A DNA stretch of 51,487 nucleotides, taken from assembly GCA_046760905.1 (NCBI GenBank), contig JBHIFB010000003.1, positions 1 to 51,487 of the forward strand, in the 5' to 3' direction. This document shows positions 1-51,487 of the stretch, piece by piece. Made by a program: the position numbers and the translations under genes. Source of the stretch: Candidatus Glassbacteria bacterium (GTDB lineage Bacteria; Gemmatimonadota; CAZMKB01). Within the stretch, counting starts at the first letter, position 1. Every line of letters starts with the position of its first letter. Below the pieces are notes generated by a model. That model was not told where the DNA came from. It did not search any database and saw nothing but the letters and a program-made list of their open reading frames with translations.

Positions 1-87
1 TTCCCAGAGTGATAATATGTTACCGTAATTGCGAACGCGACCACTAAGTTCCAGGAAAAAGGGGTAAAGTACACATATGGTTATCAC

Positions 88-116
88 TTGACGCTTATCG
101 TACGAAGTGATATTAT
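88..116 (+). promoter_or_regulatory. sigma70-type promoter candidate TTGACG-17 nt-TATTAT upstream of nudix-proS, nested in the inverted repeat TATCACTT-N15-AAGTGATA (82-112)
   Basis: TTGACG at 88-93, a 17-nt spacer at 94-110, TATTAT at 111-116. The 8-bp inverted repeat arms sit at 82-89 and 105-112. The whole element recurs at 4870-4904. Confidence 0.5.
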
Positions 117-203
117 ACCTGTGACTGCTCTTTGAGAGCGGGTTTATTTTTATTGTGAATAGTTCTACTTGATAAGGTCCCGCTATATTTGAAACTACGG
201 AAG

Positions 204-698
204 ATGGGATTTTCAGTAAGGGTTGCGGTGATCATAGTGAGAGAAGGGAGGATCTTACTCGCCCAGCACTCAAAGCAAGGATCCAGATACTGGGTCCTCC
301 CTGGTGGAAGGTTACAAAACGGCGAAAGCATCACAGACTGTGGTAGACGGGAGTTGTTTGAGGAGGCAGGGCTGGATGTTCGATTGGGGAATCTTCTCTA
401 TATTGGAGAATTTTTCGGTGAGGGTTTTCAGGTCCTAGATCTTTTTTTTCTCGGTGAGGCCACGAGTTGTGACACAACGCTCGGCCACGATCCCGAGGAT
501 ACCGGCCGGGCAAGAGTCTTGAGAAAGGTCAAATGGCACACACTCGATGAATTAAGGAAGGTGCTTCTACTGCCCGAGAGTGTTCATAGGGCACTTATTA
601 AGGATTGGCCCGGTGGCTTCAAGAGACGAGGCGTATACATAGGCTCTTCTAAAGAAGGGGCGTCGAAGGATGAATCTAAAACTCACCAAGAGAAGTGA
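204..698 (+). CDS. Nudix hydrolase
   Basis: ORF 189..698. Nudix box GGRLQNGESITDCGRRELFEEAGL. I prefer the ATG at 204 over the TTG at 189. The 3' end overlaps proS by 29 nt. Confidence 0.8.
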   Translation: MGFSVRVAVIIVREGRILLAQHSKQGSRYWVLPGGRLQNGESITDCGRRELFEEAGLDVRLGNLLYIGEFFGEGFQVLDLFFLGEATSCDTTLGHDPEDTGRARVLRKVKWHTLDELRKVLLLPESVHRALIKDWPGGFKRRGVYIGSSKEGASKDESKTHQEK

Positions 699-2100
699 AG
701 ATTACGCGAAGTGGTACACGGAAGTTGTGATGAGAGCGGAGCTGGCAGATTACGCCCCGGTGAAAGGGTGTATGGTGATTCGCCCCAACGGCTATGCGCT
801 CTGGGAGAAGATTCAGGCTGCCATCGATTCACTCATAAAGAAAACGGGTCACCAGAATGCGTATTTCCCGCTTTTCATACCGCAGAGTTTCATGGAGAGG
901 GAAGCTGAGCATGTGGAGGGTTTTGCCCCCGAATGTGCTGTTGTAACAGAGGGAGGTGGCAAGAAGCTCGAAGAGCCGCTGGTTGTGCGTCCCACTTCGG
1001 AAACAATAATCTACCACATGTTCGCCAAGTGGATAATGTCATACAGGGATCTTCCGCTGCTCATTAACCAGTGGGCGAATATCGTCCGGTGGGAAATGAG
1101 GACCCGCCTATTCCTCCGGACCACAGAGTTCCTCTGGCAGGAAGGCCATACTGCCCACGCGAGCTATGAAGAAGCCGAGGAGGAGACCCTGCGCATACTC
1201 GATCTCTACACAGAGTTCCTCGAAGACTGGATGGCGATCCCGGTCATCAGGGGTAAAAAGAGCGAGTCGGAGAAATTTGCAGGTGCACTTCACACATACT
1301 GTGTGGAAGCGATGATGCAGGATCGAAAGGCGCTCCAGGCCGGCACATCCCACAATCTGGGACAGAATTTTGCCCGGGTATTCGATGTGAAATATCAGAC
1401 AAAAGAGGGGCGGGAAGAATATGTCTGGAATACGAGCTGGGGGGTGAGCACGAGGCTCATCGGTGCCCTCGTCATGACTCACGGCGATGATATCGGGCTC
1501 ATAATACCTCCCAGATTGGCTCCGGTTCAGGCAGTCATCGTCCCCATCTGGACCAACGACGAGGAGAAGAGAGTCATCGAGCCTGAGGTTCGAAACATGC
1601 TGGAGAAGTACACAGACTCATTTACGATACGCGTCGATGACCGTACCGATCTAGCTCTCGGGAGAAGATTCTACCTCTGGGAGGAGAGAGGTGTGCCTCT
1701 CAGGATCGAGATAGGTCCGAAAGATGTTTCAGAGAAGAGTGTGCTCATGGTTCGAAGGGATACGGGGGAGAAGATGACTGTCCCTCTGGAACGGGTTGTG
1801 GCGGTAGTGGGGGAAGTGCTCGATTCGATTCAAGAAAATCTTTACATGAGAGCCAAAAAGTTAAGGGACGAAAATACTTACACGGTCGATGATTATGAGG
1901 CTTTCAGGAATGTCATGGAATCAGAGGGCGGGTTCATCTCGGCTCACTGGTGCGGCGGGCCGAATTGTGAGGAGGTGGTGAAGGAACAAACCAAGGCAAC
2001 AATCAGATGCATCCCATTCGACTCGGAGAATGAGGAGGGCAGATGCATAGTCTGCCAAAAGGCTTCGCCACAGAGGGTCATTTTCGCCAAAGCATACTGA
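670..2100 (+). CDS. proS: Prolyl-tRNA synthetase, archaeal/eukaryote-like type (no editing insertion, C-terminal Zn-binding domain ending in Tyr)
   Basis: 476-aa ORF. N-terminus KRSEDYAKWYTEVV...ADYAPVKGCMVIRPNGYALWE, class II core, C-terminus CIVCQKASPQRVIFAKAY. Confidence 0.92.
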   Translation: MNLKLTKRSEDYAKWYTEVVMRAELADYAPVKGCMVIRPNGYALWEKIQAAIDSLIKKTGHQNAYFPLFIPQSFMEREAEHVEGFAPECAVVTEGGGKKLEEPLVVRPTSETIIYHMFAKWIMSYRDLPLLINQWANIVRWEMRTRLFLRTTEFLWQEGHTAHASYEEAEEETLRILDLYTEFLEDWMAIPVIRGKKSESEKFAGALHTYCVEAMMQDRKALQAGTSHNLGQNFARVFDVKYQTKEGREEYVWNTSWGVSTRLIGALVMTHGDDIGLIIPPRLAPVQAVIVPIWTNDEEKRVIEPEVRNMLEKYTDSFTIRVDDRTDLALGRRFYLWEERGVPLRIEIGPKDVSEKSVLMVRRDTGEKMTVPLERVVAVVGEVLDSIQENLYMRAKKLRDENTYTVDDYEAFRNVMESEGGFISAHWCGGPNCEEVVKEQTKATIRCIPFDSENEEGRCIVCQKASPQRVIFAKAY

Positions 2101-2135
2101 ATAGAAAATAGCACTCAGAGAGAAGGAAAAAGCGG

Positions 2136-2293
2136 ATGGCGGGAGAGAAAGTACTTATTCTCGATTTCGGTTCACAGTATACACAGCTCATCGCAAGAAG
2201 GGTGAGGGAGATGGGGGTATACTCTGTCATAGAGAGGTATGATCACCCTGTTAGCGAATTCGATATATCGGTGAGCGTGATCACACTCTCCGG
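2136..2293 (+). pseudogene. guaA: Truncated 5' fragment of guaA (duplicate of 5200-5357)
   Basis: Nucleotides 2136-2264 (43 codons, [43 protein letters not shown]) are identical to 5200-5328. Similarity ends at 2293 and the frame then runs into unrelated GC-rich sequence. Confidence 0.85.
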
Positions 2294-2503
2294 TCGAGAA
2301 AAGGCGCCTTTATTTTGGCGAAGAAGGCCCTCTCGTGCCGCCTCCGGTTCACGTCTTTCTCTCCGACACGAAGCGTCACATAGTTATCACGGGACCGGAG
2401 AAGATAGAGCTCGTCAAGCTCGGGTGGATCGAGGGGATTCTGATATGAAAAAAGCGGGGCCGTCTAGGTGCCGTGTGTACCCCTTGGGCGGGGTTGCATT
2501 GAG

Positions 2504-3919
2504 ATGAGCCGGATCCAGACCGCTTCCCTCGTGGTGGGCGCCATCTTCTTCGTTTCTTTTCTTTTCGTGGCGGTTTCCTCTCTCCGCGAGGGTGAACGCC
2601 GTGCCGCGGGCCGTGCTTTGTTGCTCTGTCTGCTTCTCCCCATCCCATACACGGTCGCGGCCTTTTTACAGGATCACCCCGGCAGCGACATCTCTCTTGC
2701 TCTCCTGCTCCTCACCGTCTCAACCGTCCTCATCCTAATTCTCCCGGTACGGAGCTCGAAGCTGCAAGGAAGCGACACACCGAAACAGCGCATAGACGAG
2801 AGGGATGTCATGTTCTCGCGGCAGCTACTGGTCGAGGGAACGAGGAGGTTCGAAGAATACTACAGGGAAAATCCCAGCAAGAGGCTTCTCGACGACGAGT
2901 TCAGGTCCCGTCCCGGCCTTCTCGACCGGAAGGCGGCCCTTTATCACCCCCTAGCATTCCCAGCTGCAAAAGCTACTTTCGAAGTTGTTGAGGGCCTTCA
3001 CCCCCTGGTCGAAGGCGAACCCTCGAGTGAACGCCAGGCCTTCGACCCTCGCTCCCTCACCGAATTCATCAAGGAATGGGCCAGGGGAAACGGTGCGGCC
3101 TCTGTCGGCGTGACCGACGTCAGGGACTATCACCTCTATGAGAGGATCGGGCGCGGAGCAGATTACGGAAAGCCTGTGATCCTGGATCACAAATGGGCCA
3201 TCGCACTCACGGTGGAGATGCGTCTGGAAATGATATCCCGGGCACCCATGGCTCTCACCACGATGGAATCGGCCGAACGCTACCTCACCTCTGGAGCGAT
3301 GGCCGTTCAGATCGCCCGTTTCATCAGAACTCTCGGTTACCGGGCACGTGCCCATATCGACGGAAATTACCGTGTCGTATGCCCGCTCGTCGCGCGGGAC
3401 GCCGGACTAGGCGAGATAGCGAGGATGGGGCTTCTCATGACTCCGAGGTTCGGGCCCCGGGTGCGTATAGCTGTCGTCACGACCGACCTGCCTCTCCCTC
3501 CAGATGAGCCCTCGAGGGATGACACCGTGATCGACTTCTGCACGTTCTGTAGTAAATGCGCGGAAGCCTGCCCGGGCAGGGCCATACCCTTCGGAGGACG
3601 GGAGAGAGTGGAAGGCATACTCAGGTGGCGCATCGATTCGGAAGCGTGTTACACTCACTGGTGCAAGGTCGGAACCGACTGCGCGCGGTGCATTGCCGTG
3701 TGCCCCTATTCGCACCCGACGACCCTGATGCACAACGCTGTGAGATTTGGGGTGCGGACCTTCCCTCTCTTCAGGAGACTCGCAGTCGTCATGGATGATT
3801 TCTTATACGGCAGGAGGCCCCAACCTCACCCGCTTCCTCGATGGATGGAAGCATGCGGCATCGAGGGCACGCGGGTGGAGAGTCTTTCTGACGGGGACAT
3901 CCGGGACCCGCTGCTTTGA
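2504..3919 (+). CDS. Membrane-anchored reductive-dehalogenase-like / QueG-like protein with two 4Fe-4S cluster motifs
   Basis: ORF 2468..3919, with the ATG at 2504 preferred. The N-terminus has about three hydrophobic helices ([45 protein letters not shown]). C-terminal motifs are [17 protein letters not shown] and C[14 protein letters not shown]. No twin-arginine signal is visible. Confidence 0.6.
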
Positions 3920-3933
3920 GGAGGAGAATTCAG

Positions 3934-4704
3934 GTGAGAAATCGCCTTCTTCTTCTAACGGTCATGATAATATTGCCGGCCGCAGGATGCCAAGAGGAGG
4001 AACCGCTGGCCCCATACGGCGGCTGGCCTCCTTCCGGTGTTCTTTTCATCGGAAACAGTTACACCTCTTACAACGGCGGCCTCGACGCGCTCGTCGAGGG
4101 GCTCGTCGAAACGGGGATCCCTTCGCATGATATAGAGACGGGAATCGTTGCCCCTTCAGGGTACACTCTCTCCATGCACGCTGAGAGCCGGGAAACACGG
4201 GAGGCGATTGCAGACGGCGACTGGGATGTCGTGGTGATTCAGGAACAGAGCACGACTCCCCTTACCAATCCGGAGGCGATGTTCAACGCCGCACGGGAGA
4301 TCGACCGGTTCATAAGAGAATCGGGGGCACAGACAGTTCTGTTCATGACATGGGCCCGCGAGGCGAGCCCCGGGACGATCGAGGGGATCGCGGCCGTCTA
4401 CGACTCGCTCGGCGAGGAGCTGGGCGCACCGGTCGCCCCTGTCGGAAGGGCTTTCAGCCTGGCCCTCGAGAGAAGACCGGATATCGGGCTCTACGATCCG
4501 GACGGGAGCCACCCGGATGCAAGAGGAAGCTACCTTGCAGCATGCCTTTTCTATGCCTTCCTCTGGGGGGAAGATCCCCGGGGAAACGTGTTCACTGCAG
4601 ACCTCGTACTCGAGCCTGCGGAGAGGAGTTTCCTCCAGGAGATCGCGTGGGAAGTCATCGACACGAAACCGGGACTCTTCACACAACAAACGAAGTCTAG
4701 ATGA
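3934..4704 (+). CDS. SGNH/GDSL-like hydrolase lipoprotein
   Basis: ORF 3916..4704. A GTG at 3934 follows GAGGAGGAG. Signal peptide with lipobox MRNRLLLLTVMIILPAAGC. Block I-like VLFIGNSYT, DVVVIQEQS, block V-like DGSHPDARGSYLAA. Confidence 0.55.
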   Translation: MRNRLLLLTVMIILPAAGCQEEEPLAPYGGWPPSGVLFIGNSYTSYNGGLDALVEGLVETGIPSHDIETGIVAPSGYTLSMHAESRETREAIADGDWDVVVIQEQSTTPLTNPEAMFNAAREIDRFIRESGAQTVLFMTWAREASPGTIEGIAAVYDSLGEELGAPVAPVGRAFSLALERRPDIGLYDPDGSHPDARGSYLAACLFYAFLWGEDPRGNVFTADLVLEPAERSFLQEIAWEVIDTKPGLFTQQTKSR

Positions 4705-4875
4705 AACGACTGTCTTTGTGTGCGGCGGTTCCCGCAATCCTCGCATCCTCTCTTGGAGCGAAGACGGCCGCATCTCTTTATGCCCCGAAGGCGACATGCA
4801 TTGCCTCACCCAGTTCACGGCGGAGGCAAGTTGAACCTCATTCTCATTGGGTAGGGGTCTTGGTATAGCTATCAC

Positions 4876-4904
4876 TTGACGCTTATCGTATGAAGTGATA
4901 TTAT
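4876..4904 (+). promoter_or_regulatory. Duplicate of the nudix-proS promoter, now the nearest promoter upstream of the intact guaA
   Basis: TTGACG at 4876-4881, a 17-nt spacer, TATTAT at 4899-4904. The inverted repeat TATCACTT/AAGTGATA is retained at 4870-4877 and 4893-4900. Confidence 0.5.
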
Positions 4905-4991
4905 ACCTGTGACTGCTCTTTGAGAGCGGGTATGTTTTTATTGTGAATAGTACTAATTGAGAAAGCCCCGCTATATTTTAAGCTACGGAAG

Positions 4992-5164
4992 ATGGGATTT
5001 TCATTAAGGGTCGCGGTGATCATAGTGAGAGAAGGGAGGATCTTACTCGCCCGGCACTGAAGACTGGATAGCGATCCCCGTCATCAGGGGTAAAAAGAGC
5101 GAGTCGGAGAAATTTGCAGAAGCACGTCAAATCACAGAGGGTAGTCTTCGCCAAAGCATACTGA
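4992..5164 (+). pseudogene. Relics of nudix (22 codons, stop at 5058-5060) fused to two scraps of proS (5059-5119 and 5133-5164)
   Basis: 4992-5057 encodes MGFSLRVAVIIVREGRILLARH, compared with MGFSVRVAVIIVREGRILLAQH in the intact gene. The proS scraps include the terminal ...FAKAY-TGA region. Confidence 0.85.
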
Positions 5165-5199
5165 ATAGAAAATAGAACTCAGAGAGAAGGAAAGAGCGG

Positions 5200-6738
5200 A
5201 TGGCGGGAGAGAAAGTACTTATTCTCGATTTCGGTTCACAGTATACACAGCTCATCGCAAGAAGGGTGAGGGAGATGGGGGTATACTCTGTCATAGAGAG
5301 GTATGATCACCCTGTTAGCGAATTCGATCCATCGGTGAGTGCGATCATACTCTCCGGGGGGCCATCCAGCATATACGAAAGTGACGCTCCAAGATGCTCT
5401 CCTGAAATCCTGCAACTGGGTAAACCCATTCTCGGGATTTGCTATGGGATGCAAGTCACAGCACACGTTCTCGGTTGTCCAATAGTTAAAGGAGGCAGGA
5501 GTGAATACGGGGAGACGCTTCTTACGATCGTGGAGCCCGACCTCCTCTTTGACGGCTTCGATAAGGGCGAGACGACACGTGTTTGGATGAGTCATAAAGA
5601 CAGGGTGGAGGAGCTGCCGCCTGGATTCAGGCTCCTGGCACATACAGAGAACTCGCATATAGCTTCTTTCGGGAACCTCGAGAAGAAGATATACGGAGTA
5701 CAGTTTCATCCTGAGGTTATTCATACAGTAAGAGGTATGGATGTCCTCAGGAATTTTCTTTTCCGAATATGCCGGCTGAAAGGGGACTGGAGCCTTGGCG
5801 ATTTCATCGAGGAGGCCATGGAGGGAATTCGGACAGTTGTTGCGAATGGGAAGGCCATAGGCGCGATGAGCGGCGGGGTGGATTCTTCGGTCGCCTCACT
5901 GCTCGCCCACAGAGCTATCGGGAAAAACTACATCCCAATCTTCGTGGATACCGGGCTGCTCAGGTCTGGTGACAGGGAGAGGGTGGAATCCCTTGGCAGG
6001 GAATTCCAGATCACACCTCACATTATAGATGCAGAGGAAGATTTCCTGAGAAGGCTTAAGGGTGTCACAGATCCTGAAGAGAAGAGGCGCCGAATCGGGA
6101 ACATGTTCATCGAAATCTTCGAGACGGAAGCGGCCAGGGAAGGAGGTATCGAGTACCTCATACAGGGAACGCTTTATCCTGACGTAATAGAGAGTCTCTC
6201 CGTTCGAGGACCATCCTCTACGATCAAGACTCACCATAACGTCGGAGGTTTGCCAGACAATGTACCGTTCACTCTCATCGAGCCACTGAAAGAGCTGTTC
6301 AAGGATGAAGTGAGAGAGGTGGGGAGGGCACTCGGCGCTTCAGATCAGATCCTAGGAAGGCATCCTTTCCCCGGGCCTGGACTCGCGGTGAGGATCCTGG
6401 GTGAGGTCACAAGGGAGGCTCTCACGACTCTCAGATCAGCGGACCGGATATTCATTGAAGAGATAGAAGCAATGGGAATCTATGACGAGATCTGGCAGGC
6501 TTTTGCCGTGCTTCTGCCCGTAAGATCAGTTGGTGTGATGGGTGATGAGCGGACATATGAAAATGTTGTGGCTTTGAGGGCCGTTACCAGTCGTGACGGC
6601 ATGACGGCTGATTGGTACCGCTTCACGGGAGAACAGTTGGGCCACATCTCCAACAGGATTGTAAACGAGGTCGAGGGGGTGAATCGGGTGGTCTATGACG
6701 TGAGCTCAAAACCACCTAGCACCATCGAATGGGAATGA
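5200..6738 (+). CDS. guaA: GMP synthase (glutamine-hydrolysing)
   Basis: 512 aa. GATase catalytic motif ILGICYGMQ, ATP-PPase P-loop SGGVDSS, C-terminus PPSTIEWE. Confidence 0.95.
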   Translation: MAGEKVLILDFGSQYTQLIARRVREMGVYSVIERYDHPVSEFDPSVSAIILSGGPSSIYESDAPRCSPEILQLGKPILGICYGMQVTAHVLGCPIVKGGRSEYGETLLTIVEPDLLFDGFDKGETTRVWMSHKDRVEELPPGFRLLAHTENSHIASFGNLEKKIYGVQFHPEVIHTVRGMDVLRNFLFRICRLKGDWSLGDFIEEAMEGIRTVVANGKAIGAMSGGVDSSVASLLAHRAIGKNYIPIFVDTGLLRSGDRERVESLGREFQITPHIIDAEEDFLRRLKGVTDPEEKRRRIGNMFIEIFETEAAREGGIEYLIQGTLYPDVIESLSVRGPSSTIKTHHNVGGLPDNVPFTLIEPLKELFKDEVREVGRALGASDQILGRHPFPGPGLAVRILGEVTREALTTLRSADRIFIEEIEAMGIYDEIWQAFAVLLPVRSVGVMGDERTYENVVALRAVTSRDGMTADWYRFTGEQLGHISNRIVNEVEGVNRVVYDVSSKPPSTIEWE

Positions 6739-6741
6739 GTT

Positions 6742-7119
6742 TCAGTTCTCGGTTTGACTATTCTCCTGTTCGGGCGGTTCGAGTCTCCTGTTGATAGTAT
6801 CAAGCAGATTACTCCAGAACTCCGGTTCCTTGTGGGTGTTGGTGATGAATGAGACGAGATGTTCTTCGGTGATGCCGTGAGAAGAGAGATACTCATCACG
6901 TCTTTTTTTGAATAGCTCCCAATCGCCGCCGCACTCTCTCTCGATGAGAGTGAGCGACACATAATGTTCCACGAACTCATCAGTAGTGAGCAGAACTTGA
7001 GGTGTTTGCTTCTCTTTTGAAACGACGTGGCTGCTTGTATCCTCCTCTTCCTTCTGGAAGCGTGTGGGGGTTCCTTGTACCAGTTGTAGTATGATGAGCG
7101 CTAAGAAAATCGTATTCAC
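6742..7119 (-). CDS. Hypothetical small secreted protein
   Basis: 125-aa ORF with a signal-like N-terminus (MNTIFLALIILQLVQG) and no recognisable domain. It sits only 35 nt from the divergent PilZ gene, so coding status is uncertain. Confidence 0.4.
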   Translation of the reverse strand: MNTIFLALIILQLVQGTPTRFQKEEEDTSSHVVSKEKQTPQVLLTTDEFVEHYVSLTLIERECGGDWELFKKRRDEYLSSHGITEEHLVSFITNTHKEPEFWSNLLDTINRRLEPPEQENSQTEN

Positions 7120-7154
7120 TTCTCATTCCTCGTCCTTGCAAAGGAGCGATCCGT

Positions 7155-7523
7155 ATGACTGAAAGGCGAAGGTATGAAAGGATCAAAATCCAGCTCACAG
7201 GGTCCATTAAAGATAGGGAGATCGAACGGGGTCTTACGAGACCTTCCGTGGCGATACTCGATCTCAGCCTTGGAGGAGCCTACTGTGAGATTGGACGCTA
7301 CCTGCCCCCCCTTACGAAAGTTATGCTCAGCCTCAACTTTCCCGGTGATGCCGAGGAAGAGGCTGCGGTGTGCCGGGGAGTCGTAGTCAGAGTTGAACCA
7401 GAAGAGGAGGAAGCGGAGAGGGAGAACTATAAAGTCGGTATCCTTTTCACGGAGATATCCAGGGAAGACAGGGATAAGCTCAAACATTTTCTCGGGCGCC
7501 AGCTGGAAAAGGGTTCCGGATAA
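7155..7523 (+). CDS. Single-domain PilZ protein (c-di-GMP receptor type)
   Basis: RxxxR motif within RRRYERI, and D-x-S-x-x-G motif DLSLGG. Confidence 0.7.
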   Translation: MTERRRYERIKIQLTGSIKDREIERGLTRPSVAILDLSLGGAYCEIGRYLPPLTKVMLSLNFPGDAEEEAAVCRGVVVRVEPEEEEAERENYKVGILFTEISREDRDKLKHFLGRQLEKGSG

Positions 7524-7662
7524 CCTGGTCACTCTCCCTTCATCATAAAGTGATTCGCCTCTCAAGTCAACAATCTATTATCAGAATTTTCCTCACACGT
7601 TTTATAATTAATTTAAGAGCCAGAATTTAAAACAGCATGGTTAAGAATCGAGCTACCGAGCC

Positions 7663-8979
7663 CTAATCGTTTTTCAGCAGATTTTCAGGGAGGATCCTCT
7701 CAAGCTGCTCGGTGATCTGGGAGCTCTCCGAATCGGTGAAAGGCTTCTTTCGGAAGCTATCGTTACCGTATCCGATGACGATTATCTCGGGAACCCTGAG
7801 CAGCAGGAAGATTACGATCGCCCATTGCATCAACCTTCGCCACTTCGTCCATTTTTCTGTAATCCAACACGCCAGAGGAATGGAAGCGGCATGTAGTGCT
7901 ATGACGACATGCCAGCCCTGAATCGTTACCGGTGAGAAAGCGCTGGAGATAACTACAGCCAGAAAGCAATTAAACGCATAGGAATGGAGCCGGTTCCAGC
8001 TCTCTTTCAGATCACATTCCGGTCTCTTTCGTCTGAAGAACCACCATGATGCTGCCAGAGACAGTATGATAGTTATAACCGTAAGCGCATAGAGCACAAT
8101 GACCGCGAACTGTAGGATCCTTCTTGCCGGATCATCACCTATCCAGTTGCTATCAAGGAAGATGACATGTCGTAGGCGTCTACCGATATCAAGCGATCCA
8201 AGCCTGAACCAGTACAGAATTCCACGCAGAACAGGATATACTGTTACAAGCCCACGGCCAATGAAGCTCTGTGTGGGAAGAAAATTATGTAAGCTCCCTC
8301 GTGTTATGGCCATGATAGTGGGAATGAGTGGAATCGCTCCAATCACAACGCCGAGAAGAGCACCGGCCGCATTGATCCTGATGGATTTTCTGATGTACAG
8401 AAGCAACGTCAGGATAACGAGTATCAGGAAAGAGCCGTGTAACTGGGATGTAAGCACAAGGATTGCTGTGAGACCTGCGGAAGCGCCCAGATTTGCACGA
8501 TCCATAAGCTTCCATACTGACCAGAAATGGATGGCCGCTGGAAGGAAGAGGAATGATGGCTCCCAGACGAAGCCGGAGTGATATAAGCGCCACGGAGACA
8601 ACCAGTAAACTATGAGGAAAACGAGGGTGAGCCGCACCCCGGTCTGTCTCAGAATAATACTCACAAGAAGGAGAGCGGAAATGACATGGAACAGTCCAAT
8701 TAGAGCGACCGGGGCGCGGTAATCTGGCCATATCCTGAGCGGAAGACCTATCAGAAGTTGAAGAAGGCATCCGGGAATAGGTGCGCCTCCCGGCGCAAAT
8801 TTGGAAATCGGTGCAAGCTCACCGGTTTTTGCATAGCCGAGACCCAGCTTGAGAAGAGTGATCTGGTCACCGTGGATCCAGCTCCTGAACATAAGAAAGA
8901 GTTGAATAGAAACACCCAGGATAAAGACCGCAATAATCGCCAGAATATACATGTATCGGGATCGGTTTGTATTTTTCAT
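7663..8979 (-). CDS. Polytopic membrane protein, possibly a GT-C-fold (ArnT/PMT-like) glycosyltransferase
   Basis: 438 aa with more than 10 hydrophobic segments and an acidic first loop (WIHGDQ). The functional assignment is weak. Confidence 0.45.
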   Translation of the reverse strand: MKNTNRSRYMYILAIIAVFILGVSIQLFLMFRSWIHGDQITLLKLGLGYAKTGELAPISKFAPGGAPIPGCLLQLLIGLPLRIWPDYRAPVALIGLFHVISALLLVSIILRQTGVRLTLVFLIVYWLSPWRLYHSGFVWEPSFLFLPAAIHFWSVWKLMDRANLGASAGLTAILVLTSQLHGSFLILVILTLLLYIRKSIRINAAGALLGVVIGAIPLIPTIMAITRGSLHNFLPTQSFIGRGLVTVYPVLRGILYWFRLGSLDIGRRLRHVIFLDSNWIGDDPARRILQFAVIVLYALTVITIILSLAASWWFFRRKRPECDLKESWNRLHSYAFNCFLAVVISSAFSPVTIQGWHVVIALHAASIPLACWITEKWTKWRRLMQWAIVIFLLLRVPEIIVIGYGNDSFRKKPFTDSESSQITEQLERILPENLLKND

Positions 8980-9238
8980 TTTCTTGCGGTATAGGCTGTT
9001 ATCGCTATCGCAGGCGATCAGTTACATGCATAGTGGTTTTTAAAACTTATTTAGTGTCACAGAGATCGATATCTACCTATATTATGGGAAGTATTAGATC
9101 ATGGCAATAGGAATCTCCATATGAATTTCCCGGTCATTCCCGAACCTGATAGATTGTGACCGGATGTTGAGAACGTTCGGGACGCTCCGCTTGTCATCCT
9201 AACTCTTGAGCCCATCAGGCATTGCGATAAGGGATCCC

Positions 9239-9267
9239 TTGACGCTTTCGGGAATGAGGATTAAATT
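9239..9267 (+). promoter_or_regulatory. sigma70-type promoter candidate TTGACG-17 nt-TAAATT upstream of the TPR gene
   Basis: TTGACG at 9239-9244 and TAAATT at 9262-9267, about 30 nt before the ATG at 9297. Confidence 0.35.
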
Positions 9268-9296
9268 TCCTTGATTATAAGCGCAGGTGACATACT

Positions 9297-10967
9297 ATGA
9301 ATGGGAATTACGGTTTATCAAGATTTCTCCTCTTTCTCGCATTTTCATATCTCATTACGCCAACCACTGTGGGCGCATACAGTTCGAGGGCTGCGGTCTA
9401 TTTTGCTATGTCGGTCAGGCAGCAAATGAACGGTGAGCATGATGATGCCATAGAAAGCCTGAAGTGGGCCGTCATTCTTGATCCCCAGTCAACTTTTCTC
9501 CTGGAGAAACTCACAGAACAGCTTCACAGAATGGGTGACTATGAGACGATAATCGAAACCATCACCCCGCTCGCTCTGCAGCACGAGAGCCCGAAGATAT
9601 ACAAACTAATCGGATCCTCCTATGAGAGCCTCATGGATTACGATCAGGCGGTGCACTTTTACAAAAAAGCCCATTCCCTGGATCCGGATGATAAAGGCAA
9701 TATGGAGCATCTATGCAACCTGCTCGATTCGCTGGGGAAGCTTGAGGATGCCGAGTCACTAATCGGGGAGGGAGTCGCAAGATTCCCCGACTCGGTTGAC
9801 CTGCTTTATCTCATGGGAAGGCTCCGTTTCAGACAGGAACAGCTCGACAGCGCGTCAGCATATCTCAAGCGAGTTCTCGAAATCTCTCCTCTTCATACCG
9901 AGTCGCACTGGCTGCTGGGAAATATTTCTGAACGCAAGAGAGATTATGAATCTGCGAGGAGCTATTACGAATCGCTCCTGGTGATGAGACCGAATGACCC
10001 TGCTCTTCTGAGCGCCCTTTTAAGGGTGCTTTCAAAATCGCAGGAATTCGATAAAGCGATAGAATACGGGGAGAAGCTACTGGTCGCGAATCCTACAAAC
10101 AGTTCACTCATTGGGATGATGGGAATACTTTACTATGAAGTTGCCCTTTACGAGAAAGCCGTGGATGCGCTTGAGAAGGCGATAGCCTTAGGTAACACAG
10201 GCTATGACGTGCATCTTGTGCTCGGACAGTCTTTATTAGAGATCAACGAACAGGAGGAGGCCCTCAGGCAGTTCGAGATAACCACCAAGCTGGATTCCAC
10301 ACGGACCTCTGGGTGGTTGTATATGGGGCTTACATACCTGAGCATAGACCAGGCGGCGGATGCCCTGGCCGCGCTTGAACGAGCCGCCTCACTGGATACA
10401 TCGTTTGCGTATATCCATTACCTGCAGGGGCTCGCCCACAGCAGATTGGAGGATCACGAGGATGCCCTTGAGAGCTTTCAGCGTGCCCTGGCGCTTCAGC
10501 CGAACGACAGGGACATACTCTTCCAGTGCGCCGCAACATACGACAATCTCGGCAGAAAGGATAAGGCCGAAGAGATATTGCAAGAACTCCTGAAGAACTA
10601 TCCCGACGATGCTCCCATACTTAACTACCTCGGTTATCTTTGGGCCGAGCAGGCAAAGAATCTGATAGAGGCGAGGAGGCTGGTTACCAGAGCCCTGGAG
10701 AAAGACCCCGAAAACGGATATTACATAGATAGCCTTGGCTGGGTATACTATCAACTGGGAAAACTGGACAGTGCTCTCGTTGAGATGAAGCGTTCCTTGG
10801 ATAGAGTTGATGATGACCCCGTCATATTTGAACATCTGGGCGACATATATCGGGATCTCGGTGAGACTGGCAAAGCGAAAGAGGCTTGGGAGAAATCGCT
10901 GAAACTCGATCCAACCAATGATGGGCTCAAAAGAAAGCTCGAGAAAGCGCATGAGCAGAGGGAGTAG
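9297..10967 (+). CDS. Secreted tetratricopeptide-repeat (TPR) protein
   Basis: 556 aa. Signal-like N-terminus, then more than 10 repeats of about 34 aa with the A-x-x-x-Y/F-x-x-A-L-x-L-D-P pattern. Confidence 0.85.
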   Translation: MNGNYGLSRFLLFLAFSYLITPTTVGAYSSRAAVYFAMSVRQQMNGEHDDAIESLKWAVILDPQSTFLLEKLTEQLHRMGDYETIIETITPLALQHESPKIYKLIGSSYESLMDYDQAVHFYKKAHSLDPDDKGNMEHLCNLLDSLGKLEDAESLIGEGVARFPDSVDLLYLMGRLRFRQEQLDSASAYLKRVLEISPLHTESHWLLGNISERKRDYESARSYYESLLVMRPNDPALLSALLRVLSKSQEFDKAIEYGEKLLVANPTNSSLIGMMGILYYEVALYEKAVDALEKAIALGNTGYDVHLVLGQSLLEINEQEEALRQFEITTKLDSTRTSGWLYMGLTYLSIDQAADALAALERAASLDTSFAYIHYLQGLAHSRLEDHEDALESFQRALALQPNDRDILFQCAATYDNLGRKDKAEEILQELLKNYPDDAPILNYLGYLWAEQAKNLIEARRLVTRALEKDPENGYYIDSLGWVYYQLGKLDSALVEMKRSLDRVDDDPVIFEHLGDIYRDLGETGKAKEAWEKSLKLDPTNDGLKRKLEKAHEQRE

Positions 10968-11709
10968 ACCGTGGGCACTTTCGATCTTGCTCGCCGCTAT
11001 CGTGGCGAATTGCTCGCCGAGACTTATAAGCACAGACAGAGCGGCCGGAGGATCTCGCGAGGCGATAAGGTTGATCAATGGTTACAGAGAGAGCATCAGA
11101 ACATGTCGAAGAATCTTTTCGATCGATGCAAGGAGGAAATTGGGAGGGATCCGGGGGGAGGGAATTCTACTTTATGTGGGTCCTTCATTGTACAGGCTAG
11201 AGGTATGGGATGAAATGGGTAACCTGATCTTCCATTACGTTGAGAACAGTGATGAACATGAGCTCTTGATCCCCGAGGGAACTGAGGCGGTGTTTGCCCT
11301 GGATGAGAATGGAGATGCTATGATTTCGAGCACGGGGTTCACCCTCAGCGAGCTGAAGAGTATTGGGCTCTCCGCCTTCTCGTTCGCTGAGGAAGAGGAG
11401 GATCTATCTGTTGGCTCGGATGGGGATGTTTTGATGAGCCTGGTCTCTGAAAGCGGGCACTTACAGAAACAGCTTTCATTCGATGGAGAGAGCGGGATAC
11501 CCACCCGTTTCAGGGTGACGGCGGATGGAAAGACGCTGAGGGAGGCGAGCTTCGGCAACATGAAGGATGTTCAGGATATTACCAGGCCGATGCGTATCGA
11601 GATCGTTGATCATGAGAATTCAACCAGAGTTAAGTTACTGGTCCAGCAAGAACTTATTAATGAGTCTATTCCCGACAGCCTCTTCTCTTTGAGCGAGGTG
11701 GGCAGATGA
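10951..11709 (+). CDS. Lipoprotein, LolB/DUF4292-like (tentative)
   Basis: ORF 10918..11709. The internal ATG at 10951 gives MSRGSRPWALSILLAAIVANCS with a lipobox-like Cys. The position between the TPR and LptE-like genes fits outer-membrane biogenesis. Confidence 0.4.
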   Translation: MSRGSRPWALSILLAAIVANCSPRLISTDRAAGGSREAIRLINGYRESIRTCRRIFSIDARRKLGGIRGEGILLYVGPSLYRLEVWDEMGNLIFHYVENSDEHELLIPEGTEAVFALDENGDAMISSTGFTLSELKSIGLSAFSFAEEEEDLSVGSDGDVLMSLVSESGHLQKQLSFDGESGIPTRFRVTADGKTLREASFGNMKDVQDITRPMRIEIVDHENSTRVKLLVQQELINESIPDSLFSLSEVGR

Positions 11710-12212
11710 AAATCGGAAATGATCGCTCAGTCGCAGGTTGTGCTTATTTAATGCTTATTTTGTTCCTCTCATCATGTGGTGTTTATTCGACGTCGACCCA
11801 GATCGCACCGCATCTGAAAACAGTATATGTGCCTACATTCAAGAACAAAACGTCTGAATTTTACATCCCTCAACTTATCACGGATGGAATAATAGAGAGG
11901 CTCCTAAACGAGAGCAACCTCAGAGTCTCTTCGACTGAGGATGCGGATTCCATTCTAAGAGGGACCATCCTGGATTATAGAGTGGAGGCTCTTGCATATA
12001 CCGGGGAAGGCGAAGTTAAATCAAGGCGTGTGAGGCTTCTGATGGAGGCCGAGTTTGTCGATCAGATCAAGAACAAAGTTATATGGAAGGCGGATAATAT
12101 GGAGAGGTGGGGAACCTATGATTCGGATACAGAGACTGAGAGGGATGGCGCAGAACGCGCAATAGAAAAACTTGCTCAGGATATAGTGACACAATCACTG
12201 CAGGGTTGGTAA
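11706..12212 (+). CDS. LptE-like LPS-assembly lipoprotein (tentative)
   Basis: Lipobox LFLSSCG followed by VYVPTFKNKT. About 170 aa. Overlaps the upstream gene by 4 nt. Confidence 0.5.
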   Translation: MKIGNDRSVAGCAYLMLILFLSSCGVYSTSTQIAPHLKTVYVPTFKNKTSEFYIPQLITDGIIERLLNESNLRVSSTEDADSILRGTILDYRVEALAYTGEGEVKSRRVRLLMEAEFVDQIKNKVIWKADNMERWGTYDSDTETERDGAERAIEKLAQDIVTQSLQGW

Positions 12213-12214
12213 AG

Positions 12215-12718
12215 ATGTTGAACCGGATGGTATTAGTTCTTAATCAGAGTTATGAACCTTTGAGCGTTACCCATGCAAAGAGGGCGATTATTCTTGTGCT
12301 TCTGGGGAAAGCAGAAATAGTGGAGAGACACAATGAGGAGGTACGTTCAGTCAGTATCTCCGTTCCGCTGCCGAGTATAGTCCGTCTGTCGCTCTACGTA
12401 AAAGCCTTCAAGAGGGACATAGCCCTTAACAGGAAGAACATACTGAAAAGGGATAACTTCACCTGCCAGTACTGCGGGAAGAGGCACGAAGTGCTCACGA
12501 CCGATCACGTCATACCTAAGTCCCAGGGTGGGTCGGAGAGCTGGAGCAACCTCGTCACTGCATGTATCAAATGCAACAACTTGAAAGGGGACAGGACCAC
12601 CGAACAGGCAGGTCTTTCGCTGTTGCAGAAGCCGAGGAAACCTCACCGGTATTCTTATGTCCGTTTCTTCTCTTCCATCCCGGATGACCGATGGAAGCCG
12701 TATCTTTTTCTGGATTAA
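12215..12718 (+). CDS. HNH endonuclease family protein
   Basis: CQYCGKRHEVLTTDHVIPKSQGGSESWSNLVTACIKCNNLKGDRT. The ATG at 12215 lies 2 nt after the lptE-like stop. The ORF track begins at the TTG at 12206. Confidence 0.8.
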   Translation: MLNRMVLVLNQSYEPLSVTHAKRAIILVLLGKAEIVERHNEEVRSVSISVPLPSIVRLSLYVKAFKRDIALNRKNILKRDNFTCQYCGKRHEVLTTDHVIPKSQGGSESWSNLVTACIKCNNLKGDRTTEQAGLSLLQKPRKPHRYSYVRFFSSIPDDRWKPYLFLD

Positions 12719-12736
12719 ATCGTCGATTTATGTCCT

Positions 12737-13666
12737 ATGATTAGAGGATCGATAGTAGCTCTCATAACACCCTTCAACAGCATGGGATCCCTTGACATCC
12801 AGCTTCTGAGAGATCTTATCAACTTCCACATGAAGAGCGGAACGGATGGTATCCTGGTTTCCGGCACTACCGGTGAGAGTCCCACTCTGACTCCACAGGA
12901 GCGGAGGGCCCTCCTTGAGGTAGCAGTCGAAGAGTGCGGCGGCGAGACAACTGTAATAGCCGGCTGTGGAACGAATTCGACTGTGAAAGCCATCGAACTC
13001 ACAAGGGAAGCCCTCGAGATCGGAGCAACGGCCGGACTCTCAGTCTGCCCTTACTACAACAAACCCACTCAGGAAGGATTATATAAGCACTTCATGGAAA
13101 TCGGGGATGTGGGGCTTCCGATAGTGCTTTATAATGTTCCCGGGAGAACCTGTGTAAACATGTCGCCTGAAACGGTCAGGCGTCTATCTCTCCATGATAA
13201 CATAGTTGCCATAAAGGAAGCGAGCGGGGATATCGGTCAGATCAAAGAGATACTGAACACATCGCGGCGGGGATTCTCAGTTCTATCCGGCGATGACAGC
13301 CTCACTTTCGATGTTCTAAAGCATGGTGGTAGCGGTGTCATATCGGTAACGGCAAATCTGCTTCCAGGCAAGGTGAAGGAAGTAATCGGGAAAGCTATCG
13401 ATGGCGATTGGGAAGCGGCAGGTAAGCTGCACGATCATCTTCTTCCACTGCATAGAGGCATGTTCATCGAAACAAATCCAATACCTGTGAAGGAAGCCTT
13501 GAACTTGATAGGGTGGAGTGTGGGGGTGCCAAGACTCCCGCTCACAAAGATTTCGAAAGATGGGCTCACCAGTTTGAAGAGAATCCTCTCGGAGTATGAG
13601 GCTGATATTGACAAGGAACACTCACCGTTTCTTCGCCAGAGTGCGGTGAAGGGGAGAGATGTATGA
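12737..13666 (+). CDS. dapA: 4-hydroxy-tetrahydrodipicolinate synthase
   Basis: GTTGESPTLT and the Schiff-base lysine context VAIKEASGD. Confidence 0.92.
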   Translation: MIRGSIVALITPFNSMGSLDIQLLRDLINFHMKSGTDGILVSGTTGESPTLTPQERRALLEVAVEECGGETTVIAGCGTNSTVKAIELTREALEIGATAGLSVCPYYNKPTQEGLYKHFMEIGDVGLPIVLYNVPGRTCVNMSPETVRRLSLHDNIVAIKEASGDIGQIKEILNTSRRGFSVLSGDDSLTFDVLKHGGSGVISVTANLLPGKVKEVIGKAIDGDWEAAGKLHDHLLPLHRGMFIETNPIPVKEALNLIGWSVGVPRLPLTKISKDGLTSLKRILSEYEADIDKEHSPFLRQSAVKGRDV

Positions 13667-14427
13667 AGCTCGTTGTGAACGGGGCAATGGGGAGGATGGG
13701 AAAGGCTGTGATTTTGGAAGCCCAAAGTAGTGGAGGCTTCGAGCTGGTTGGCGCCATAGAGTCGCCCCGGTCGGAACTAAAGGGCACGTTCCTTGATGAA
13801 ATCCTCGGTTCGGCCTACCCCCACCTGAAAGTGACAGGCGGATGGCACGAATCATTCCGGCGGGCCGATGTAGTAATCGATTTCTCGCTTCCGGAGGGAA
13901 CGATGCAGATCCTTCCTCATTTGAATCGATTCGGGATTCCTCTTGTAAGTGGCACAACCGGGCTGTCAGATGAAGAATGGCGAAGGCTAACAGAAGCGTC
14001 AAAAGAAATAGCAATATTTCATTCCCCCAACATGAGTGTGGGCATGTATGTAATGTCGCAAGCAACGAGGATTGTCGCGGAAAGGCTCCCTGAGTCATGG
14101 GATTTTGAGTTGATCGAAGTTCACCACAAGATGAAGAAGGATTACCCGAGCGGTACCGCGCTCCAGATGTCGAGTACAGTTTCAAAGATCCGGCACAAAA
14201 AAGTCGAAGACAGCCCTGAGGGAACCAGAATACATTCACTCAGGATAGGCGATGTGCCCGGAAGGCACCTTGCGATGTTTGCAGGTAGGGGGGAAGTTGT
14301 GGAGCTCTGTCACAACGTGCATTCAAGAGCTGCATTCGCTAACGGATCGCTGGTGGCTGCACGCTTCATAAAGGATAAGGAACCTGGCTTCTACAGCATG
14401 GATGATATATTCGCCGGACTGGAGTAG
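13663..14427 (+). CDS. dapB: 4-hydroxy-tetrahydrodipicolinate reductase
   Basis: NGAMGRMGKAV dinucleotide fold and EVHHKMKKDYPSGTA. Overlaps dapA by 4 nt. Confidence 0.9.
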   Translation: MKLVVNGAMGRMGKAVILEAQSSGGFELVGAIESPRSELKGTFLDEILGSAYPHLKVTGGWHESFRRADVVIDFSLPEGTMQILPHLNRFGIPLVSGTTGLSDEEWRRLTEASKEIAIFHSPNMSVGMYVMSQATRIVAERLPESWDFELIEVHHKMKKDYPSGTALQMSSTVSKIRHKKVEDSPEGTRIHSLRIGDVPGRHLAMFAGRGEVVELCHNVHSRAAFANGSLVAARFIKDKEPGFYSMDDIFAGLE

Positions 14428-14442
14428 GGGGAAGGCATTCGG

Positions 14443-15603
14443 ATGGATATAAAGTATTCAAAAAGACTTTCTATGATACCTGCTTATATTTTCCAGCGCC
14501 TTTCGGAGATGAAAGAAGCCCAGCTCCAGCTCGGGAAGGATATTATCGATCTCGGTATCGGTGATCCTGATCTTCCCACCCCCCGCAGGATAATAGAGAG
14601 GCTTAAAGCGGAGTCTGAAAAACCGGAGAATCATCACTATCCACCTTATGCCGGAATCAGGCCTTTCAAGGATGCTATTGCCAGATGGTACAAGGGGAGA
14701 TTCGGAATCGATATAGATGCCGATAAGGAGGTGATAGTCCTGATAGGTTCGAAGGAAGGCATCGCTCACATATTTCTGTCGTTCATCGATCCGGGTGATG
14801 TGGCGCTTTGCCCGAATCCTTCGTATCCCGTCTACTCACCAGCTACCGTCTTTGCCGGCGGCACCCCCTTCTATGTTCCACTTCGGGAAGAGAATAATTT
14901 CCTGCCTGACATCTCCTCAATACCCAAGGAGATTGCTCGGAGAGCCAGATTGTTTATAATAAATTACCCGAACAACCCGACGGCCGCTGTCATAGATAAG
15001 GAGAGCCTCGAGCTGATCGTTTCCTTCTGCAGATCGAACGAGATCATCCTCTGCCAGGATGCGGCATACTCCATGCTCACGTTTGATGGCTACGAGTATC
15101 CAGCCCTCTTCTCGATAGACGGTGCCAGGGAAGTCGGAGTGGAATTTCATTCTCTCTCCAAGACCTTCAACATGACAGGTTGGAGGGTGGGCTTCGCAGT
15201 TGGGAGAGAGGAGATCCTGAGAGGCCTGCTGAGGATAAAATCGAACATGGATTCGGGTGTTTTCCCCGCCATACAGCAAGCCGGTGTCGAAGCTCTCGAA
15301 AATTGTCAGACCGATGTGGCAAAGAACGTCAGGGTATTCGCAAGACGGAGGGACAGGGTGGTGAACGAATTGAAGAAACTGGGTTGGAACGTGAGGAAAC
15401 CTTACGGTACTTTCTATCTCTGGCTCAGGACTCCTGGAAGGGTGTCATCCATGGAATTCACCAAAGAGGTTCTTGAAAGATGTGGCATCCTGCTGACACC
15501 GGGCATTGGTTTTGGAGAAGAGGGGGAAGGATATATCCGAATAGCACTCACACTAGAAGAGGAGAGGCTCGAGGAGGCGCTCCACAGGCTCATCAGGTTA
15601 TGA
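14443..15603 (+). CDS. dapL: Class I/II aminotransferase, probably LL-diaminopimelate aminotransferase
   Basis: [12 protein letters not shown] and the PLP lysine motif [14 protein letters not shown]. The gene sits between dapB and lysC. Confidence 0.7.
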
Positions 15604-16820
15604 GAAGAGAGAACGGGAATATTATCATCCAGAAATACGGCGGCAGCTCGGTGGAAAGCCCGGAAAGGCTAAAGGAGGTCGCAAGGAGAATCATACAATG
15701 CAAGGAAGCCGGTGACCACATTGTCGTCGTCGTCTCAGCGATGGGTAACACAACAGATGAACTCATTGAACTGGCTCACAGGATCTCACCTGTGCCTGCT
15801 CGCAGAGAGCTCGACATGCTTCTCTCGGTCGGTGAGAGGATCTCCATGACGCTCCTCTCCATGGCGATTAATGATCTCGGTCATAAGGCGATCTCTTTCA
15901 CCGGTTCTCAGAGCGGGATCATAACCGATGAAAGGCACACAAATGCGAGGATAGTGGAGGTCAGGGCATCAAGGATACTGGAGGAGCTCGAAAAGGACAA
16001 GGTGGTGATAGTGGCGGGCTACCAGGGTGTGAGCAGGTCGAAGGAGGTTACAACTCTCGGCAGGGGGGGCTCGGATACAACCGCGATAGCACTCGCGGCA
16101 GCTTTGGGCGCACGAGTGTGTGAGATATATACAGATGTAGATGGCGTCTATACAGCTGACCCGGGCCTCGTGAAGGATGCGAAGAAACACACACGTCTCT
16201 CCTACGATGAGATGCTTTCACTCTCCGCCGCCGGTGGAACAATACTCAAGAAAGATGCGATGGAGTTTGCGAAAAGCAGAGGCATCAGAGTCGTTATAAG
16301 ATCCAGCTTCTCCGAGGACCCCGGCACAGAGATCGGGATGGTGGAAGGGGGAGTCACAAGCCAGGTAATAGCGGTCACCCAGCAATTGGATCTGGTCGCC
16401 TTGCTATTTGACGGGATGAAAACCAGGGAGAAGATCCTCGAATTCATAAGAGATCTAAACAAAGAGGGTATCGAAGTTAGGGATTTCATTCTTGATTGTT
16501 CGGATGCGGAAACGGTTGCGGATCATCTATTCCTTGCGATATCGGCATCGCATGAATTCGAGCGAAATTACGTAGAAAACGCAGCAAAGCGTTTACTCGC
16601 GGGACATGGCCATCGCCTTTTTGAATGTGGATCGGTATCGATCGTGGCCAGTGCCGATTCGTACCTTCCCGAGTTGTACTGTCGGATCCTGCAGCTTCTT
16701 CAAGCTTACAAGATAAGGACCTATGGAATGAAGAAGGAATTCGCCGCTATAACCGCATACATCGAGAGAAAGGATGCTGAGACGGCCTTGTCCATCCTTC
16801 ACAGGGAGCTGGTTCAGTGA
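15600..16820 (+). CDS. lysC: Aspartate kinase
   Basis: [21 protein letters not shown] and C-terminal ACT-like repeats. The ATG at 15600 overlaps the dapL stop (ATGA). The ORF-track extension back to 15480 is rejected. Confidence 0.9.
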
Positions 16821-16842
16821 TTGACGATCAGAGTGGTGGAAT

Positions 16843-17835
16843 ATGAAAGTGGCCGTCGTCGGCGCGACAGGGCTTGTCGGAAGCACATTGGTCAGGCTCC
16901 TTGATGAGAATGAGATCCTATCCCGAAACCTGACTCTGGTAGCATCTGCCAGATCAGCAGGAACCATTTTCTCCGCTTCGGGCGAATCACGTCCTGTTCT
17001 TGATATCGGCTCCAGGTGGCATGTCAATCAGGATCTTGTGTTTCTCATGGCGGGTCGAAACATCTCGAGAAGGGAGATACCGCAGCTCAGGGACAAAGTT
17101 CCCCTCATAATCGATAATTCCTCAGCATTCAGGATGGAGCCGGATGTGCCGCTCGTAGTGCCTCAGGTTAATCCGGAAGCTGCTAGGCAGCATAGCGGTC
17201 TGATAGCGAATCCCAATTGCTCAACAATACAACTCGTCGTAGCGGTGAATCCGATCCACAAACTGTCTCCGGTAACGAGGATTCACGTTTCGACCTATCA
17301 GGCTGCCTCCGGAGCCGGCAAGGAGTTCATGGAAAGGTTCTGGAAGGAGGCCAGAGAAGACGTTAAGCTCGAACCGCGGGAAATTTCTGGCAGGTCTGAG
17401 ACACTTTCCTTCAATCTCCTTCCTGTGATAGATACGATACTCGAAGACGGCTACACCAGAGAAGAAGAAAAGATTATGGAGGAAACCCGGAAAATCCTCT
17501 CCGATGAATCGATACACGTATCGGCCACAGCGATTCGTGTTCCGGTGGTGAATGCTCACAGTGAGTCTGTGTATCTTGAAACCGTCGACGGACTCGATAT
17601 CGAATGCGTCAAATCGGCCCTATCACAAGCGCCGGGAGTAAGATTCGTTGAGGACTATAATAACCCCCCCACGCCAAGGCAGGTCTCAGGTTCTGGCGAT
17701 GTCTTCGTAAGCAGGTTGAGGAAGGACAGGGACCGGGAAAATGCAATTCACATGTGGGTCGTAGCGGACAACCTGAGGAAGGGCGCAGCACTGAATGCCC
17801 TGGAAATAGCGAAGCTCTTCATGCAGGAATGTTGA
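16843..17835 (+). CDS. asd: Aspartate-semialdehyde dehydrogenase (short form)
   Basis: MKVAVVGATGLVGS and the active-site IANPNCSTIQL. Confidence 0.92.
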   Translation: MKVAVVGATGLVGSTLVRLLDENEILSRNLTLVASARSAGTIFSASGESRPVLDIGSRWHVNQDLVFLMAGRNISRREIPQLRDKVPLIIDNSSAFRMEPDVPLVVPQVNPEAARQHSGLIANPNCSTIQLVVAVNPIHKLSPVTRIHVSTYQAASGAGKEFMERFWKEAREDVKLEPREISGRSETLSFNLLPVIDTILEDGYTREEEKIMEETRKILSDESIHVSATAIRVPVVNAHSESVYLETVDGLDIECVKSALSQAPGVRFVEDYNNPPTPRQVSGSGDVFVSRLRKDRDRENAIHMWVVADNLRKGAALNALEIAKLFMQEC

Positions 17836-17909
17836 CATCGGATTTCTTCATCGTTAGAATATAGTCTTACGATTTCCCGAATGCATTAATCAGGCTCTTT
17901 GGAACCGTC

Positions 17910-19232
17910 ATGCATGAAAACAACCTGCTCGAGATAACAACCCACCTGGTGCTTCAGCTTGCCGTTATTCTCTTTGCCGCAAAGATAGCGGCTGAAATTT
18001 TTGTCAGATATCTGAAGCAGCCGGCAGTCCTGGGAGAGCTCATAGTTGGCATGATCCTGGGCCCCTATGCCCTCGGGAGCCTCATACCCGTTCCAGGAAT
18101 GTCAGAGGGGTTAAACACCCTGTTCCCCCTTCCGAATTCCATGGGAGGATCACATGCCGTGACCGTACCGGTATCGAATGAATTGTGGGTTATAGGGCAG
18201 ATAGCCGTTGTTATACTCCTTTTCATCGCGGGCCTCGAAACCGATCTGGATCAGTTTATCAGGTATGGCTTCCGCGCCCTTGTGATAGCTATTGGCGGCG
18301 TCATCGCTCCTTTCCTGCTTGGGGCATACGCCACCGTCGCATTCGGTTTCGCAGCGTCAATCATGGATCCTGTCTCACTTTTCATGGGTGCGATAATGAC
18401 TGCCACATCGGTTGGCATTACGGCTCGTGTGCTGAGTGATATAGGGAAAATAGCAACTCCGGAAGGAGTCACGATACTGGCCGGCGCCGTTGTGGATGAT
18501 GTGCTGGGTATACTCGTTCTAGCAATTGTTGTGAGTATATCGAAGGCGGGGGCGGTATCCACTTCTGCAATCGGTTTACTAGCGCTGAAGGCCTTCGGAT
18601 TCTGGCTTGGACTAACTACTGTTTCGATACTTATGGCAAAACTGATCGCCAGGGCTCTTGAGGCACTCAAAACGGAAGGAGCCTCCATGACTCTTGCCCT
18701 GGGGCTATGTTTCCTAATCGCTGCGATAACGGAACTGTTCGGTCTCGCGATGATAATTGGGGCATACATGATCGGGCTTGCCCTCTCGAACACGGAGATC
18801 GCCGAAAGGCTCGAGGAGTCTCTGAGATCCATATATCATGCTTTTGTACCGATATTTTTCGTTGTGATGGGTATGCTCGTGGACTTCAGAGCCATGCAGT
18901 CGGCCATCCTTTTCGGGGTGGTGATTAGTATTCTCGCCATAATAAGCAAGGTGTTCGGTTGCGGAATACCCGCTCTCGGCGTGGGATTCAACATGGCCGG
19001 AAGTTTCAGAATCGGAATCGGCATGCTGCCACGTGGAGAGGTAGCGCTTATCATTGCAGGCGTTGGGCTGGCGAGCGGCGTAATCGATAATACGATTTTT
19101 GGAGTCTCTATAATGATGACATTCGTCACCACCCTTATGGCTCCCATAATCCTCGTTCCAATTTTCAAGAGGGGTGGGCATGGCAGGAGAGTGCAGGAAA
19201 GCAGTGACTCAGATCGGAGAGACGAACTATGA
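17910..19232 (+). CDS. Cation:proton antiporter (CPA2/Kef-NapA type, no C-terminal regulatory domain)
   Basis: 440 aa with about 12 hydrophobic helices and Na+/H+ exchanger-like composition. Confidence 0.8.
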   Translation: MHENNLLEITTHLVLQLAVILFAAKIAAEIFVRYLKQPAVLGELIVGMILGPYALGSLIPVPGMSEGLNTLFPLPNSMGGSHAVTVPVSNELWVIGQIAVVILLFIAGLETDLDQFIRYGFRALVIAIGGVIAPFLLGAYATVAFGFAASIMDPVSLFMGAIMTATSVGITARVLSDIGKIATPEGVTILAGAVVDDVLGILVLAIVVSISKAGAVSTSAIGLLALKAFGFWLGLTTVSILMAKLIARALEALKTEGASMTLALGLCFLIAAITELFGLAMIIGAYMIGLALSNTEIAERLEESLRSIYHAFVPIFFVVMGMLVDFRAMQSAILFGVVISILAIISKVFGCGIPALGVGFNMAGSFRIGIGMLPRGEVALIIAGVGLASGVIDNTIFGVSIMMTFVTTLMAPIILVPIFKRGGHGRRVQESSDSDRRDEL

Positions 19233-19606
19233 AAAAGTATAAGATAGAAGGCAAAAAGGAGCTGATCCACTTGCTCAGCCGCGCAATAAGAGATCGGGTG
19301 GAGAAAGAGGGCTTCAACATACGTGTTCATCTTTCTGAGCCTATTCACGAGGCCACGGTCTTCGAATATGAGAAAGATGCCGGGAAAATTGTGATCACCC
19401 TGGATGACGGCTCTCTAGGAGGCTCGAATCTCACCGTGGAATCAGAGGAAGTGGATACATTCGCGGTTGTGCACTCCGCTGCGATAGATGTGATTGCCGG
19501 GCTAATCGATATGTATCTGAAGCCCATGGTTAGAGATAGGGATAGGATGAGAATTCTGGAAAGAATCCGGGATCTGGTTGAAAAGGCTGTTAGGAAAGGG
19601 AAGTGA
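19229..19606 (+). CDS. Hypothetical cytoplasmic protein, translationally coupled to the antiporter
   Basis: 125-aa ORF whose ATG overlaps the antiporter stop (ATGA). No recognisable domain. Confidence 0.5.
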   Translation: MKKYKIEGKKELIHLLSRAIRDRVEKEGFNIRVHLSEPIHEATVFEYEKDAGKIVITLDDGSLGGSNLTVESEEVDTFAVVHSAAIDVIAGLIDMYLKPMVRDRDRMRILERIRDLVEKAVRKGK

Positions 19607-19622
19607 GGGGAAGGTGGGGAAC

Positions 19623-20630
19623 ATGCCAATTAGAATCGGTCTCGTGGGAGTCGGTGCTATCGCCCAGGTGGCACATTTACCGGCCTATGATAAGATACAG
19701 GGAATAGAAGTCACAGCCCTCTGCGACAGAGATGAGGAGAAAACAAGTGTCGTTGCGGGCAGGTATGGGATAAGAAAAGTCTACACTAGGTACGAAGACC
19801 TCCTAGGTGACCCTGAAATCGACGCGGTGGATGTGTGCATACCTAATTACCTGCATTATGATGTCGTTACTCAAGCGGTGGAAAGAGGCAAGGACGTTAT
19901 TTGCGAAAAACCGCTCTCGCTGAATTCGAACGAAGCGAAGCGGATAGTGAACCTGGTGGAGAAACACAACAGGAAACTGCTAGTTGCGTTCAATAACAGG
20001 TTTCGCCTGGATACATCGATCATAAAAGCTAGAATCGAGCAGGGAGAACTCGGCAAAATAATGTATCTGAAGACCGGCTGGCTGAAGAAGAAATTTTCTC
20101 TCTTCAGGCAACCATGGGCCTTCTCACGTATGGAAGCCGGAGGAGGAGCATTTATCGATATGGGAATTCATCTCATTGATGTGTGCCTCTGGCTGCTCGG
20201 TTATCCCGAAGTGAAGAGAGTCTCGGCATTCTTGCATAACGGGCGCGAGGAAGGGAGTGTCGAGGATGGTGGAATAGCCCTCATAGTGACAGAGGGAGAT
20301 GTTTCGATCTTTGTAGAGGTCTTCTGGGGATTACATCTGAAAGAGGGATTCCACTACCTAAATGTATATGGAGAGAACGGTTCAGCCCAGCTCGATCCCT
20401 TTTGCATATATGGTGGCGCGAATGGAGAGATCGTGGACAAGACTCCCAAGATCACAAAGAGCAGGGAGAACATCTTTATAGAGTCTTACAGACACGAAAT
20501 AGAATACTTTGTAGAAGTTCTGGGAGGTAGGGCAGATCCACCACGCCTTGAAGAACAGATCATACTGCATGAGGCGATTGATGCGATTTACCGTTCGGCA
20601 AGGGACGGGACAGAGATAGCACTGAGGTAA
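19623..20630 (+). CDS. Gfo/Idh/MocA family oxidoreductase
   Basis: IRIGLVGVGAIAQ Rossmann start and the EKPLSLN motif. The ATG at 19623 is preferred over the TTG at 19578. Confidence 0.8.
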   Translation: MPIRIGLVGVGAIAQVAHLPAYDKIQGIEVTALCDRDEEKTSVVAGRYGIRKVYTRYEDLLGDPEIDAVDVCIPNYLHYDVVTQAVERGKDVICEKPLSLNSNEAKRIVNLVEKHNRKLLVAFNNRFRLDTSIIKARIEQGELGKIMYLKTGWLKKKFSLFRQPWAFSRMEAGGGAFIDMGIHLIDVCLWLLGYPEVKRVSAFLHNGREEGSVEDGGIALIVTEGDVSIFVEVFWGLHLKEGFHYLNVYGENGSAQLDPFCIYGGANGEIVDKTPKITKSRENIFIESYRHEIEYFVEVLGGRADPPRLEEQIILHEAIDAIYRSARDGTEIALR

Positions 20631-20640
20631 GAAATAGGAT

Positions 20641-22140
20641 ATGATGGCATTGTGGAGGAACCCCCGCTTCCTTCCCCTACTCTCCGGATTACTGCTCACC
20701 CTATCATTTCCACCTTTCAACCTTCTTCTCCCCCCTTTCTTCGCAGTCGTTTTTCTGCTTCTGTTTCTTGAAAGAACCGAATCAACTCGAGAAGTTATTG
20801 CCGGGGCTCTTATCCTTGGGCTGGTTCACTATGTGTCGCTGCTCTACTGGATAGTCATATTCTCCTGGATCGGTTTCTTTCTCCTCATGGGATACCTCAC
20901 TTTTTATCCCATCCTCTGGTGTCTAGTGCACCATTATATGTGGAAGAGGTCAAGGTCACTCTCTCTCTTCATCATGCCATTCTCCTGGGTTTGTTTTGAG
21001 TATTACAGAGGGATCGGCGAGCTCGGTTTCACCTGGGGCCAGCTGGCATATTCACTCACGGGGTTCCCCATACTCTTACAATTCGCGGACACCACGGGTC
21101 CCTACGGAGTCTCCTTCTGGATAGCGGCAGTAAATGTACTCATCTACCTGGCCTATCGTGCGACTGGATCGGCGAGAAGGCTTCTATACCTGTCGATGGT
21201 TGTCGTTTCTTTTGCGTGTGCAGTGGCATACGGATTGGCGAAATACTCAACCTTTGAAGCTGACGGCCACATAAACATAGCAATGGTTCAGCCGGGACTT
21301 GATCAGGATGTAAAGTGGAATCCAGCGTTTCAGGACAGCACCATAATGATACTTTCAGATCTATCGAGGGAGGTCACAGACGAAGAAACCGATTTAGTGA
21401 TATGGCCCGAAACGGCCGTCCCGACGTATTTGAAGCATGACCTTCTCACAATGACGCTGATCTCTGACCTCGCCAGGGAGTTGCATAGCTCTATAATTCT
21501 TGGGGCACCGCACTATGAGGTCCAGGAAGGAGAGTACAGGTCATTCAACATTGCACTGTACTATGATGCAGAAGGCATGATGAGCAGAGAGGTATACAAG
21601 AAGATTCATCTCGTTCCATTTGGGGAAAAGACTCCCTGGGAGGATCGTGTGGAGTTTCTGAGGAATGTGGACCTGGGCGGGGGGCATTTTACCTCCGGCA
21701 CGGATTTCACCATCTTCCGGATTGATTCTGTGGAAATCGGGACACTTATATGTTTTGAATCCATCTTCCCTGAGCTCTCACGCAGCTGGAGGAAGAAGGG
21801 TGCTGATCTTCTGGTGAATATCACCAACGATGCATGGTTTAAGAGGACTTCAGCACCATACCAGCACGCTTCGGCGATTGTCCTGAGAGCCATCGAAAAT
21901 CGTGTTTCCATTGCAAGAGCCGCCAATACAGGCGTCACACTCACGGTTGACCCTCTCGGTAGGATTGGGAAATTCACCAGGATCTTTGTTAGAACGACGT
22001 TATCAGACAGACTCCCCGTCTCGTTAAGGGAGAAGACCATTTACACGGAGTTGGGAGATTTCATCACCATCCCATGCTGGATCGTCTTTCTCTGTGGACT
22101 ATTCGCCGTCCGCATCATGGAAACCGTTGATTCGACTTGA
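20641..22140 (+). CDS. lnt: Apolipoprotein N-acyltransferase
   Basis: N-terminal polytopic region plus a CN-hydrolase domain, with the catalytic Cys context ICFESIFPE and NITNDAWF. Confidence 0.85.
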   Translation: MMALWRNPRFLPLLSGLLLTLSFPPFNLLLPPFFAVVFLLLFLERTESTREVIAGALILGLVHYVSLLYWIVIFSWIGFFLLMGYLTFYPILWCLVHHYMWKRSRSLSLFIMPFSWVCFEYYRGIGELGFTWGQLAYSLTGFPILLQFADTTGPYGVSFWIAAVNVLIYLAYRATGSARRLLYLSMVVVSFACAVAYGLAKYSTFEADGHINIAMVQPGLDQDVKWNPAFQDSTIMILSDLSREVTDEETDLVIWPETAVPTYLKHDLLTMTLISDLARELHSSIILGAPHYEVQEGEYRSFNIALYYDAEGMMSREVYKKIHLVPFGEKTPWEDRVEFLRNVDLGGGHFTSGTDFTIFRIDSVEIGTLICFESIFPELSRSWRKKGADLLVNITNDAWFKRTSAPYQHASAIVLRAIENRVSIARAANTGVTLTVDPLGRIGKFTRIFVRTTLSDRLPVSLREKTIYTELGDFITIPCWIVFLCGLFAVRIMETVDST

Positions 22141-22192
22141 TATTTTGTCCTTCTTTCATTAATTTTATTTGTGATAGAGTTTATAGAAAAAG

Positions 22193-22215
22193 GCAGGTCC
22201 TTTTGACCTGCTTTT
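22193..22215 (+). terminator. Rho-independent terminator after lnt
   Basis: 7-bp stem GCAGGTC (22193-22199) / GACCTGC (22205-22211), a 5-nt loop, then TTTT at 22212-22215. Confidence 0.65.
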
Positions 22216-22249
22216 ATGATAATTCGCTTATATTCAAGGAGGTCACGCT

Positions 22250-22477
22250 ATGAAGAAGGGAATTCACCCCGAATACATGAAATGCAGGATTACCTGTGCC
22301 TGCGGAAACGTGATGGAGACCTATTCAACGGTAGAACAGATCAGCGTTGAAATATGCTCGAAATGCCATCCGTTCTTTACAGGCAAACAGAAACTTGTGG
22401 ATACGGCTGGAAGAGTCGAACAATTCAGGCGCAAATATGGGATGAAGGGCCCGAAGGTAAAGCCGAATGATGAGTGA
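22250..22477 (+). CDS. rpmE: 50S ribosomal protein L31
   Basis: MKKGIHPEY and [19 protein letters not shown] lies 7 nt upstream. Confidence 0.95.
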
Positions 22478-22489
22478 GGTAAGTGATCC

Positions 22490-23551
22490 ATGCTGGCCAG
22501 GGTGAAAGAGATTATCGAAAGACACAGGCAGATCACAGAGCAGCTCTCTGCACCATCAATAATGAATGACCGCCAGAAATACGCTGAACTCGTGAGGGAG
22601 CACAATCATACCTCCAGGGTGGTCGAGACGTATAATGAGCTTTTAAGGGTGGAGGATATGATAAGGAAGGACAGAGAACTCTTAAAAGACGATGAAGACG
22701 AGGAGCTTACCAGCCTGGCCAGATCAGAGATAAGATCTCTGGAACAGGAGAGGGAGAGCATCCTTACCGCTCTCAGGGAGCTTCTTATCCCAAGAGATCC
22801 GTTCGAGGGCCGTAATACCATTGTTGAGATTCGCGCTGGGACAGGGGGGGAAGAAGCGGCCCTGTTCGCCCGTGACCTCTTCAGGATGTATACAAAATAT
22901 GCCGAGAAGCGAAACTGGACGGTGGAACTCATGAGCTCGCATCCTACGGGCATTGGAGGGTTCAAGGAAATTATCTTCATGGTGCGTGGAAAGAATGCTT
23001 ATGGAAGCTTGAAGTACGAAAGCGGTGTCCACCGGGTCCAGAGAGTCCCGGAAACGGAAACCGGCGGGAGGATCCATACCTCGGCTGCAACCGTGGCGGT
23101 CCTGCCGGAGGCGGAGGATGTCGATGTTGAGATCAAAGATAAGGATCTCAGAATAGACGTGTTCCGATCCTCAGGCCCTGGAGGTCAGAGCGTCAACACG
23201 ACTGATTCGGCGGTAAGGATAACCCACATACCGACTGACATCGTTGTTACCTGCCAGGATGAGAAGTCTCAGCATAAGAACAAGACCAAAGCGCTGAAAG
23301 TGTTGAGATCGAGGCTGTTCGATAAGATAATGAAGGAACGCGATGAGGGCAGAGCACAGCTGAGAAGAAGCCAGATATCAACCGGTGACAGAAGCGCTAA
23401 GATCAGAACATACAATTTTCTCCAGAACAGAGTAACAGACCATAGAATCAATCTAAACCTGCATCGGTTATCTGACGTCCTCGATGGAGATCTCGACGAA
23501 CTGGTGGAAGCGTTGGAACTGGAAGAGAAGAAAGAGAGGATGATGCACTGA
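22490..23551 (+). CDS. prfA: Peptide chain release factor 1
   Basis: [22 protein letters not shown] (GGQ motif) and [14 protein letters not shown]. Confidence 0.95.
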
Positions 23552-23565
23552 ACCAGGATCTCCCT

Positions 23566-24456
23566 GTGTCCAATGCCCTTACAATATCCGAGCTTCTCAG
23601 TAAAGGCGTTCGTCTGCTCAAGGAGAGAGCTATCCCTAATCCGAGAACTGATGCCGAGCTTCTTCTCGCCCATGTACTCACAAGAAGCAAACTTTACATC
23701 ATTACAAATCCGGACGAGATAATAGATTCAGGGATGATCGAAGAGTACCTGAAGGCAATTTCCATGAGGGCGTATGGAAACCCGGTGCAGTATATCATAG
23801 GAGCCGCCGAATTCTACAATGTCAGCCTGAAGGTGAATCCGGATGTGCTGATTCCCAGACCAGAGACGGAAGTACTCGTTTCATCCATTCTGGAAGTTAT
23901 ACGGGAGGATGAATTCTTCGAGCACGAGGAGAAGTTGAGTCTGCTCGAAATAGGCACCGGATCCGGAGCCATATCTGTTGCCATCGCTTACGAACTCTGC
24001 CGTGATAAAGATCTGAGGATTGTCGCAACGGATGTCTCAAACCGTGCATTGAAGGTGGCGGAGGAAAACATCAAGAATTACGGTCTTGGTGAACTGATTG
24101 AGCTAAGATTGGGTGATATGTTCGAGGTTATCGATGAAGGAGAAATGTTTCATATCATCATTTCCAACCCTCCTTACGTGAGGAGAAAAGATCTCGAGAC
24201 ACTTCCAGAGGAGGTAAGGGAAAGGGAACCAATGGTGGCTCTCGTGTCCGGGGAGACTGGCTTTGAGCTCATCGATATACTGCTTGGAGAGGGCAGGAAA
24301 CATCTACATCGAGGGGGCATTCTTGCCCTGGAAATGGGTATGGGACAGCGTGATCGGGTGGCAGCCATGTTTGAGAAGAATGGATACCAGCACTATCTTT
24401 TCAGAAATGACCTGACGGGCATACCGAGGGTGGCGATGGCCTGGTGGGGGCATTGA
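23566..24456 (+). CDS. prmC: Release-factor glutamine N5-methyltransferase
   Basis: SAM motif EIGTGSGAI and catalytic NPPY (ISNPPYV). Located directly after prfA. Confidence 0.85.
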   Translation: MSNALTISELLSKGVRLLKERAIPNPRTDAELLLAHVLTRSKLYIITNPDEIIDSGMIEEYLKAISMRAYGNPVQYIIGAAEFYNVSLKVNPDVLIPRPETEVLVSSILEVIREDEFFEHEEKLSLLEIGTGSGAISVAIAYELCRDKDLRIVATDVSNRALKVAEENIKNYGLGELIELRLGDMFEVIDEGEMFHIIISNPPYVRRKDLETLPEEVREREPMVALVSGETGFELIDILLGEGRKHLHRGGILALEMGMGQRDRVAAMFEKNGYQHYLFRNDLTGIPRVAMAWWGH

Positions 24457-24472
24457 GGTAAAAAGTAGTCGT

Positions 24473-25759
24473 TTGGCGGAGAAATACCGCGTGGATAAAT
24501 TCATCATTGAGGGTGGAAAGACGCTCGAGGGGCAGGTGGCCGTATCCGGTTCTAAGAACTCCTGCCTGCCGATAATGGCAGCCAGCTTACTTACGCGTGG
24601 GGAGACTGTCATTGAAAATGTTCCTGCACTGCGGGATGTATACACAATGGCCCGCGTGCTCGAGAATCTGGGCGTTAAAGTCTCGATTGGGAAAGGCCGG
24701 GCCAGCATCACAACCACGGATTACACGGGATTCATTGCACCATACGAATTGGTGAGAACCATGCGTGCCTCGTATTATGTGCTGGGGCCCCTTCTGGCTG
24801 TAATGAGAAAGGCCAGGGTCTCTTTGCCGGGAGGATGTACGATCGGGGCTCGTCCGGTGAATCTTCACATCGATGGATTGAGGGCTTTGGGTGCACGTAT
24901 CGATATCGTGCATGGATTCATCGATGCGAGCGCAGATAAGCTCGCGGGAACGAAAATAAACCTTAGCGGACAGAAGGGGTCTAGCGTAGGGGCAACCATC
25001 AATGTTATGATGGCGGCCACTCTTGCTGAAGGTGTGACTACCATAGAAGGTGCGGCAATGGAACCGGAAGTAGTCGACGTGGCAGGTTTCATCAGGGCTA
25101 TGGGCGGTGATATAGAGGGCGACGGCACCCCTGTCATAACCATCAAAGGTAAGGAGAGTCTGAAACCGGCTCGCTACAAGATAATACCCGATAGAATCGA
25201 GGCCGGGACTCTGGCAGTTGTGGTTGCAATGGTCGGGGGCGATGTCCTTGTTGAAAGCTGTGATCCTGCGCATCTCGCCTATACTCTGGATACTCTGAGC
25301 CGGATAGGGGCCCGGATCGAGACGAGAAGCGATGCGTTTCATATAATGAGCGATGGCGCGAGACGGCTCGAGTGTTTCTCCGTAGAAGCGGCACCGTATC
25401 CAGGCTTCCCAACCGATATGCAGGCACAGTTCATGGCGATGGCGACCCTGATTCGAGGCGTGAGCGTGATCAAGGAATCTATTTTTGAAAATAGGTTCCT
25501 CCATGCGGTGGAACTTGCCCGAATGGGGGCGGACATCACACTCGAAGGATCTGTGGCGCGAGTCAGCGGGGTGGAGAAATTGAGCGGAGCACCTGTTATG
25601 GCATCGGATCTAAGGGCTAGTGCCGCTCTGGTTCTGGCTGGACTGGCCGCTGAGGGAGAGACCCATGTGTACAGAATATATCATCTGGACAGGGGATATG
25701 AGTCTCTGGAGAAAAAGCTCCGCAGTCTGGGTGCCGTGTGTGAGAGGATAACAGATTAG
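24473..25759 (+). CDS. murA: UDP-N-acetylglucosamine 1-carboxyvinyltransferase
   Basis: VSGSKNS and the active-site LPGGCTIGARPVNLH. 428 aa. Confidence 0.95.
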   Translation: MAEKYRVDKFIIEGGKTLEGQVAVSGSKNSCLPIMAASLLTRGETVIENVPALRDVYTMARVLENLGVKVSIGKGRASITTTDYTGFIAPYELVRTMRASYYVLGPLLAVMRKARVSLPGGCTIGARPVNLHIDGLRALGARIDIVHGFIDASADKLAGTKINLSGQKGSSVGATINVMMAATLAEGVTTIEGAAMEPEVVDVAGFIRAMGGDIEGDGTPVITIKGKESLKPARYKIIPDRIEAGTLAVVVAMVGGDVLVESCDPAHLAYTLDTLSRIGARIETRSDAFHIMSDGARRLECFSVEAAPYPGFPTDMQAQFMAMATLIRGVSVIKESIFENRFLHAVELARMGADITLEGSVARVSGVEKLSGAPVMASDLRASAALVLAGLAAEGETHVYRIYHLDRGYESLEKKLRSLGAVCERITD

Positions 25760-25883
25760 GATGCGGGAGTCCTGGTCGTCGCATTGATTTTTCCAGGGAA
25801 GAATAGTTGAAGTTTGTAGTATATTAAAGATATGGATGACAAATTCTTAGGAAAATGGGGAAATGCTTACCGGCTAATTCATC

Positions 25884-25912
25884 TTGCAAAAAACAGGGTG
25901 AAAAATTATTTT
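25884..25912 (+). promoter_or_regulatory. sigma70-type promoter candidate TTGCAA-17 nt-TATTTT upstream of the beta-barrel protein gene
   Basis: TTGCAA at 25884-25889 and TATTTT at 25907-25912, in an AT-rich 244-nt gap. Confidence 0.3.
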
Positions 25913-26003
25913 TGTTAAAAATACACGGATCTCAATACGAAGGGAGGTGATACGTAGAGAGAACCTGAACCGAGGGATACATACTTCCATGGAGGGAAAG
26001 AAA

Positions 26004-26603
26004 ATGAGAAAAGCATTGGTAGTGGTAATCTTCTTTTCGATGTTTGTTTTCAGCAGCACCGGTTTTTCGCAGATAGTGGAAAAGACTTCCGATCTTTCAG
26101 CCTACGTCGGTATCTTGAGTTCTCTCGAAGCCGATGTGAAAATTCAATTTGAAGGACAACAAGAGCAAACAGGTAAGGATGAAGGTGAAACCGAGCTCAT
26201 GTTCGGGGCAAGGTACAACTACAACGTAGACACGAACAATGCTCTTGAGGGCACAATTGGTTTCATGTTCCCCGAGAAGCAGAAAGTTTATCTCTACCAT
26301 GTGAACTACAAGTATAACATCACACTCAGCAATGAGATGGTTGTGCCTTTTGTGACTGGTGGTGTCGGAGCGATCACAATCTCTCCTGATGAAGGGGAGA
26401 GCAGTACCAACTTGTCATTCAATTTCGGTGGCGGACTGGGCTATTTCGTTGGCGAGAACCTGGCGATCAGGGTCGATGTGCGGGACATCATCATGAAGAG
26501 GGGCGATCAGGACATTGAGATCCAGGGTGCCCAGGGTACTATAGAAGGTTACACGGTACAGAACATTGAAGCTACTGGAGGAATTACCTACTATTTCATT
26601 TGA
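26004..26603 (+). CDS. Small outer-membrane beta-barrel protein (OmpW/OmpA-beta-like)
   Basis: The ATG at 26004 follows GGAGGG. Signal peptide MRKALVVVIFFSMFVFSSTGFSQ, alternating beta-strand pattern, aromatic C-terminus GGITYYFI. Confidence 0.65.
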   Translation: MRKALVVVIFFSMFVFSSTGFSQIVEKTSDLSAYVGILSSLEADVKIQFEGQQEQTGKDEGETELMFGARYNYNVDTNNALEGTIGFMFPEKQKVYLYHVNYKYNITLSNEMVVPFVTGGVGAITISPDEGESSTNLSFNFGGGLGYFVGENLAIRVDVRDIIMKRGDQDIEIQGAQGTIEGYTVQNIEATGGITYYFI

Positions 26604-26630
26604 ACTTAGAGAGAAAACCTCGTCACAGGG

Positions 26631-26665
26631 AAATCCCGTTCCCGCCGGGGAACGGGATTTTGTGT
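26631..26665. terminator. Strong bidirectional rho-independent terminator between convergent genes
   Basis: 13-bp perfect stem AAATCCCGTTCCC (26631-26643) / GGGAACGGGATTT (26648-26660), loop GCCG, with T-rich tails on both strands. Confidence 0.8.
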
Positions 26666-26702
26666 ACTGCCGGAACAACAACCTTTGATTTCTGAGGCTG
26701 AT

Positions 26703-27338
26703 TCAATCCCTGCTGCCTAGGGATTCTTTTGCCGTCTTGAGAAGTTCCTCGAGCAACCTGCTGAATTTATCCGTGAGCTGGGCTCTTTCGGAGCTTCCAT
26801 CCCCTCCAAACTTATTGACGAAGATACCGTCACCCGTTCTCTCAAGGAATGTGATTGATCGCTCACCGGAAATTCCTTTTCGTATGATTCCTTCGAAGAG
26901 TGATCGACAGCCCTTCAAACCGAGAGATTTTACCACGAGCTCCCAGAACTTATCGAGCATCGAGAAATAGAATGTAGCTTCCTTTTTCCTCGACAGGTAG
27001 GATAGGAGTTCACCAGCATCAAAAGGTTTTATGACGATTCCGTTTACGTCAGCACCAAGAGCCTTCTCAGCCAGCTCTTCTATTGAAAAGGCGGTCATGA
27101 GGATTATGAAAGCATCCCGCTTCAGCTTCCTGATCCTTGTAGCTGTCTCGATGCCATCTATTCCGGGCATCTTAACATCCATGAGGATAACATCAAATTC
27201 ACTCTCACCGATCTTATCGAGAGCGATATATCCATCTTCTGCGGTGGTCACAGAACACCCGAGTTGCGTGAGCAGTTCCTCGAGGGAATCCCTTATCTGG
27301 GGGTTGTCATCGACTACGAGAATGCTACTGTATGTCAC
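26703..27338 (-). CDS. Response regulator: receiver domain plus a C-terminal domain of about 90 aa and unknown function
   Basis: ILVVDDNPQ, DVILMDVKMPGIDG, ILMTAF. No recognisable DNA-binding or enzymatic output domain. Confidence 0.85.
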   Translation of the reverse strand: MTYSSILVVDDNPQIRDSLEELLTQLGCSVTTAEDGYIALDKIGESEFDVILMDVKMPGIDGIETATRIRKLKRDAFIILMTAFSIEELAEKALGADVNGIVIKPFDAGELLSYLSRKKEATFYFSMLDKFWELVVKSLGLKGCRSLFEGIIRKGISGERSITFLERTGDGIFVNKFGGDGSSERAQLTDKFSRLLEELLKTAKESLGSRD

Positions 27339-28515
27339 TGTTAAAACCCTTTTCTATCGGAAGCGTGATGGCGAAACAGGTTTCTCCTGCTCTGCCGCTT
27401 TTCAGAGAGACGGTTCCGCCATGCTTCCCGACTATAGAGCGGCAAAGAGGGAGACCCAGACCAACACGACCGGCCTTCGTTGAATAGAACGGTTCAAAGA
27501 TCAGGTTTATCCGTTCCTCACAAACGCCTTCGCCGGTATCAGTAACTGTGATCTCTGCTAGATTCTGATTTCCTCCGTTTCCTGTTTGCAGCAATCTGAG
27601 GGTCACGGCTACCTTACCTTCATCTCTGATTGATTCGAGACCGTTTATTATGAGATTGTATATTGCTTGAGTGATTTGCTCCTCATCTCCTTTAACGAAG
27701 ACGGGCTTTCTGGTGAGAGATTTGATGCTCACGCTCTCACTCGCCGGACACCTCATCACGGCCTTCCTTATGGCTTCTGTGGCGGAGAAGAGATCATTCG
27801 ATTTGAAATCGTGCATATCGAACCCTAAGACGCTCTCTATGATCCTGTTACAGCGTCTGACCTGGTCTTTTATCCTGCCTGTCCACTTATTTACATCGTC
27901 CTTCTTTTCCCCTATCTTTGTCTCGAGTATGGAGGCGCAGTTTTCTATGACTCCCAGGGGATTCCGGAGTTCATGGGAGAGACTGAGCGAAAGCTTGCCG
28001 AGAATGGCGAGTTTCTCGGAGCTTTTCAGTTTCTCCCGTGTCGAGCTGAGCTCCCTGTTTATCCTGTTCAAATCTTCTATCATGATGAGCATTGCTGCCT
28101 GGTCTTTCGTGATTTCCTCTACCTTCTGCACCAGTTCTTCGCGCGACCTTCTCAGGTCTGCTGTCTGTTCCTCGATCTCCGCTTCAAGTGAAGACGCTCT
28201 CATCTTTAGTTCTTTCGATTCCTCTCGCAGTGATGAGATGACGTCGCGATAAGCTTCCCAATAGCTGTTGAGAATTGTTCTGAGAAGATTTGTAGCTAGT
28301 AAGTTGATACGTGAGAAGTCTTTCTCGACCATCTCACCCATAGAGAGGTAATTGTTGAAAGCCTCTGAATGGAGCTCCAGGATCTTGTCAAGAGAAACAC
28401 CTCTCCTCATCAATCTGTAGCCCAGTAGCGATGCCAGTTTCAGCTGCTTGGGGTCGCCTTCGAGAACATTCGAGAATACACGTGCATAGAGGATCCGCTC
28501 CTGCTTCTGGATCAA
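27325..28515 (-). CDS. Cytoplasmic sensor histidine kinase (RsbU_N-like N-terminus, coiled coil, HisKA, HATPase)
   Basis: H-box LSHELRNPLGVI and G2 box GRVGLGLPLCRSIVGKHGG. No transmembrane segments. Confidence 0.85.
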   Translation of the reverse strand: MIQKQERILYARVFSNVLEGDPKQLKLASLLGYRLMRRGVSLDKILELHSEAFNNYLSMGEMVEKDFSRINLLATNLLRTILNSYWEAYRDVISSLREESKELKMRASSLEAEIEEQTADLRRSREELVQKVEEITKDQAAMLIMIEDLNRINRELSSTREKLKSSEKLAILGKLSLSLSHELRNPLGVIENCASILETKIGEKKDDVNKWTGRIKDQVRRCNRIIESVLGFDMHDFKSNDLFSATEAIRKAVMRCPASESVSIKSLTRKPVFVKGDEEQITQAIYNLIINGLESIRDEGKVAVTLRLLQTGNGGNQNLAEITVTDTGEGVCEERINLIFEPFYSTKAGRVGLGLPLCRSIVGKHGGTVSLKSGRAGETCFAITLPIEKGFNSDIQ

Positions 28516-29762
28516 GTTTCCCCTCCGCCTGTTCTCTCGAGCTGTCTCAGGAGTTCTTTGATCCTAAGCTCCCTGTCAGTCGATGCCTTCCTGAACCTCT
28601 CAAGGAGCTCCATCTTCTTCTTGAGCTCTTCCTCTATTCTCTTCTTATCAGTGATATCCCTTGCGATCCCAATTATACCGCTTCGCTTCTTTTGATTGTG
28701 GAGAGGATTGCACCTGAATGAAGCCGTGATATAGCTGCCTGACGCTGAAAACATCCTGGCCTCGAACTCAACGGTCTTTCCATTCAGAACTTTCTCCATC
28801 TCCTTTGAATACAGGTCCCTGTCCAGCTCATGTATGAGAGTCTCCAGAGATTTTCCTCTGAGGTATTCACTTGAAAAACCCGTAAGCTCCCTGAGCCGCC
28901 TGTTAACAGATTCGAGCTTTCCACCGTCATCCATGATGAAGATGAAATCGGCTGCCTCTTCGAAGATCTCTTCATAGCGCTGACTGGCCGATCTCAGCTC
29001 CTGCTTAAGGCTTTCGCGTTCCGAGACATCATGCATCCTTGACCAGAGTCCAAGTACCTCCCCGTTTGTTCCCTTTACGAATTTCTCCTCGACCTCGATG
29101 ACCTTTTCATCTCCACTCTTGGAGGGAATCACCACCATATACTTAACATTCTCGAAGGAGCCGGTTTCCTGGGAGTCTGTCTTGATCACCTCGCACACGG
29201 GGTTTTTGATCATGAGGCTGGGACCTTTCTGTTTCCATTCTTCATCGGTGTATCCCAGAACCCGCTCGATCGACTGGCTTATGTAGAGGAGCCGGCCGTC
29301 ACGATCATATATGCAGATTATATCGTCGCTATACTCGCTACTGAGAATCTCTCCGATTCTCATTAAATCAGTTTGCTGGAAAGGCGATTCTGACTCGAGC
29401 ATGAAACTCAGCATCGCATCCATTGAATCCTCGAGTTCGCAGATAGCCCCTACAAGGAGATGTGGCATTCCATCGAGTTCCCTCTCAAGCATCGTAATTA
29501 TTTCCTTCTTTATAGCGAGCATTATCCTGTGAATCGTTCCAAGAGAGGGGAGCTCTGGAAGATCCCAGCTCAGCCGACACTTTTCATCAGTTACAACCTT
29601 TTTTCCAGAAAGAAGCATTGTCGTGAGGCATGAAAGGAATGCGTTGATGAGAGATGACAGTGGAAGACCTTGGGGAACCGAATCCCCGATCGTCTTCATC
29701 ACGCCTTTCTCGAGACTGTGTTTTCGGTTTCTGATGAGGTGGATCAACTTGTTCGCGGACAT
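28512..29762 (-). CDS. Soluble protein with two PAS domains and no kinase core
   Basis: PAS cores DRDGRLLYISQSIERVLGYTDEEW and MDDGGKLESVNRRLRELTGFSSEYLRGKS. The ATG at 29762 is preceded by GGGAGGGGG. The stop overlaps the kinase start by 4 nt. Confidence 0.8.
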   Translation of the reverse strand: MSANKLIHLIRNRKHSLEKGVMKTIGDSVPQGLPLSSLINAFLSCLTTMLLSGKKVVTDEKCRLSWDLPELPSLGTIHRIMLAIKKEIITMLERELDGMPHLLVGAICELEDSMDAMLSFMLESESPFQQTDLMRIGEILSSEYSDDIICIYDRDGRLLYISQSIERVLGYTDEEWKQKGPSLMIKNPVCEVIKTDSQETGSFENVKYMVVIPSKSGDEKVIEVEEKFVKGTNGEVLGLWSRMHDVSERESLKQELRSASQRYEEIFEEAADFIFIMDDGGKLESVNRRLRELTGFSSEYLRGKSLETLIHELDRDLYSKEMEKVLNGKTVEFEARMFSASGSYITASFRCNPLHNQKKRSGIIGIARDITDKKRIEEELKKKMELLERFRKASTDRELRIKELLRQLERTGGGET

Positions 29763-29963
29763 GCTAATTCCCCCTCCCGAACGGATCGAAGCCCTAGGTA
29801 CCCGAACTTTTGAAATTTGCAAAATATATGCCATCGAGATCATAAAAAAAGCCTGCCGCGACCGAAACGGATAAATAATCGGTGACCCTCGACGAAGGCA
29901 TGAAAATTGCTATTTCCATAGTAGTTCAATCTCTGTAAAAAATCGTAGGAGGGACCATATACC

Positions 29964-30893
29964 GTGAAGAAGACAGTGCTAATTGTAGATGATGAACCCC
30001 ACGTGATCCAGTCGATCAGGGCCGAGCTGGAATCCAATGGTTTCAGAGTTGTCGTTTCAACAAACGGGAAAAGTGCCCTCGATCTTGCCAAGAAGGTTAG
30101 ACCGGACCTGATACTTCTGGATATCCTGATGCCGAAGCTCTCGGGATTGGAGGTGTGTTCGAAGCTGAGGGAAGACTTCCTCACTGCCAGGATACCGATC
30201 GTTATCCTCACGGTTTTAAATGATACAAGGAAAAAAGTGATTGCCATAGATGGCGGGGCTGATGATTTCCTCACCAAGCCTTTCGACCCGGAAGAGGTTG
30301 TGGCGAGAATCAGGATGATAATCCGCAGGACAGAGACGAATCTCGGTTCCAATCCTCTGACGAGGCTGCCAGGCAATACGGAGATATACCGGGAGATAGA
30401 AATCAGGCTCAAATCGAGGAGGAAATTCGCGATGGCCTACCTCGACATAGATAACTTCAAAGCATTCGATGATATGTATGGATATGAGAAAGGGGACAAG
30501 GTTATTATCGAGACAGGGCTCATGGTACAGAGTGTCGTCGCCAGGCACGGGAATAAGAAAGATTTCATTGGCCATATCGGAGGAGATGATTTCGTTATAA
30601 TAACCACGCCTTCAAGAATCGAACAGATCTGCAAAGCCCTCATAGCCAGATTCGATGAGACGGTACCTACATTTTACAATAATGAGGACAGGAAGCGGGG
30701 TTACATCGAGTGTGAAGACAGGAGGGGGAATCTAAACCGGTTCCCGTTGCTCACTCTTTCCATTGGGGTTGTAACCAATGCCAGAAGGAAGCTCGTTTCT
30801 CATATACAGGTGGCTGAGATCGCGACAGAGATGAAGAACTACGCAAAGACCTTCAAGGGAAGCTCGTACAAAGTCGATAGGAGAAGGGAGTAA
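29964..30893 (+). CDS. Response regulator with a GGDEF-family domain carrying an atypical GGDDF motif
   Basis: Receiver motifs VLIVDDEPH and DLILLDILMPKLSG. Cyclase-like region NPLTRLPGN...YLDIDNFKAFDDMYGYEKGD...GHIGGDDFVII. The GGDDF codons are at 30579-30593. Confidence 0.8.
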   Translation: MKKTVLIVDDEPHVIQSIRAELESNGFRVVVSTNGKSALDLAKKVRPDLILLDILMPKLSGLEVCSKLREDFLTARIPIVILTVLNDTRKKVIAIDGGADDFLTKPFDPEEVVARIRMIIRRTETNLGSNPLTRLPGNTEIYREIEIRLKSRRKFAMAYLDIDNFKAFDDMYGYEKGDKVIIETGLMVQSVVARHGNKKDFIGHIGGDDFVIITTPSRIEQICKALIARFDETVPTFYNNEDRKRGYIECEDRRGNLNRFPLLTLSIGVVTNARRKLVSHIQVAEIATEMKNYAKTFKGSSYKVDRRRE

Positions 30894-30896
30894 ACG

Positions 30897-32942
30897 GTGC
30901 CAGTAAAGAGAAGGAGAAGGAGCCATAAGAGCACGGTCCATGCAGTGAGTTCTCCATCAGGTGAATCCCTCGCTGTCTATGGCTCATTCAGCTGTAACAG
31001 AGGAGACAGGATTGTCGCCCTTGATCGGGCAGGAGTTAAGATCCTTGGGCTCCCGGAATGTGCCGAGTATCGTGGACTTCATTTCAAAGATGTGTTTGGC
31101 GTTCGACCTTCGGAGAGGGAGAGGATACTCCGCTCGATGAAAGACGACTCAGGGCGATTCCTCGGTGAAGTGGCCATCTCCAGGCCTGATGGCAGTACGG
31201 GTGTCCTTCTTCTCAACGAGGTCTTCAAGAAGAGTGAGGATCAAATGGAGGGGGGTTCGGAGGGAACGTTCATCGATGTTACATCCGAAAGGAAGTGGGA
31301 AAAGGAGCTCTTTAACATAGCAAGAAACCTCGGTGGAACTCTTGATGAAGGGCAGATCATAGATAGGATTGCCCTTGACCTATCGCGTGTGACCGGCTTT
31401 GGCATTTGTTCTGTAGTGCTTTTTGACGAGGATGGAATAAAGATCCACACAAGGTCTCCTGTGAAGCTTGGAAAGGGAGTGCAGGAAGATCTCTCGAAGC
31501 AGATTTCCAATGGGATTGGAATATATCTCGAATATACAATGGAATCCTCAGATATGAAATTCGAAATAAAAATGTTGCCAGATATGCAGTCACTCGGCGT
31601 GAAAGGGAAGAAAAAGATAAGAACCCACCACATCATACCTCTTCTCGTTGGCTCTCAGATGGCTGGAATCGTACATCTCGGAAGTTTCACTCCGATTCTG
31701 CTCACCGAGAGGGACAAGGCGTCTCTGCTAACATGCTCATCCCCGATGGCCTTCGCTCTGCATAACGCCCGTTCCTTTGAAAAACAGAAAAAGCTCAATC
31801 AGATGAAGAGCGAATTTATCTCCAACGTCTCTCACGCTCTGAGAACACCCATGGCCACGATGAAGCAATGTATTTCACTCCTTTCGAGGGAAAGGGGAGG
31901 TCCGCTCACAAATATTCAGAGAAACTTCCTTGGAATGATTGAGGAGAATGTCGACAGGTTAACCGGGGTACTGAACAATCTTTTAGATCTTTCTAAGATC
32001 GAGCACGGTTCGATGGAGCTTAACAGAACCGAGACGGATATGGTTCTTCTGGTGAAATCCATCATTCGAAGCTTCGATCCCTTGATTAGAAGCAAGGGGA
32101 TAACATTCAGCTTCTCAACCAAACAATCTTCAATAAGTGCCTTTGTGGACGGCGAGATAATGCGCCAGATCATAGAAGGGCTACTGAGCAATGCGATAAA
32201 ATTCACCCCGCGCAAGAAGAGAATCGTACTCAAACTATCGACGAGTGCTAAAAGGGTTATGGTCTGTGTGAAAGATGAAGGCTGCGGGATGAGCAGGGAA
32301 AATCTAACGATGGTCTTCGATAAATACAGATCCTTCCAGAAGGGGATAAAGGCGGGTGTGAGAGGCACTGGCCTTGGACTGGCTCTCACGAAAGAGCTGG
32401 TCGAGCTTCACGGCGGGAAGATATGGATCGAGAGCGCTCCCAGGAAGGGCACGGAGGTAAGTTTCGTGATCCCGAGAATGCCATTTGCTTCAATAGTTCA
32501 GGAGAAGGTAAATCGATCGATGCAGCTTTGCAGGATCAAAGGTGAGGGGCTGATTCTCTTTTTGTACATTGCGAATCTTGATGGTCCCCCTCCCAGCTCT
32601 TCAAGGATCAGGAAGTTGAAAGAGCGGTTGAGCGACTACCTGGGTCCTGTCCTAGGCACGATCGAGGGTCAGATGATTATAGACGAGGAGGAGGAGAGGG
32701 TGGCGGTTCTGGCCCCCATAAAGAAGAGGAACAAGGAGAGCATAGAGAGAGCAGTCAGGAGTAGCTTCAAGGAACTGCTGCAGGAGGCAAAATCAGACGG
32801 CAATTCACTTTTTTCCTGGGCCTGTTATCCCGATGAGGGTGAGACTTTCTCTGAGCTTCTGGAAGCCCTGCTGGTCAGTGCCGGGATCGCCGGCAAGGAG
32901 ATTCACCTGAAGAAGAGAGGGGGCGATAAAAATGGAAGATGA
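30897..32942 (+). CDS. Soluble sensor histidine kinase: PAS, GAF-like, HisKA, HATPase, plus a 155-aa C-terminal extension
   Basis: H-box SHALRTPMATM and G2 box GTGLGLALTKELVELHGGKIW. The GTG start lies 3 nt after the upstream stop. Confidence 0.85.
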   Translation: MPVKRRRRSHKSTVHAVSSPSGESLAVYGSFSCNRGDRIVALDRAGVKILGLPECAEYRGLHFKDVFGVRPSERERILRSMKDDSGRFLGEVAISRPDGSTGVLLLNEVFKKSEDQMEGGSEGTFIDVTSERKWEKELFNIARNLGGTLDEGQIIDRIALDLSRVTGFGICSVVLFDEDGIKIHTRSPVKLGKGVQEDLSKQISNGIGIYLEYTMESSDMKFEIKMLPDMQSLGVKGKKKIRTHHIIPLLVGSQMAGIVHLGSFTPILLTERDKASLLTCSSPMAFALHNARSFEKQKKLNQMKSEFISNVSHALRTPMATMKQCISLLSRERGGPLTNIQRNFLGMIEENVDRLTGVLNNLLDLSKIEHGSMELNRTETDMVLLVKSIIRSFDPLIRSKGITFSFSTKQSSISAFVDGEIMRQIIEGLLSNAIKFTPRKKRIVLKLSTSAKRVMVCVKDEGCGMSRENLTMVFDKYRSFQKGIKAGVRGTGLGLALTKELVELHGGKIWIESAPRKGTEVSFVIPRMPFASIVQEKVNRSMQLCRIKGEGLILFLYIANLDGPPPSSSRIRKLKERLSDYLGPVLGTIEGQMIIDEEEERVAVLAPIKKRNKESIERAVRSSFKELLQEAKSDGNSLFSWACYPDEGETFSELLEALLVSAGIAGKEIHLKKRGGDKNGR

Positions 32943-33339
32943 GGGAATGAAGGGGAAAAAACTCCTCGTCGTGGAGGATGAAGCCGACCTCCGAGAAGCA
33001 ATAAAGTTCGATTTAGAAATGTCAGGATATGAGGTCTATTCGGCTGAGGATGGAATCAAAGGTCTGAAACTGGCAAGAGAGAAGAAACCGGACCTTTTGA
33101 TCCTTGATCTGCTCCTTCCGCGGATGGATGGTTACCGGGTGTGCAGGATGCTTAAGGTCGACGAAGAGACCGGAAAGCTACCGATAATCATGCTCACGGC
33201 CAAGGCCGGCAAGCAGGATGAAAAGTTGGGATTGGAATCCGGGGCCGATCTTTACATGACGAAACCATTCGAGCCAGAGAAACTCCTGGAGAATGTCAAA
33301 CTTTTAATACAGAGGACACTAAAAGAGAGGAAAAATTGA
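32932..33339 (+). CDS. Single-domain CheY-like response regulator
   Basis: LLVVEDEADL, DLLILDLLLPRMDG, IIMLTAK. Overlaps the kinase stop. The ATG at 32947 is an alternative start. Confidence 0.85.
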   Translation: MEDEGMKGKKLLVVEDEADLREAIKFDLEMSGYEVYSAEDGIKGLKLAREKKPDLLILDLLLPRMDGYRVCRMLKVDEETGKLPIIMLTAKAGKQDEKLGLESGADLYMTKPFEPEKLLENVKLLIQRTLKERKN

Positions 33340-33722
33340 AAAAGCGGATCCTTATCGTAGATGACGAACCATCGATACTGGAAACAATTAAGTTCCACCT
33401 CGAGATGAGTGAATATGAGGTGATACCTGCTTCCGATGGGATGGAAGCCCTGAAGCTGGCGAGAGCTGAAAACCCGGATCTCATACTACTCGATCTCATG
33501 CTGCCGCGGATTGATGGGTACAAGGTATGCAAGATGTTGAAAATGGATAGAAGGTTTCAGCGTATACCGGTGGTGATGCTGACGGCGAAAGCTGGATCGG
33601 TAGATGAAATAGAGGGTTATCAATCGGGGGCTGACGCATATCTGAAAAAGCCTTTTGACCTTGAAGCCCTGAGTTCGGTGGTTCAGGATATGCTCGAGAA
33701 GTGTCAGGGAAGCAAAAACTGA
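33336..33722 (+). CDS. Single-domain CheY-like response regulator, paralogue of the preceding gene
   Basis: ILIVDDEPSI, DLILLDLMLPRIDG, VVMLTAK. The TTG start overlaps the upstream TGA. Confidence 0.85.
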   Translation: MKKRILIVDDEPSILETIKFHLEMSEYEVIPASDGMEALKLARAENPDLILLDLMLPRIDGYKVCKMLKMDRRFQRIPVVMLTAKAGSVDEIEGYQSGADAYLKKPFDLEALSSVVQDMLEKCQGSKN

Positions 33723-33811
33723 TAGACACTGATGGAGCATCAAGATGAATTACCTTAGCCTCTTCGACTATTTGAAAGAGACCGGTATCCGGATTCGTGG
33801 GAGCCGTTCTG

Positions 33812-35503
33812 ATGAAACAGATTGAAAAAAAGATACTGGAATATGCAGCGAGGAATGAGCTTCTTAAGGATGATGATGTTAAGAGAGTCACCGAAGTCAG
33901 AGATGAAACGGGCGAAAATGTCGATCAGGTGATCATACGACTGGGTCTTGCTACGAAGGAACAGATATATGGCGTTTTGGAAGAAATGACAGGATATCCG
34001 ACAGTTGATCTGAGCCAGGTCTCTCTTGAGAAGGAGGTGCTCGAGCTCATACCCGAAGCTGTCGCAAGGAGGAACCAGGCCATTCCCCTTTTCAAGACAA
34101 AAGATTCCCTCGCTCTCGCAATGGTTGACCCATTGAACTTCGAAGCACTCGATAGCCTTCGGGCTGCAAGCGGGCTGACCATAGAGCCGTTTATCGCAGC
34201 ACCAACAGATGTTGGAAGGGCACTCGATCAGTATTACGGGGGCCGTCAGTCCATGGCCGAGCTCTTCGAGAGTAAACTTGAGAAACCGGGATTTGCTCCG
34301 CAAGAGGAAATACGCATTAAGGGCTTCGAAGACCAGAAAGAGACCTCTCCGGTCACACTGATCGTTAATAGACTCCTTCTGCAGGCCATCCGCGAGAATT
34401 CCAGTGATGTCCATATCGAACCATGGGGCGAAAGGTTAAGAGTAAGGTACAGGATAGACGGTATACTACACGATGTACCGGCCCCTAATCTAGAGGTATA
34501 CGAGGCCATCGTTTCGAGAGTGAAGATCCTTGGGGGAATGAATATAGCGGAGAAAAGAATTCCACAGGATGGAAGGGTGGACATCGTTGTTGATGGTCGG
34601 GAGGTCGGTCTCAGGCTCTCGACGTATCCCACTTATTTCGGAGAAAAAGTCGTGATAAGGATTCTCGATAAGGGCAAAGCCGTCACAGAGCTGATCTCCC
34701 TGGGCTTCAGGGGAGAGTCCTTGAGGAGATTCGAAAAGCTGATTCGGGAGCCGCATGGTGTCCTCCTCGTGACAGGGCCCACCGGTAGCGGGAAGACGAC
34801 CACCCTTTATGCGGTGCTCAACAAACTGAAAGGTGTCGATAAGAATATTCTCACGATAGAGGACCCCATTGAATATCAGATGGATCTCATCTGCCAATCC
34901 CAGGTTAATCCAAAGGCCGGCATGACCTTCGCTACAGGGTTGAGGGCGATTTTAAGGCAGGACCCCGATGTGATCATGGTCGGTGAGATAAGGGATACAG
35001 AAACGGCAGAGATCGCAATACATTCCGCTCTCACCGGACATTTAGTTCTGAGTACTCTTCATACCAACGATTCCTCAGGGGCGGTAGCAAGGTTAATAGA
35101 TATGGGGGTTGAGCCATTCCTCATTGCATCCTCACTGGTAGGCATCCTGGCGCAGAGGCTTGTCAGACTCGTTTGCCAGGAATGCAAGGAAGTTATTCTG
35201 CCGGATGATGAACTTCTGGGGAGAATAGGGATTCCCGAAAAGAAGGGTGATGTCGTGTTTTACAGGGGACAGGGATGCGGTGCCTGCAAGGGAACAGGCT
35301 ATAAGGGTAGGACGGGTATCTATGAAGTTCTCATAGTGGATAAGGAAATGAGGGAATTGATAGCCAGGGGTACTAGCTCTATGGGTGTGAGAGAACATGC
35401 TGTAAGAAGCGGAATGGTTTTACTGAGAGAAGACGGTTTGTCAAAGGCGCTCGAAGGAATCACATCCGTCGAAGAAGTGCTCAGAGTCACCGGATCGGAA
35501 TGA
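33812..35503 (+). CDS. Type IV filament assembly ATPase (GspE/PilB/MshE family)
   Basis: T2SSE_N-like N-domain, Walker A GPTGSGKTTTLYA, ILRQDPDVIMVGEIRD, and the tetracysteine motif CQECK...CGACKGTGYKGR. Confidence 0.9.
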   Translation: MKQIEKKILEYAARNELLKDDDVKRVTEVRDETGENVDQVIIRLGLATKEQIYGVLEEMTGYPTVDLSQVSLEKEVLELIPEAVARRNQAIPLFKTKDSLALAMVDPLNFEALDSLRAASGLTIEPFIAAPTDVGRALDQYYGGRQSMAELFESKLEKPGFAPQEEIRIKGFEDQKETSPVTLIVNRLLLQAIRENSSDVHIEPWGERLRVRYRIDGILHDVPAPNLEVYEAIVSRVKILGGMNIAEKRIPQDGRVDIVVDGREVGLRLSTYPTYFGEKVVIRILDKGKAVTELISLGFRGESLRRFEKLIREPHGVLLVTGPTGSGKTTTLYAVLNKLKGVDKNILTIEDPIEYQMDLICQSQVNPKAGMTFATGLRAILRQDPDVIMVGEIRDTETAEIAIHSALTGHLVLSTLHTNDSSGAVARLIDMGVEPFLIASSLVGILAQRLVRLVCQECKEVILPDDELLGRIGIPEKKGDVVFYRGQGCGACKGTGYKGRTGIYEVLIVDKEMRELIARGTSSMGVREHAVRSGMVLLREDGLSKALEGITSVEEVLRVTGSE

Positions 35504-35549
35504 ATCACACACCAAACTCCTGCCAAAAACGAGTGCGTCACCGAGAGAC

Positions 35550-36764
35550 ATGACAATGCCGATCTTTGAGTACACCGCTAGGGACATGGCCGGGAACAAA
35601 CTCACCGGTAAGATTGAGTCTTCCAGTCGCTCTCAGGCTCTGGATGAGCTGTCCAGAGGGGAACTGGTCCCTATCTCGGTTAAGAGGTCAAGACCGCTTG
35701 CCGATTTCTTACCCGTTGGCCGCAGGCGTATAAAGAAGGAAGAGATAATCATCTTCAGCAGGCAGCTCATGACCATGCTGAAAGCAGGGATAGGCCTTCT
35801 CTCCTGTTTGCATTCTCTCAGAAAACAGGCTGAGAACCCGGATATGAAGAAGACGATTGATGAAATATACACCGATGTTAGTGAGGGGAGTTCTCTTTCG
35901 GAGGCGCTTTCAAAGCACGCTGGTGTATTCAATGACGTCTATGTTAGCATGATTCGTGTTGGTGAAGAAGGCGGTGTCCTGGACGAAGTGCTCAATAGGC
36001 TTGTGATCCTACTCGAACACGAGGCTGAAACCAGGGCGGCTCTGAAGCAGGCTGTGCGATACCCCGCGATGGTAATCATAGGCTTGGCGATCAGTTTTGT
36101 CGTTGCCGTTGTTTTCGTCCTGCCAAAGTTCAGCAGCCTGTATAGCAGATATGAAGCGGATCTTCCTCTTCCCACCCGAATACTTCTCGGATTCAATGAC
36201 GCAGTAAATAGTTACGGACTCTGGATCGGCATTTCTATAGTAATTGTTATCTTCTTCATCCTCCTGGCGTTGAGAACCGAGGCGGGGAAAAGAAAATGGG
36301 ATGAGTACAAGCTCGTTCTGCCTGTCCTGGGACCGCTTTTTGTGAAGATAGCTGTCACGAGATTCGCCAGGATGTTCGCCACTCTGGATAAGTGCGGATT
36401 ACCGATATTGAGGAATCTTGAGATAGTTGCCGAGACAGTAGGGAATCTCGTTATTGCTCAGGAGATAATGAGACAGAGAGAGAGTGTGAGAGCTGGTAAG
36501 TCAGTTGCTGAACCCATCAAAGACAGCAGATATTTTCCCCCCCTTGTTTCAGAAATGATAATGATCGGAGAGGCTTCAGGTTCAATGGAAGAAGCACTTA
36601 ACGCGGTTTCTGATCATTATGACAGGGAAATAAGCTACGCCGTGAAAAATATGACGACGCTTATCGAACCAATCATAACTTTAATTATGGGCGTATTCGT
36701 GCTTTTCATGGCAGTTGCCGTATTTTTACCTATGTGGAAAATGTCTAGCGTTATACGGAAGTGA
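35550..36764 (+). CDS. Platform protein GspF/PilC
   Basis: 404 aa, two T2SSF-like repeats, three hydrophobic segments. Confidence 0.9.
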   Translation: MTMPIFEYTARDMAGNKLTGKIESSSRSQALDELSRGELVPISVKRSRPLADFLPVGRRRIKKEEIIIFSRQLMTMLKAGIGLLSCLHSLRKQAENPDMKKTIDEIYTDVSEGSSLSEALSKHAGVFNDVYVSMIRVGEEGGVLDEVLNRLVILLEHEAETRAALKQAVRYPAMVIIGLAISFVVAVVFVLPKFSSLYSRYEADLPLPTRILLGFNDAVNSYGLWIGISIVIVIFFILLALRTEAGKRKWDEYKLVLPVLGPLFVKIAVTRFARMFATLDKCGLPILRNLEIVAETVGNLVIAQEIMRQRESVRAGKSVAEPIKDSRYFPPLVSEMIMIGEASGSMEEALNAVSDHYDREISYAVKNMTTLIEPIITLIMGVFVLFMAVAVFLPMWKMSSVIRK

Positions 36765-36845
36765 TAAGACTGGAAAACAGCCCAATAAATCAAGGGCTTG
36801 AGCATGACCTGTGAACCTGAAGGACGGTTTAAACGATCATAAATC

Positions 36846-36861
36846 TGGCAAGTTTTTTGCA
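36846..36861 (+). promoter_or_regulatory. sigma54 (-24/-12) promoter candidate TGGCAAGTTTTTTGCA
   Basis: GG at 36847-36848 and GC at 36859-36860, at the exact consensus spacing. It matches YTGGCACGrNNNTTGCW at nearly all defined positions. It lies in the 308-nt gap before the pilin genes. Confidence 0.55.
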
Positions 36862-36901
36862 ATTATCGTCTTAGTGCCCTGATTTTGCATAGGCTTCGAT
36901 A

Positions 36902-36963
36902 GGCTCCAGGGTCCTAGATCGAGGAGTCCAGGGTCGATCGTTGCAGGCAGGGATCCTGGAGCC
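36902..36963 (+). repeat. Nested inverted and direct repeat element (possible RNA leader structure or protein-binding array)
   Basis: GGCTCCAGGGTCC (36902-36914) pairs with GGGATCCTGGAGCC (36950-36963) over 13 bp including one G-U. Inner hairpin GATCGA (36917-36922) / TCGATC (36934-36939). The 9-mer TCCAGGGTC is repeated at 36905 and 36927. Confidence 0.5.
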
Positions 36964-37072
36964 TGACTCTGAACCAGATGCTGAGTATCCTAACCGATCT
37001 GCAGGTAAGCGGGAAATGTTCGTCTCCATCGATCTTCGTCACTTTTATCGAAACTCCTACTTCCACCGCGTT

Positions 37073-37546
37073 ATGACCAGTTGCATTAACTCATCACCAG
37101 TGATGGGATTTTCACTGATAATGCTCATCGTTGTCATCACCGTCGTTGGCGTATTAGCGGCGATTGCGATACCAGGCTGGAATCAACTGGCGAGTGTAAG
37201 GGTGGCCGCTGCCGCAAGGAGACTCATTGGGGACATGAGATATGTACAGGATCTTTCTATCAGGACCCAAGCGGTGCACACGGTGACCTTCTCCTCCACC
37301 GGGTACAGTATTCAAAGAGAAGGACAGGGCCTCATAGAAGATCCTTCATTCAAGGGACAACCATTTGTTGTCGATCTTACTTCGGATTACCCGGGAATCA
37401 CAGTCAGCGCTTCTTTCAAAGGGAATCAGGAGTTCTCATTCCAGAAGCGGGGGAATCCGACAAGCGGTGGAAGCGTGACTCTCTCTCTGGGCGGTGAGAA
37501 CGTCGTAGTTAGAATCGAGGATGAGACAGGCAGGGTCTCATACTGA
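37073..37546 (+). CDS. GspH/FimT-like pseudopilin with a non-canonical N-terminus (Met instead of Glu at +5)
   Basis: MTSCINSSPVMG/FSLIMLIVVITVVGVLAAIAIPGW followed by AAAARRLIGDMRYVQDLSI. The start is ambiguous (37073 or 37103). The ORF track begins at the TTG at 36941. Confidence 0.65.
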   Translation: MTSCINSSPVMGFSLIMLIVVITVVGVLAAIAIPGWNQLASVRVAAAARRLIGDMRYVQDLSIRTQAVHTVTFSSTGYSIQREGQGLIEDPSFKGQPFVVDLTSDYPGITVSASFKGNQEFSFQKRGNPTSGGSVTLSLGGENVVVRIEDETGRVSY

Positions 37547-37559
37547 ATGAGGTTACCGG

Positions 37560-37961
37560 ATGAGGAGGAAAAATAATCTTTATCAAAGCAGAGGAGGTTT
37601 CACCCTTATCGAGTTGATCATCGTGATTGTTATAGTAGGACTTTTTCTGCCGGCAATGTTCACCATGATGCAGACCGAAGTGGTCCAGGAGAGTCAAAGC
37701 CTGTACGACCAGCAGCAGCTTTCATTAGCCGAAGCCTCCATGGAGGAGCTTTTTGCAGATAAAAATGCCCCAGGAAGGGGTTTCACCTATCTGTCTCCCG
37801 GGAATTATGACAGTAACACGGGTCTGACAGGGTTCACAAGGCAGATAGAAGTAGAAGATCAAAGGGTGAATGGGAGGCCGGCGAAATCAGTAAGAGTGAC
37901 GATAGCCAGGGAGGGGATCTCGGACATCTCCCTGACAGCTGTGTTCATCGAGAACTGGTGA
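37560..37961 (+). CDS. Prepilin-type minor pseudopilin (GspI/PilV-like)
   Basis: Cleavage/methylation motif G/FTLIELIIVIVIVG. 133 aa. Confidence 0.8.
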   Translation: MRRKNNLYQSRGGFTLIELIIVIVIVGLFLPAMFTMMQTEVVQESQSLYDQQQLSLAEASMEELFADKNAPGRGFTYLSPGNYDSNTGLTGFTRQIEVEDQRVNGRPAKSVRVTIAREGISDISLTAVFIENW

Positions 37962-38479
37962 GATTTCTTATGCGGTCTAAACGGTCGGTTTTCAGGAATC
38001 AAGGATTCACACTCATGGAAGTAATCGTGGCGATGACCATAATATCGATCGTTGTTACAATGCTCACCGGGATATTCGTGACTAACGCTGATATATTCAG
38101 GTTCATCATCAGTTCAAGCGATGATATAGGTGAGCTCAGGCTTGCGGCCGGCAGGATGACTCTCGAGTTACGTTCTATAAAAGATAAAAAAAGCGTGAAG
38201 AAAGCAACCGAATCCAAAATCAATTTCATAAATAGCGAGGGTAGCAACATGAAAATAGAATATAGCGCAAAATCTGAGACGATAAAGCTGAACGGTAAAC
38301 AGCTGGCCGGTGAAATAGGTGATTTCCATCTGAAATACTACGATTCGTCCGGGAGTGAGCTGTCCAATCCCAAGACCAAGCCGGAAACTAATATCTGGAG
38401 TGTTGAGATCGAAATCGGAAGGTCCGGGCAGAATAATCTCAGGATCATCTCCCGGGCGTATCCGAGGAACTTCATATGA
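37958..38479 (+). CDS. Prepilin-type minor pseudopilin (GspJ/PilW-like)
   Basis: G/FTLMEVIVAMTIISIVV. Overlaps the upstream gene by 4 nt. Confidence 0.75.
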   Translation: MRFLMRSKRSVFRNQGFTLMEVIVAMTIISIVVTMLTGIFVTNADIFRFIISSSDDIGELRLAAGRMTLELRSIKDKKSVKKATESKINFINSEGSNMKIEYSAKSETIKLNGKQLAGEIGDFHLKYYDSSGSELSNPKTKPETNIWSVEIEIGRSGQNNLRIISRAYPRNFI

Positions 38480-39687
38480 GGAAGAGCACATCGCAGGATT
38501 TTAGAGTATCAGGCAGAAATGAACACGGGCAGACTGTGATCTTCGGCGTCTTCCTGCTGCTGATTTTCGCCGCCTACGGTGTCGTGATCGTGATGAACAT
38601 GGCAGAAGAGAGTTCTTCGGTAGCGTATGGATTCAGGGCGAGAGAGGCCGTTTATGCCGCAGAATCTGGTCTGGAATATGCAATAGAAGAGATAAAGGCA
38701 GGAATGAATAATGCGGGCAATATAAATGATCTGATGATCGGGGGTACGAGTGTGGATGTGAACAATGTGAACGACACCCTGCTTTCAGCCGTGGCCAAAA
38801 CTTCGGAGCCGGCCCTAACAAGAACAGTCGAACTGAGAATAGAGGTGAGCAGCCTTCCGGCCGCTTTGTTCTATGCGCTATATGTATCGAATCAGGGGAA
38901 TCTGAAATTGGAGGCGAAAACCACCATAGATGGAGATGTTCTCTTTAACGGCAATGATCTAAAAATCGGGAAAAAGATGTCTTTCAAGGAATCGGTGATC
39001 TTCGTTCCCCGTGTGGCATCCATTCAAAACAAAAGCGGGAAGCAAATTACACGGCATGACTATATGTACCTGGATGAACCTCCAGATGATTTCCCTGCCC
39101 TCGATACCGGTTATTACGATGCTTACATAGACAACCTATACGGGTATGAGAGTGTCGGACCTGTTATCAATAAAAAGACCAAGCTGAAGGACTTCGAGGA
39201 CAGTGTGCTCTACAGGGACGGAGACCTGGAGATCAAGGCGCAGGTCCAGGGGCCCGGCATAATCTGCGCCAGCGGAGATATCACCGTGGAGAAAAAGGTG
39301 AAGATCGGCCCCGATGTTCAGATGCTCTCCGGAGGAGAAATCGCCTTATCCAAAGGAAGGGTGACAAGTGGAAAGACCATTGCCTCGCTGCTTTTTGCCC
39401 GCGGTAAGGTGGAGCTTTCAGACGGTGCAAGAGTGACCGCCGCTGTCATCTCAACGGGGGATGTCAATTTAAAAAAAACCGTGAAACTAAAGGGAACCTG
39501 CTTTGTGTCCGGGTCGCTCAAGCTCGAGGGCGATTACAATATAGAGGGCAGTGTTGTTGCATCCCGCATCTCCAAGTTTAAAGGGAAGGGTAAAATAAAA
39601 TTTAACCAAGACAAACTGAATGATCTATCGATTCCGGGATTGAGCGGACGGCTCCGGGTGCTGCGTCGCGGATGGAGAGAGAGCTGA
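38476..39687 (+). CDS. Large PilX/GspK-like tip pseudopilin with a C-terminal beta-helix-like repeat region
   Basis: N-terminus HGQTVIFGVFLLLIFAAYGVVIV, which lacks Glu5 as in PilX/GspK. C-terminal repeats of the GDITVEKKVKIG / GEIALSKGRV / GDVNLKKTVKLKG type. Confidence 0.6.
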   Translation: MRKSTSQDFRVSGRNEHGQTVIFGVFLLLIFAAYGVVIVMNMAEESSSVAYGFRAREAVYAAESGLEYAIEEIKAGMNNAGNINDLMIGGTSVDVNNVNDTLLSAVAKTSEPALTRTVELRIEVSSLPAALFYALYVSNQGNLKLEAKTTIDGDVLFNGNDLKIGKKMSFKESVIFVPRVASIQNKSGKQITRHDYMYLDEPPDDFPALDTGYYDAYIDNLYGYESVGPVINKKTKLKDFEDSVLYRDGDLEIKAQVQGPGIICASGDITVEKKVKIGPDVQMLSGGEIALSKGRVTSGKTIASLLFARGKVELSDGARVTAAVISTGDVNLKKTVKLKGTCFVSGSLKLEGDYNIEGSVVASRISKFKGKGKIKFNQDKLNDLSIPGLSGRLRVLRRGWRES

Positions 39688-39733
39688 AATGGATTCATGA
39701 CAACTCGTGACGATAGGAGGAGATGAAATAACC

Positions 39734-40558
39734 ATGGAATATTTTGAACTCATCAACCTTAGCAAGGAACCCTTCTCAACAACCCCGGATCCTGCTTTCT
39801 TCTATAAGCCCAGGGAGCACACGGAGTGTCTGCACCGTCTCGAACTATCACTCCGGTTGAAGAGAGGGCTGAACGTTATCCTTGGGGAGGTGGGGACGGG
39901 GAAAACCACACTTAGCAGGTTTTTTTTGAGAGATTTCAAAGACGATAACAGAGACTATGAGTTCTTTCTTATTATTGATCCGGCCTTCCAATCGGAGGGT
40001 GCATTCCTGAAGAGTCTCGCCGATATTATGGGAGTGAGTAAATATGGTAAATCTATGATAGACTGCAAGAATGCCATTAAGAATCATCTCTTCGACCTGG
40101 TTGTCGGAAGGGGTAAGACAATTGTGTTGTTCATAGACGAGGGACAGAACTTGAATTCGAAGAGCATTGAAGTGCTGAGGAACCTCCTGAACTATGAAAC
40201 GAATGAATACAAGATCATTCAGCTTGTCATACTTGCCCAGATGGAGTTCATGGATCTAATCAAAAGACATTGTAATTTCGCGGACAGGATAAATTTCACA
40301 CATGTACTTAACCCGCTTTCGCGGGAAGATACGAAGGAGATGATACGATATCGCCTGAGAAACGCGGGGCTGGACGAATCAAGGGAGCTTTTCGCGGAAG
40401 AAGCTCTCGATCTCATTTACAACCACTCATCAGGTTACCCGAGGAAAGTCACGATGATCTGCCACTGGGCGCTCATTAGCATGATAACGAGGGGAATGGA
40501 TGTGGTAAATGGAGATCTCGTACATGACGTGATTGGGAACGAATTGAGACTGGTATGA
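39734..40558 (+). CDS. ExeA/GspA/MshM-family AAA+ ATPase (ATPase domain only)
   Basis: YFELINLSKEPFSTTPDPAFFY, Walker A LGEVGTGKTTLSR, Walker B VLFIDEGQNL, GYPRKVTMIC. Confidence 0.8.
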   Translation: MEYFELINLSKEPFSTTPDPAFFYKPREHTECLHRLELSLRLKRGLNVILGEVGTGKTTLSRFFLRDFKDDNRDYEFFLIIDPAFQSEGAFLKSLADIMGVSKYGKSMIDCKNAIKNHLFDLVVGRGKTIVLFIDEGQNLNSKSIEVLRNLLNYETNEYKIIQLVILAQMEFMDLIKRHCNFADRINFTHVLNPLSREDTKEMIRYRLRNAGLDESRELFAEEALDLIYNHSSGYPRKVTMICHWALISMITRGMDVVNGDLVHDVIGNELRLV

Positions 40559-42435
40559 AATCAAAGTATGAAACAGACGCGATGGGCAAGTTGCTCTCCC
40601 TGATCCGGGGCGAAGACAACGAACCTTCAGCCGGTGGCGCCGATATAACCGGATCTTCGCCAGGGGAGAATAATTTCATGAGAAGATTTCATTCGAGAGC
40701 CCTAAAGCTTCTCTCGAGAGTCGATTCTTCCAAGAGGTACGGAGTTGGTGTGGATTTCGGTTCATTCTCTATGAAATTCTCCGTTCTGGAGTTTAACAAC
40801 GGCAAAGGCATTATGCGGGATTCGCGGATCATGGAAAGGGGAAAGCGGGGCGAAGAGGAGGTTGCCGGCGATTGTATCAAAGCTCTGACAGAGAGCCTAA
40901 AACGGGTAGTCGGAAAGTGGTCATACAGGGATGTTCCAGTGTATCTGGCTATCTCAGACAGGAAGGTGCTGGTTAAGAGAGTTTTTTTGCCGAAAATGCC
41001 GGTCAGGGAGATCCGGAAGGCATTGGCACTAAAGCTCGAGAACGAGATCGAACTTGCTTCGGATAGAGTGGTGATAGGGTTTCGTTTAAATCGCGGAAAG
41101 AATGAGGGAGATGAGAAAAATTATGAAGTAACGGTTGCAGCCGCGAGTTCTGATTTTCTAGAGGAGATGATAAGGCCTTTCGAAGAAGCGGGATTCACTG
41201 ATATAAGACCTGTTTCGGCGTCCATGATATATGGTGACATGCTGAACACAACGATACCCTCTATGCTTGTCGACATTGGGTTAATGAGGACCGGCCTGTA
41301 CATCACTTCAGGGGGCATATCCCATCTTTACAGGGAAATCGGCATCGGTGGGCAGAACTTCACACGGAGCCTAACGGGCCGTTTCTCCTATTCCAAGGGT
41401 GTGCTGGAGTTTGATGAGGAAGTGGCAGAGAATATGAAGAGGAAATACGGTGTATCCAGGGAGAAGCTGGAGGAGGATGAATATAAAGACGAAGCAACAT
41501 CACATATTCCAATAATACTGAGGCCCCTGGTTGACAAGCTGTCGGATGAAATAAAAAGAACCGTGGAGCATGCATCCTCTTCACTCCGAATCGTTCCCAG
41601 AAAACTCATCCTTGTTGGTGGTGGTTCTTCCATGCCGGGTCTAGCAGAGCATCTTGGAAGTCAGCTTGAGTTGGAGGTGAAGTCCGCCGACCATTCCGAT
41701 TTCAGGTGGGAGGTGAGTTGTACATCAAAAGAATCTATTCGCTTCCACGAGATAGCCATGGCGGTTGAAGTGGCCTTATGGAAAGGAAACAACGAACTAC
41801 TCATCCCATCGGAGTACAAGTGGCGAAGAAGGTCGCACTTTGAAAGGAAAGCCTTCAGGTACGCTTCCCTCCTCTCGACAGCTTTGATTGTTTTCTTTTC
41901 CATTCTTGGCAAAGATATTGTAGCCGAGTCAAAAGGGAATGCAGTTCTGATCGATTCCGGTAAACTAATGACGATGGAATTGGGAGGCGACGCACAGAAA
42001 CTTGGCATGGAGAGGAAACAACTGAACCAGTGGAAGAAAATGTTGAACATAAGGTTGCCTGATGGGCCTGACATGGTGGCCATACTGAAAGAGCTCTCGA
42101 ATATTATACCGAACTATATTCTGTTGACGAGACTCGAGGTGATTCCTGAGGCAATGCGGGAATCAGATGAATCGGCGTCATTAGCTGGGGAAATGTCCGA
42201 AGAGGTGGAGGAGACCGAAAAAAAGAATCGATTTCTGGTATTGATGGATGGGCTGGTTATCGCAGAACCACTTTTCCAGGAAGCGTATCTGTCCAAATTC
42301 AACCTGATCCTCAACAAATCAGGATTCTTTGATAGAACGAGGATAATGTCATGGGAGAGAGTGAAGGAAAAAGACATGGAGCGTCTCTCGTTCTCCATTT
42401 CCTGTAGGTTGGGCGATTGGGCGGGAGAAGGCTAG
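40555..42435 (+). CDS. PilM-PilN fusion (GspL-like bitopic assembly protein)
   Basis: Actin-like ATPase region (VGVDFGSFSMKFSV ... LILVGGGSSMPGLAEHL), one transmembrane segment (ASLLSTALIVFFSILG), and a periplasmic tail of about 170 aa. Confidence 0.65.
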   Translation: MKSKYETDAMGKLLSLIRGEDNEPSAGGADITGSSPGENNFMRRFHSRALKLLSRVDSSKRYGVGVDFGSFSMKFSVLEFNNGKGIMRDSRIMERGKRGEEEVAGDCIKALTESLKRVVGKWSYRDVPVYLAISDRKVLVKRVFLPKMPVREIRKALALKLENEIELASDRVVIGFRLNRGKNEGDEKNYEVTVAAASSDFLEEMIRPFEEAGFTDIRPVSASMIYGDMLNTTIPSMLVDIGLMRTGLYITSGGISHLYREIGIGGQNFTRSLTGRFSYSKGVLEFDEEVAENMKRKYGVSREKLEEDEYKDEATSHIPIILRPLVDKLSDEIKRTVEHASSSLRIVPRKLILVGGGSSMPGLAEHLGSQLELEVKSADHSDFRWEVSCTSKESIRFHEIAMAVEVALWKGNNELLIPSEYKWRRRSHFERKAFRYASLLSTALIVFFSILGKDIVAESKGNAVLIDSGKLMTMELGGDAQKLGMERKQLNQWKKMLNIRLPDGPDMVAILKELSNIIPNYILLTRLEVIPEAMRESDESASLAGEMSEEVEETEKKNRFLVLMDGLVIAEPLFQEAYLSKFNLILNKSGFFDRTRIMSWERVKEKDMERLSFSISCRLGDWAGEG

Positions 42436-42439
42436 GCTA

Positions 42440-43024
42440 ATGAAGGCATTATGGCGAAGTATCCTCATTCATGCCCTGTTCCTCGGGTTGCTACTTGGCT
42501 TTTTCTATGTATTCCAGCTCGCTGCACAGAGAGAAGAGGTGGATAAGTTCAACAGACAGGTGGAGGATAAGGTCCAGGGGATTGAGGAGAGCATTAAAGT
42601 CCTGGAGGAGATTTCGGGTGGGGATGGTACAATGTCGAGGCTCCGTGAAGAAATCGAAATGCTGAAGGGGAGATTCGTACCGTATGAGCTACTGGAGGAG
42701 GTATCATGGGAACTCGCGGATTTGGCGAAAGAAGCGGGACTCAACCCTACGAGGATAATTCCTCCAATGGGGAGAGAGGGGGAAGAAGTTGAGCGGGACA
42801 CTGAATCCGGACTCATCATGGAAAAACTGCCGATAGTAATCGAGATGAATGGGGAGTTTCTGAAATACGGTCAGTTTCTCCAGACCCTTGAGCATTTCCC
42901 GTACCATGTTGTCGTCAAGGAGCTTGTCATATCATCAGAAGAGCCTGATGGATTACATCTGTCTATAAAGACAGAGTTCAGCGTCTTTTCCATAAGCGAG
43001 GATACAATCGATGCAGCTGGATAG
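42440..43024 (+). CDS. PilO/GspM-like bitopic protein
   Basis: N-terminal transmembrane segment ILIHALFLGLLLGFFYVF, a coiled coil, and a C-terminal ferredoxin-like region. Position is after PilM-N. Confidence 0.5.
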   Translation: MKALWRSILIHALFLGLLLGFFYVFQLAAQREEVDKFNRQVEDKVQGIEESIKVLEEISGGDGTMSRLREEIEMLKGRFVPYELLEEVSWELADLAKEAGLNPTRIIPPMGREGEEVERDTESGLIMEKLPIVIEMNGEFLKYGQFLQTLEHFPYHVVVKELVISSEEPDGLHLSIKTEFSVFSISEDTIDAAG

Positions 43025-43484
43025 GAGCTTCAAATCAAACAAGAAACTCACAGTCATATTCATGATTGTGATGATAATTGGAGTTTGGGGCATGGTGGCG
43101 AGGCGGTCGAAGGCGAAGAAGAAGCACGTGGCATCAGGTTTCGAACAGGATATAGTGGCTCCGATAGAGTTCCCCGTCGCTGAGCCTTCAACAGGCTCCT
43201 CAACCGGTGATTCGAACATCAGCTTCCACGAAGAATGGGGAAGAGATCCCTTCAAGATCATCAGGGTGAGTTCTAAACCAGGAGAAAAGGCCTCATCTCA
43301 AGGAAATGATAATCCGAGTTTCGTTCTCACAGCGATACTCACAGATGGCAGAATAGCCTCTGCAGTGATAAACGGAGAGGTGTGTTCACTCGGGCAGACG
43401 ATTTCCGGATACCTGATTGTCGATATATCACCTGATAGAGTGATACTTAGGAAGGATAATAGAAGGTTGATATTAAAGCTCTGA
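43011..43484 (+). CDS. PilP/GspC-like protein (tentative)
   Basis: One transmembrane segment. The C-terminus ASAVINGEVCSLGQTISGYLIVDISPDRVILRKDNRRLILKL resembles the secretin-interacting beta-domain. Confidence 0.4.
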   Translation: MQLDRSFKSNKKLTVIFMIVMIIGVWGMVARRSKAKKKHVASGFEQDIVAPIEFPVAEPSTGSSTGDSNISFHEEWGRDPFKIIRVSSKPGEKASSQGNDNPSFVLTAILTDGRIASAVINGEVCSLGQTISGYLIVDISPDRVILRKDNRRLILKL

Positions 43485-45190
43485 TGGGAGAAGGTATGAT
43501 CGTGAGGATTATAAGAGTGATTCGAAGGTTCAGCTGGTCGCTTTTGATAGTTTCTGCCTTTGCGGCTGGGGCCGCGGGCATGGATGAGGCCAGTCTGGTG
43601 AAGATAGAAGGCGTTCAGGCGAGGGGGGAAGGCGATTCTCTCATGGTGCTCATAGAACTCTCCCGTCCAGTTGAAGTCCGCGATTTTACTCTTACCGATC
43701 CACCCAGGATAGTCCTGGATTTTCCTGGGACAGTGACAACGGGAAAGATGCAGATTTTGAGTGTGAGCGACGGGACCCTGCGAGCAGTTAGATGGGCACA
43801 GATGAGTATCGAGCCTCTCATAGCGAGGGTAGTCCTCGATGTGGACTATGCAGCAGGCGAGATACCGAAATATCATATTCTATCAAAGGGTAACCGGGTG
43901 GCTATTGTTTGTGATGGGGGCATGTCTCGGTCCTGTGAGGATCCAGCGCTAGGCGGTGTTGAGGAAGACAGGGACAGGATAACCATGACGTTCAAAGACG
44001 CTGATATCGAGTCGGTGCTTAGGCTGTTGTCTGAGAACTACGGCCTGAACATAATATCCGATGGGAAGCTCGACCGCACTGTTACAACCAAGCTGGAAGG
44101 GGTCACAATAGATGAGGCACTGTCTGCCATAGTCAGGGCGAACGGATATAATTACGTGAGGCAGGGTGACATCATAATAGTAAAGGAGGATCTCGGTGGA
44201 AAAAAGGACATGGTGACCAGGGTATTCAAACTCGACTATATAGATGCAGATGCATTCAGGCAGGCATGCTCCAGGCTTGTCTCGAAGGAGGGAAGTATCG
44301 AAAGCTTCTCGAGACACCTTCTGGAGAAACCAGAAGGCGTGCTCTGGAATGAAAAGATTTTCAGGGACAGAAAGGACATTCTACTGGTGACTGATTACCC
44401 CGATGTGATTTCTGTGATCGAGAGCATGGTGGAAGAGCTCGATGCCCCTGTGCCGCAGGTTATGATAGAGGTGAAGTTCATAGAGAGGACATTGAGTGAA
44501 TCGGATGATCTTGGTATTAACTGGAATATAGACGCCGAATTCAGCGGAGAGCCACCCATTGATCCACAGCTTTTGTCTCAATTCGGTGGAACAGGAGAAA
44601 TATATATTCCGAACAAGGTGTTCAAGGAGGGTGATTTCACATTCGGTCAGCTCAAACTGGATCGGTTCAGTGCCATTCTGCAGCTCATCGAGCAGTCGGG
44701 GAAAGCAAAACTCCTCTCGAATCCGAAAATCGTCACACTCGATAATCACGAGGCAAGAATCACGGTGGGAACCAAGATACTCATACCTATAAGGGAAAGG
44801 GGAACGGCTTCTGATGTAATACTCGAGTCCTTCGAGGAAATGGATATCGGAATCAGCCTCTCGGTTATACCCCACGTCCACAGAAATGGCGATGTGACTC
44901 TTCAGATCCAGCCGAGAGTTGAAGAAATCACAGGGTATACGGGAGAATTCCTGGATCGTCCCATAATTGCAGAGAGGACAGCCACGACTCAGATCAAGGT
45001 AAAAGACGGCGAGACCATAGCGATTGGCGGCTTAATAAGGGAGTCTGATGTTGAGACCGTCCGGAGGGTACCGGTCCTTGGGAGGATACCCTTGATAAAG
45101 TATTTGTTTACACACAAGTCCAAGAGGATGGAGAAAACCGACTTGCTAATATTTATCACACCGGAGTTGATGACTGGAGATAGGGGGTAA
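43484..45190 (+). CDS. Secretin (PilQ/GspD family) with an N-terminal AMIN domain
   Basis: AMIN-like PPRIVLDFPG, secretin N-domains, and the C-terminal VPVLGRIPLIKYLF. Its ATG shares one base with the upstream TGA. Confidence 0.9.
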   Translation: MGEGMIVRIIRVIRRFSWSLLIVSAFAAGAAGMDEASLVKIEGVQARGEGDSLMVLIELSRPVEVRDFTLTDPPRIVLDFPGTVTTGKMQILSVSDGTLRAVRWAQMSIEPLIARVVLDVDYAAGEIPKYHILSKGNRVAIVCDGGMSRSCEDPALGGVEEDRDRITMTFKDADIESVLRLLSENYGLNIISDGKLDRTVTTKLEGVTIDEALSAIVRANGYNYVRQGDIIIVKEDLGGKKDMVTRVFKLDYIDADAFRQACSRLVSKEGSIESFSRHLLEKPEGVLWNEKIFRDRKDILLVTDYPDVISVIESMVEELDAPVPQVMIEVKFIERTLSESDDLGINWNIDAEFSGEPPIDPQLLSQFGGTGEIYIPNKVFKEGDFTFGQLKLDRFSAILQLIEQSGKAKLLSNPKIVTLDNHEARITVGTKILIPIRERGTASDVILESFEEMDIGISLSVIPHVHRNGDVTLQIQPRVEEITGYTGEFLDRPIIAERTATTQIKVKDGETIAIGGLIRESDVETVRRVPVLGRIPLIKYLFTHKSKRMEKTDLLIFITPELMTGDRG

Positions 45191-45458
45191 TAGCTCGGTG
45201 TGATGGCACGTTTCTTGATGGCTTTTTTAATTGTAATCCATGCTTTCTATCAAGGCAGCTCTGGTTGTTGTCTGTGAAGCAGGATTGAGTTGGAGGATCA
45301 CGGGTTGAGAAAGCCGAAAAAGGAAATGGATGGGGGAGAAAAAAAGAAGAATATTCACGCCCACTTTGTGAAGAGCCTCGCCGCACACGGTTTGACCGGC
45401 GAGGAGTTGAAAAGGATTCTTGCAGAGTTCCGCTTGAGACGCTGGAGGAGGGGAGAAC

Positions 45459-46682
45459 GTGGGGTCGGGGAGGATCTTCAATAACAATTCATTTTTTATC
45501 ATCTTCTGCACCCTTATCATCATCCATTGCTCCCTGCCTTCAGAGCCCATTCCAGTTGATAATCCTGTCGAGGCAGAATTTTTCTGGGAAAGCCCTCTGC
45601 CCGTATTGATCAGGTTCAGCTACAACCCGGATGGATGTGATGATCAGAGGATAGTGTATCCGGCAGGGAGACGGTTCGTGAGGTCTCACGAGGTTCGCCC
45701 ACTTGGTGTTAGTGAAAGAACCCGATATTCTGGCAGATTCGAAGGAGTGACTGAAGACGGGGAACGCCTTCAGAGCGAGGAGATCGAATTTTCAAATTCC
45801 ACGGCCTCAGCTGACAGTAGGCTGCTGGAGGTGATTACAGTGTATGTGGGCTGGGGTGATGCCCATCTACTAATACTTCCCAATAAGGAAGCTGTCCTAA
45901 TAGACTGCGGTGGCCAGAAGCATATCGCCGATCTGCAGAGTTTTCTCGATGAACGTATTTTATCTAACGGTTCAAGCGAGTTGAGGGCTCTTGTCCTGAC
46001 GCATCCTCACGAGGATCACATTGGTGGGGCCATAGGCGATCCCGAGGTGATCGGAGATGGAGTGCTCGAATCTTTTCAGGTCGACGCACTGCTTCTCCCC
46101 GAATTTGATCCCGTTGATTTTCCCTTAATGGAGGCTATAATACGATCTGCTTATGCTTCAGGCACGGCGGTCTATTACCTTCAGGATGGTGACGATGATA
46201 TTGTCCGAGCCCAAGCGCTGGCGTGGGATCCGGGGGTCCGGGTAAGAGTCCTGAATTCCGGTTCTGTATATGGATCATCCAACATCAACAACCTGTCACT
46301 GGTGTTGAAGCTTTCCTTCCATGAAATCGACTTCCTCTTCACCGGAGATGCAGAAAAAGAAGTCGAGTTGAAGTTGCTCTCACGCTATTCAGGGAGCGAT
46401 ATGCTCGCATCCGAGGTTCTGAAGCTGAGCCACCACGGTTCAAGGGATGCAAATTCACCCATATTCCTGGAAGCCGTGTCACCAAGGGCATCGATTCTCT
46501 CCATTGACAGCGGGGAGGTAGGCTGGAATTTACCTGATGAAGATGTTCTTGCAAGCCTCGAGCAACTCTGGGTGGATCTCTTCAGGACGGATACCCGGGC
46601 CTGCGATGGATCGCTAATGAGATCTCACATATCCATCCTCACAGATGGAGAATACTTCGAAGTCCATCAACTGAAGAGATAG
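45459..46682 (+). CDS. ComEC/Rec2-type metallo-beta-lactamase-fold protein without the membrane channel domain; probably exported
   Basis: LVLTHPHEDHIGG and LKLSHHGSRD. Hydrophobic N-terminus FFIIFCTLIIIHCS. GTG start after AGGAGG. Confidence 0.7.
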   Translation: MGSGRIFNNNSFFIIFCTLIIIHCSLPSEPIPVDNPVEAEFFWESPLPVLIRFSYNPDGCDDQRIVYPAGRRFVRSHEVRPLGVSERTRYSGRFEGVTEDGERLQSEEIEFSNSTASADSRLLEVITVYVGWGDAHLLILPNKEAVLIDCGGQKHIADLQSFLDERILSNGSSELRALVLTHPHEDHIGGAIGDPEVIGDGVLESFQVDALLLPEFDPVDFPLMEAIIRSAYASGTAVYYLQDGDDDIVRAQALAWDPGVRVRVLNSGSVYGSSNINNLSLVLKLSFHEIDFLFTGDAEKEVELKLLSRYSGSDMLASEVLKLSHHGSRDANSPIFLEAVSPRASILSIDSGEVGWNLPDEDVLASLEQLWVDLFRTDTRACDGSLMRSHISILTDGEYFEVHQLKR

Positions 46683-46784
46683 GGCATAAAATAACCTTAT
46701 TCGAAGCACATCGAATAGATTAATCGGTGACTGCCACCTTTTAGAGTTCTTGTCCGGACGAGCCGTCATTTTTAAATTTCCCAA

Positions 46785-47693
46785 ATGAAGTTTAGCTTCT
46801 GCATAAGGATATTCCTCCTGCTTGTATACTGCCAAACATTGGCATGTGATCATGTTAAGAACGAGGGCAAGGGAAGCGAAGCAATCAGGATTGTCGATGA
46901 TCTCGGTAGAACCGTCGTTTTTTACGGAAGTCCTTCGAGGGTCGTTTCTCTTGCACCGAATATTACAGAGATTGTGTTCTTCCTCGGCTGCGGGGATAAG
47001 CTCGTGGGAGTCACGAACCAATGCGACTGGCCACCTGCTGCCGGATCTCTAACGAAAGTGGGGGATTTCTCAAATCCAAGCATCGAACGTATAATCGATC
47101 TTTCGCCCGACCTTGTTCTCACCACCTCACTCGAACAGGACCGCTGGGTTGTGAAACTCTCATCTCTCGGGATAAAGGTTTTTTCGATTTATCCAGGCGA
47201 TTGTGAGGAACTGGTAAATAGCATGAAAAAACTTCTCAAAGTTCTCGGTGAAACACGGGCAGGCTCCGACTCGATCAGGTTTTTTGAAGAAAAGATCGTT
47301 GCTCTTGAATCGATACCGGGAAACACAGGAGCTGAGAGACCCAGAGTCTTCGTAGAGATATCAGATAGTCCGCTGATGACTGCCGGGGATGATTCATTCG
47401 TGAGTGATCTCATCGAGAGAGCCGGTGGATTAAACATTGCAATGGGATTGCAAAGGGAATACTGTATTATAAATCCAGAACGGGTGATTCGTGACGATCC
47501 AGAAGTCATTTTCATATTCCATGGACTCGCCTCGCGTGATGAATTATCCCGTAGGATCGGGTGGGCTAACATCGAGGCGGTGAAGAGCGGAAGGGTGTTC
47601 GATGATGTGAACCCGGATTACGTGCTGAGGCCTGGACCCAGGGTCATAAAAGGTATCATATCTCTACGGGAGAGGTTACATGGAGAAGATTGA
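46785..47693 (+). CDS. Periplasmic substrate-binding protein, BtuF / Fe-siderophore class
   Basis: VVSLAPNITEIVFFLG...LVGVT. 302 aa with a signal peptide. Confidence 0.75.
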   Translation: MKFSFCIRIFLLLVYCQTLACDHVKNEGKGSEAIRIVDDLGRTVVFYGSPSRVVSLAPNITEIVFFLGCGDKLVGVTNQCDWPPAAGSLTKVGDFSNPSIERIIDLSPDLVLTTSLEQDRWVVKLSSLGIKVFSIYPGDCEELVNSMKKLLKVLGETRAGSDSIRFFEEKIVALESIPGNTGAERPRVFVEISDSPLMTAGDDSFVSDLIERAGGLNIAMGLQREYCIINPERVIRDDPEVIFIFHGLASRDELSRRIGWANIEAVKSGRVFDDVNPDYVLRPGPRVIKGIISLRERLHGED

Positions 47694-48675
47694 AGGGAGG
47701 AGCTTTTCCCGGTCTGGCCTGTTCAGAAAGACTGGCCTTTTCCTGTTTATCCTGATGTGCGTGTCCGTACTTTCCCTGTACGTCGGTCCCGCCGGCACCG
47801 ACTTCGGAATAATTATGAGAGTGAGGCTTCCAAGGGTTGTGCTGGGGATAATCGTGGGCGGAACCCTTGCTATGTCTGGTGCGGTATTCCAGGGTGTGCT
47901 ACGAAATCCGCTGGCCGATCCGTACATTCTCGGCACAAGCACGGGTGGTGCTCTCGGCGCATCCGTCGGCCTCATCCTGTTGGGCAGTTCAGGAGTCGTC
48001 TCCTCGCTGGTCATCCCTATCTTGGCGTTTTCTGGATCTTTCCTTACAACGATCATCGTGTACCTCATGTCTAGAAGAGGTGGGAGGGTTCCAAGGGAAA
48101 CTCTTCTCCTCTCAGGTGTAATCGTCGGTACTCTTTTTGGAGCCATCATTATGTTTCTCATGACCTGGGCAGAGAAGGAACTTCATGAGATACTTTACGT
48201 TCTCATGGGATACCTGGGTATGATATGGACCGGTGAAACACTTTACATGGTTGTCATGGTAACAGCCATGGTCATTGCCGGTGGCTTTCTTATATACTAT
48301 CATGCGAGAGACCTTAATCTGTTGTCTCTGGGTGAGGAACAGGCTTTCTCGTTGGGTGTCGATGTTGAGAGGACCAAATTATATCTATTCTTCTCAGCCT
48401 CCTTGATCACAGGGTCAGTGGTTTCATTGAGCGGTCTTATAGGTTTTGTAGGACTCGTTGTACCACACATCGTCAGGATGGCTCTCGGCACGGATAACAG
48501 AATTCTCATCCCTGCGAGCTTCCTTGCTGGATCGACGCTCCTCATCGTTTCAGACACAGTAGCCCGGTCTCTTTTTATACAGGAGATCCCCGTCGGCGTG
48601 GTGACGGCTCTTTTCGGCACGCCTTTCTTCATCTACCTGCTCAGAAGGGAAGGGAAAACCGAGGCGAGAGGTTGA
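47680..48675 (+). CDS. FecCD-family ABC permease (BtuC-like)
   Basis: 331 aa with about 9-10 transmembrane segments. Overlaps the binding-protein gene by 14 nt. Confidence 0.85.
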   Translation: MEKIEGRSFSRSGLFRKTGLFLFILMCVSVLSLYVGPAGTDFGIIMRVRLPRVVLGIIVGGTLAMSGAVFQGVLRNPLADPYILGTSTGGALGASVGLILLGSSGVVSSLVIPILAFSGSFLTTIIVYLMSRRGGRVPRETLLLSGVIVGTLFGAIIMFLMTWAEKELHEILYVLMGYLGMIWTGETLYMVVMVTAMVIAGGFLIYYHARDLNLLSLGEEQAFSLGVDVERTKLYLFFSASLITGSVVSLSGLIGFVGLVVPHIVRMALGTDNRILIPASFLAGSTLLIVSDTVARSLFIQEIPVGVVTALFGTPFFIYLLRREGKTEARG

Positions 48676-48676
48676 C

Positions 48677-49477
48677 ATGAGTTATGCCATACGGGTGGAA
48701 GAAGTAAGCTTCAAATACGATTCGAAGCAGGTGATCTACGACCTCAGCTTCGGCGTAGAAGAGGGAGAAGCGCTCGGAATCATAGGAAAAAACGGGAGCG
48801 GCAAGACGACGCTTCTGCGATTGATCGCAGGTTGGCTGCATCCTCAAAGAGGCGGGATCGAAGTGTTTGGAAGGAAGATAAGAGAAATGAGTGATAATGA
48901 AAGATCAAGGACACTGGCGCTTCTCTCTCAGAGTGTTGAGTTTTCCTTCGAAACGAGCGTGTTTGAGATGATTCTTCTGGGGAGGGCACCTTACATCGGA
49001 AGGTTCCAGGAACCGAGGCCAGTGGATATCGAGGTCGTTAAGTGGGCAATGGAGCTTACGGATACATGGGAACTTAGAAAAATACCCGTGAGCCAGCTCT
49101 CCGCTGGAGAGAGGCAGAGGGCTATGATATCAAGGGCCTTCGCCCAGCAGACGCCTATACTGCTTCTTGACGAACCCACATCGAATCTGGACATCGCCCA
49201 TCAGAGGATGGTCATGGATAATATCTCCTGGTTGAGGAAGGAGAGGAACATAACGGTTATGCTCGTGAGCCATGATGTAAACCTAACCAGCCGCTATTCC
49301 GACAGGATGCTCATGATGACGGAGGGTAGGAAAGTGGCGCTGGGTCCTGGCCTTGAGGTGCTCACAGGGAGCAATCTCAGGGCCACCTATGGAGTCGATC
49401 TCGTGATAGAGGAGAGAGGAGGCAGGAAAGTTGTACTTGAATGGGAGAATGGGGGAAAACTTGTCCCATGGGAGTGA
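48677..49477 (+). CDS. ABC transporter ATPase (BtuD/FepC-like)
   Basis: Walker A GKNGSGKTTLLR, signature LSAGERQRAMISRAF, Walker B LLLDEPTSNLD. Confidence 0.9.
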   Translation: MSYAIRVEEVSFKYDSKQVIYDLSFGVEEGEALGIIGKNGSGKTTLLRLIAGWLHPQRGGIEVFGRKIREMSDNERSRTLALLSQSVEFSFETSVFEMILLGRAPYIGRFQEPRPVDIEVVKWAMELTDTWELRKIPVSQLSAGERQRAMISRAFAQQTPILLLDEPTSNLDIAHQRMVMDNISWLRKERNITVMLVSHDVNLTSRYSDRMLMMTEGRKVALGPGLEVLTGSNLRATYGVDLVIEERGGRKVVLEWENGGKLVPWE

Positions 49478-51371
49478 AGCCTTTCTGCTGGTGGCTGGCA
49501 TCATCGTCGTATCGTCTCTTTGTCCGGTAACCCTGTCGGCGAATGCGTGGGGGGGATGGGGGCAGTCTGAAGGCCCACAAGCCGATAGCACAGACACAAA
49601 TATCCATGAGACAGACTCCCTGACGGTTTCTGGAACCAGTTTGGATACAATGGCAGTCGCTGATACCTTGCAGGCGGAATCGGTTGACACTGCGTGGTTT
49701 GAAAACAGCGGCCTCGCTTCCCTACCCTTCGGTTTCCCCGTGGAGAGAGATCTGACTCCCGGCGATTTGCGCCTTATATCGAGAGAGGAAATCGAGAAGA
49801 CGGGGGCCCAGACACTTGGGGAACTTCTGCTCTGTATAGAAGATACAGAGATACTCTATGGCGGTTTCCTGGCAGACCAGCAGTATCTATCATTAGACGG
49901 CAGCCTGCCATATGAGGTGGTTGTGATGATCGATGGAGTGAGAGCCGGCGAGCCATCGACAGGGCTGATGGATCTGCGCGATCTGCCTGTGGAGAGTATT
50001 TACAGGCTCGAAATATTGCAGGGACCGATGGCAAACGTGGTGGCGGGTGAGGCAACAGGGGCGGTGCTTAACATCGTCACATCACGTCATCCCGGCGGAG
50101 TACCAGTGAGTAGGATAATGATTTTGGATGGTGACGGGGGACTCACACTTGTGCAGGGTAGTTTCTCGAGAGAAATGCCAAAAGGTGGTTTCATGCACCT
50201 GACCGCCGCCAGTACATCCCAGCAAGGGCTCACCGAGATCGTACCGTCGGATAACGTTCAGGTCTCATCCAGGACAGGTCTCAGTGTCCGCGGGATGCAA
50301 CTTGAGGCGTGGCTGAGAAGAAGCTCTGTCGACAGAGAAAACCAGGATGGATCAAAACTTGGATCCCACGAGCGGTTCACGTATGGTCTTACAATGAAGC
50401 GTCACGCCGGTGAGAGTACCATCTTCAAGGGCACAATTTCCCGTACCGTTCATCAGTTCTCCGGCGAGTTTGATTTCCCCGTCGATAACGGTTCCGAATC
50501 GGGAAGGACATCAATAGATCTCGGATTCATGAAACGGGTGGGAGAGAAAAATCGTGTTAGAGGGGGGTTCGAATGGGAGAGGTTACGGTTAGATGGGGCA
50601 GGGAGAGGGGATCGTGTGCTGAGGGGATCGGTATACACGATAGGATCATTCATGCCACTGGAATTATTACTTGTACAAACAGGCGGCCGGTTAGATTTCT
50701 TCGTCAATGAAGGACCCAAGGCGACGGGCGGTTTTTCCCTGGGATACATCGGATCCAGACTTGTGAGACCCTATCTGGCTCTGTCTAAGGGTAATTACAT
50801 CTTTCAGATGCCCGGCGGTATGCATGCTGAGGCCTCATCTTGGTGCTTTGAAGGGGGAGCGGACATCCTGCCATTTGAGAGGGTGAGAGCAATGGTATCA
50901 TACAGATCCAGAGGTTTCAATGAACCTGGATCCGTCCTTACCGAAGAAGAAACAAGCCAGGACATAGATCCCCTGGAAGGCATCGGACGGATGTCTTCAC
51001 GCAGCAGTTTCCAGACGAGGGTATGGCTCATAGCTTCGTCTAAGCTTTCTTTTGGTTTTGGCTACACAAGGTCGGAGTTCAATGATGAGTGGAGCGCGGT
51101 ATTCCCCTCCGAGACCATCCTGGCCCTATCGGCTAACCTCAGAAAGAATCTGAAGGGAGAGAATCTGATTTTCGAGGGAAGTGCCGCTCTTAAGAGAATA
51201 TACGAAGGTGAGATGGATCTACTGGATGTGAAAGCGGGCCTTCGAATCATTGACCTGGTGATCTTCTACAGCGGGAGAAACATGCTGGATAACAGATACG
51301 AGCCCCTCGACGGATTCAAACCCCAGGGAAGGTATGCGAAGTGGGGATTCTACTGGAACTTCCTTGATTGA
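49449..51371 (+). CDS. TonB-dependent outer-membrane receptor
   Basis: Signal peptide ending SANA, TonB-box-like DSLTVSG, plug motif RLEILQGPMANV, and a long beta-barrel region. The start is ambiguous (49431, 49449 or 49461). Confidence 0.8.
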   Translation: MGENLSHGSEAFLLVAGIIVVSSLCPVTLSANAWGGWGQSEGPQADSTDTNIHETDSLTVSGTSLDTMAVADTLQAESVDTAWFENSGLASLPFGFPVERDLTPGDLRLISREEIEKTGAQTLGELLLCIEDTEILYGGFLADQQYLSLDGSLPYEVVVMIDGVRAGEPSTGLMDLRDLPVESIYRLEILQGPMANVVAGEATGAVLNIVTSRHPGGVPVSRIMILDGDGGLTLVQGSFSREMPKGGFMHLTAASTSQQGLTEIVPSDNVQVSSRTGLSVRGMQLEAWLRRSSVDRENQDGSKLGSHERFTYGLTMKRHAGESTIFKGTISRTVHQFSGEFDFPVDNGSESGRTSIDLGFMKRVGEKNRVRGGFEWERLRLDGAGRGDRVLRGSVYTIGSFMPLELLLVQTGGRLDFFVNEGPKATGGFSLGYIGSRLVRPYLALSKGNYIFQMPGGMHAEASSWCFEGGADILPFERVRAMVSYRSRGFNEPGSVLTEEETSQDIDPLEGIGRMSSRSSFQTRVWLIASSKLSFGFGYTRSEFNDEWSAVFPSETILALSANLRKNLKGENLIFEGSAALKRIYEGEMDLLDVKAGLRIIDLVIFYSGRNMLDNRYEPLDGFKPQGRYAKWGFYWNFLD

Positions 51372-51487
51372 CCTCGAGGATTTTCCCCAAAAATTTAAGC
51401 TTTCTTTCTCCAATCGTGTAAATACCAAAAGATTTAGGTTCAATGTTTCTGGAGCCTAGAGCCCTTACATTCGACGCTTCGCATTGA

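Follow-up and report, generated by a model that had tools for sequence, protein, structure and literature searches.

Site-specific islands and ICEs that target guaA, such as Tn5801-like elements, insert at the 3' end of the gene with a tyrosine integrase and regenerate only a few codons. In laboratory insertion-duplication mutagenesis, a circular DNA carrying one homology arm integrates by a single crossover (Campbell-type), and duplication-decay models have been developed by Roth and colleagues. Homology-facilitated illegitimate recombination (HFIR) of foreign DNA reportedly occurs in natural transformation, as de Vries and Wackernagel and Prudhomme et al. are said to have described in 2002. 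HFIR is also discussed in passages of PMC3240628. In addition, merodiploids that retain an intact copy permit the recovery of insertions into essential genes, and the duplications in that work span 100-900 kb, are bounded by IS-derived repeats and are unstable (Johnston et al. 2013, PMC3784515).

We analyzed a nudix-proS-guaA operon at the beginning of a 51-kb window (the whole stretch of DNA under study, 51,487 nucleotides). This operon is functional only because its front end, including the promoter, is doubled and each copy lacks what the other retains. Copy 1 ends at 2293, and comparison of the repeats places the start of copy 2 at 4870, the equivalent of 82; nudix and proS are intact in copy 1 only, and guaA in copy 2 only (Table 1). 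The original prediction had described these reciprocal relics, and both the ORFs and the Pfam gene assignments agree with it. Its three collinear blocks were likewise recovered, ungapped and at the same coordinates, with blocks A, B, and C in the same order and without indels in both copies. For block A it had put the identity at about 90% with no indels; the absence of indels held, whereas the measured identity is 93%, with a weak extension to 76-273. The block B copies are 97% identical over 1222-1282 and 5059-5119 (59/61), or 66/71 when extended to 1292 and 5129, and the block C copies are 96% identical. Because these blocks are the sole long repeats of the window, chance is excluded as their source.

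Table 1. Features of the duplicated operon front and of the insert
Feature	Position	Strand	Basis or match
Block A copy 1: operon promoter, leader, nudix codons 1-22	82..270	+	176/189 vs 4870-5058
NUDIX hydrolase gene, intact	204..698	+	Pfam PF00293, E = 2e-17; syntenic in L001, L002
Prolyl-tRNA synthetase gene proS, intact	670..2100	+	Pfam tRNA-synt_2b, HGTP_anticodon, ProRS-C_1
Block B copy 1: internal proS piece	1222..1292	+	recurs at 5059-5129
Block C copy 1: proS 3' end, spacer, guaA 5' end	2069..2293	+	215/225 vs 5133-5357
guaA stump: 53 guaA codons, then 70 out-of-context codons	2136..2507	+	ORF list; Pfam GATase fragment 2136-2293
DUF362-family 3' relic, ~50 codons + stop, cut by left junction	2293..2448	+	
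Foreign insert, 2,576 bp	2294..4869	+	composition; absent from L001, L002
Reductive-dehalogenase (RDH)-family Fe-S protein gene, N-terminal membrane helices	2504..3919	+	TIGR02486, Fer4_7
DUF4886 (SGNH-like) predicted lipoprotein gene	3934..4704	+	Pfam PF16227, E = 1.3e-8
55-codon ORF, signal-peptide-like start	4701..4868	+	ORF list; ends 1 nt before right junction
Block A copy 2: second promoter, hairpin, nudix relic	4870..5058	+	repeat of 82-270
Block B copy 2: non-coding internal proS scrap	5059..5129	+	repeat of 1222-1292
Block C copy 2: proS 3' scrap, spacer with guaA ribosome-binding region, guaA 5' end	5133..5357	+	
GMP synthase gene guaA, intact	5200..6738	+	Pfam GATase, NAD_synthase, GMP_synt_C

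The nearest sequenced relatives are MAGs labelled Gemmatimonadota. A synteny check, suggested along with the original prediction, found nudix-proS-guaA contiguous in the two closest of them, L001 and L002; thus, the split arrangement is derived. L001 is collinear with the window over about 10 kb on L001, from nudix to the end of its locus, except for 2294-5193 and one other gene, and it has the same neighbors after guaA. ProRS shares 79% amino-acid identity with its L001 counterpart, and GuaA 75% over its full length.

The foreign look of the insert, also noted earlier, was confirmed by composition: its GC content is 59% (0.592) against 50% in the rest of the window, GC3 of its two genes lies at z = +4.8 and +4.1, and its tetranucleotide distance (0.396) is twice the background (0.187 +/- 0.018). 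Both of its ends cut through genes. At the left end lies the tail of a DUF362-family gene, which marks the insert as a random chunk of an operon from another genome; 37 library proteins match this relic at E <= 1e-3, the matched part being in almost all of them the very C-terminal end, and the full-length matches, P0245 and P0268, carry PF04015 DUF362. The RDH-family protein exceeds the cut-off of NCBIfam TIGR02486 (163.3 bits against 160.35), contains Pfam Fer4_7, and is full length against its homologues, the best being 61% identical. The closest relatives of the DUF4886 protein are just 47% identical, and its translation has a lipobox-like AAGC. The stop of its gene overlaps ATG 4701 of the 55-codon ORF (ATGA in the sequence), which gave no family match in domain searches, Pfam included, and probably represents the truncated 5' end of the gene that came next in the donor. 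On the other side, the guaA stump covers only GATase residues 7-52 in Pfam, and its stop TGA at 2505-2507 overlaps ATG 2504 of the RDH-family gene (again ATGA), which has an alternative start at GTG 2468. RDH translation is possibly coupled to the stump.

Domain searches, including Pfam, detected no recombinase, transposase, or integrase domain in the insert and no rep gene, origin, or other replicon feature, and no tRNA gene was found in the window. The termini of the insert have no terminal inverted repeats (the best inverted match is 7 nt) and no target-site duplication. The lack of a transposase, terminal inverted repeats, and a target-site duplication does not fit a transposable element, IS, or composite transposon. 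Nor does the lack of an integrase and of a tRNA in the window fit an integrative element (ICE, IME, prophage, or genomic island). The repeats flanking the insert are operon pieces of 189-225 nt, not att sites.

Junctions 2293/2294 and 4869/4870, which the original prediction had singled out for checking, occur together on one 2,687-bp Logan contig in each of two other runs, identical in SRR29324585 and with 3 SNPs in SRR29324583. The 40-mers of both outer junctions are present in these contigs, L081 (the one with 3 SNPs) and L082. Because they recur in two other runs, the outer junctions are real and inherited, and an assembly chimera at these points was ruled out by their presence in independent Logan assemblies.

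Between the outer junctions lies a 134-nt stretch around the guaA start that is identical in the two copies (2131-2264 and 5195-5328) and includes the guaA codons 1-43 (2136-2264) for which identity had been predicted. The phase across it is taken from the deposited assembly alone. We weighed mis-phasing or a strain mixture, in which an intact nudix-proS-guaA operon lies in the chromosome and 2265-5328 (3,064 bp) exists separately, as a circle, a tandem array, or part of a different population member, and was threaded in through the identical stretch. Assemblers with k < 134 would be unable to phase this stretch, the Logan contigs (k = 31) end exactly at shared 31-mers (2235 and 4921) and so give no phasing either, and the deposited contig begins just 81 nt upstream of the repeat. 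However, 150-nt reads or k = 141 span 134 nt, so that direct assembler support is possible, and the Logan contigs over both outer junctions show that the guaA'-insert junction is a real molecule, as the relic junctions probably are. A 3-kb circle lacking a replication function would not persist, and the unit occurs in two runs and two haplotypes. Furthermore, decay specific to the relics and an identical center between diverged edges fit two copies in one genome that undergo conversion. Taking these points together, we consider mis-phasing rather unlikely.

The approximately 485-nt relic has accumulated 28 substitutions and zero small indels, a mean divergence of 6%, with unconstrained stretches up to 15-17% diverged. 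A lack of small indels beside so many substitutions is a little unexpected after long neutral decay. Mismatches are unevenly distributed (chi-square p = 2.6e-6): 1/62 in the promoter and hairpin, 9/60 in the remaining, unconstrained leader, 0/129 at the guaA start, and 5/29 at the stump edge; within block C, mismatches number 0 in 2131-2264 and 5 in 2265-2293. Among the differences that the outgroups polarize, 9-10 are derived in non-functional relics and 0-1 in functional sequence, with the proviso that the outgroups are distant (75-79% amino-acid identity) and the polarization is thus based on few sites. All three polarizable differences at the stump edge (2266, 2278, 2284) are derived in copy 1 relative to L001 and L002. 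In the copy-2 proS scrap, M188I and G205E affect conserved ProRS positions and are derived; block B is out of frame with the next proS scrap. The nudix relic is a 22-codon ORF (4992-5057) ending at TGA 5058-5060, as originally described.

Upstream of the operon, we found a promoter-like TTGACG-17-TATTAT with TG at 88-116 and a hairpin with a T-run at 125-141, both conserved in L001; the predicted counterparts in copy 2 are at 4876-4904 and 4913-4929. At its left edge, the repeat starts only a few bases from the point where promoter conservation with L001 sets in, as expected from selection-limited trimming.

The original prediction had offered two mechanisms, tandem duplication followed by loss and a Campbell-type crossover. 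The former is somewhat favored, because the insert has no parts of a circular replicon or integrative element and cuts genes at both ends, because derived substitutions lie in non-functional relics, and because the left repeat edge coincides with the upstream promoter edge. Overall, we find it somewhat likely that the locus is a real, inherited chromosomal insertion-duplication of an uncultured bacterium that combines an old segmental duplication, a sheltered illegitimate insertion, reciprocal deletional decay, and gene conversion. In the order that we infer, an ancestor with one operon (promoter-nudix-proS-guaA) would first have acquired a second, head-to-tail copy of the operon front, reaching from the promoter at least to guaA codon 53, and would thus have become merodiploid for this segment. 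A 2.6-kb random piece of a foreign operon of higher GC, 'DUF362-RDH-DUF4886-next gene', would then have been joined by illegitimate recombination between the copy-1 guaA 5' end and the copy-2 promoter, an insertion tolerable because intact guaA was still present in copy 2. Reciprocal loss of redundant DNA would have followed: copy 1 would have retained nudix and proS, and internal deletions of ~951 and ~776 bp would have pruned copy 2 to the promoter, leader, 22-codon uORF, 71 nt and 32 nt of proS, spacer, and guaA ribosome-binding region. The internal deletion junctions have no clean microhomology on inspection. Occasional gene conversion would keep the two copies the same over the central 134 nt, with drift at the relic edges. 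Given the predicted promoter activity, guaA would now be driven by the retained second promoter, and with predicted read-through the RDH-family and DUF4886 genes would ride the first promoter as nudix-proS-guaA'-RDH-DUF4886.

The duplication joint itself is not simple, being filled by the 2,576 bp of foreign DNA; since the insert sits exactly at the joint, a tandem duplication plus a separate insertion needs an extra deletion or a combined event. One-step replicative template switching (MMBIR/FoSTeS-like) would account for this position in a single event, and on this reading a full second copy to which the scraps belonged never existed. The replication fork would have collapsed in guaA at 2293, taken 2.6 kb of foreign DNA in the cell as its template, re-entered the chromosome behind itself at 82, skipped to 1222 and then to 2069, and continued onward. 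Short collinear patches (189, 71, and 225 nt), jumps, and a foreign joint are typical of a serial-switch product, and a 5-nt filler with a shared CACA is seen in the sequence at the 5129/5133 junction. However, the 5058/5059 junction has no usable microhomology, and selection on deletions better explains why the left edge is the promoter edge. Because the copies now differ by 6% overall, details of the junctions as first formed may have been lost. We regard this single-event origin as quite improbable.

The Campbell-type crossover is a possible but less parsimonious origin than duplication and decay, and we judge it unlikely. Here, a circular non-replicating DNA with the foreign fragment and an already shortened arm (promoter, nudix 1-67, proS 553-623, proS 3' end, guaA 1-158) would have recombined in block C, leaving the arm duplicated around the insert. 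The insertion-duplication topology is exact, since copy 1 ends at the arm end (2293) and copy 2 starts at the arm start (82); the longest unbroken homology, the 134 identical nt, is in block C, where the crossover would need to have taken place; and the derived changes fall on the would-be donor arm (A', B', the left part of C', and 2265-2293). Nevertheless, the donor would already need to have held a decayed, twice-deleted operon copy beside foreign DNA, and a duplication would have had to come before that. The insert, both of whose ends cut genes, shows neither an origin nor a rep gene, integrase, or other replicon feature, it would be coincidental for the arm to begin exactly where the promoter does, and the crossover leaves unexplained why 134 identical nt lie beside flanks differing by 7-17%. 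A further, highly improbable reading makes the 3,064-bp unit, that is, the foreign RDH-DUF4886 fragment plus the decayed promoter/proS/guaA arm, an integrase-free cassette that enters and leaves the chromosome, and is passed among related strains through transformation, by RecA-dependent recombination alone. If this were true, the pruned host operon front would be both an attachment arm and a portable promoter sustaining guaA after integration, and the 134-nt identical core would be a recurrent crossover site.

On the favored history of duplication and decay, the locus is an ordinary though tidy case of bacterial tolerance to insertion into an important gene. As with the guaA-targeting ICEs, guaA is interrupted and a functional guaA preserved; unlike them, this locus has no integrase, has its guaA broken at codon 53, and preserves the gene through a 2.2-kb duplication. 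The direct arm repeats flanking the insert, the left truncated at the arm 3' end and the right starting at the 5' end, resemble a Campbell insertion-duplication, whereas here the inserted DNA lacks a vector or replicon backbone and is a piece of a foreign operon broken off within genes, and the repeats are diverged and unequal, with the right copy internally deleted. HFIR shares foreign DNA without mobility genes and gene-cutting, microhomology-poor junctions beside host-homologous sequence; it normally replaces or deletes recipient DNA, whereas 2.2 kb is duplicated here, with no donor-side homologous anchor identifiable. The locus also resembles sheltering merodiploids, in which heterologous DNA interrupts one copy of a gene, an intact one survives thanks to a direct duplication, and this duplication frees redundant genes for change or loss. 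Unlike the duplications of PMC3784515, the one described here is old, is not flanked by mobile repeats, and has shrunk to about 0.5 kb of scraps that amount to a promoter cassette.

The front of the nudix-proS-guaA operon is present twice in the window, and the two copies bracket a foreign insert of 2,576 bp. Alignment bore out the three collinear, ungapped repeats that the original prediction had placed there (blocks A, B, and C), although the identity of block A, judged by eye to be about 90%, proved slightly higher. The 51-kb window holds no other long repeats. Pfam analysis confirmed that copy 1 (the upstream copy, 82-2293) carries intact nudix and proS genes and a guaA gene that is cut at its right end. 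The nudix gene of copy 2 (the downstream copy, 4870-5357) is, as predicted, reduced to a 22-codon open reading frame, and a full guaA lies downstream. Because the two proS scraps of copy 2 are mutually out of frame, copy 2 upstream of guaA is a non-coding relic.

Features of the duplicated operon front and the insert (positions in the window)
Feature	Copy 1 or insert	Copy 2	Remarks
Block A, promoter to nudix start	82-270	4870-5058	176/189 identical (93%)
Block B, internal proS	1222-1282	5059-5119	59/61 identical; 66/71 if extended to 1292/5129
Block C, proS 3' end, spacer, guaA 5' end	2069-2293	5133-5357	215/225 identical (96%)
7-bp hairpin (CTGCTCT/AGAGCGG), then T-run	125-141	4913-4929	about 8 nt past predicted -10 box
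NUDIX gene	204-698		Pfam
ProRS gene (proS)	670-2100		Pfam
GATase fragment, guaA codons 1-53 only	2136-2293		Pfam; ORF continues through foreign sequence to 2507
Foreign insert	2294-4869		
RDH-family gene	2504-3919		
55-codon ORF	4701-4868		
Stop codon (TGA) of nudix relic		5058-5060	
Full GuaA		5200-6738	Pfam

Relatives were found by a ProRS scan with one genome per species. The operon is uninterrupted in the two closest, L001 and L002 (both MAGs labelled Gemmatimonadota; ProRS amino-acid identities of 79% and 75%, respectively), and the split operon is therefore derived in the lineage of the window. L001 has the same downstream genes as the window (a minus-strand 125-aa ORF, a PilZ protein, a TPR protein, and others), and the two are collinear from nudix up to the end of the L001 locus (about 10 kb of L001), with breaks only at window positions 2294-5193 and ~7523-9330. 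The latter interval contains a gene for a 438-aa multi-pass membrane protein (ORF 7663-8979, minus strand; no Pfam match) between the PilZ and TPR genes, where L001 has just ~170 nt.

The insert encodes a reductive-dehalogenase (RDH)-family protein, which was also found on two 2,687-bp Logan contigs, from runs SRR29324583 and SRR29324585. Both contigs correspond to window 2235-4921 and span the two outer junctions (2293/2294 and 4869/4870), so that truncated guaA, insert, and second promoter are linked in reads from two runs and in two haplotypes. The SRR29324585 contig is identical to the window and the SRR29324583 contig has three SNPs, at 2883, 3100, and 4691 (R to K in the RDH-family protein, one synonymous, and T to R in a DUF4886 protein; two of the three are non-synonymous), all within the insert; the flanking repeat (59 + 52 nt covered) is free of SNPs. 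Since the contigs stop exactly where 31-mers common to both repeat copies start, as expected at k = 31, they do not phase the repeats. The same k-mers would also arise from an intact operon accompanied by a circle or array of 3,064 bp, mis-phased over an identical stretch of 134 nt (2131-2264 = 5195-5328). However, such an arrangement is unlikely, because a circle would be unable to replicate by functions of its own, two haplotypes retain the structure, and 134 nt can be spanned by 150-nt reads. The inner relic junctions (5058/5059 and 5129/5133) share no k-mer with an alternative path, and they are therefore unlikely to be an invention of the assembler.

The insert is the GC maximum of the window (59% vs 50% elsewhere), and its tetranucleotide distance to the rest of the window is 0.396, compared with 0.187 ± 0.018 (maximum 0.229) for background pieces of equal size. 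It holds two intact genes, for the RDH-family membrane-anchored Fe-S protein and a predicted lipoprotein (DUF4886 by Pfam), whose GC3 z-scores, with 36 other genes as the reference, are +4.8 and +4.1. The RDH-family protein is full length against its homologues and scores above the NCBIfam cut-off (TIGR02486, 163.3 vs 160.35 bits); its start is ambiguous between GTG 2468 (Logan gene call) and ATG 2504 (NCBI call). At the left end of the insert, the plus-strand frame 2293-2445 matched 37 proteins (E ≤ 1e-3) in a library of 1.8 billion proteins, nearly always at their extreme C-terminus, and the full-length matches are DUF362-family proteins, which indicates that the left junction truncates a gene of the donor and leaves about its last 50 codons. 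The same frame accounts for an inverted match of 20 nt that pairs 2314-2333 with the 3' end of proS, which we had considered as an inverted proS relic and treated as chance. At the right end, the 55-codon ORF has a signal-peptide-like start, overlaps the stop of the DUF4886 gene by ATGA, runs to one base short of the junction, and matched no family; it probably represents the truncated 5' end of the next (fourth) gene of the donor. Both ends of the insert thus seem to lie within genes. Neither strand of the insert was found to encode a recombinase or replication domain, and terminal inverted repeats and a target-site duplication are absent, for which reason mobile-element readings (IS, ICE, or integron-like) were rejected. 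Judged from these features, the insert is not a discrete mobile element; it would be a piece from within a foreign operon, acquired by illegitimate recombination. Separately, a 30-nt direct match of 83% identity (AAAAAGC...GGTGCCGTGTGT) links 2449-2478, upstream of the RDH-family gene, with 25712-25741, 23 kb away, probably by chance.

The databases searched contained no donor and no native DUF362-RDH-DUF4886 context. The best relatives of the RDH-family protein (61% identical) and of the DUF4886 protein (47%) lie in unrelated neighbourhoods. Exact look-ups of ProRS, GuaA, NUDIX, and the 471-aa RDH protein gave no match, the 483-aa RDH call being the only protein query that led to the Logan contigs; a cluster member, the library protein P0243, was an unrelated 39-aa ORF. 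An exact 29-mer of the identical guaA 5' region matched no JGI metagenome contig.

The 28 differences over 485 nt between the copies are distributed very unevenly (chi-square p = 2.6e-6). Mismatches amount to 1/62 in the promoter plus hairpin, 9/60 in the rest of the leader, 3/67 in the nudix codons, 2/61 in the proS piece, 5/67 in the proS 3' end plus spacer, and 5/29 in the last 29 nt of the stump. The predicted identity of guaA codons 1-43 was upheld at 0/129, an outcome with a probability of ~3e-5 at the rate averaged over the other segments. Gene conversion typically leaves such a pattern, a centre free of differences between diverged edges, and may have acted on block C between repeats in one genome. 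To polarise the differences, we used L001, L002, and eight other ProRS relatives. Derived states lie at sites 144, 191, 194, and 216 in the copy-2 leader and nudix relic, in the copy-2 proS scrap (M188I, at a nearly invariant ProRS position, and G205E, at an invariant one), and in the copy-1 guaA stump (P to I, A to V, and I to T, against conserved residues); in all, 9-10 are in non-functional pieces and 0-1 in functional sequence. This pattern fits decay in place of redundant DNA after duplication. That copy 2 came in from a diverged sister lineage with functional genes is disfavoured, because the changes at conserved residues sit in the relics and are not split between the copies.

A promoter-like sequence (TTGACG-17-TATTAT) followed by a small hairpin is common to the window and L001, and conservation with L001 starts within a few bases of position 82, the repeat start. 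The L001 hairpin (about 7463-7490) has a compensatory change, and that of L002 is without the T-run. An Rfam search of 1-7500 found no RNA family, hairpin included, and the whole leader is not more structured or stable than shuffled sequences; the hairpin could be a 5' stabiliser or attenuator of the operon. The near-perfect promoter of copy 2 suggests selection for continued guaA transcription. Because no terminator-like site occurs on the plus strand between proS and the insert genes, or between the insert and the second promoter, the foreign genes are probably read from the operon promoter. In addition, the guaA-stump ORF stays open through 70 foreign codons, and its TGA (2505-2507) overlaps the RDH ATG as ATGA. 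This overlap could couple translation of the RDH-family gene to the guaA start and could be the reason for the survival of the stump; it could also be chance, at about 1 in 10 for the open frame alone.

The original prediction had set a Campbell-type crossover beside duplication followed by loss; both are possible, and duplication plus decay is favoured. In the best-supported course, the operon front would have been duplicated head-to-tail, and a foreign fragment captured at or near the joint would have truncated one guaA copy and left the other intact. Copy 2 would then have lost its redundant nudix and proS to deletions that halted at functional elements, namely the promoter edge (the equivalent of 82) and, in front of guaA, the spacer and ribosome-binding region. 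As a precedent, merodiploids in which an intact copy is retained have yielded cassette insertions into essential genes (Johnston et al., 2013, PMC3784515). A single crossover of circular DNA would yield the same topology, but the donor must already have carried a twice-deleted arm beside foreign DNA, and nothing replicon-like is present. One-step template switching is also possible and would account for an insert exactly at the joint and for the scraps as short patches; however, 5058/5059 has no microhomology, and 5129/5133 offers no more than CACA in common and a filler of 5 nt.

Duplication, capture, and reciprocal decay would make this locus a clear case from nature in which a housekeeping operon has had foreign genes fixed within it and has survived. 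The downstream gene would be rescued by a second copy of the promoter and leader, while the redundant copies decay reciprocally, each pruned to its functional elements, so that deletion bias, selection-limited trimming, and gene conversion may all be seen within ~500 nt. The RDH-family gene would now be under a constitutive aminoacyl-tRNA-synthetase operon promoter. The locus has value as a case study, and it also calls for care in annotating MAGs, in which the guaA stump, the relic uORF, and the second promoter could be misread. All three mechanisms are known kinds of event, and the locus reveals no new kind of system.

What the first reader, a model, noticed from the sequence alone, without database searches (positions are those of the whole stretch)
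29964..45190. Composite type IV filament locus with mixed T2SS, T4P and MSHA traits, wired to a c-di-GMP/two-component module and missing core parts
About 15 kb of same-strand genes with overlapping or very short junctions. The one exception is the 308-nt gap at 36765-37072. Gene order is:
1. receiver-GGDDF cyclase
2. PAS-GAF kinase
3. two CheY-like receivers
4. GspE/PilB ATPase
5. GspF/PilC
6. GspH-like pseudopilin
7. GspI-like pseudopilin
8. GspJ-like pseudopilin
9. large GspK/PilX-like pseudopilin
10. ExeA/MshM-like AAA+ ATPase
11. PilM-PilN fusion (GspL-like)
12. PilO/GspM-like
13. PilP/GspC-like
14. AMIN-domain secretin

The E-F-H-I-J-K-L-M-C-D order is T2SS-like. The AMIN secretin and the PilM/N/O/P parts are T4aP-like. 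The ExeA/MshM ATPase is an MSHA/ExeAB trait. I do not see a GspG/PilA-type major subunit, a prepilin peptidase or a PilT-type retraction ATPase. This could be a minor-pilin-only secretion or DNA-uptake pseudopilus, or a filament class not yet described.
Basis: partly seen in the sequence, partly recalled or inferred. Interest (0 to 1): 0.65.

Follow-up and report, generated by a model that had tools for sequence, protein, structure and literature searches.

The report
Third pilus machine with built-in signalling
This is a real, intact third type IV filament (pilus-like) gene cluster in a genome that already has an ordinary type IV pilus and an ordinary type II secretion system; its "missing" parts are encoded elsewhere in the genome, and it belongs to a little-known lineage of such machines that carry their own two-component switch.

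Summary
**Observation.** It holds.

**"Missing core parts."** This is largely explained. The genome has one prepilin peptidase, three PilT-like ATPases and four major-type pilin genes on other contigs. It also has a complete T4aP and a complete T2SS. The locus is therefore a third system that depends on parts supplied in trans.

**Classification.**
- No component reaches NCBIfam's cut-off for GspE, PilB, GspD, PilQ or MshL.
- The ATPase lies outside the well-supported MSH, proteobacterial GspE and PilB groups.
- It groups weakly (support 71/79) with ATPases of loci that share the order kinase, receiver, receiver, ATPase, platform, pilins, PilM-N fusion, PilO, PilP-like, secretin.
- In the phylum, only this order has the system (6 of 401 genomes).

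**Family-specific features.**
- The first pilin is GspH-like with a conserved Met5.
- The fourth pilin is a ComZ-like tip pilin with a beta-solenoid (AlphaFold2 pLDDT 86).
- An exported ComEC-type MBL protein follows the secretin.
- The pilin genes have a sigma-54-type promoter.
- The ATPase has lost the c-di-GMP-binding motifs that its relatives keep.

**Verdict.** This is a new variant of a known kind. Its function (adhesion, DNA capture or secretion) is inferred, not shown.

The parts
29964..30893 (+). Receiver + divergent GGDEF domain protein (motif GGDDF; FDD where relatives keep YND)
   Evidence: Pfam Response_reg 103 bits. GGDEF 52.6 bits, covering profile positions 5-114 of 161. Sequence. 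79-83% identical in family loci and 52% in the sister family.
30897..32942 (+). Cytoplasmic sensor histidine kinase (weak GAF, HisKA, HATPase_c, unassigned 155-aa tail)
   Evidence: Present in family loci (53-62% identity), absent from sister-family loci. Syntenic kinases occur in L058 and L060.
32932..33339 (+). CheY-like single-domain receiver
   Evidence: Pfam Response_reg 94.9 bits. 49.6% identical to the receiver next to the ATPase in L060.
33336..33722 (+). CheY-like single-domain receiver
   Evidence: Pfam Response_reg 100.7 bits. 48.8% identical to L058 RR2.
33797..35503 (+). Extension ATPase (PilB/GspE/MshE superfamily) with a degenerate N-terminal MshEN/GSPII domain
   Evidence: T2SSE 453.8 bits, MshEN 84 bits. 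GspE 615.9 (<630.25) and PilB 599.9 (<675.65). Walker A, Walker B, His box and tetracysteine motifs are visible. c-di-GMP motif score 8/22. Trees.
35550..36764 (+). Inner-membrane platform protein (GspF/PilC family)
   Evidence: T2SSF 190 bits. GspF 345 (<424) and PilC 301 (<700).
36846..36861 (+). Sigma-54-type -24/-12 promoter TGGCAAGTTTTTTGCA ahead of the pilin genes
   Evidence: Identical in G001 and similar in G002. The genome has 61 such motifs, and 7 of them lie before type IV filament genes. Absent in L062, where pilin 1 overlaps the platform gene.
37073..37546 (+). Pilin 1: GspH/FimT-family pilin with Met at +5 (G|FSLIM)
   Evidence: Pfam GspH 27.5 bits. Met5 is conserved in G001, G002 and L062. 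The C-terminus reads TGRVSY, not the GRxR of DNA-binding FimT (PMC8897410).
37560..37961 (+). Pilin 2: small GspI-position minor pilin, Glu5
   Evidence: N_methyl. 30.6% identical over 111 aa to pilin 2 of L058.
37958..38479 (+). Pilin 3: GspJ-position minor pilin, Glu5
   Evidence: N_methyl 34 bits. Weak ComGF hit, 31 bits.
38476..39687 (+). Pilin 4: ComZ-like tip pilin (N-terminal helix without Glu5, small pilin sheet, beta-solenoid)
   Evidence: AlphaFold2 mean pLDDT 86, pTM 0.76. Best Foldseek PDB hit is Thermus ComZ 6qvi, E 2.6e-5, TM only 0.24-0.32. Ice-binding beta-solenoids follow. This is the same domain pair as described for ComZ (PMC6561018).
39707..40558 (+). ExeA/MshM-type AAA+ ATPase with the ATPase domain only (no TM helix, no peptidoglycan-binding domain)
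   Evidence: AAA_22 55.8 bits. TIGR03015 164 bits (<324.5). 34% identical to the Aeromonas ExeA N-domain and 30% to Aeromonas MshM. Present in L057 and the sister family, absent in G001, G002 and L062.
40555..42435 (+). PilM-PilN-type fusion with GspL/MshI-like topology
   Evidence: PilM_2 62.8 bits. Single TM helix at 433-457. Five 50%-identity clusters at E<1e-30 and 522 at E<1e-10.
42440..43024 (+). PilO/GspM-position bitopic protein
   Evidence: Weak PilO hit, E 0.006. N-terminal TM helix at 3-30. The counterpart in G003 hits PilO at E 3.4e-8.
43011..43484 (+). PilP/GspC-position bitopic protein
   Evidence: Weak T2SSB/CdsD_C hits. TM helix at 11-33. 31-32% identical to its counterparts in L058 and L060.
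43484..45190 (+). Outer-membrane secretin with an AMIN domain (PilQ-like architecture)
   Evidence: Secretin 159 bits, AMIN 32.9, STN 34.1. GspD 214.5, PilQ 209.7 and MshL 139.3, all below cut-off. Best in-genome match is the own PilQ, 166 bits over residues 43-560.
45459..46682 (+). Associated, family-specific: exported stand-alone ComEC-type metallo-beta-lactamase domain protein (HxHxDH intact)
   Evidence: PDB ComEC chains match at E 5e-19 to 7e-18 over residues 123-381. TIGR00361 72 bits against its C-terminal part. Conserved after the secretin in G001 (53%), G002 (44%) and L062. Absent in the sister family.

Best explanation
**What it is.** The locus encodes a third, intact, envelope-spanning type IV filament machine. 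Its parts are:
- an extension ATPase and a platform protein;
- a GspL-like PilM-PilN fusion, a PilO-like protein and a PilP/GspC-like protein;
- an AMIN-secretin;
- its own four-pilin priming or tip set. This is a GspH-like pilin with Met5, two small Glu5 pilins and a ComZ-like beta-solenoid tip pilin.

**What it borrows (inferred).** It is not self-sufficient.
- It would use the genome's single prepilin peptidase.
- It most probably uses a major pilin encoded elsewhere. Candidates are the family-specific orphan pilin on contig C137, which has a sigma-54-type motif, and the PilA paralogues on C41 and C129.
- Retraction, if any, would need a PilT encoded in trans.

**How it is probably controlled (inferred).** Assembly is gated at the motor by the conserved upstream module of kinase, receiver-GGDEF and two CheY-like receivers. 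In related systems the ATPase keeps a canonical c-di-GMP-binding MshEN site. In this family that site has decayed, so control here is more likely by phosphorylated receivers than by c-di-GMP.

**Evolutionary placement.** It belongs to a lineage of the T4aP/T2SS/MSH radiation that none of the curated T2SS, T4aP or MSH models tested here recognises.

**Likely function (inferred).** My best guess, at about 55%, is a surface pilus that binds a polymeric substrate through its beta-solenoid tip. DNA is the leading candidate substrate, because of the ComZ-like tip and the exported ComEC-type MBL protein next to the secretin.
For: **Shown: the parts are present and intact.**
- All parts are present and open, and the catalytic motifs are intact.

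**Shown: the rest of the genome supplies what the locus lacks.**
- A complete T2SS lies on C61, with T2SSG, K, M and C Pfam hits as a positive control.
- A T4aP lies on C105, C106 and C165.
- There is one PilD, on C138, and there are three PilT-like ATPases.
- Orphan pilins lie on C41, C129 and C137.

**Shown: the system is conserved and extra.**
- All five relatives in the order also have three PilB/GspE-type ATPases.
- Synteny, including the signalling genes, holds in G001, G002, L062, G003, G004, L058 and L060.
- The full-length PilM-N homologue occurs in 6 of 401 genomes of the phylum, all in this order.

**Shown: placement of the ATPase.**
- It lies outside the MSH clade (100/100), the proteobacterial GspE clade (100/100) and the PilB group.
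- It groups with the syntenic loci at support 71/79.
- It is 50.5% identical to the L060 ATPase.

**Shown: family-specific features.**
- MshEN motif scores are 8/22 here, 19-20/22 in the sister family and 20/22 in Aeromonas MshE. The L058 and L060 ATPases show the canonical motifs by eye.
- Sigma-54 motifs lie before pilin 1 and before the C137-type pilin in three genomes.
- Full-length orthologues of the C137-type pilin occur only in this family.
- Pilin 4 resembles ComZ (PMC6561018).
- The downstream protein is a ComEC-type MBL.
Against:
- The major pilin is not identified.
  - The C137 pilin is not a reciprocal best match of the in-locus pilin of the sister family.
  - The slot-1 pilin of L058 matches C41 best.
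  - No shared upstream motif beyond the -24/-12 element was found.
- The ATPase backbone is unresolved. AU tests do not reject a sister relation to MSH (p 0.18), T2SS (p 0.34) or PilB (p 0.43).
- The similarity to ComZ is low in TM-score (0.24-0.32).
- The FimT GRxR DNA-binding motif is not present in pilin 1.
- The relatives L058 and L060 sit next to Che clusters, not DNA-related genes. The DNA reading therefore rests on family-specific additions only.
Confidence: 0.62

Rival explanations
1. It is a second, divergent type II secretion system. A short periplasmic pseudopilus is built on the H-I-J-K-like set, possibly borrowing GspG from the canonical T2SS. It pushes an exoprotein through the secretin. 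The adjacent exported ComEC-type MBL protein would be the obvious cargo.
For: - The gene order E-F-H-I-J-K-L-M-C-D can be read directly from the sequence.
- Pilin 1 carries a GspH domain.
- The ATPase scores slightly higher for GspE than for PilB, 615.9 against 599.9.
- It is 49.5% identical to the own GspE.
- The genome's canonical T2SS also uses a PilM+PilN fusion as its GspL.
- An exported MBL protein is conserved directly downstream.
Against: - There are no T2SSG, T2SSK, T2SSM or T2SSC hits, while the own T2SS gives them.
- The GspE and GspD cut-offs are not reached.
- The ATPase has a PilB/MshE-type N-terminal GSPII domain, and the secretin has a PilQ-like AMIN architecture.
- The ATPase lies outside the proteobacterial GspE clade.
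- The relatives have a PilA-like pilin in slot 1 and adjacent Che clusters.
Confidence: 0.2
2. It is a rearranged MSHA-type pilus. That would be a single-locus adhesive pilus with an MshE-like c-di-GMP-gated ATPase, MshM, an MshI-like fusion and a loner mshA.
For: - It shares features that Denise et al. list for MSH (PMC6668835): a single locus, no prepilin peptidase, an MshM-type ATPase and mshA allowed as a loner.
- The ATPase has an MshEN domain.
- A GGDEF gene is adjacent.
- A Legionella MSH-like locus also carries four pilins and no obvious MshA.
Against: - The ATPase is only 37.5% identical to Aeromonas MshE, against 49-50% to GspE-type ATPases.
- It lies outside the 100/100 MSH clade.
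- MshL scores 139.3, below the 250.2 cut-off and below the GspD and PilQ scores.
- The AAA+ protein is nearer to ExeA than to MshM.
- There is no MshN, MshF, MshO, MshP or MshQ.
- The c-di-GMP motif is degenerate here.
Confidence: 0.08
3. It is a minor-pilin-only machine. The four locus pilins form the whole (pseudo)filament, a short plug or tip complex with no major subunit.
For: - No major-type pilin lies in any of the four family loci.
- Two of the four pilins lack Glu5.
- In L062 pilin 1 is translationally coupled to the platform gene.
Against: - The genome carries four major-type pilin genes outside the locus. One of them is restricted to exactly this family and has a sigma-54-type motif like the locus pilins.
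- The nearest syntenic relatives have a normal Glu5 pilin in slot 1.
- In established T2SS and T4P biology, minor-pilin complexes prime a major-subunit fibre rather than replace it.
Confidence: 0.08

Closest known systems
Type II secretion system (Gsp/Xcp/Exe)
   Same: - Gene order ATPase, platform, H-, I-, J- and K-position pilins, L-like fusion, M-position, C-position, secretin.
- A GspH-domain pilin.
- A tip pilin without Glu5.
- The ATPase is 49-50% identical to GspE-type ATPases.
   Different: - No GspG in the locus.
- No T2SSK, T2SSM or T2SSC signatures.
- ATPase and secretin score below the GspE and GspD cut-offs.
- The ATPase has a GSPII/MshEN N-domain.
- The secretin has an AMIN domain.
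- A dedicated kinase/receiver module lies upstream.
- The genome already has a canonical T2SS.
Type IVa pilus (PilBCMNOPQ, FimU-PilVWX minor pilins)
   Same: - ATPase domain layout.
- AMIN-secretin, aligned over its full length to PilQ.
- PilM_2 domain.
- A four-member core minor-pilin set.
- Sigma-54-type promoter before the pilin genes.
- Parts spread over several loci (PilD, PilT, pilin).
   Different: - One compact operon.
- PilM and PilN are fused.
- PilB and PilQ cut-offs are not reached.
- No PilT or PilA in the locus.
- An ExeA/MshM-type ATPase is present.
- The first pilin has Met5.
MSHA pilus (Vibrio/Aeromonas msh locus)
   Same: - Single locus without a prepilin peptidase or retraction ATPase.
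- An MshM-type AAA+ protein.
- A bitopic protein in the MshI (PilM/PilN) position.
- An MshEN domain on the ATPase.
- A link to c-di-GMP genes.
   Different: - Different ATPase clade.
- MshL is not matched.
- Different gene order.
- No MshN, F, O, P or Q.
- No MshA in the locus.
- The c-di-GMP motifs are degenerate in this family.
Thermus thermophilus competence pilin set (PilA1-3, ComZ)
   Same: - A tip pilin made of a pilin-like domain plus an ice-binding-protein-like beta-solenoid.
- It is encoded after three small minor pilins.
   Different: - Only fold-level similarity (TM 0.24-0.32, 12-15% identity).
- 403 aa here, against about 500-520 residues in the solved ComZ chains.
- DNA binding is untested.
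- The Thermus genes serve the T4aP machine, not a separate one.
Unnamed syntenic loci L058 (GCA_043821115.1) and L060 (wood metagenome)
   Same: - Same order: kinase, two receivers, MshEN-ATPase, platform, pilins, PilM-N fusion, PilO, PilP-like, secretin.
- The ATPases are 49-51% identical.
- The receivers are about 49% identical.
   Different: - They keep the canonical c-di-GMP motifs.
- They have a normal Glu5 PilA-like pilin in slot 1.
- Their secretins lack an AMIN domain.
- They have no MBL gene.
- They are followed by a Che cluster.

Membership tests
T2SS | ATPase is a GspE equivalog (TIGR02533 at or above 630.25 bits) | tested here: not met
   615.9 bits. The genome's own GspE scores 679.9.
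T2SS | Major pseudopilin GspG (Pfam T2SSG) belongs to the system | tested here: not met
   None of the four locus pilins hits T2SSG. The own GspG on C61 scores 133 bits.
T2SS | GspK, GspM and GspC signatures (T2SSK, T2SSM, T2SSC) | tested here: not met
   No hits in the locus. The control T2SS on C61 hits T2SSK_1st, T2SSK, T2SSM_b and T2SSC.
T2SS | Secretin is a GspD equivalog (TIGR02517 at or above 351.35 bits) | tested here: not met
   214.5 bits. The own GspD scores 413.
T2SS | ATPase falls in the GspE clade | tested here: inconclusive
   It lies outside the 100/100 proteobacterial GspE clade. The AU test does not reject a sister position (p 0.34). The reference set was small.
T4aP | ATPase is a PilB equivalog (TIGR02538 at or above 675.65 bits) | tested here: not met
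   599.9 bits. The own PilB scores 744.1.
T4aP | PilQ-type secretin (TIGR02515 at or above 284.35 bits) | tested here: not met
   209.7 bits, although it aligns to positions 2-427 of the model and has an AMIN domain. The own PilQ also scores below the cut-off, at 252.3.
T4aP | Separate PilM, PilN, PilO and PilP alignment proteins | tested here: not met
   PilM and PilN are fused in one 626-aa protein with one TM helix. PilO and PilP are only weakly recognisable.
T4aP | Dedicated major pilin PilA and retraction ATPase PilT | tested here: inconclusive
   None in the locus. Candidates lie in trans on C41, C129, C137 and C105, and PilT-like genes lie on C105, C2 and C26. No assignment is possible.
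MSH | MshE-clade ATPase | tested here: inconclusive
   37.5% identical to Aeromonas MshE. It lies outside the 100/100 clade of MshE plus the Legionella MSH-like ATPase. The AU test does not reject a sister position (p 0.18).
MSH | MshL secretin (TIGR02519 at or above 250.2 bits) | tested here: not met
   139.3 bits.
MSH | MshM present (mandatory in the TXSScan MSH model, PMC6668835) | tested here: inconclusive
   An ExeA/MshM-type AAA+ gene is present. It is nearer to Aeromonas ExeA (34%, 142 bits) than to MshM (30%, 119 bits). It is missing in three of the family loci.
MSH | Canonical c-di-GMP-binding MshEN motifs in the ATPase | tested here: not met
   8/22 key positions, against 20/22 in Aeromonas MshE and 19-20/22 in the sister family. 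The motif is as given in PMC11731258.
MSH | TXSScan MSH profiles and quorum | not testable with these tools
   The MacSyFinder/TXSScan models are not available here.
ComZ-type tip pilin | Pilin-like domain plus inserted beta-solenoid; binds DNA | tested here: inconclusive
   The fold is met. The AF2 model has pLDDT 86, the top Foldseek hit is 6qvi at E 2.6e-5 and ice-binding folds come next. TM is only 0.24-0.32. DNA binding cannot be tested here.

The most novel reading that the evidence does not exclude
Two linked claims are not excluded by the evidence.

1. The locus stands for an unnamed subtype of type IV filament machine. The subtype is defined by a built-in kinase, two CheY-like receivers (and often a GGDEF protein) ahead of the ATPase, and by a PilM-N fusion.
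2. In this bacterial family the subtype has been re-tooled into a dedicated machine for capturing extracellular DNA.
   - A Met5 GspH-fold pilin occupies the major-pilin slot.
   - A ComZ-like beta-solenoid sits at the tip.
   - A secreted ComEC-type nuclease works beside the secretin.
   - Control has shifted from c-di-GMP to phosphorelay.
Probability: 0.2. Interest if true: 0.7.

Novelty: new variant of a known kind. Interest (0 to 1): 0.48.

Why it matters
- Type IV filament machines are usually sorted into a few named classes, and many "generic" ones remain unplaced.
- This locus gives a concrete, conserved example with clear hallmarks. It has its own two-component module at the motor, a fused alignment protein and swappable pilin sets.
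- It also offers a natural comparison between relatives that keep the ATPase's c-di-GMP site and relatives that have lost it. That comparison could show how control of pilus motors is rewired.
- If the ComZ-like tip and the exported ComEC-type domain really act on DNA, this would be a DNA-handling filament separate from the cell's ordinary type IV pilus.

Tried and rejected
2. **Word-based homologue search.** A search with PilM-N found only itself and one distant protein. The full HMMER search was needed.
3. **Rfam.** Nothing at the gathering threshold in the window. Only a chance-level hit in the 308-nt gap. No c-di-GMP riboswitch.
4. **Shared activator sites.** I looked for shared upstream sites between the pilin-1 promoter and the C137 pilin promoter. 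No shared 9-mers were found.
5. **C137 pilin as orthologue of the sister family's in-locus pilin.** Rejected, because it is not a reciprocal best hit.
6. **Pilin 1 as a FimT-type DNA receptor.** The GRxR motif is not met.
7. **Sister family's short pilin as GspG.** Only 18.5 bits, below the cut-off.
8. **AU tests to place the ATPase.** None of the alternatives was rejected.
9. **PilT as outgroup.** It distorted the tree through its long branch. I rebuilt the tree without it.
11. **Organism name.** The organism's name could not be obtained with the tools.

Full report
**1. Observation**

The window is the whole of contig C3 of a draft genome of 3.33 Mb in 249 contigs, 99.9% complete.
- The kinase shows HisKA, HATPase_c and a weak GAF, but no PAS hit.
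- The GGDEF match is partial, covering profile positions 5-114 of 161, and the motif reads GGDDF.

The PilM-like protein has one transmembrane helix at 433-457, followed by a periplasmic tail of about 170 aa. This is the GspL/MshI topology. The ATPase keeps its Walker A, Walker B, His-box and tetracysteine motifs. The flanking genes are housekeeping genes, so this is not an island.

**2. The 'missing' parts are in the genome**

| Part | Location |
|---|---|
| Prepilin peptidase (the only one) | C138 |
| Three PilB/GspE-type ATPases | C105, C61, C3 |
| Three PilT-like ATPases | C105, C2, C26 |
| Full T2SS (E, F, G, H, I, J, K, L, M, C-like, D) | C61 |
| pilB-pilT-pilC-pilS-pilA | C105 |
| pilMNOPQ | C106 |
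| fimT-like, pilV, pilW, pilX | C165 |
| Major-type pilins outside any machine locus | C41, C129 (PilA paralogues), C137 (a distinct 118-aa pilin) |

The T2SS on C61 gives T2SS-specific Pfam hits, which serves as a positive control. The locus is therefore a third system that relies on shared parts. Published MSH loci likewise lack a prepilin peptidase, and the MSH model allows mshA as a loner (PMC6668835).

**3. Classification**

| Component | Scores for the locus protein | Cut-offs | Own reference proteins |
|---|---|---|---|
| ATPase | GspE 615.9, PilB 599.9 | 630.25, 675.65 | Own GspE 679.9, own PilB 744.1 |
| Platform | GspF 345 | 424 | |
| Secretin | GspD 214.5, PilQ 209.7, MshL 139.3 | 351.35, 284.35, 250.2 | Own GspD 413 (scores) |

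For named references I used an Aeromonas caviae chromosome that PLSDB files as a plasmid. Its msh and exe loci were recognised by gene order. I added records from Legionella, Neisseria, Pseudomonas, E. coli and other organisms.

ATPase identities are 37.5% to MshE, 50% to ExeE, 49.5% to the own GspE and 43% to the own PilB.

In maximum-likelihood trees:
- the window's family forms a 100/100 clade (f1: window, G001, G002);
- the sister family forms a 100/100 clade (f2: G003-G005);
- both lie outside the MSH clade (100/100), the proteobacterial GspE clade (100/100) and the PilB pair.

The backbone is unresolved. AU tests reject no sister relation, with p between 0.18 and 0.43.

**4. Relatives and a wider lineage**

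- The full-length PilM-N homologue occurs in the two other genera of the family (42% and 38% identity) and in three genera of the sister family (22-26%). It occurs in no other of 401 sampled genomes of the phylum.
- Among 1.84 billion representative proteins, only 5 clusters reach E<1e-30. There are 522 at E<1e-10, many of them PilM-N fusions of 520-960 aa.
- Two of these lie in loci with the same order: kinase, receiver, receiver, MshEN-ATPase, platform, pilins, PilM-N, PilO, PilP-like, secretin (L058 and L060). One also has a GGDEF gene.
- Their ATPases are the window's nearest outside its family, at 49-51% identity.
- They group with f1 and f2 at support 71/79.
- Their receivers are about 49% identical to the window's.
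- A further family locus, L062, is syntenic from the divergent PAS/kinase genes through to the downstream iron-transport genes.

**5. What varies**

- *Pilins.* f1 has four: a GspH-like pilin with G|FSLIM, two small Glu5 pilins and a 391-454-aa protein. Met5 is conserved in all four f1 loci. f2 has only two pilins, and L058 and L060 have a normal Glu5 PilA-like pilin in slot 1.
- *ExeA/MshM-type gene.* It is present in the window, L057 and f2. It is absent in G001, G002 and L062.
- *AMIN domain.* It is found in f1 secretins but not in f2, L058 or L060.
- *c-di-GMP motif.* On the MshEN motif (PMC11731258), f2 scores 19-20/22. Aeromonas MshE scores 20/22 and the own PilB scores 18/22. L058 and L060 show the canonical motifs by eye. 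The window and G001 score 8/22 and G002 scores 10/22, like the GspE-type ATPases. The c-di-GMP site therefore looks ancestral in this lineage and lost in this family.

**6. Pilin 4 and the downstream gene**

- An AlphaFold2 model from six homologues has mean pLDDT 86 and pTM 0.76. It shows a long N-terminal helix, a small sheet and a beta-solenoid.
- The best Foldseek PDB hits are Thermus ComZ (E 2.6e-5, probability 1.0, TM 0.24-0.32), followed by ice-binding beta-solenoids.
- This is the domain pair described for ComZ. ComZ is a GspK-like tip pilin that binds DNA together with PilA2 (PMC6561018).
- The gene after the secretin encodes a stand-alone ComEC-type MBL domain. It has an intact HxHxDH motif and a hydrophobic N-terminus.
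- That gene is conserved in all f1 loci and absent in f2.
- Pilin 1 lacks the GRxR motif of DNA-binding FimT (PMC8897410).

**7. Regulation**

- A sigma-54-type motif, TGGCAAGTTTTTTGCA, lies in the gap at 36846. It is conserved in G001 and G002.
- The genome has 61 such motifs. Seven of them precede type IV filament genes, including TGGCAGGTTTTTTGC before the C137 pilin.
- Full-length orthologues of the C137 pilin (72-76% identity) exist only in f1.
- This co-occurrence comes from a single clade, so it is weak evidence.
- No activator gene is in the window.

**8. Reading**

Shown:
- This is an intact, conserved third machine.
- It depends on parts supplied in trans.
- It lies outside the curated T2SS, T4aP and MSH definitions.
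- It shares synteny with other loci, and its ATPase groups weakly with theirs.

Inferred:
- The receivers control the motor.
- c-di-GMP control has been lost in this family.
- A major pilin supplied in trans is used.
- The beta-solenoid tip binds a polymer, possibly DNA.

It is best filed as a new variant of a known kind.

Noticed in passing
window 45459-46682: This is a stand-alone ComEC-type metallo-beta-lactamase domain protein. It has an intact HxHxDH motif and a hydrophobic N-terminus. It is conserved directly after the secretin in all four family loci but not in the sister family.
   Followed up: partly
window 29833 (minus strand), before the PAS gene 28512-29843: A second sigma-54-type motif, TGGCATATATTTTGC, faces the divergent PAS / kinase / receiver operon. 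The same 15 bases occur at the same place in G001 (L022:16995) and L062 (1698).
   Followed up: partly
window 36890-36950: A conserved leader element lies downstream of the promoter in the 308-nt gap. It contains TCCAGGGTC twice and is nearly identical in G001. It is absent in L062, where pilin 1 overlaps the platform gene. No Rfam family matches it.
   Followed up: partly
genome contig C61:8748-10235: The canonical T2SS of this genome also uses a 495-aa PilM_2 + PilN fusion in the GspL position. The fusion is therefore not special to the third system.
   Followed up: yes
genome contigs C137:1111-1467, C41:10729-11208, C129:2242-2715: Three major-type pilin genes lie outside any machine locus. 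The genes on C137 and C41 have sigma-54-type motifs upstream. The C137 type has full-length orthologues only in this family, at 72-76% identity.
   Followed up: partly
window 29964-30893 and L024:5349-6290: The receiver-GGDEF protein has GGDDF and a His in place of the Arg before GG, in both families. The window has FDD where the sister family keeps YND. Cyclase activity is uncertain.
   Followed up: no
L058:14491-21731 and L060:14560-21764: The nearest syntenic relatives outside the order carry a chemosensory cluster directly after the secretin. It comprises CheW, MCP or CheR, CheY, CheB, CheA and a second PilM-like protein of 712-722 aa.
   Followed up: no
L041 (NZ_LR134433.1 257543-268967, Legionella adelaidensis): This is an MSH-like locus. 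It has four pilins, PilM-like, PilN, two unknown genes, MshL, an AAA ATPase, one unknown gene and a GspE/PulE ATPase. No platform gene is in view. Its ATPase groups with Aeromonas MshE at 100/100.
   Followed up: partly
L029/L039/L040 (NZ_AP026896.1): PLSDB lists a 4.94-Mb Aeromonas caviae chromosome as a plasmid. It was useful as a source of msh, exe and exeAB reference loci.
   Followed up: yes
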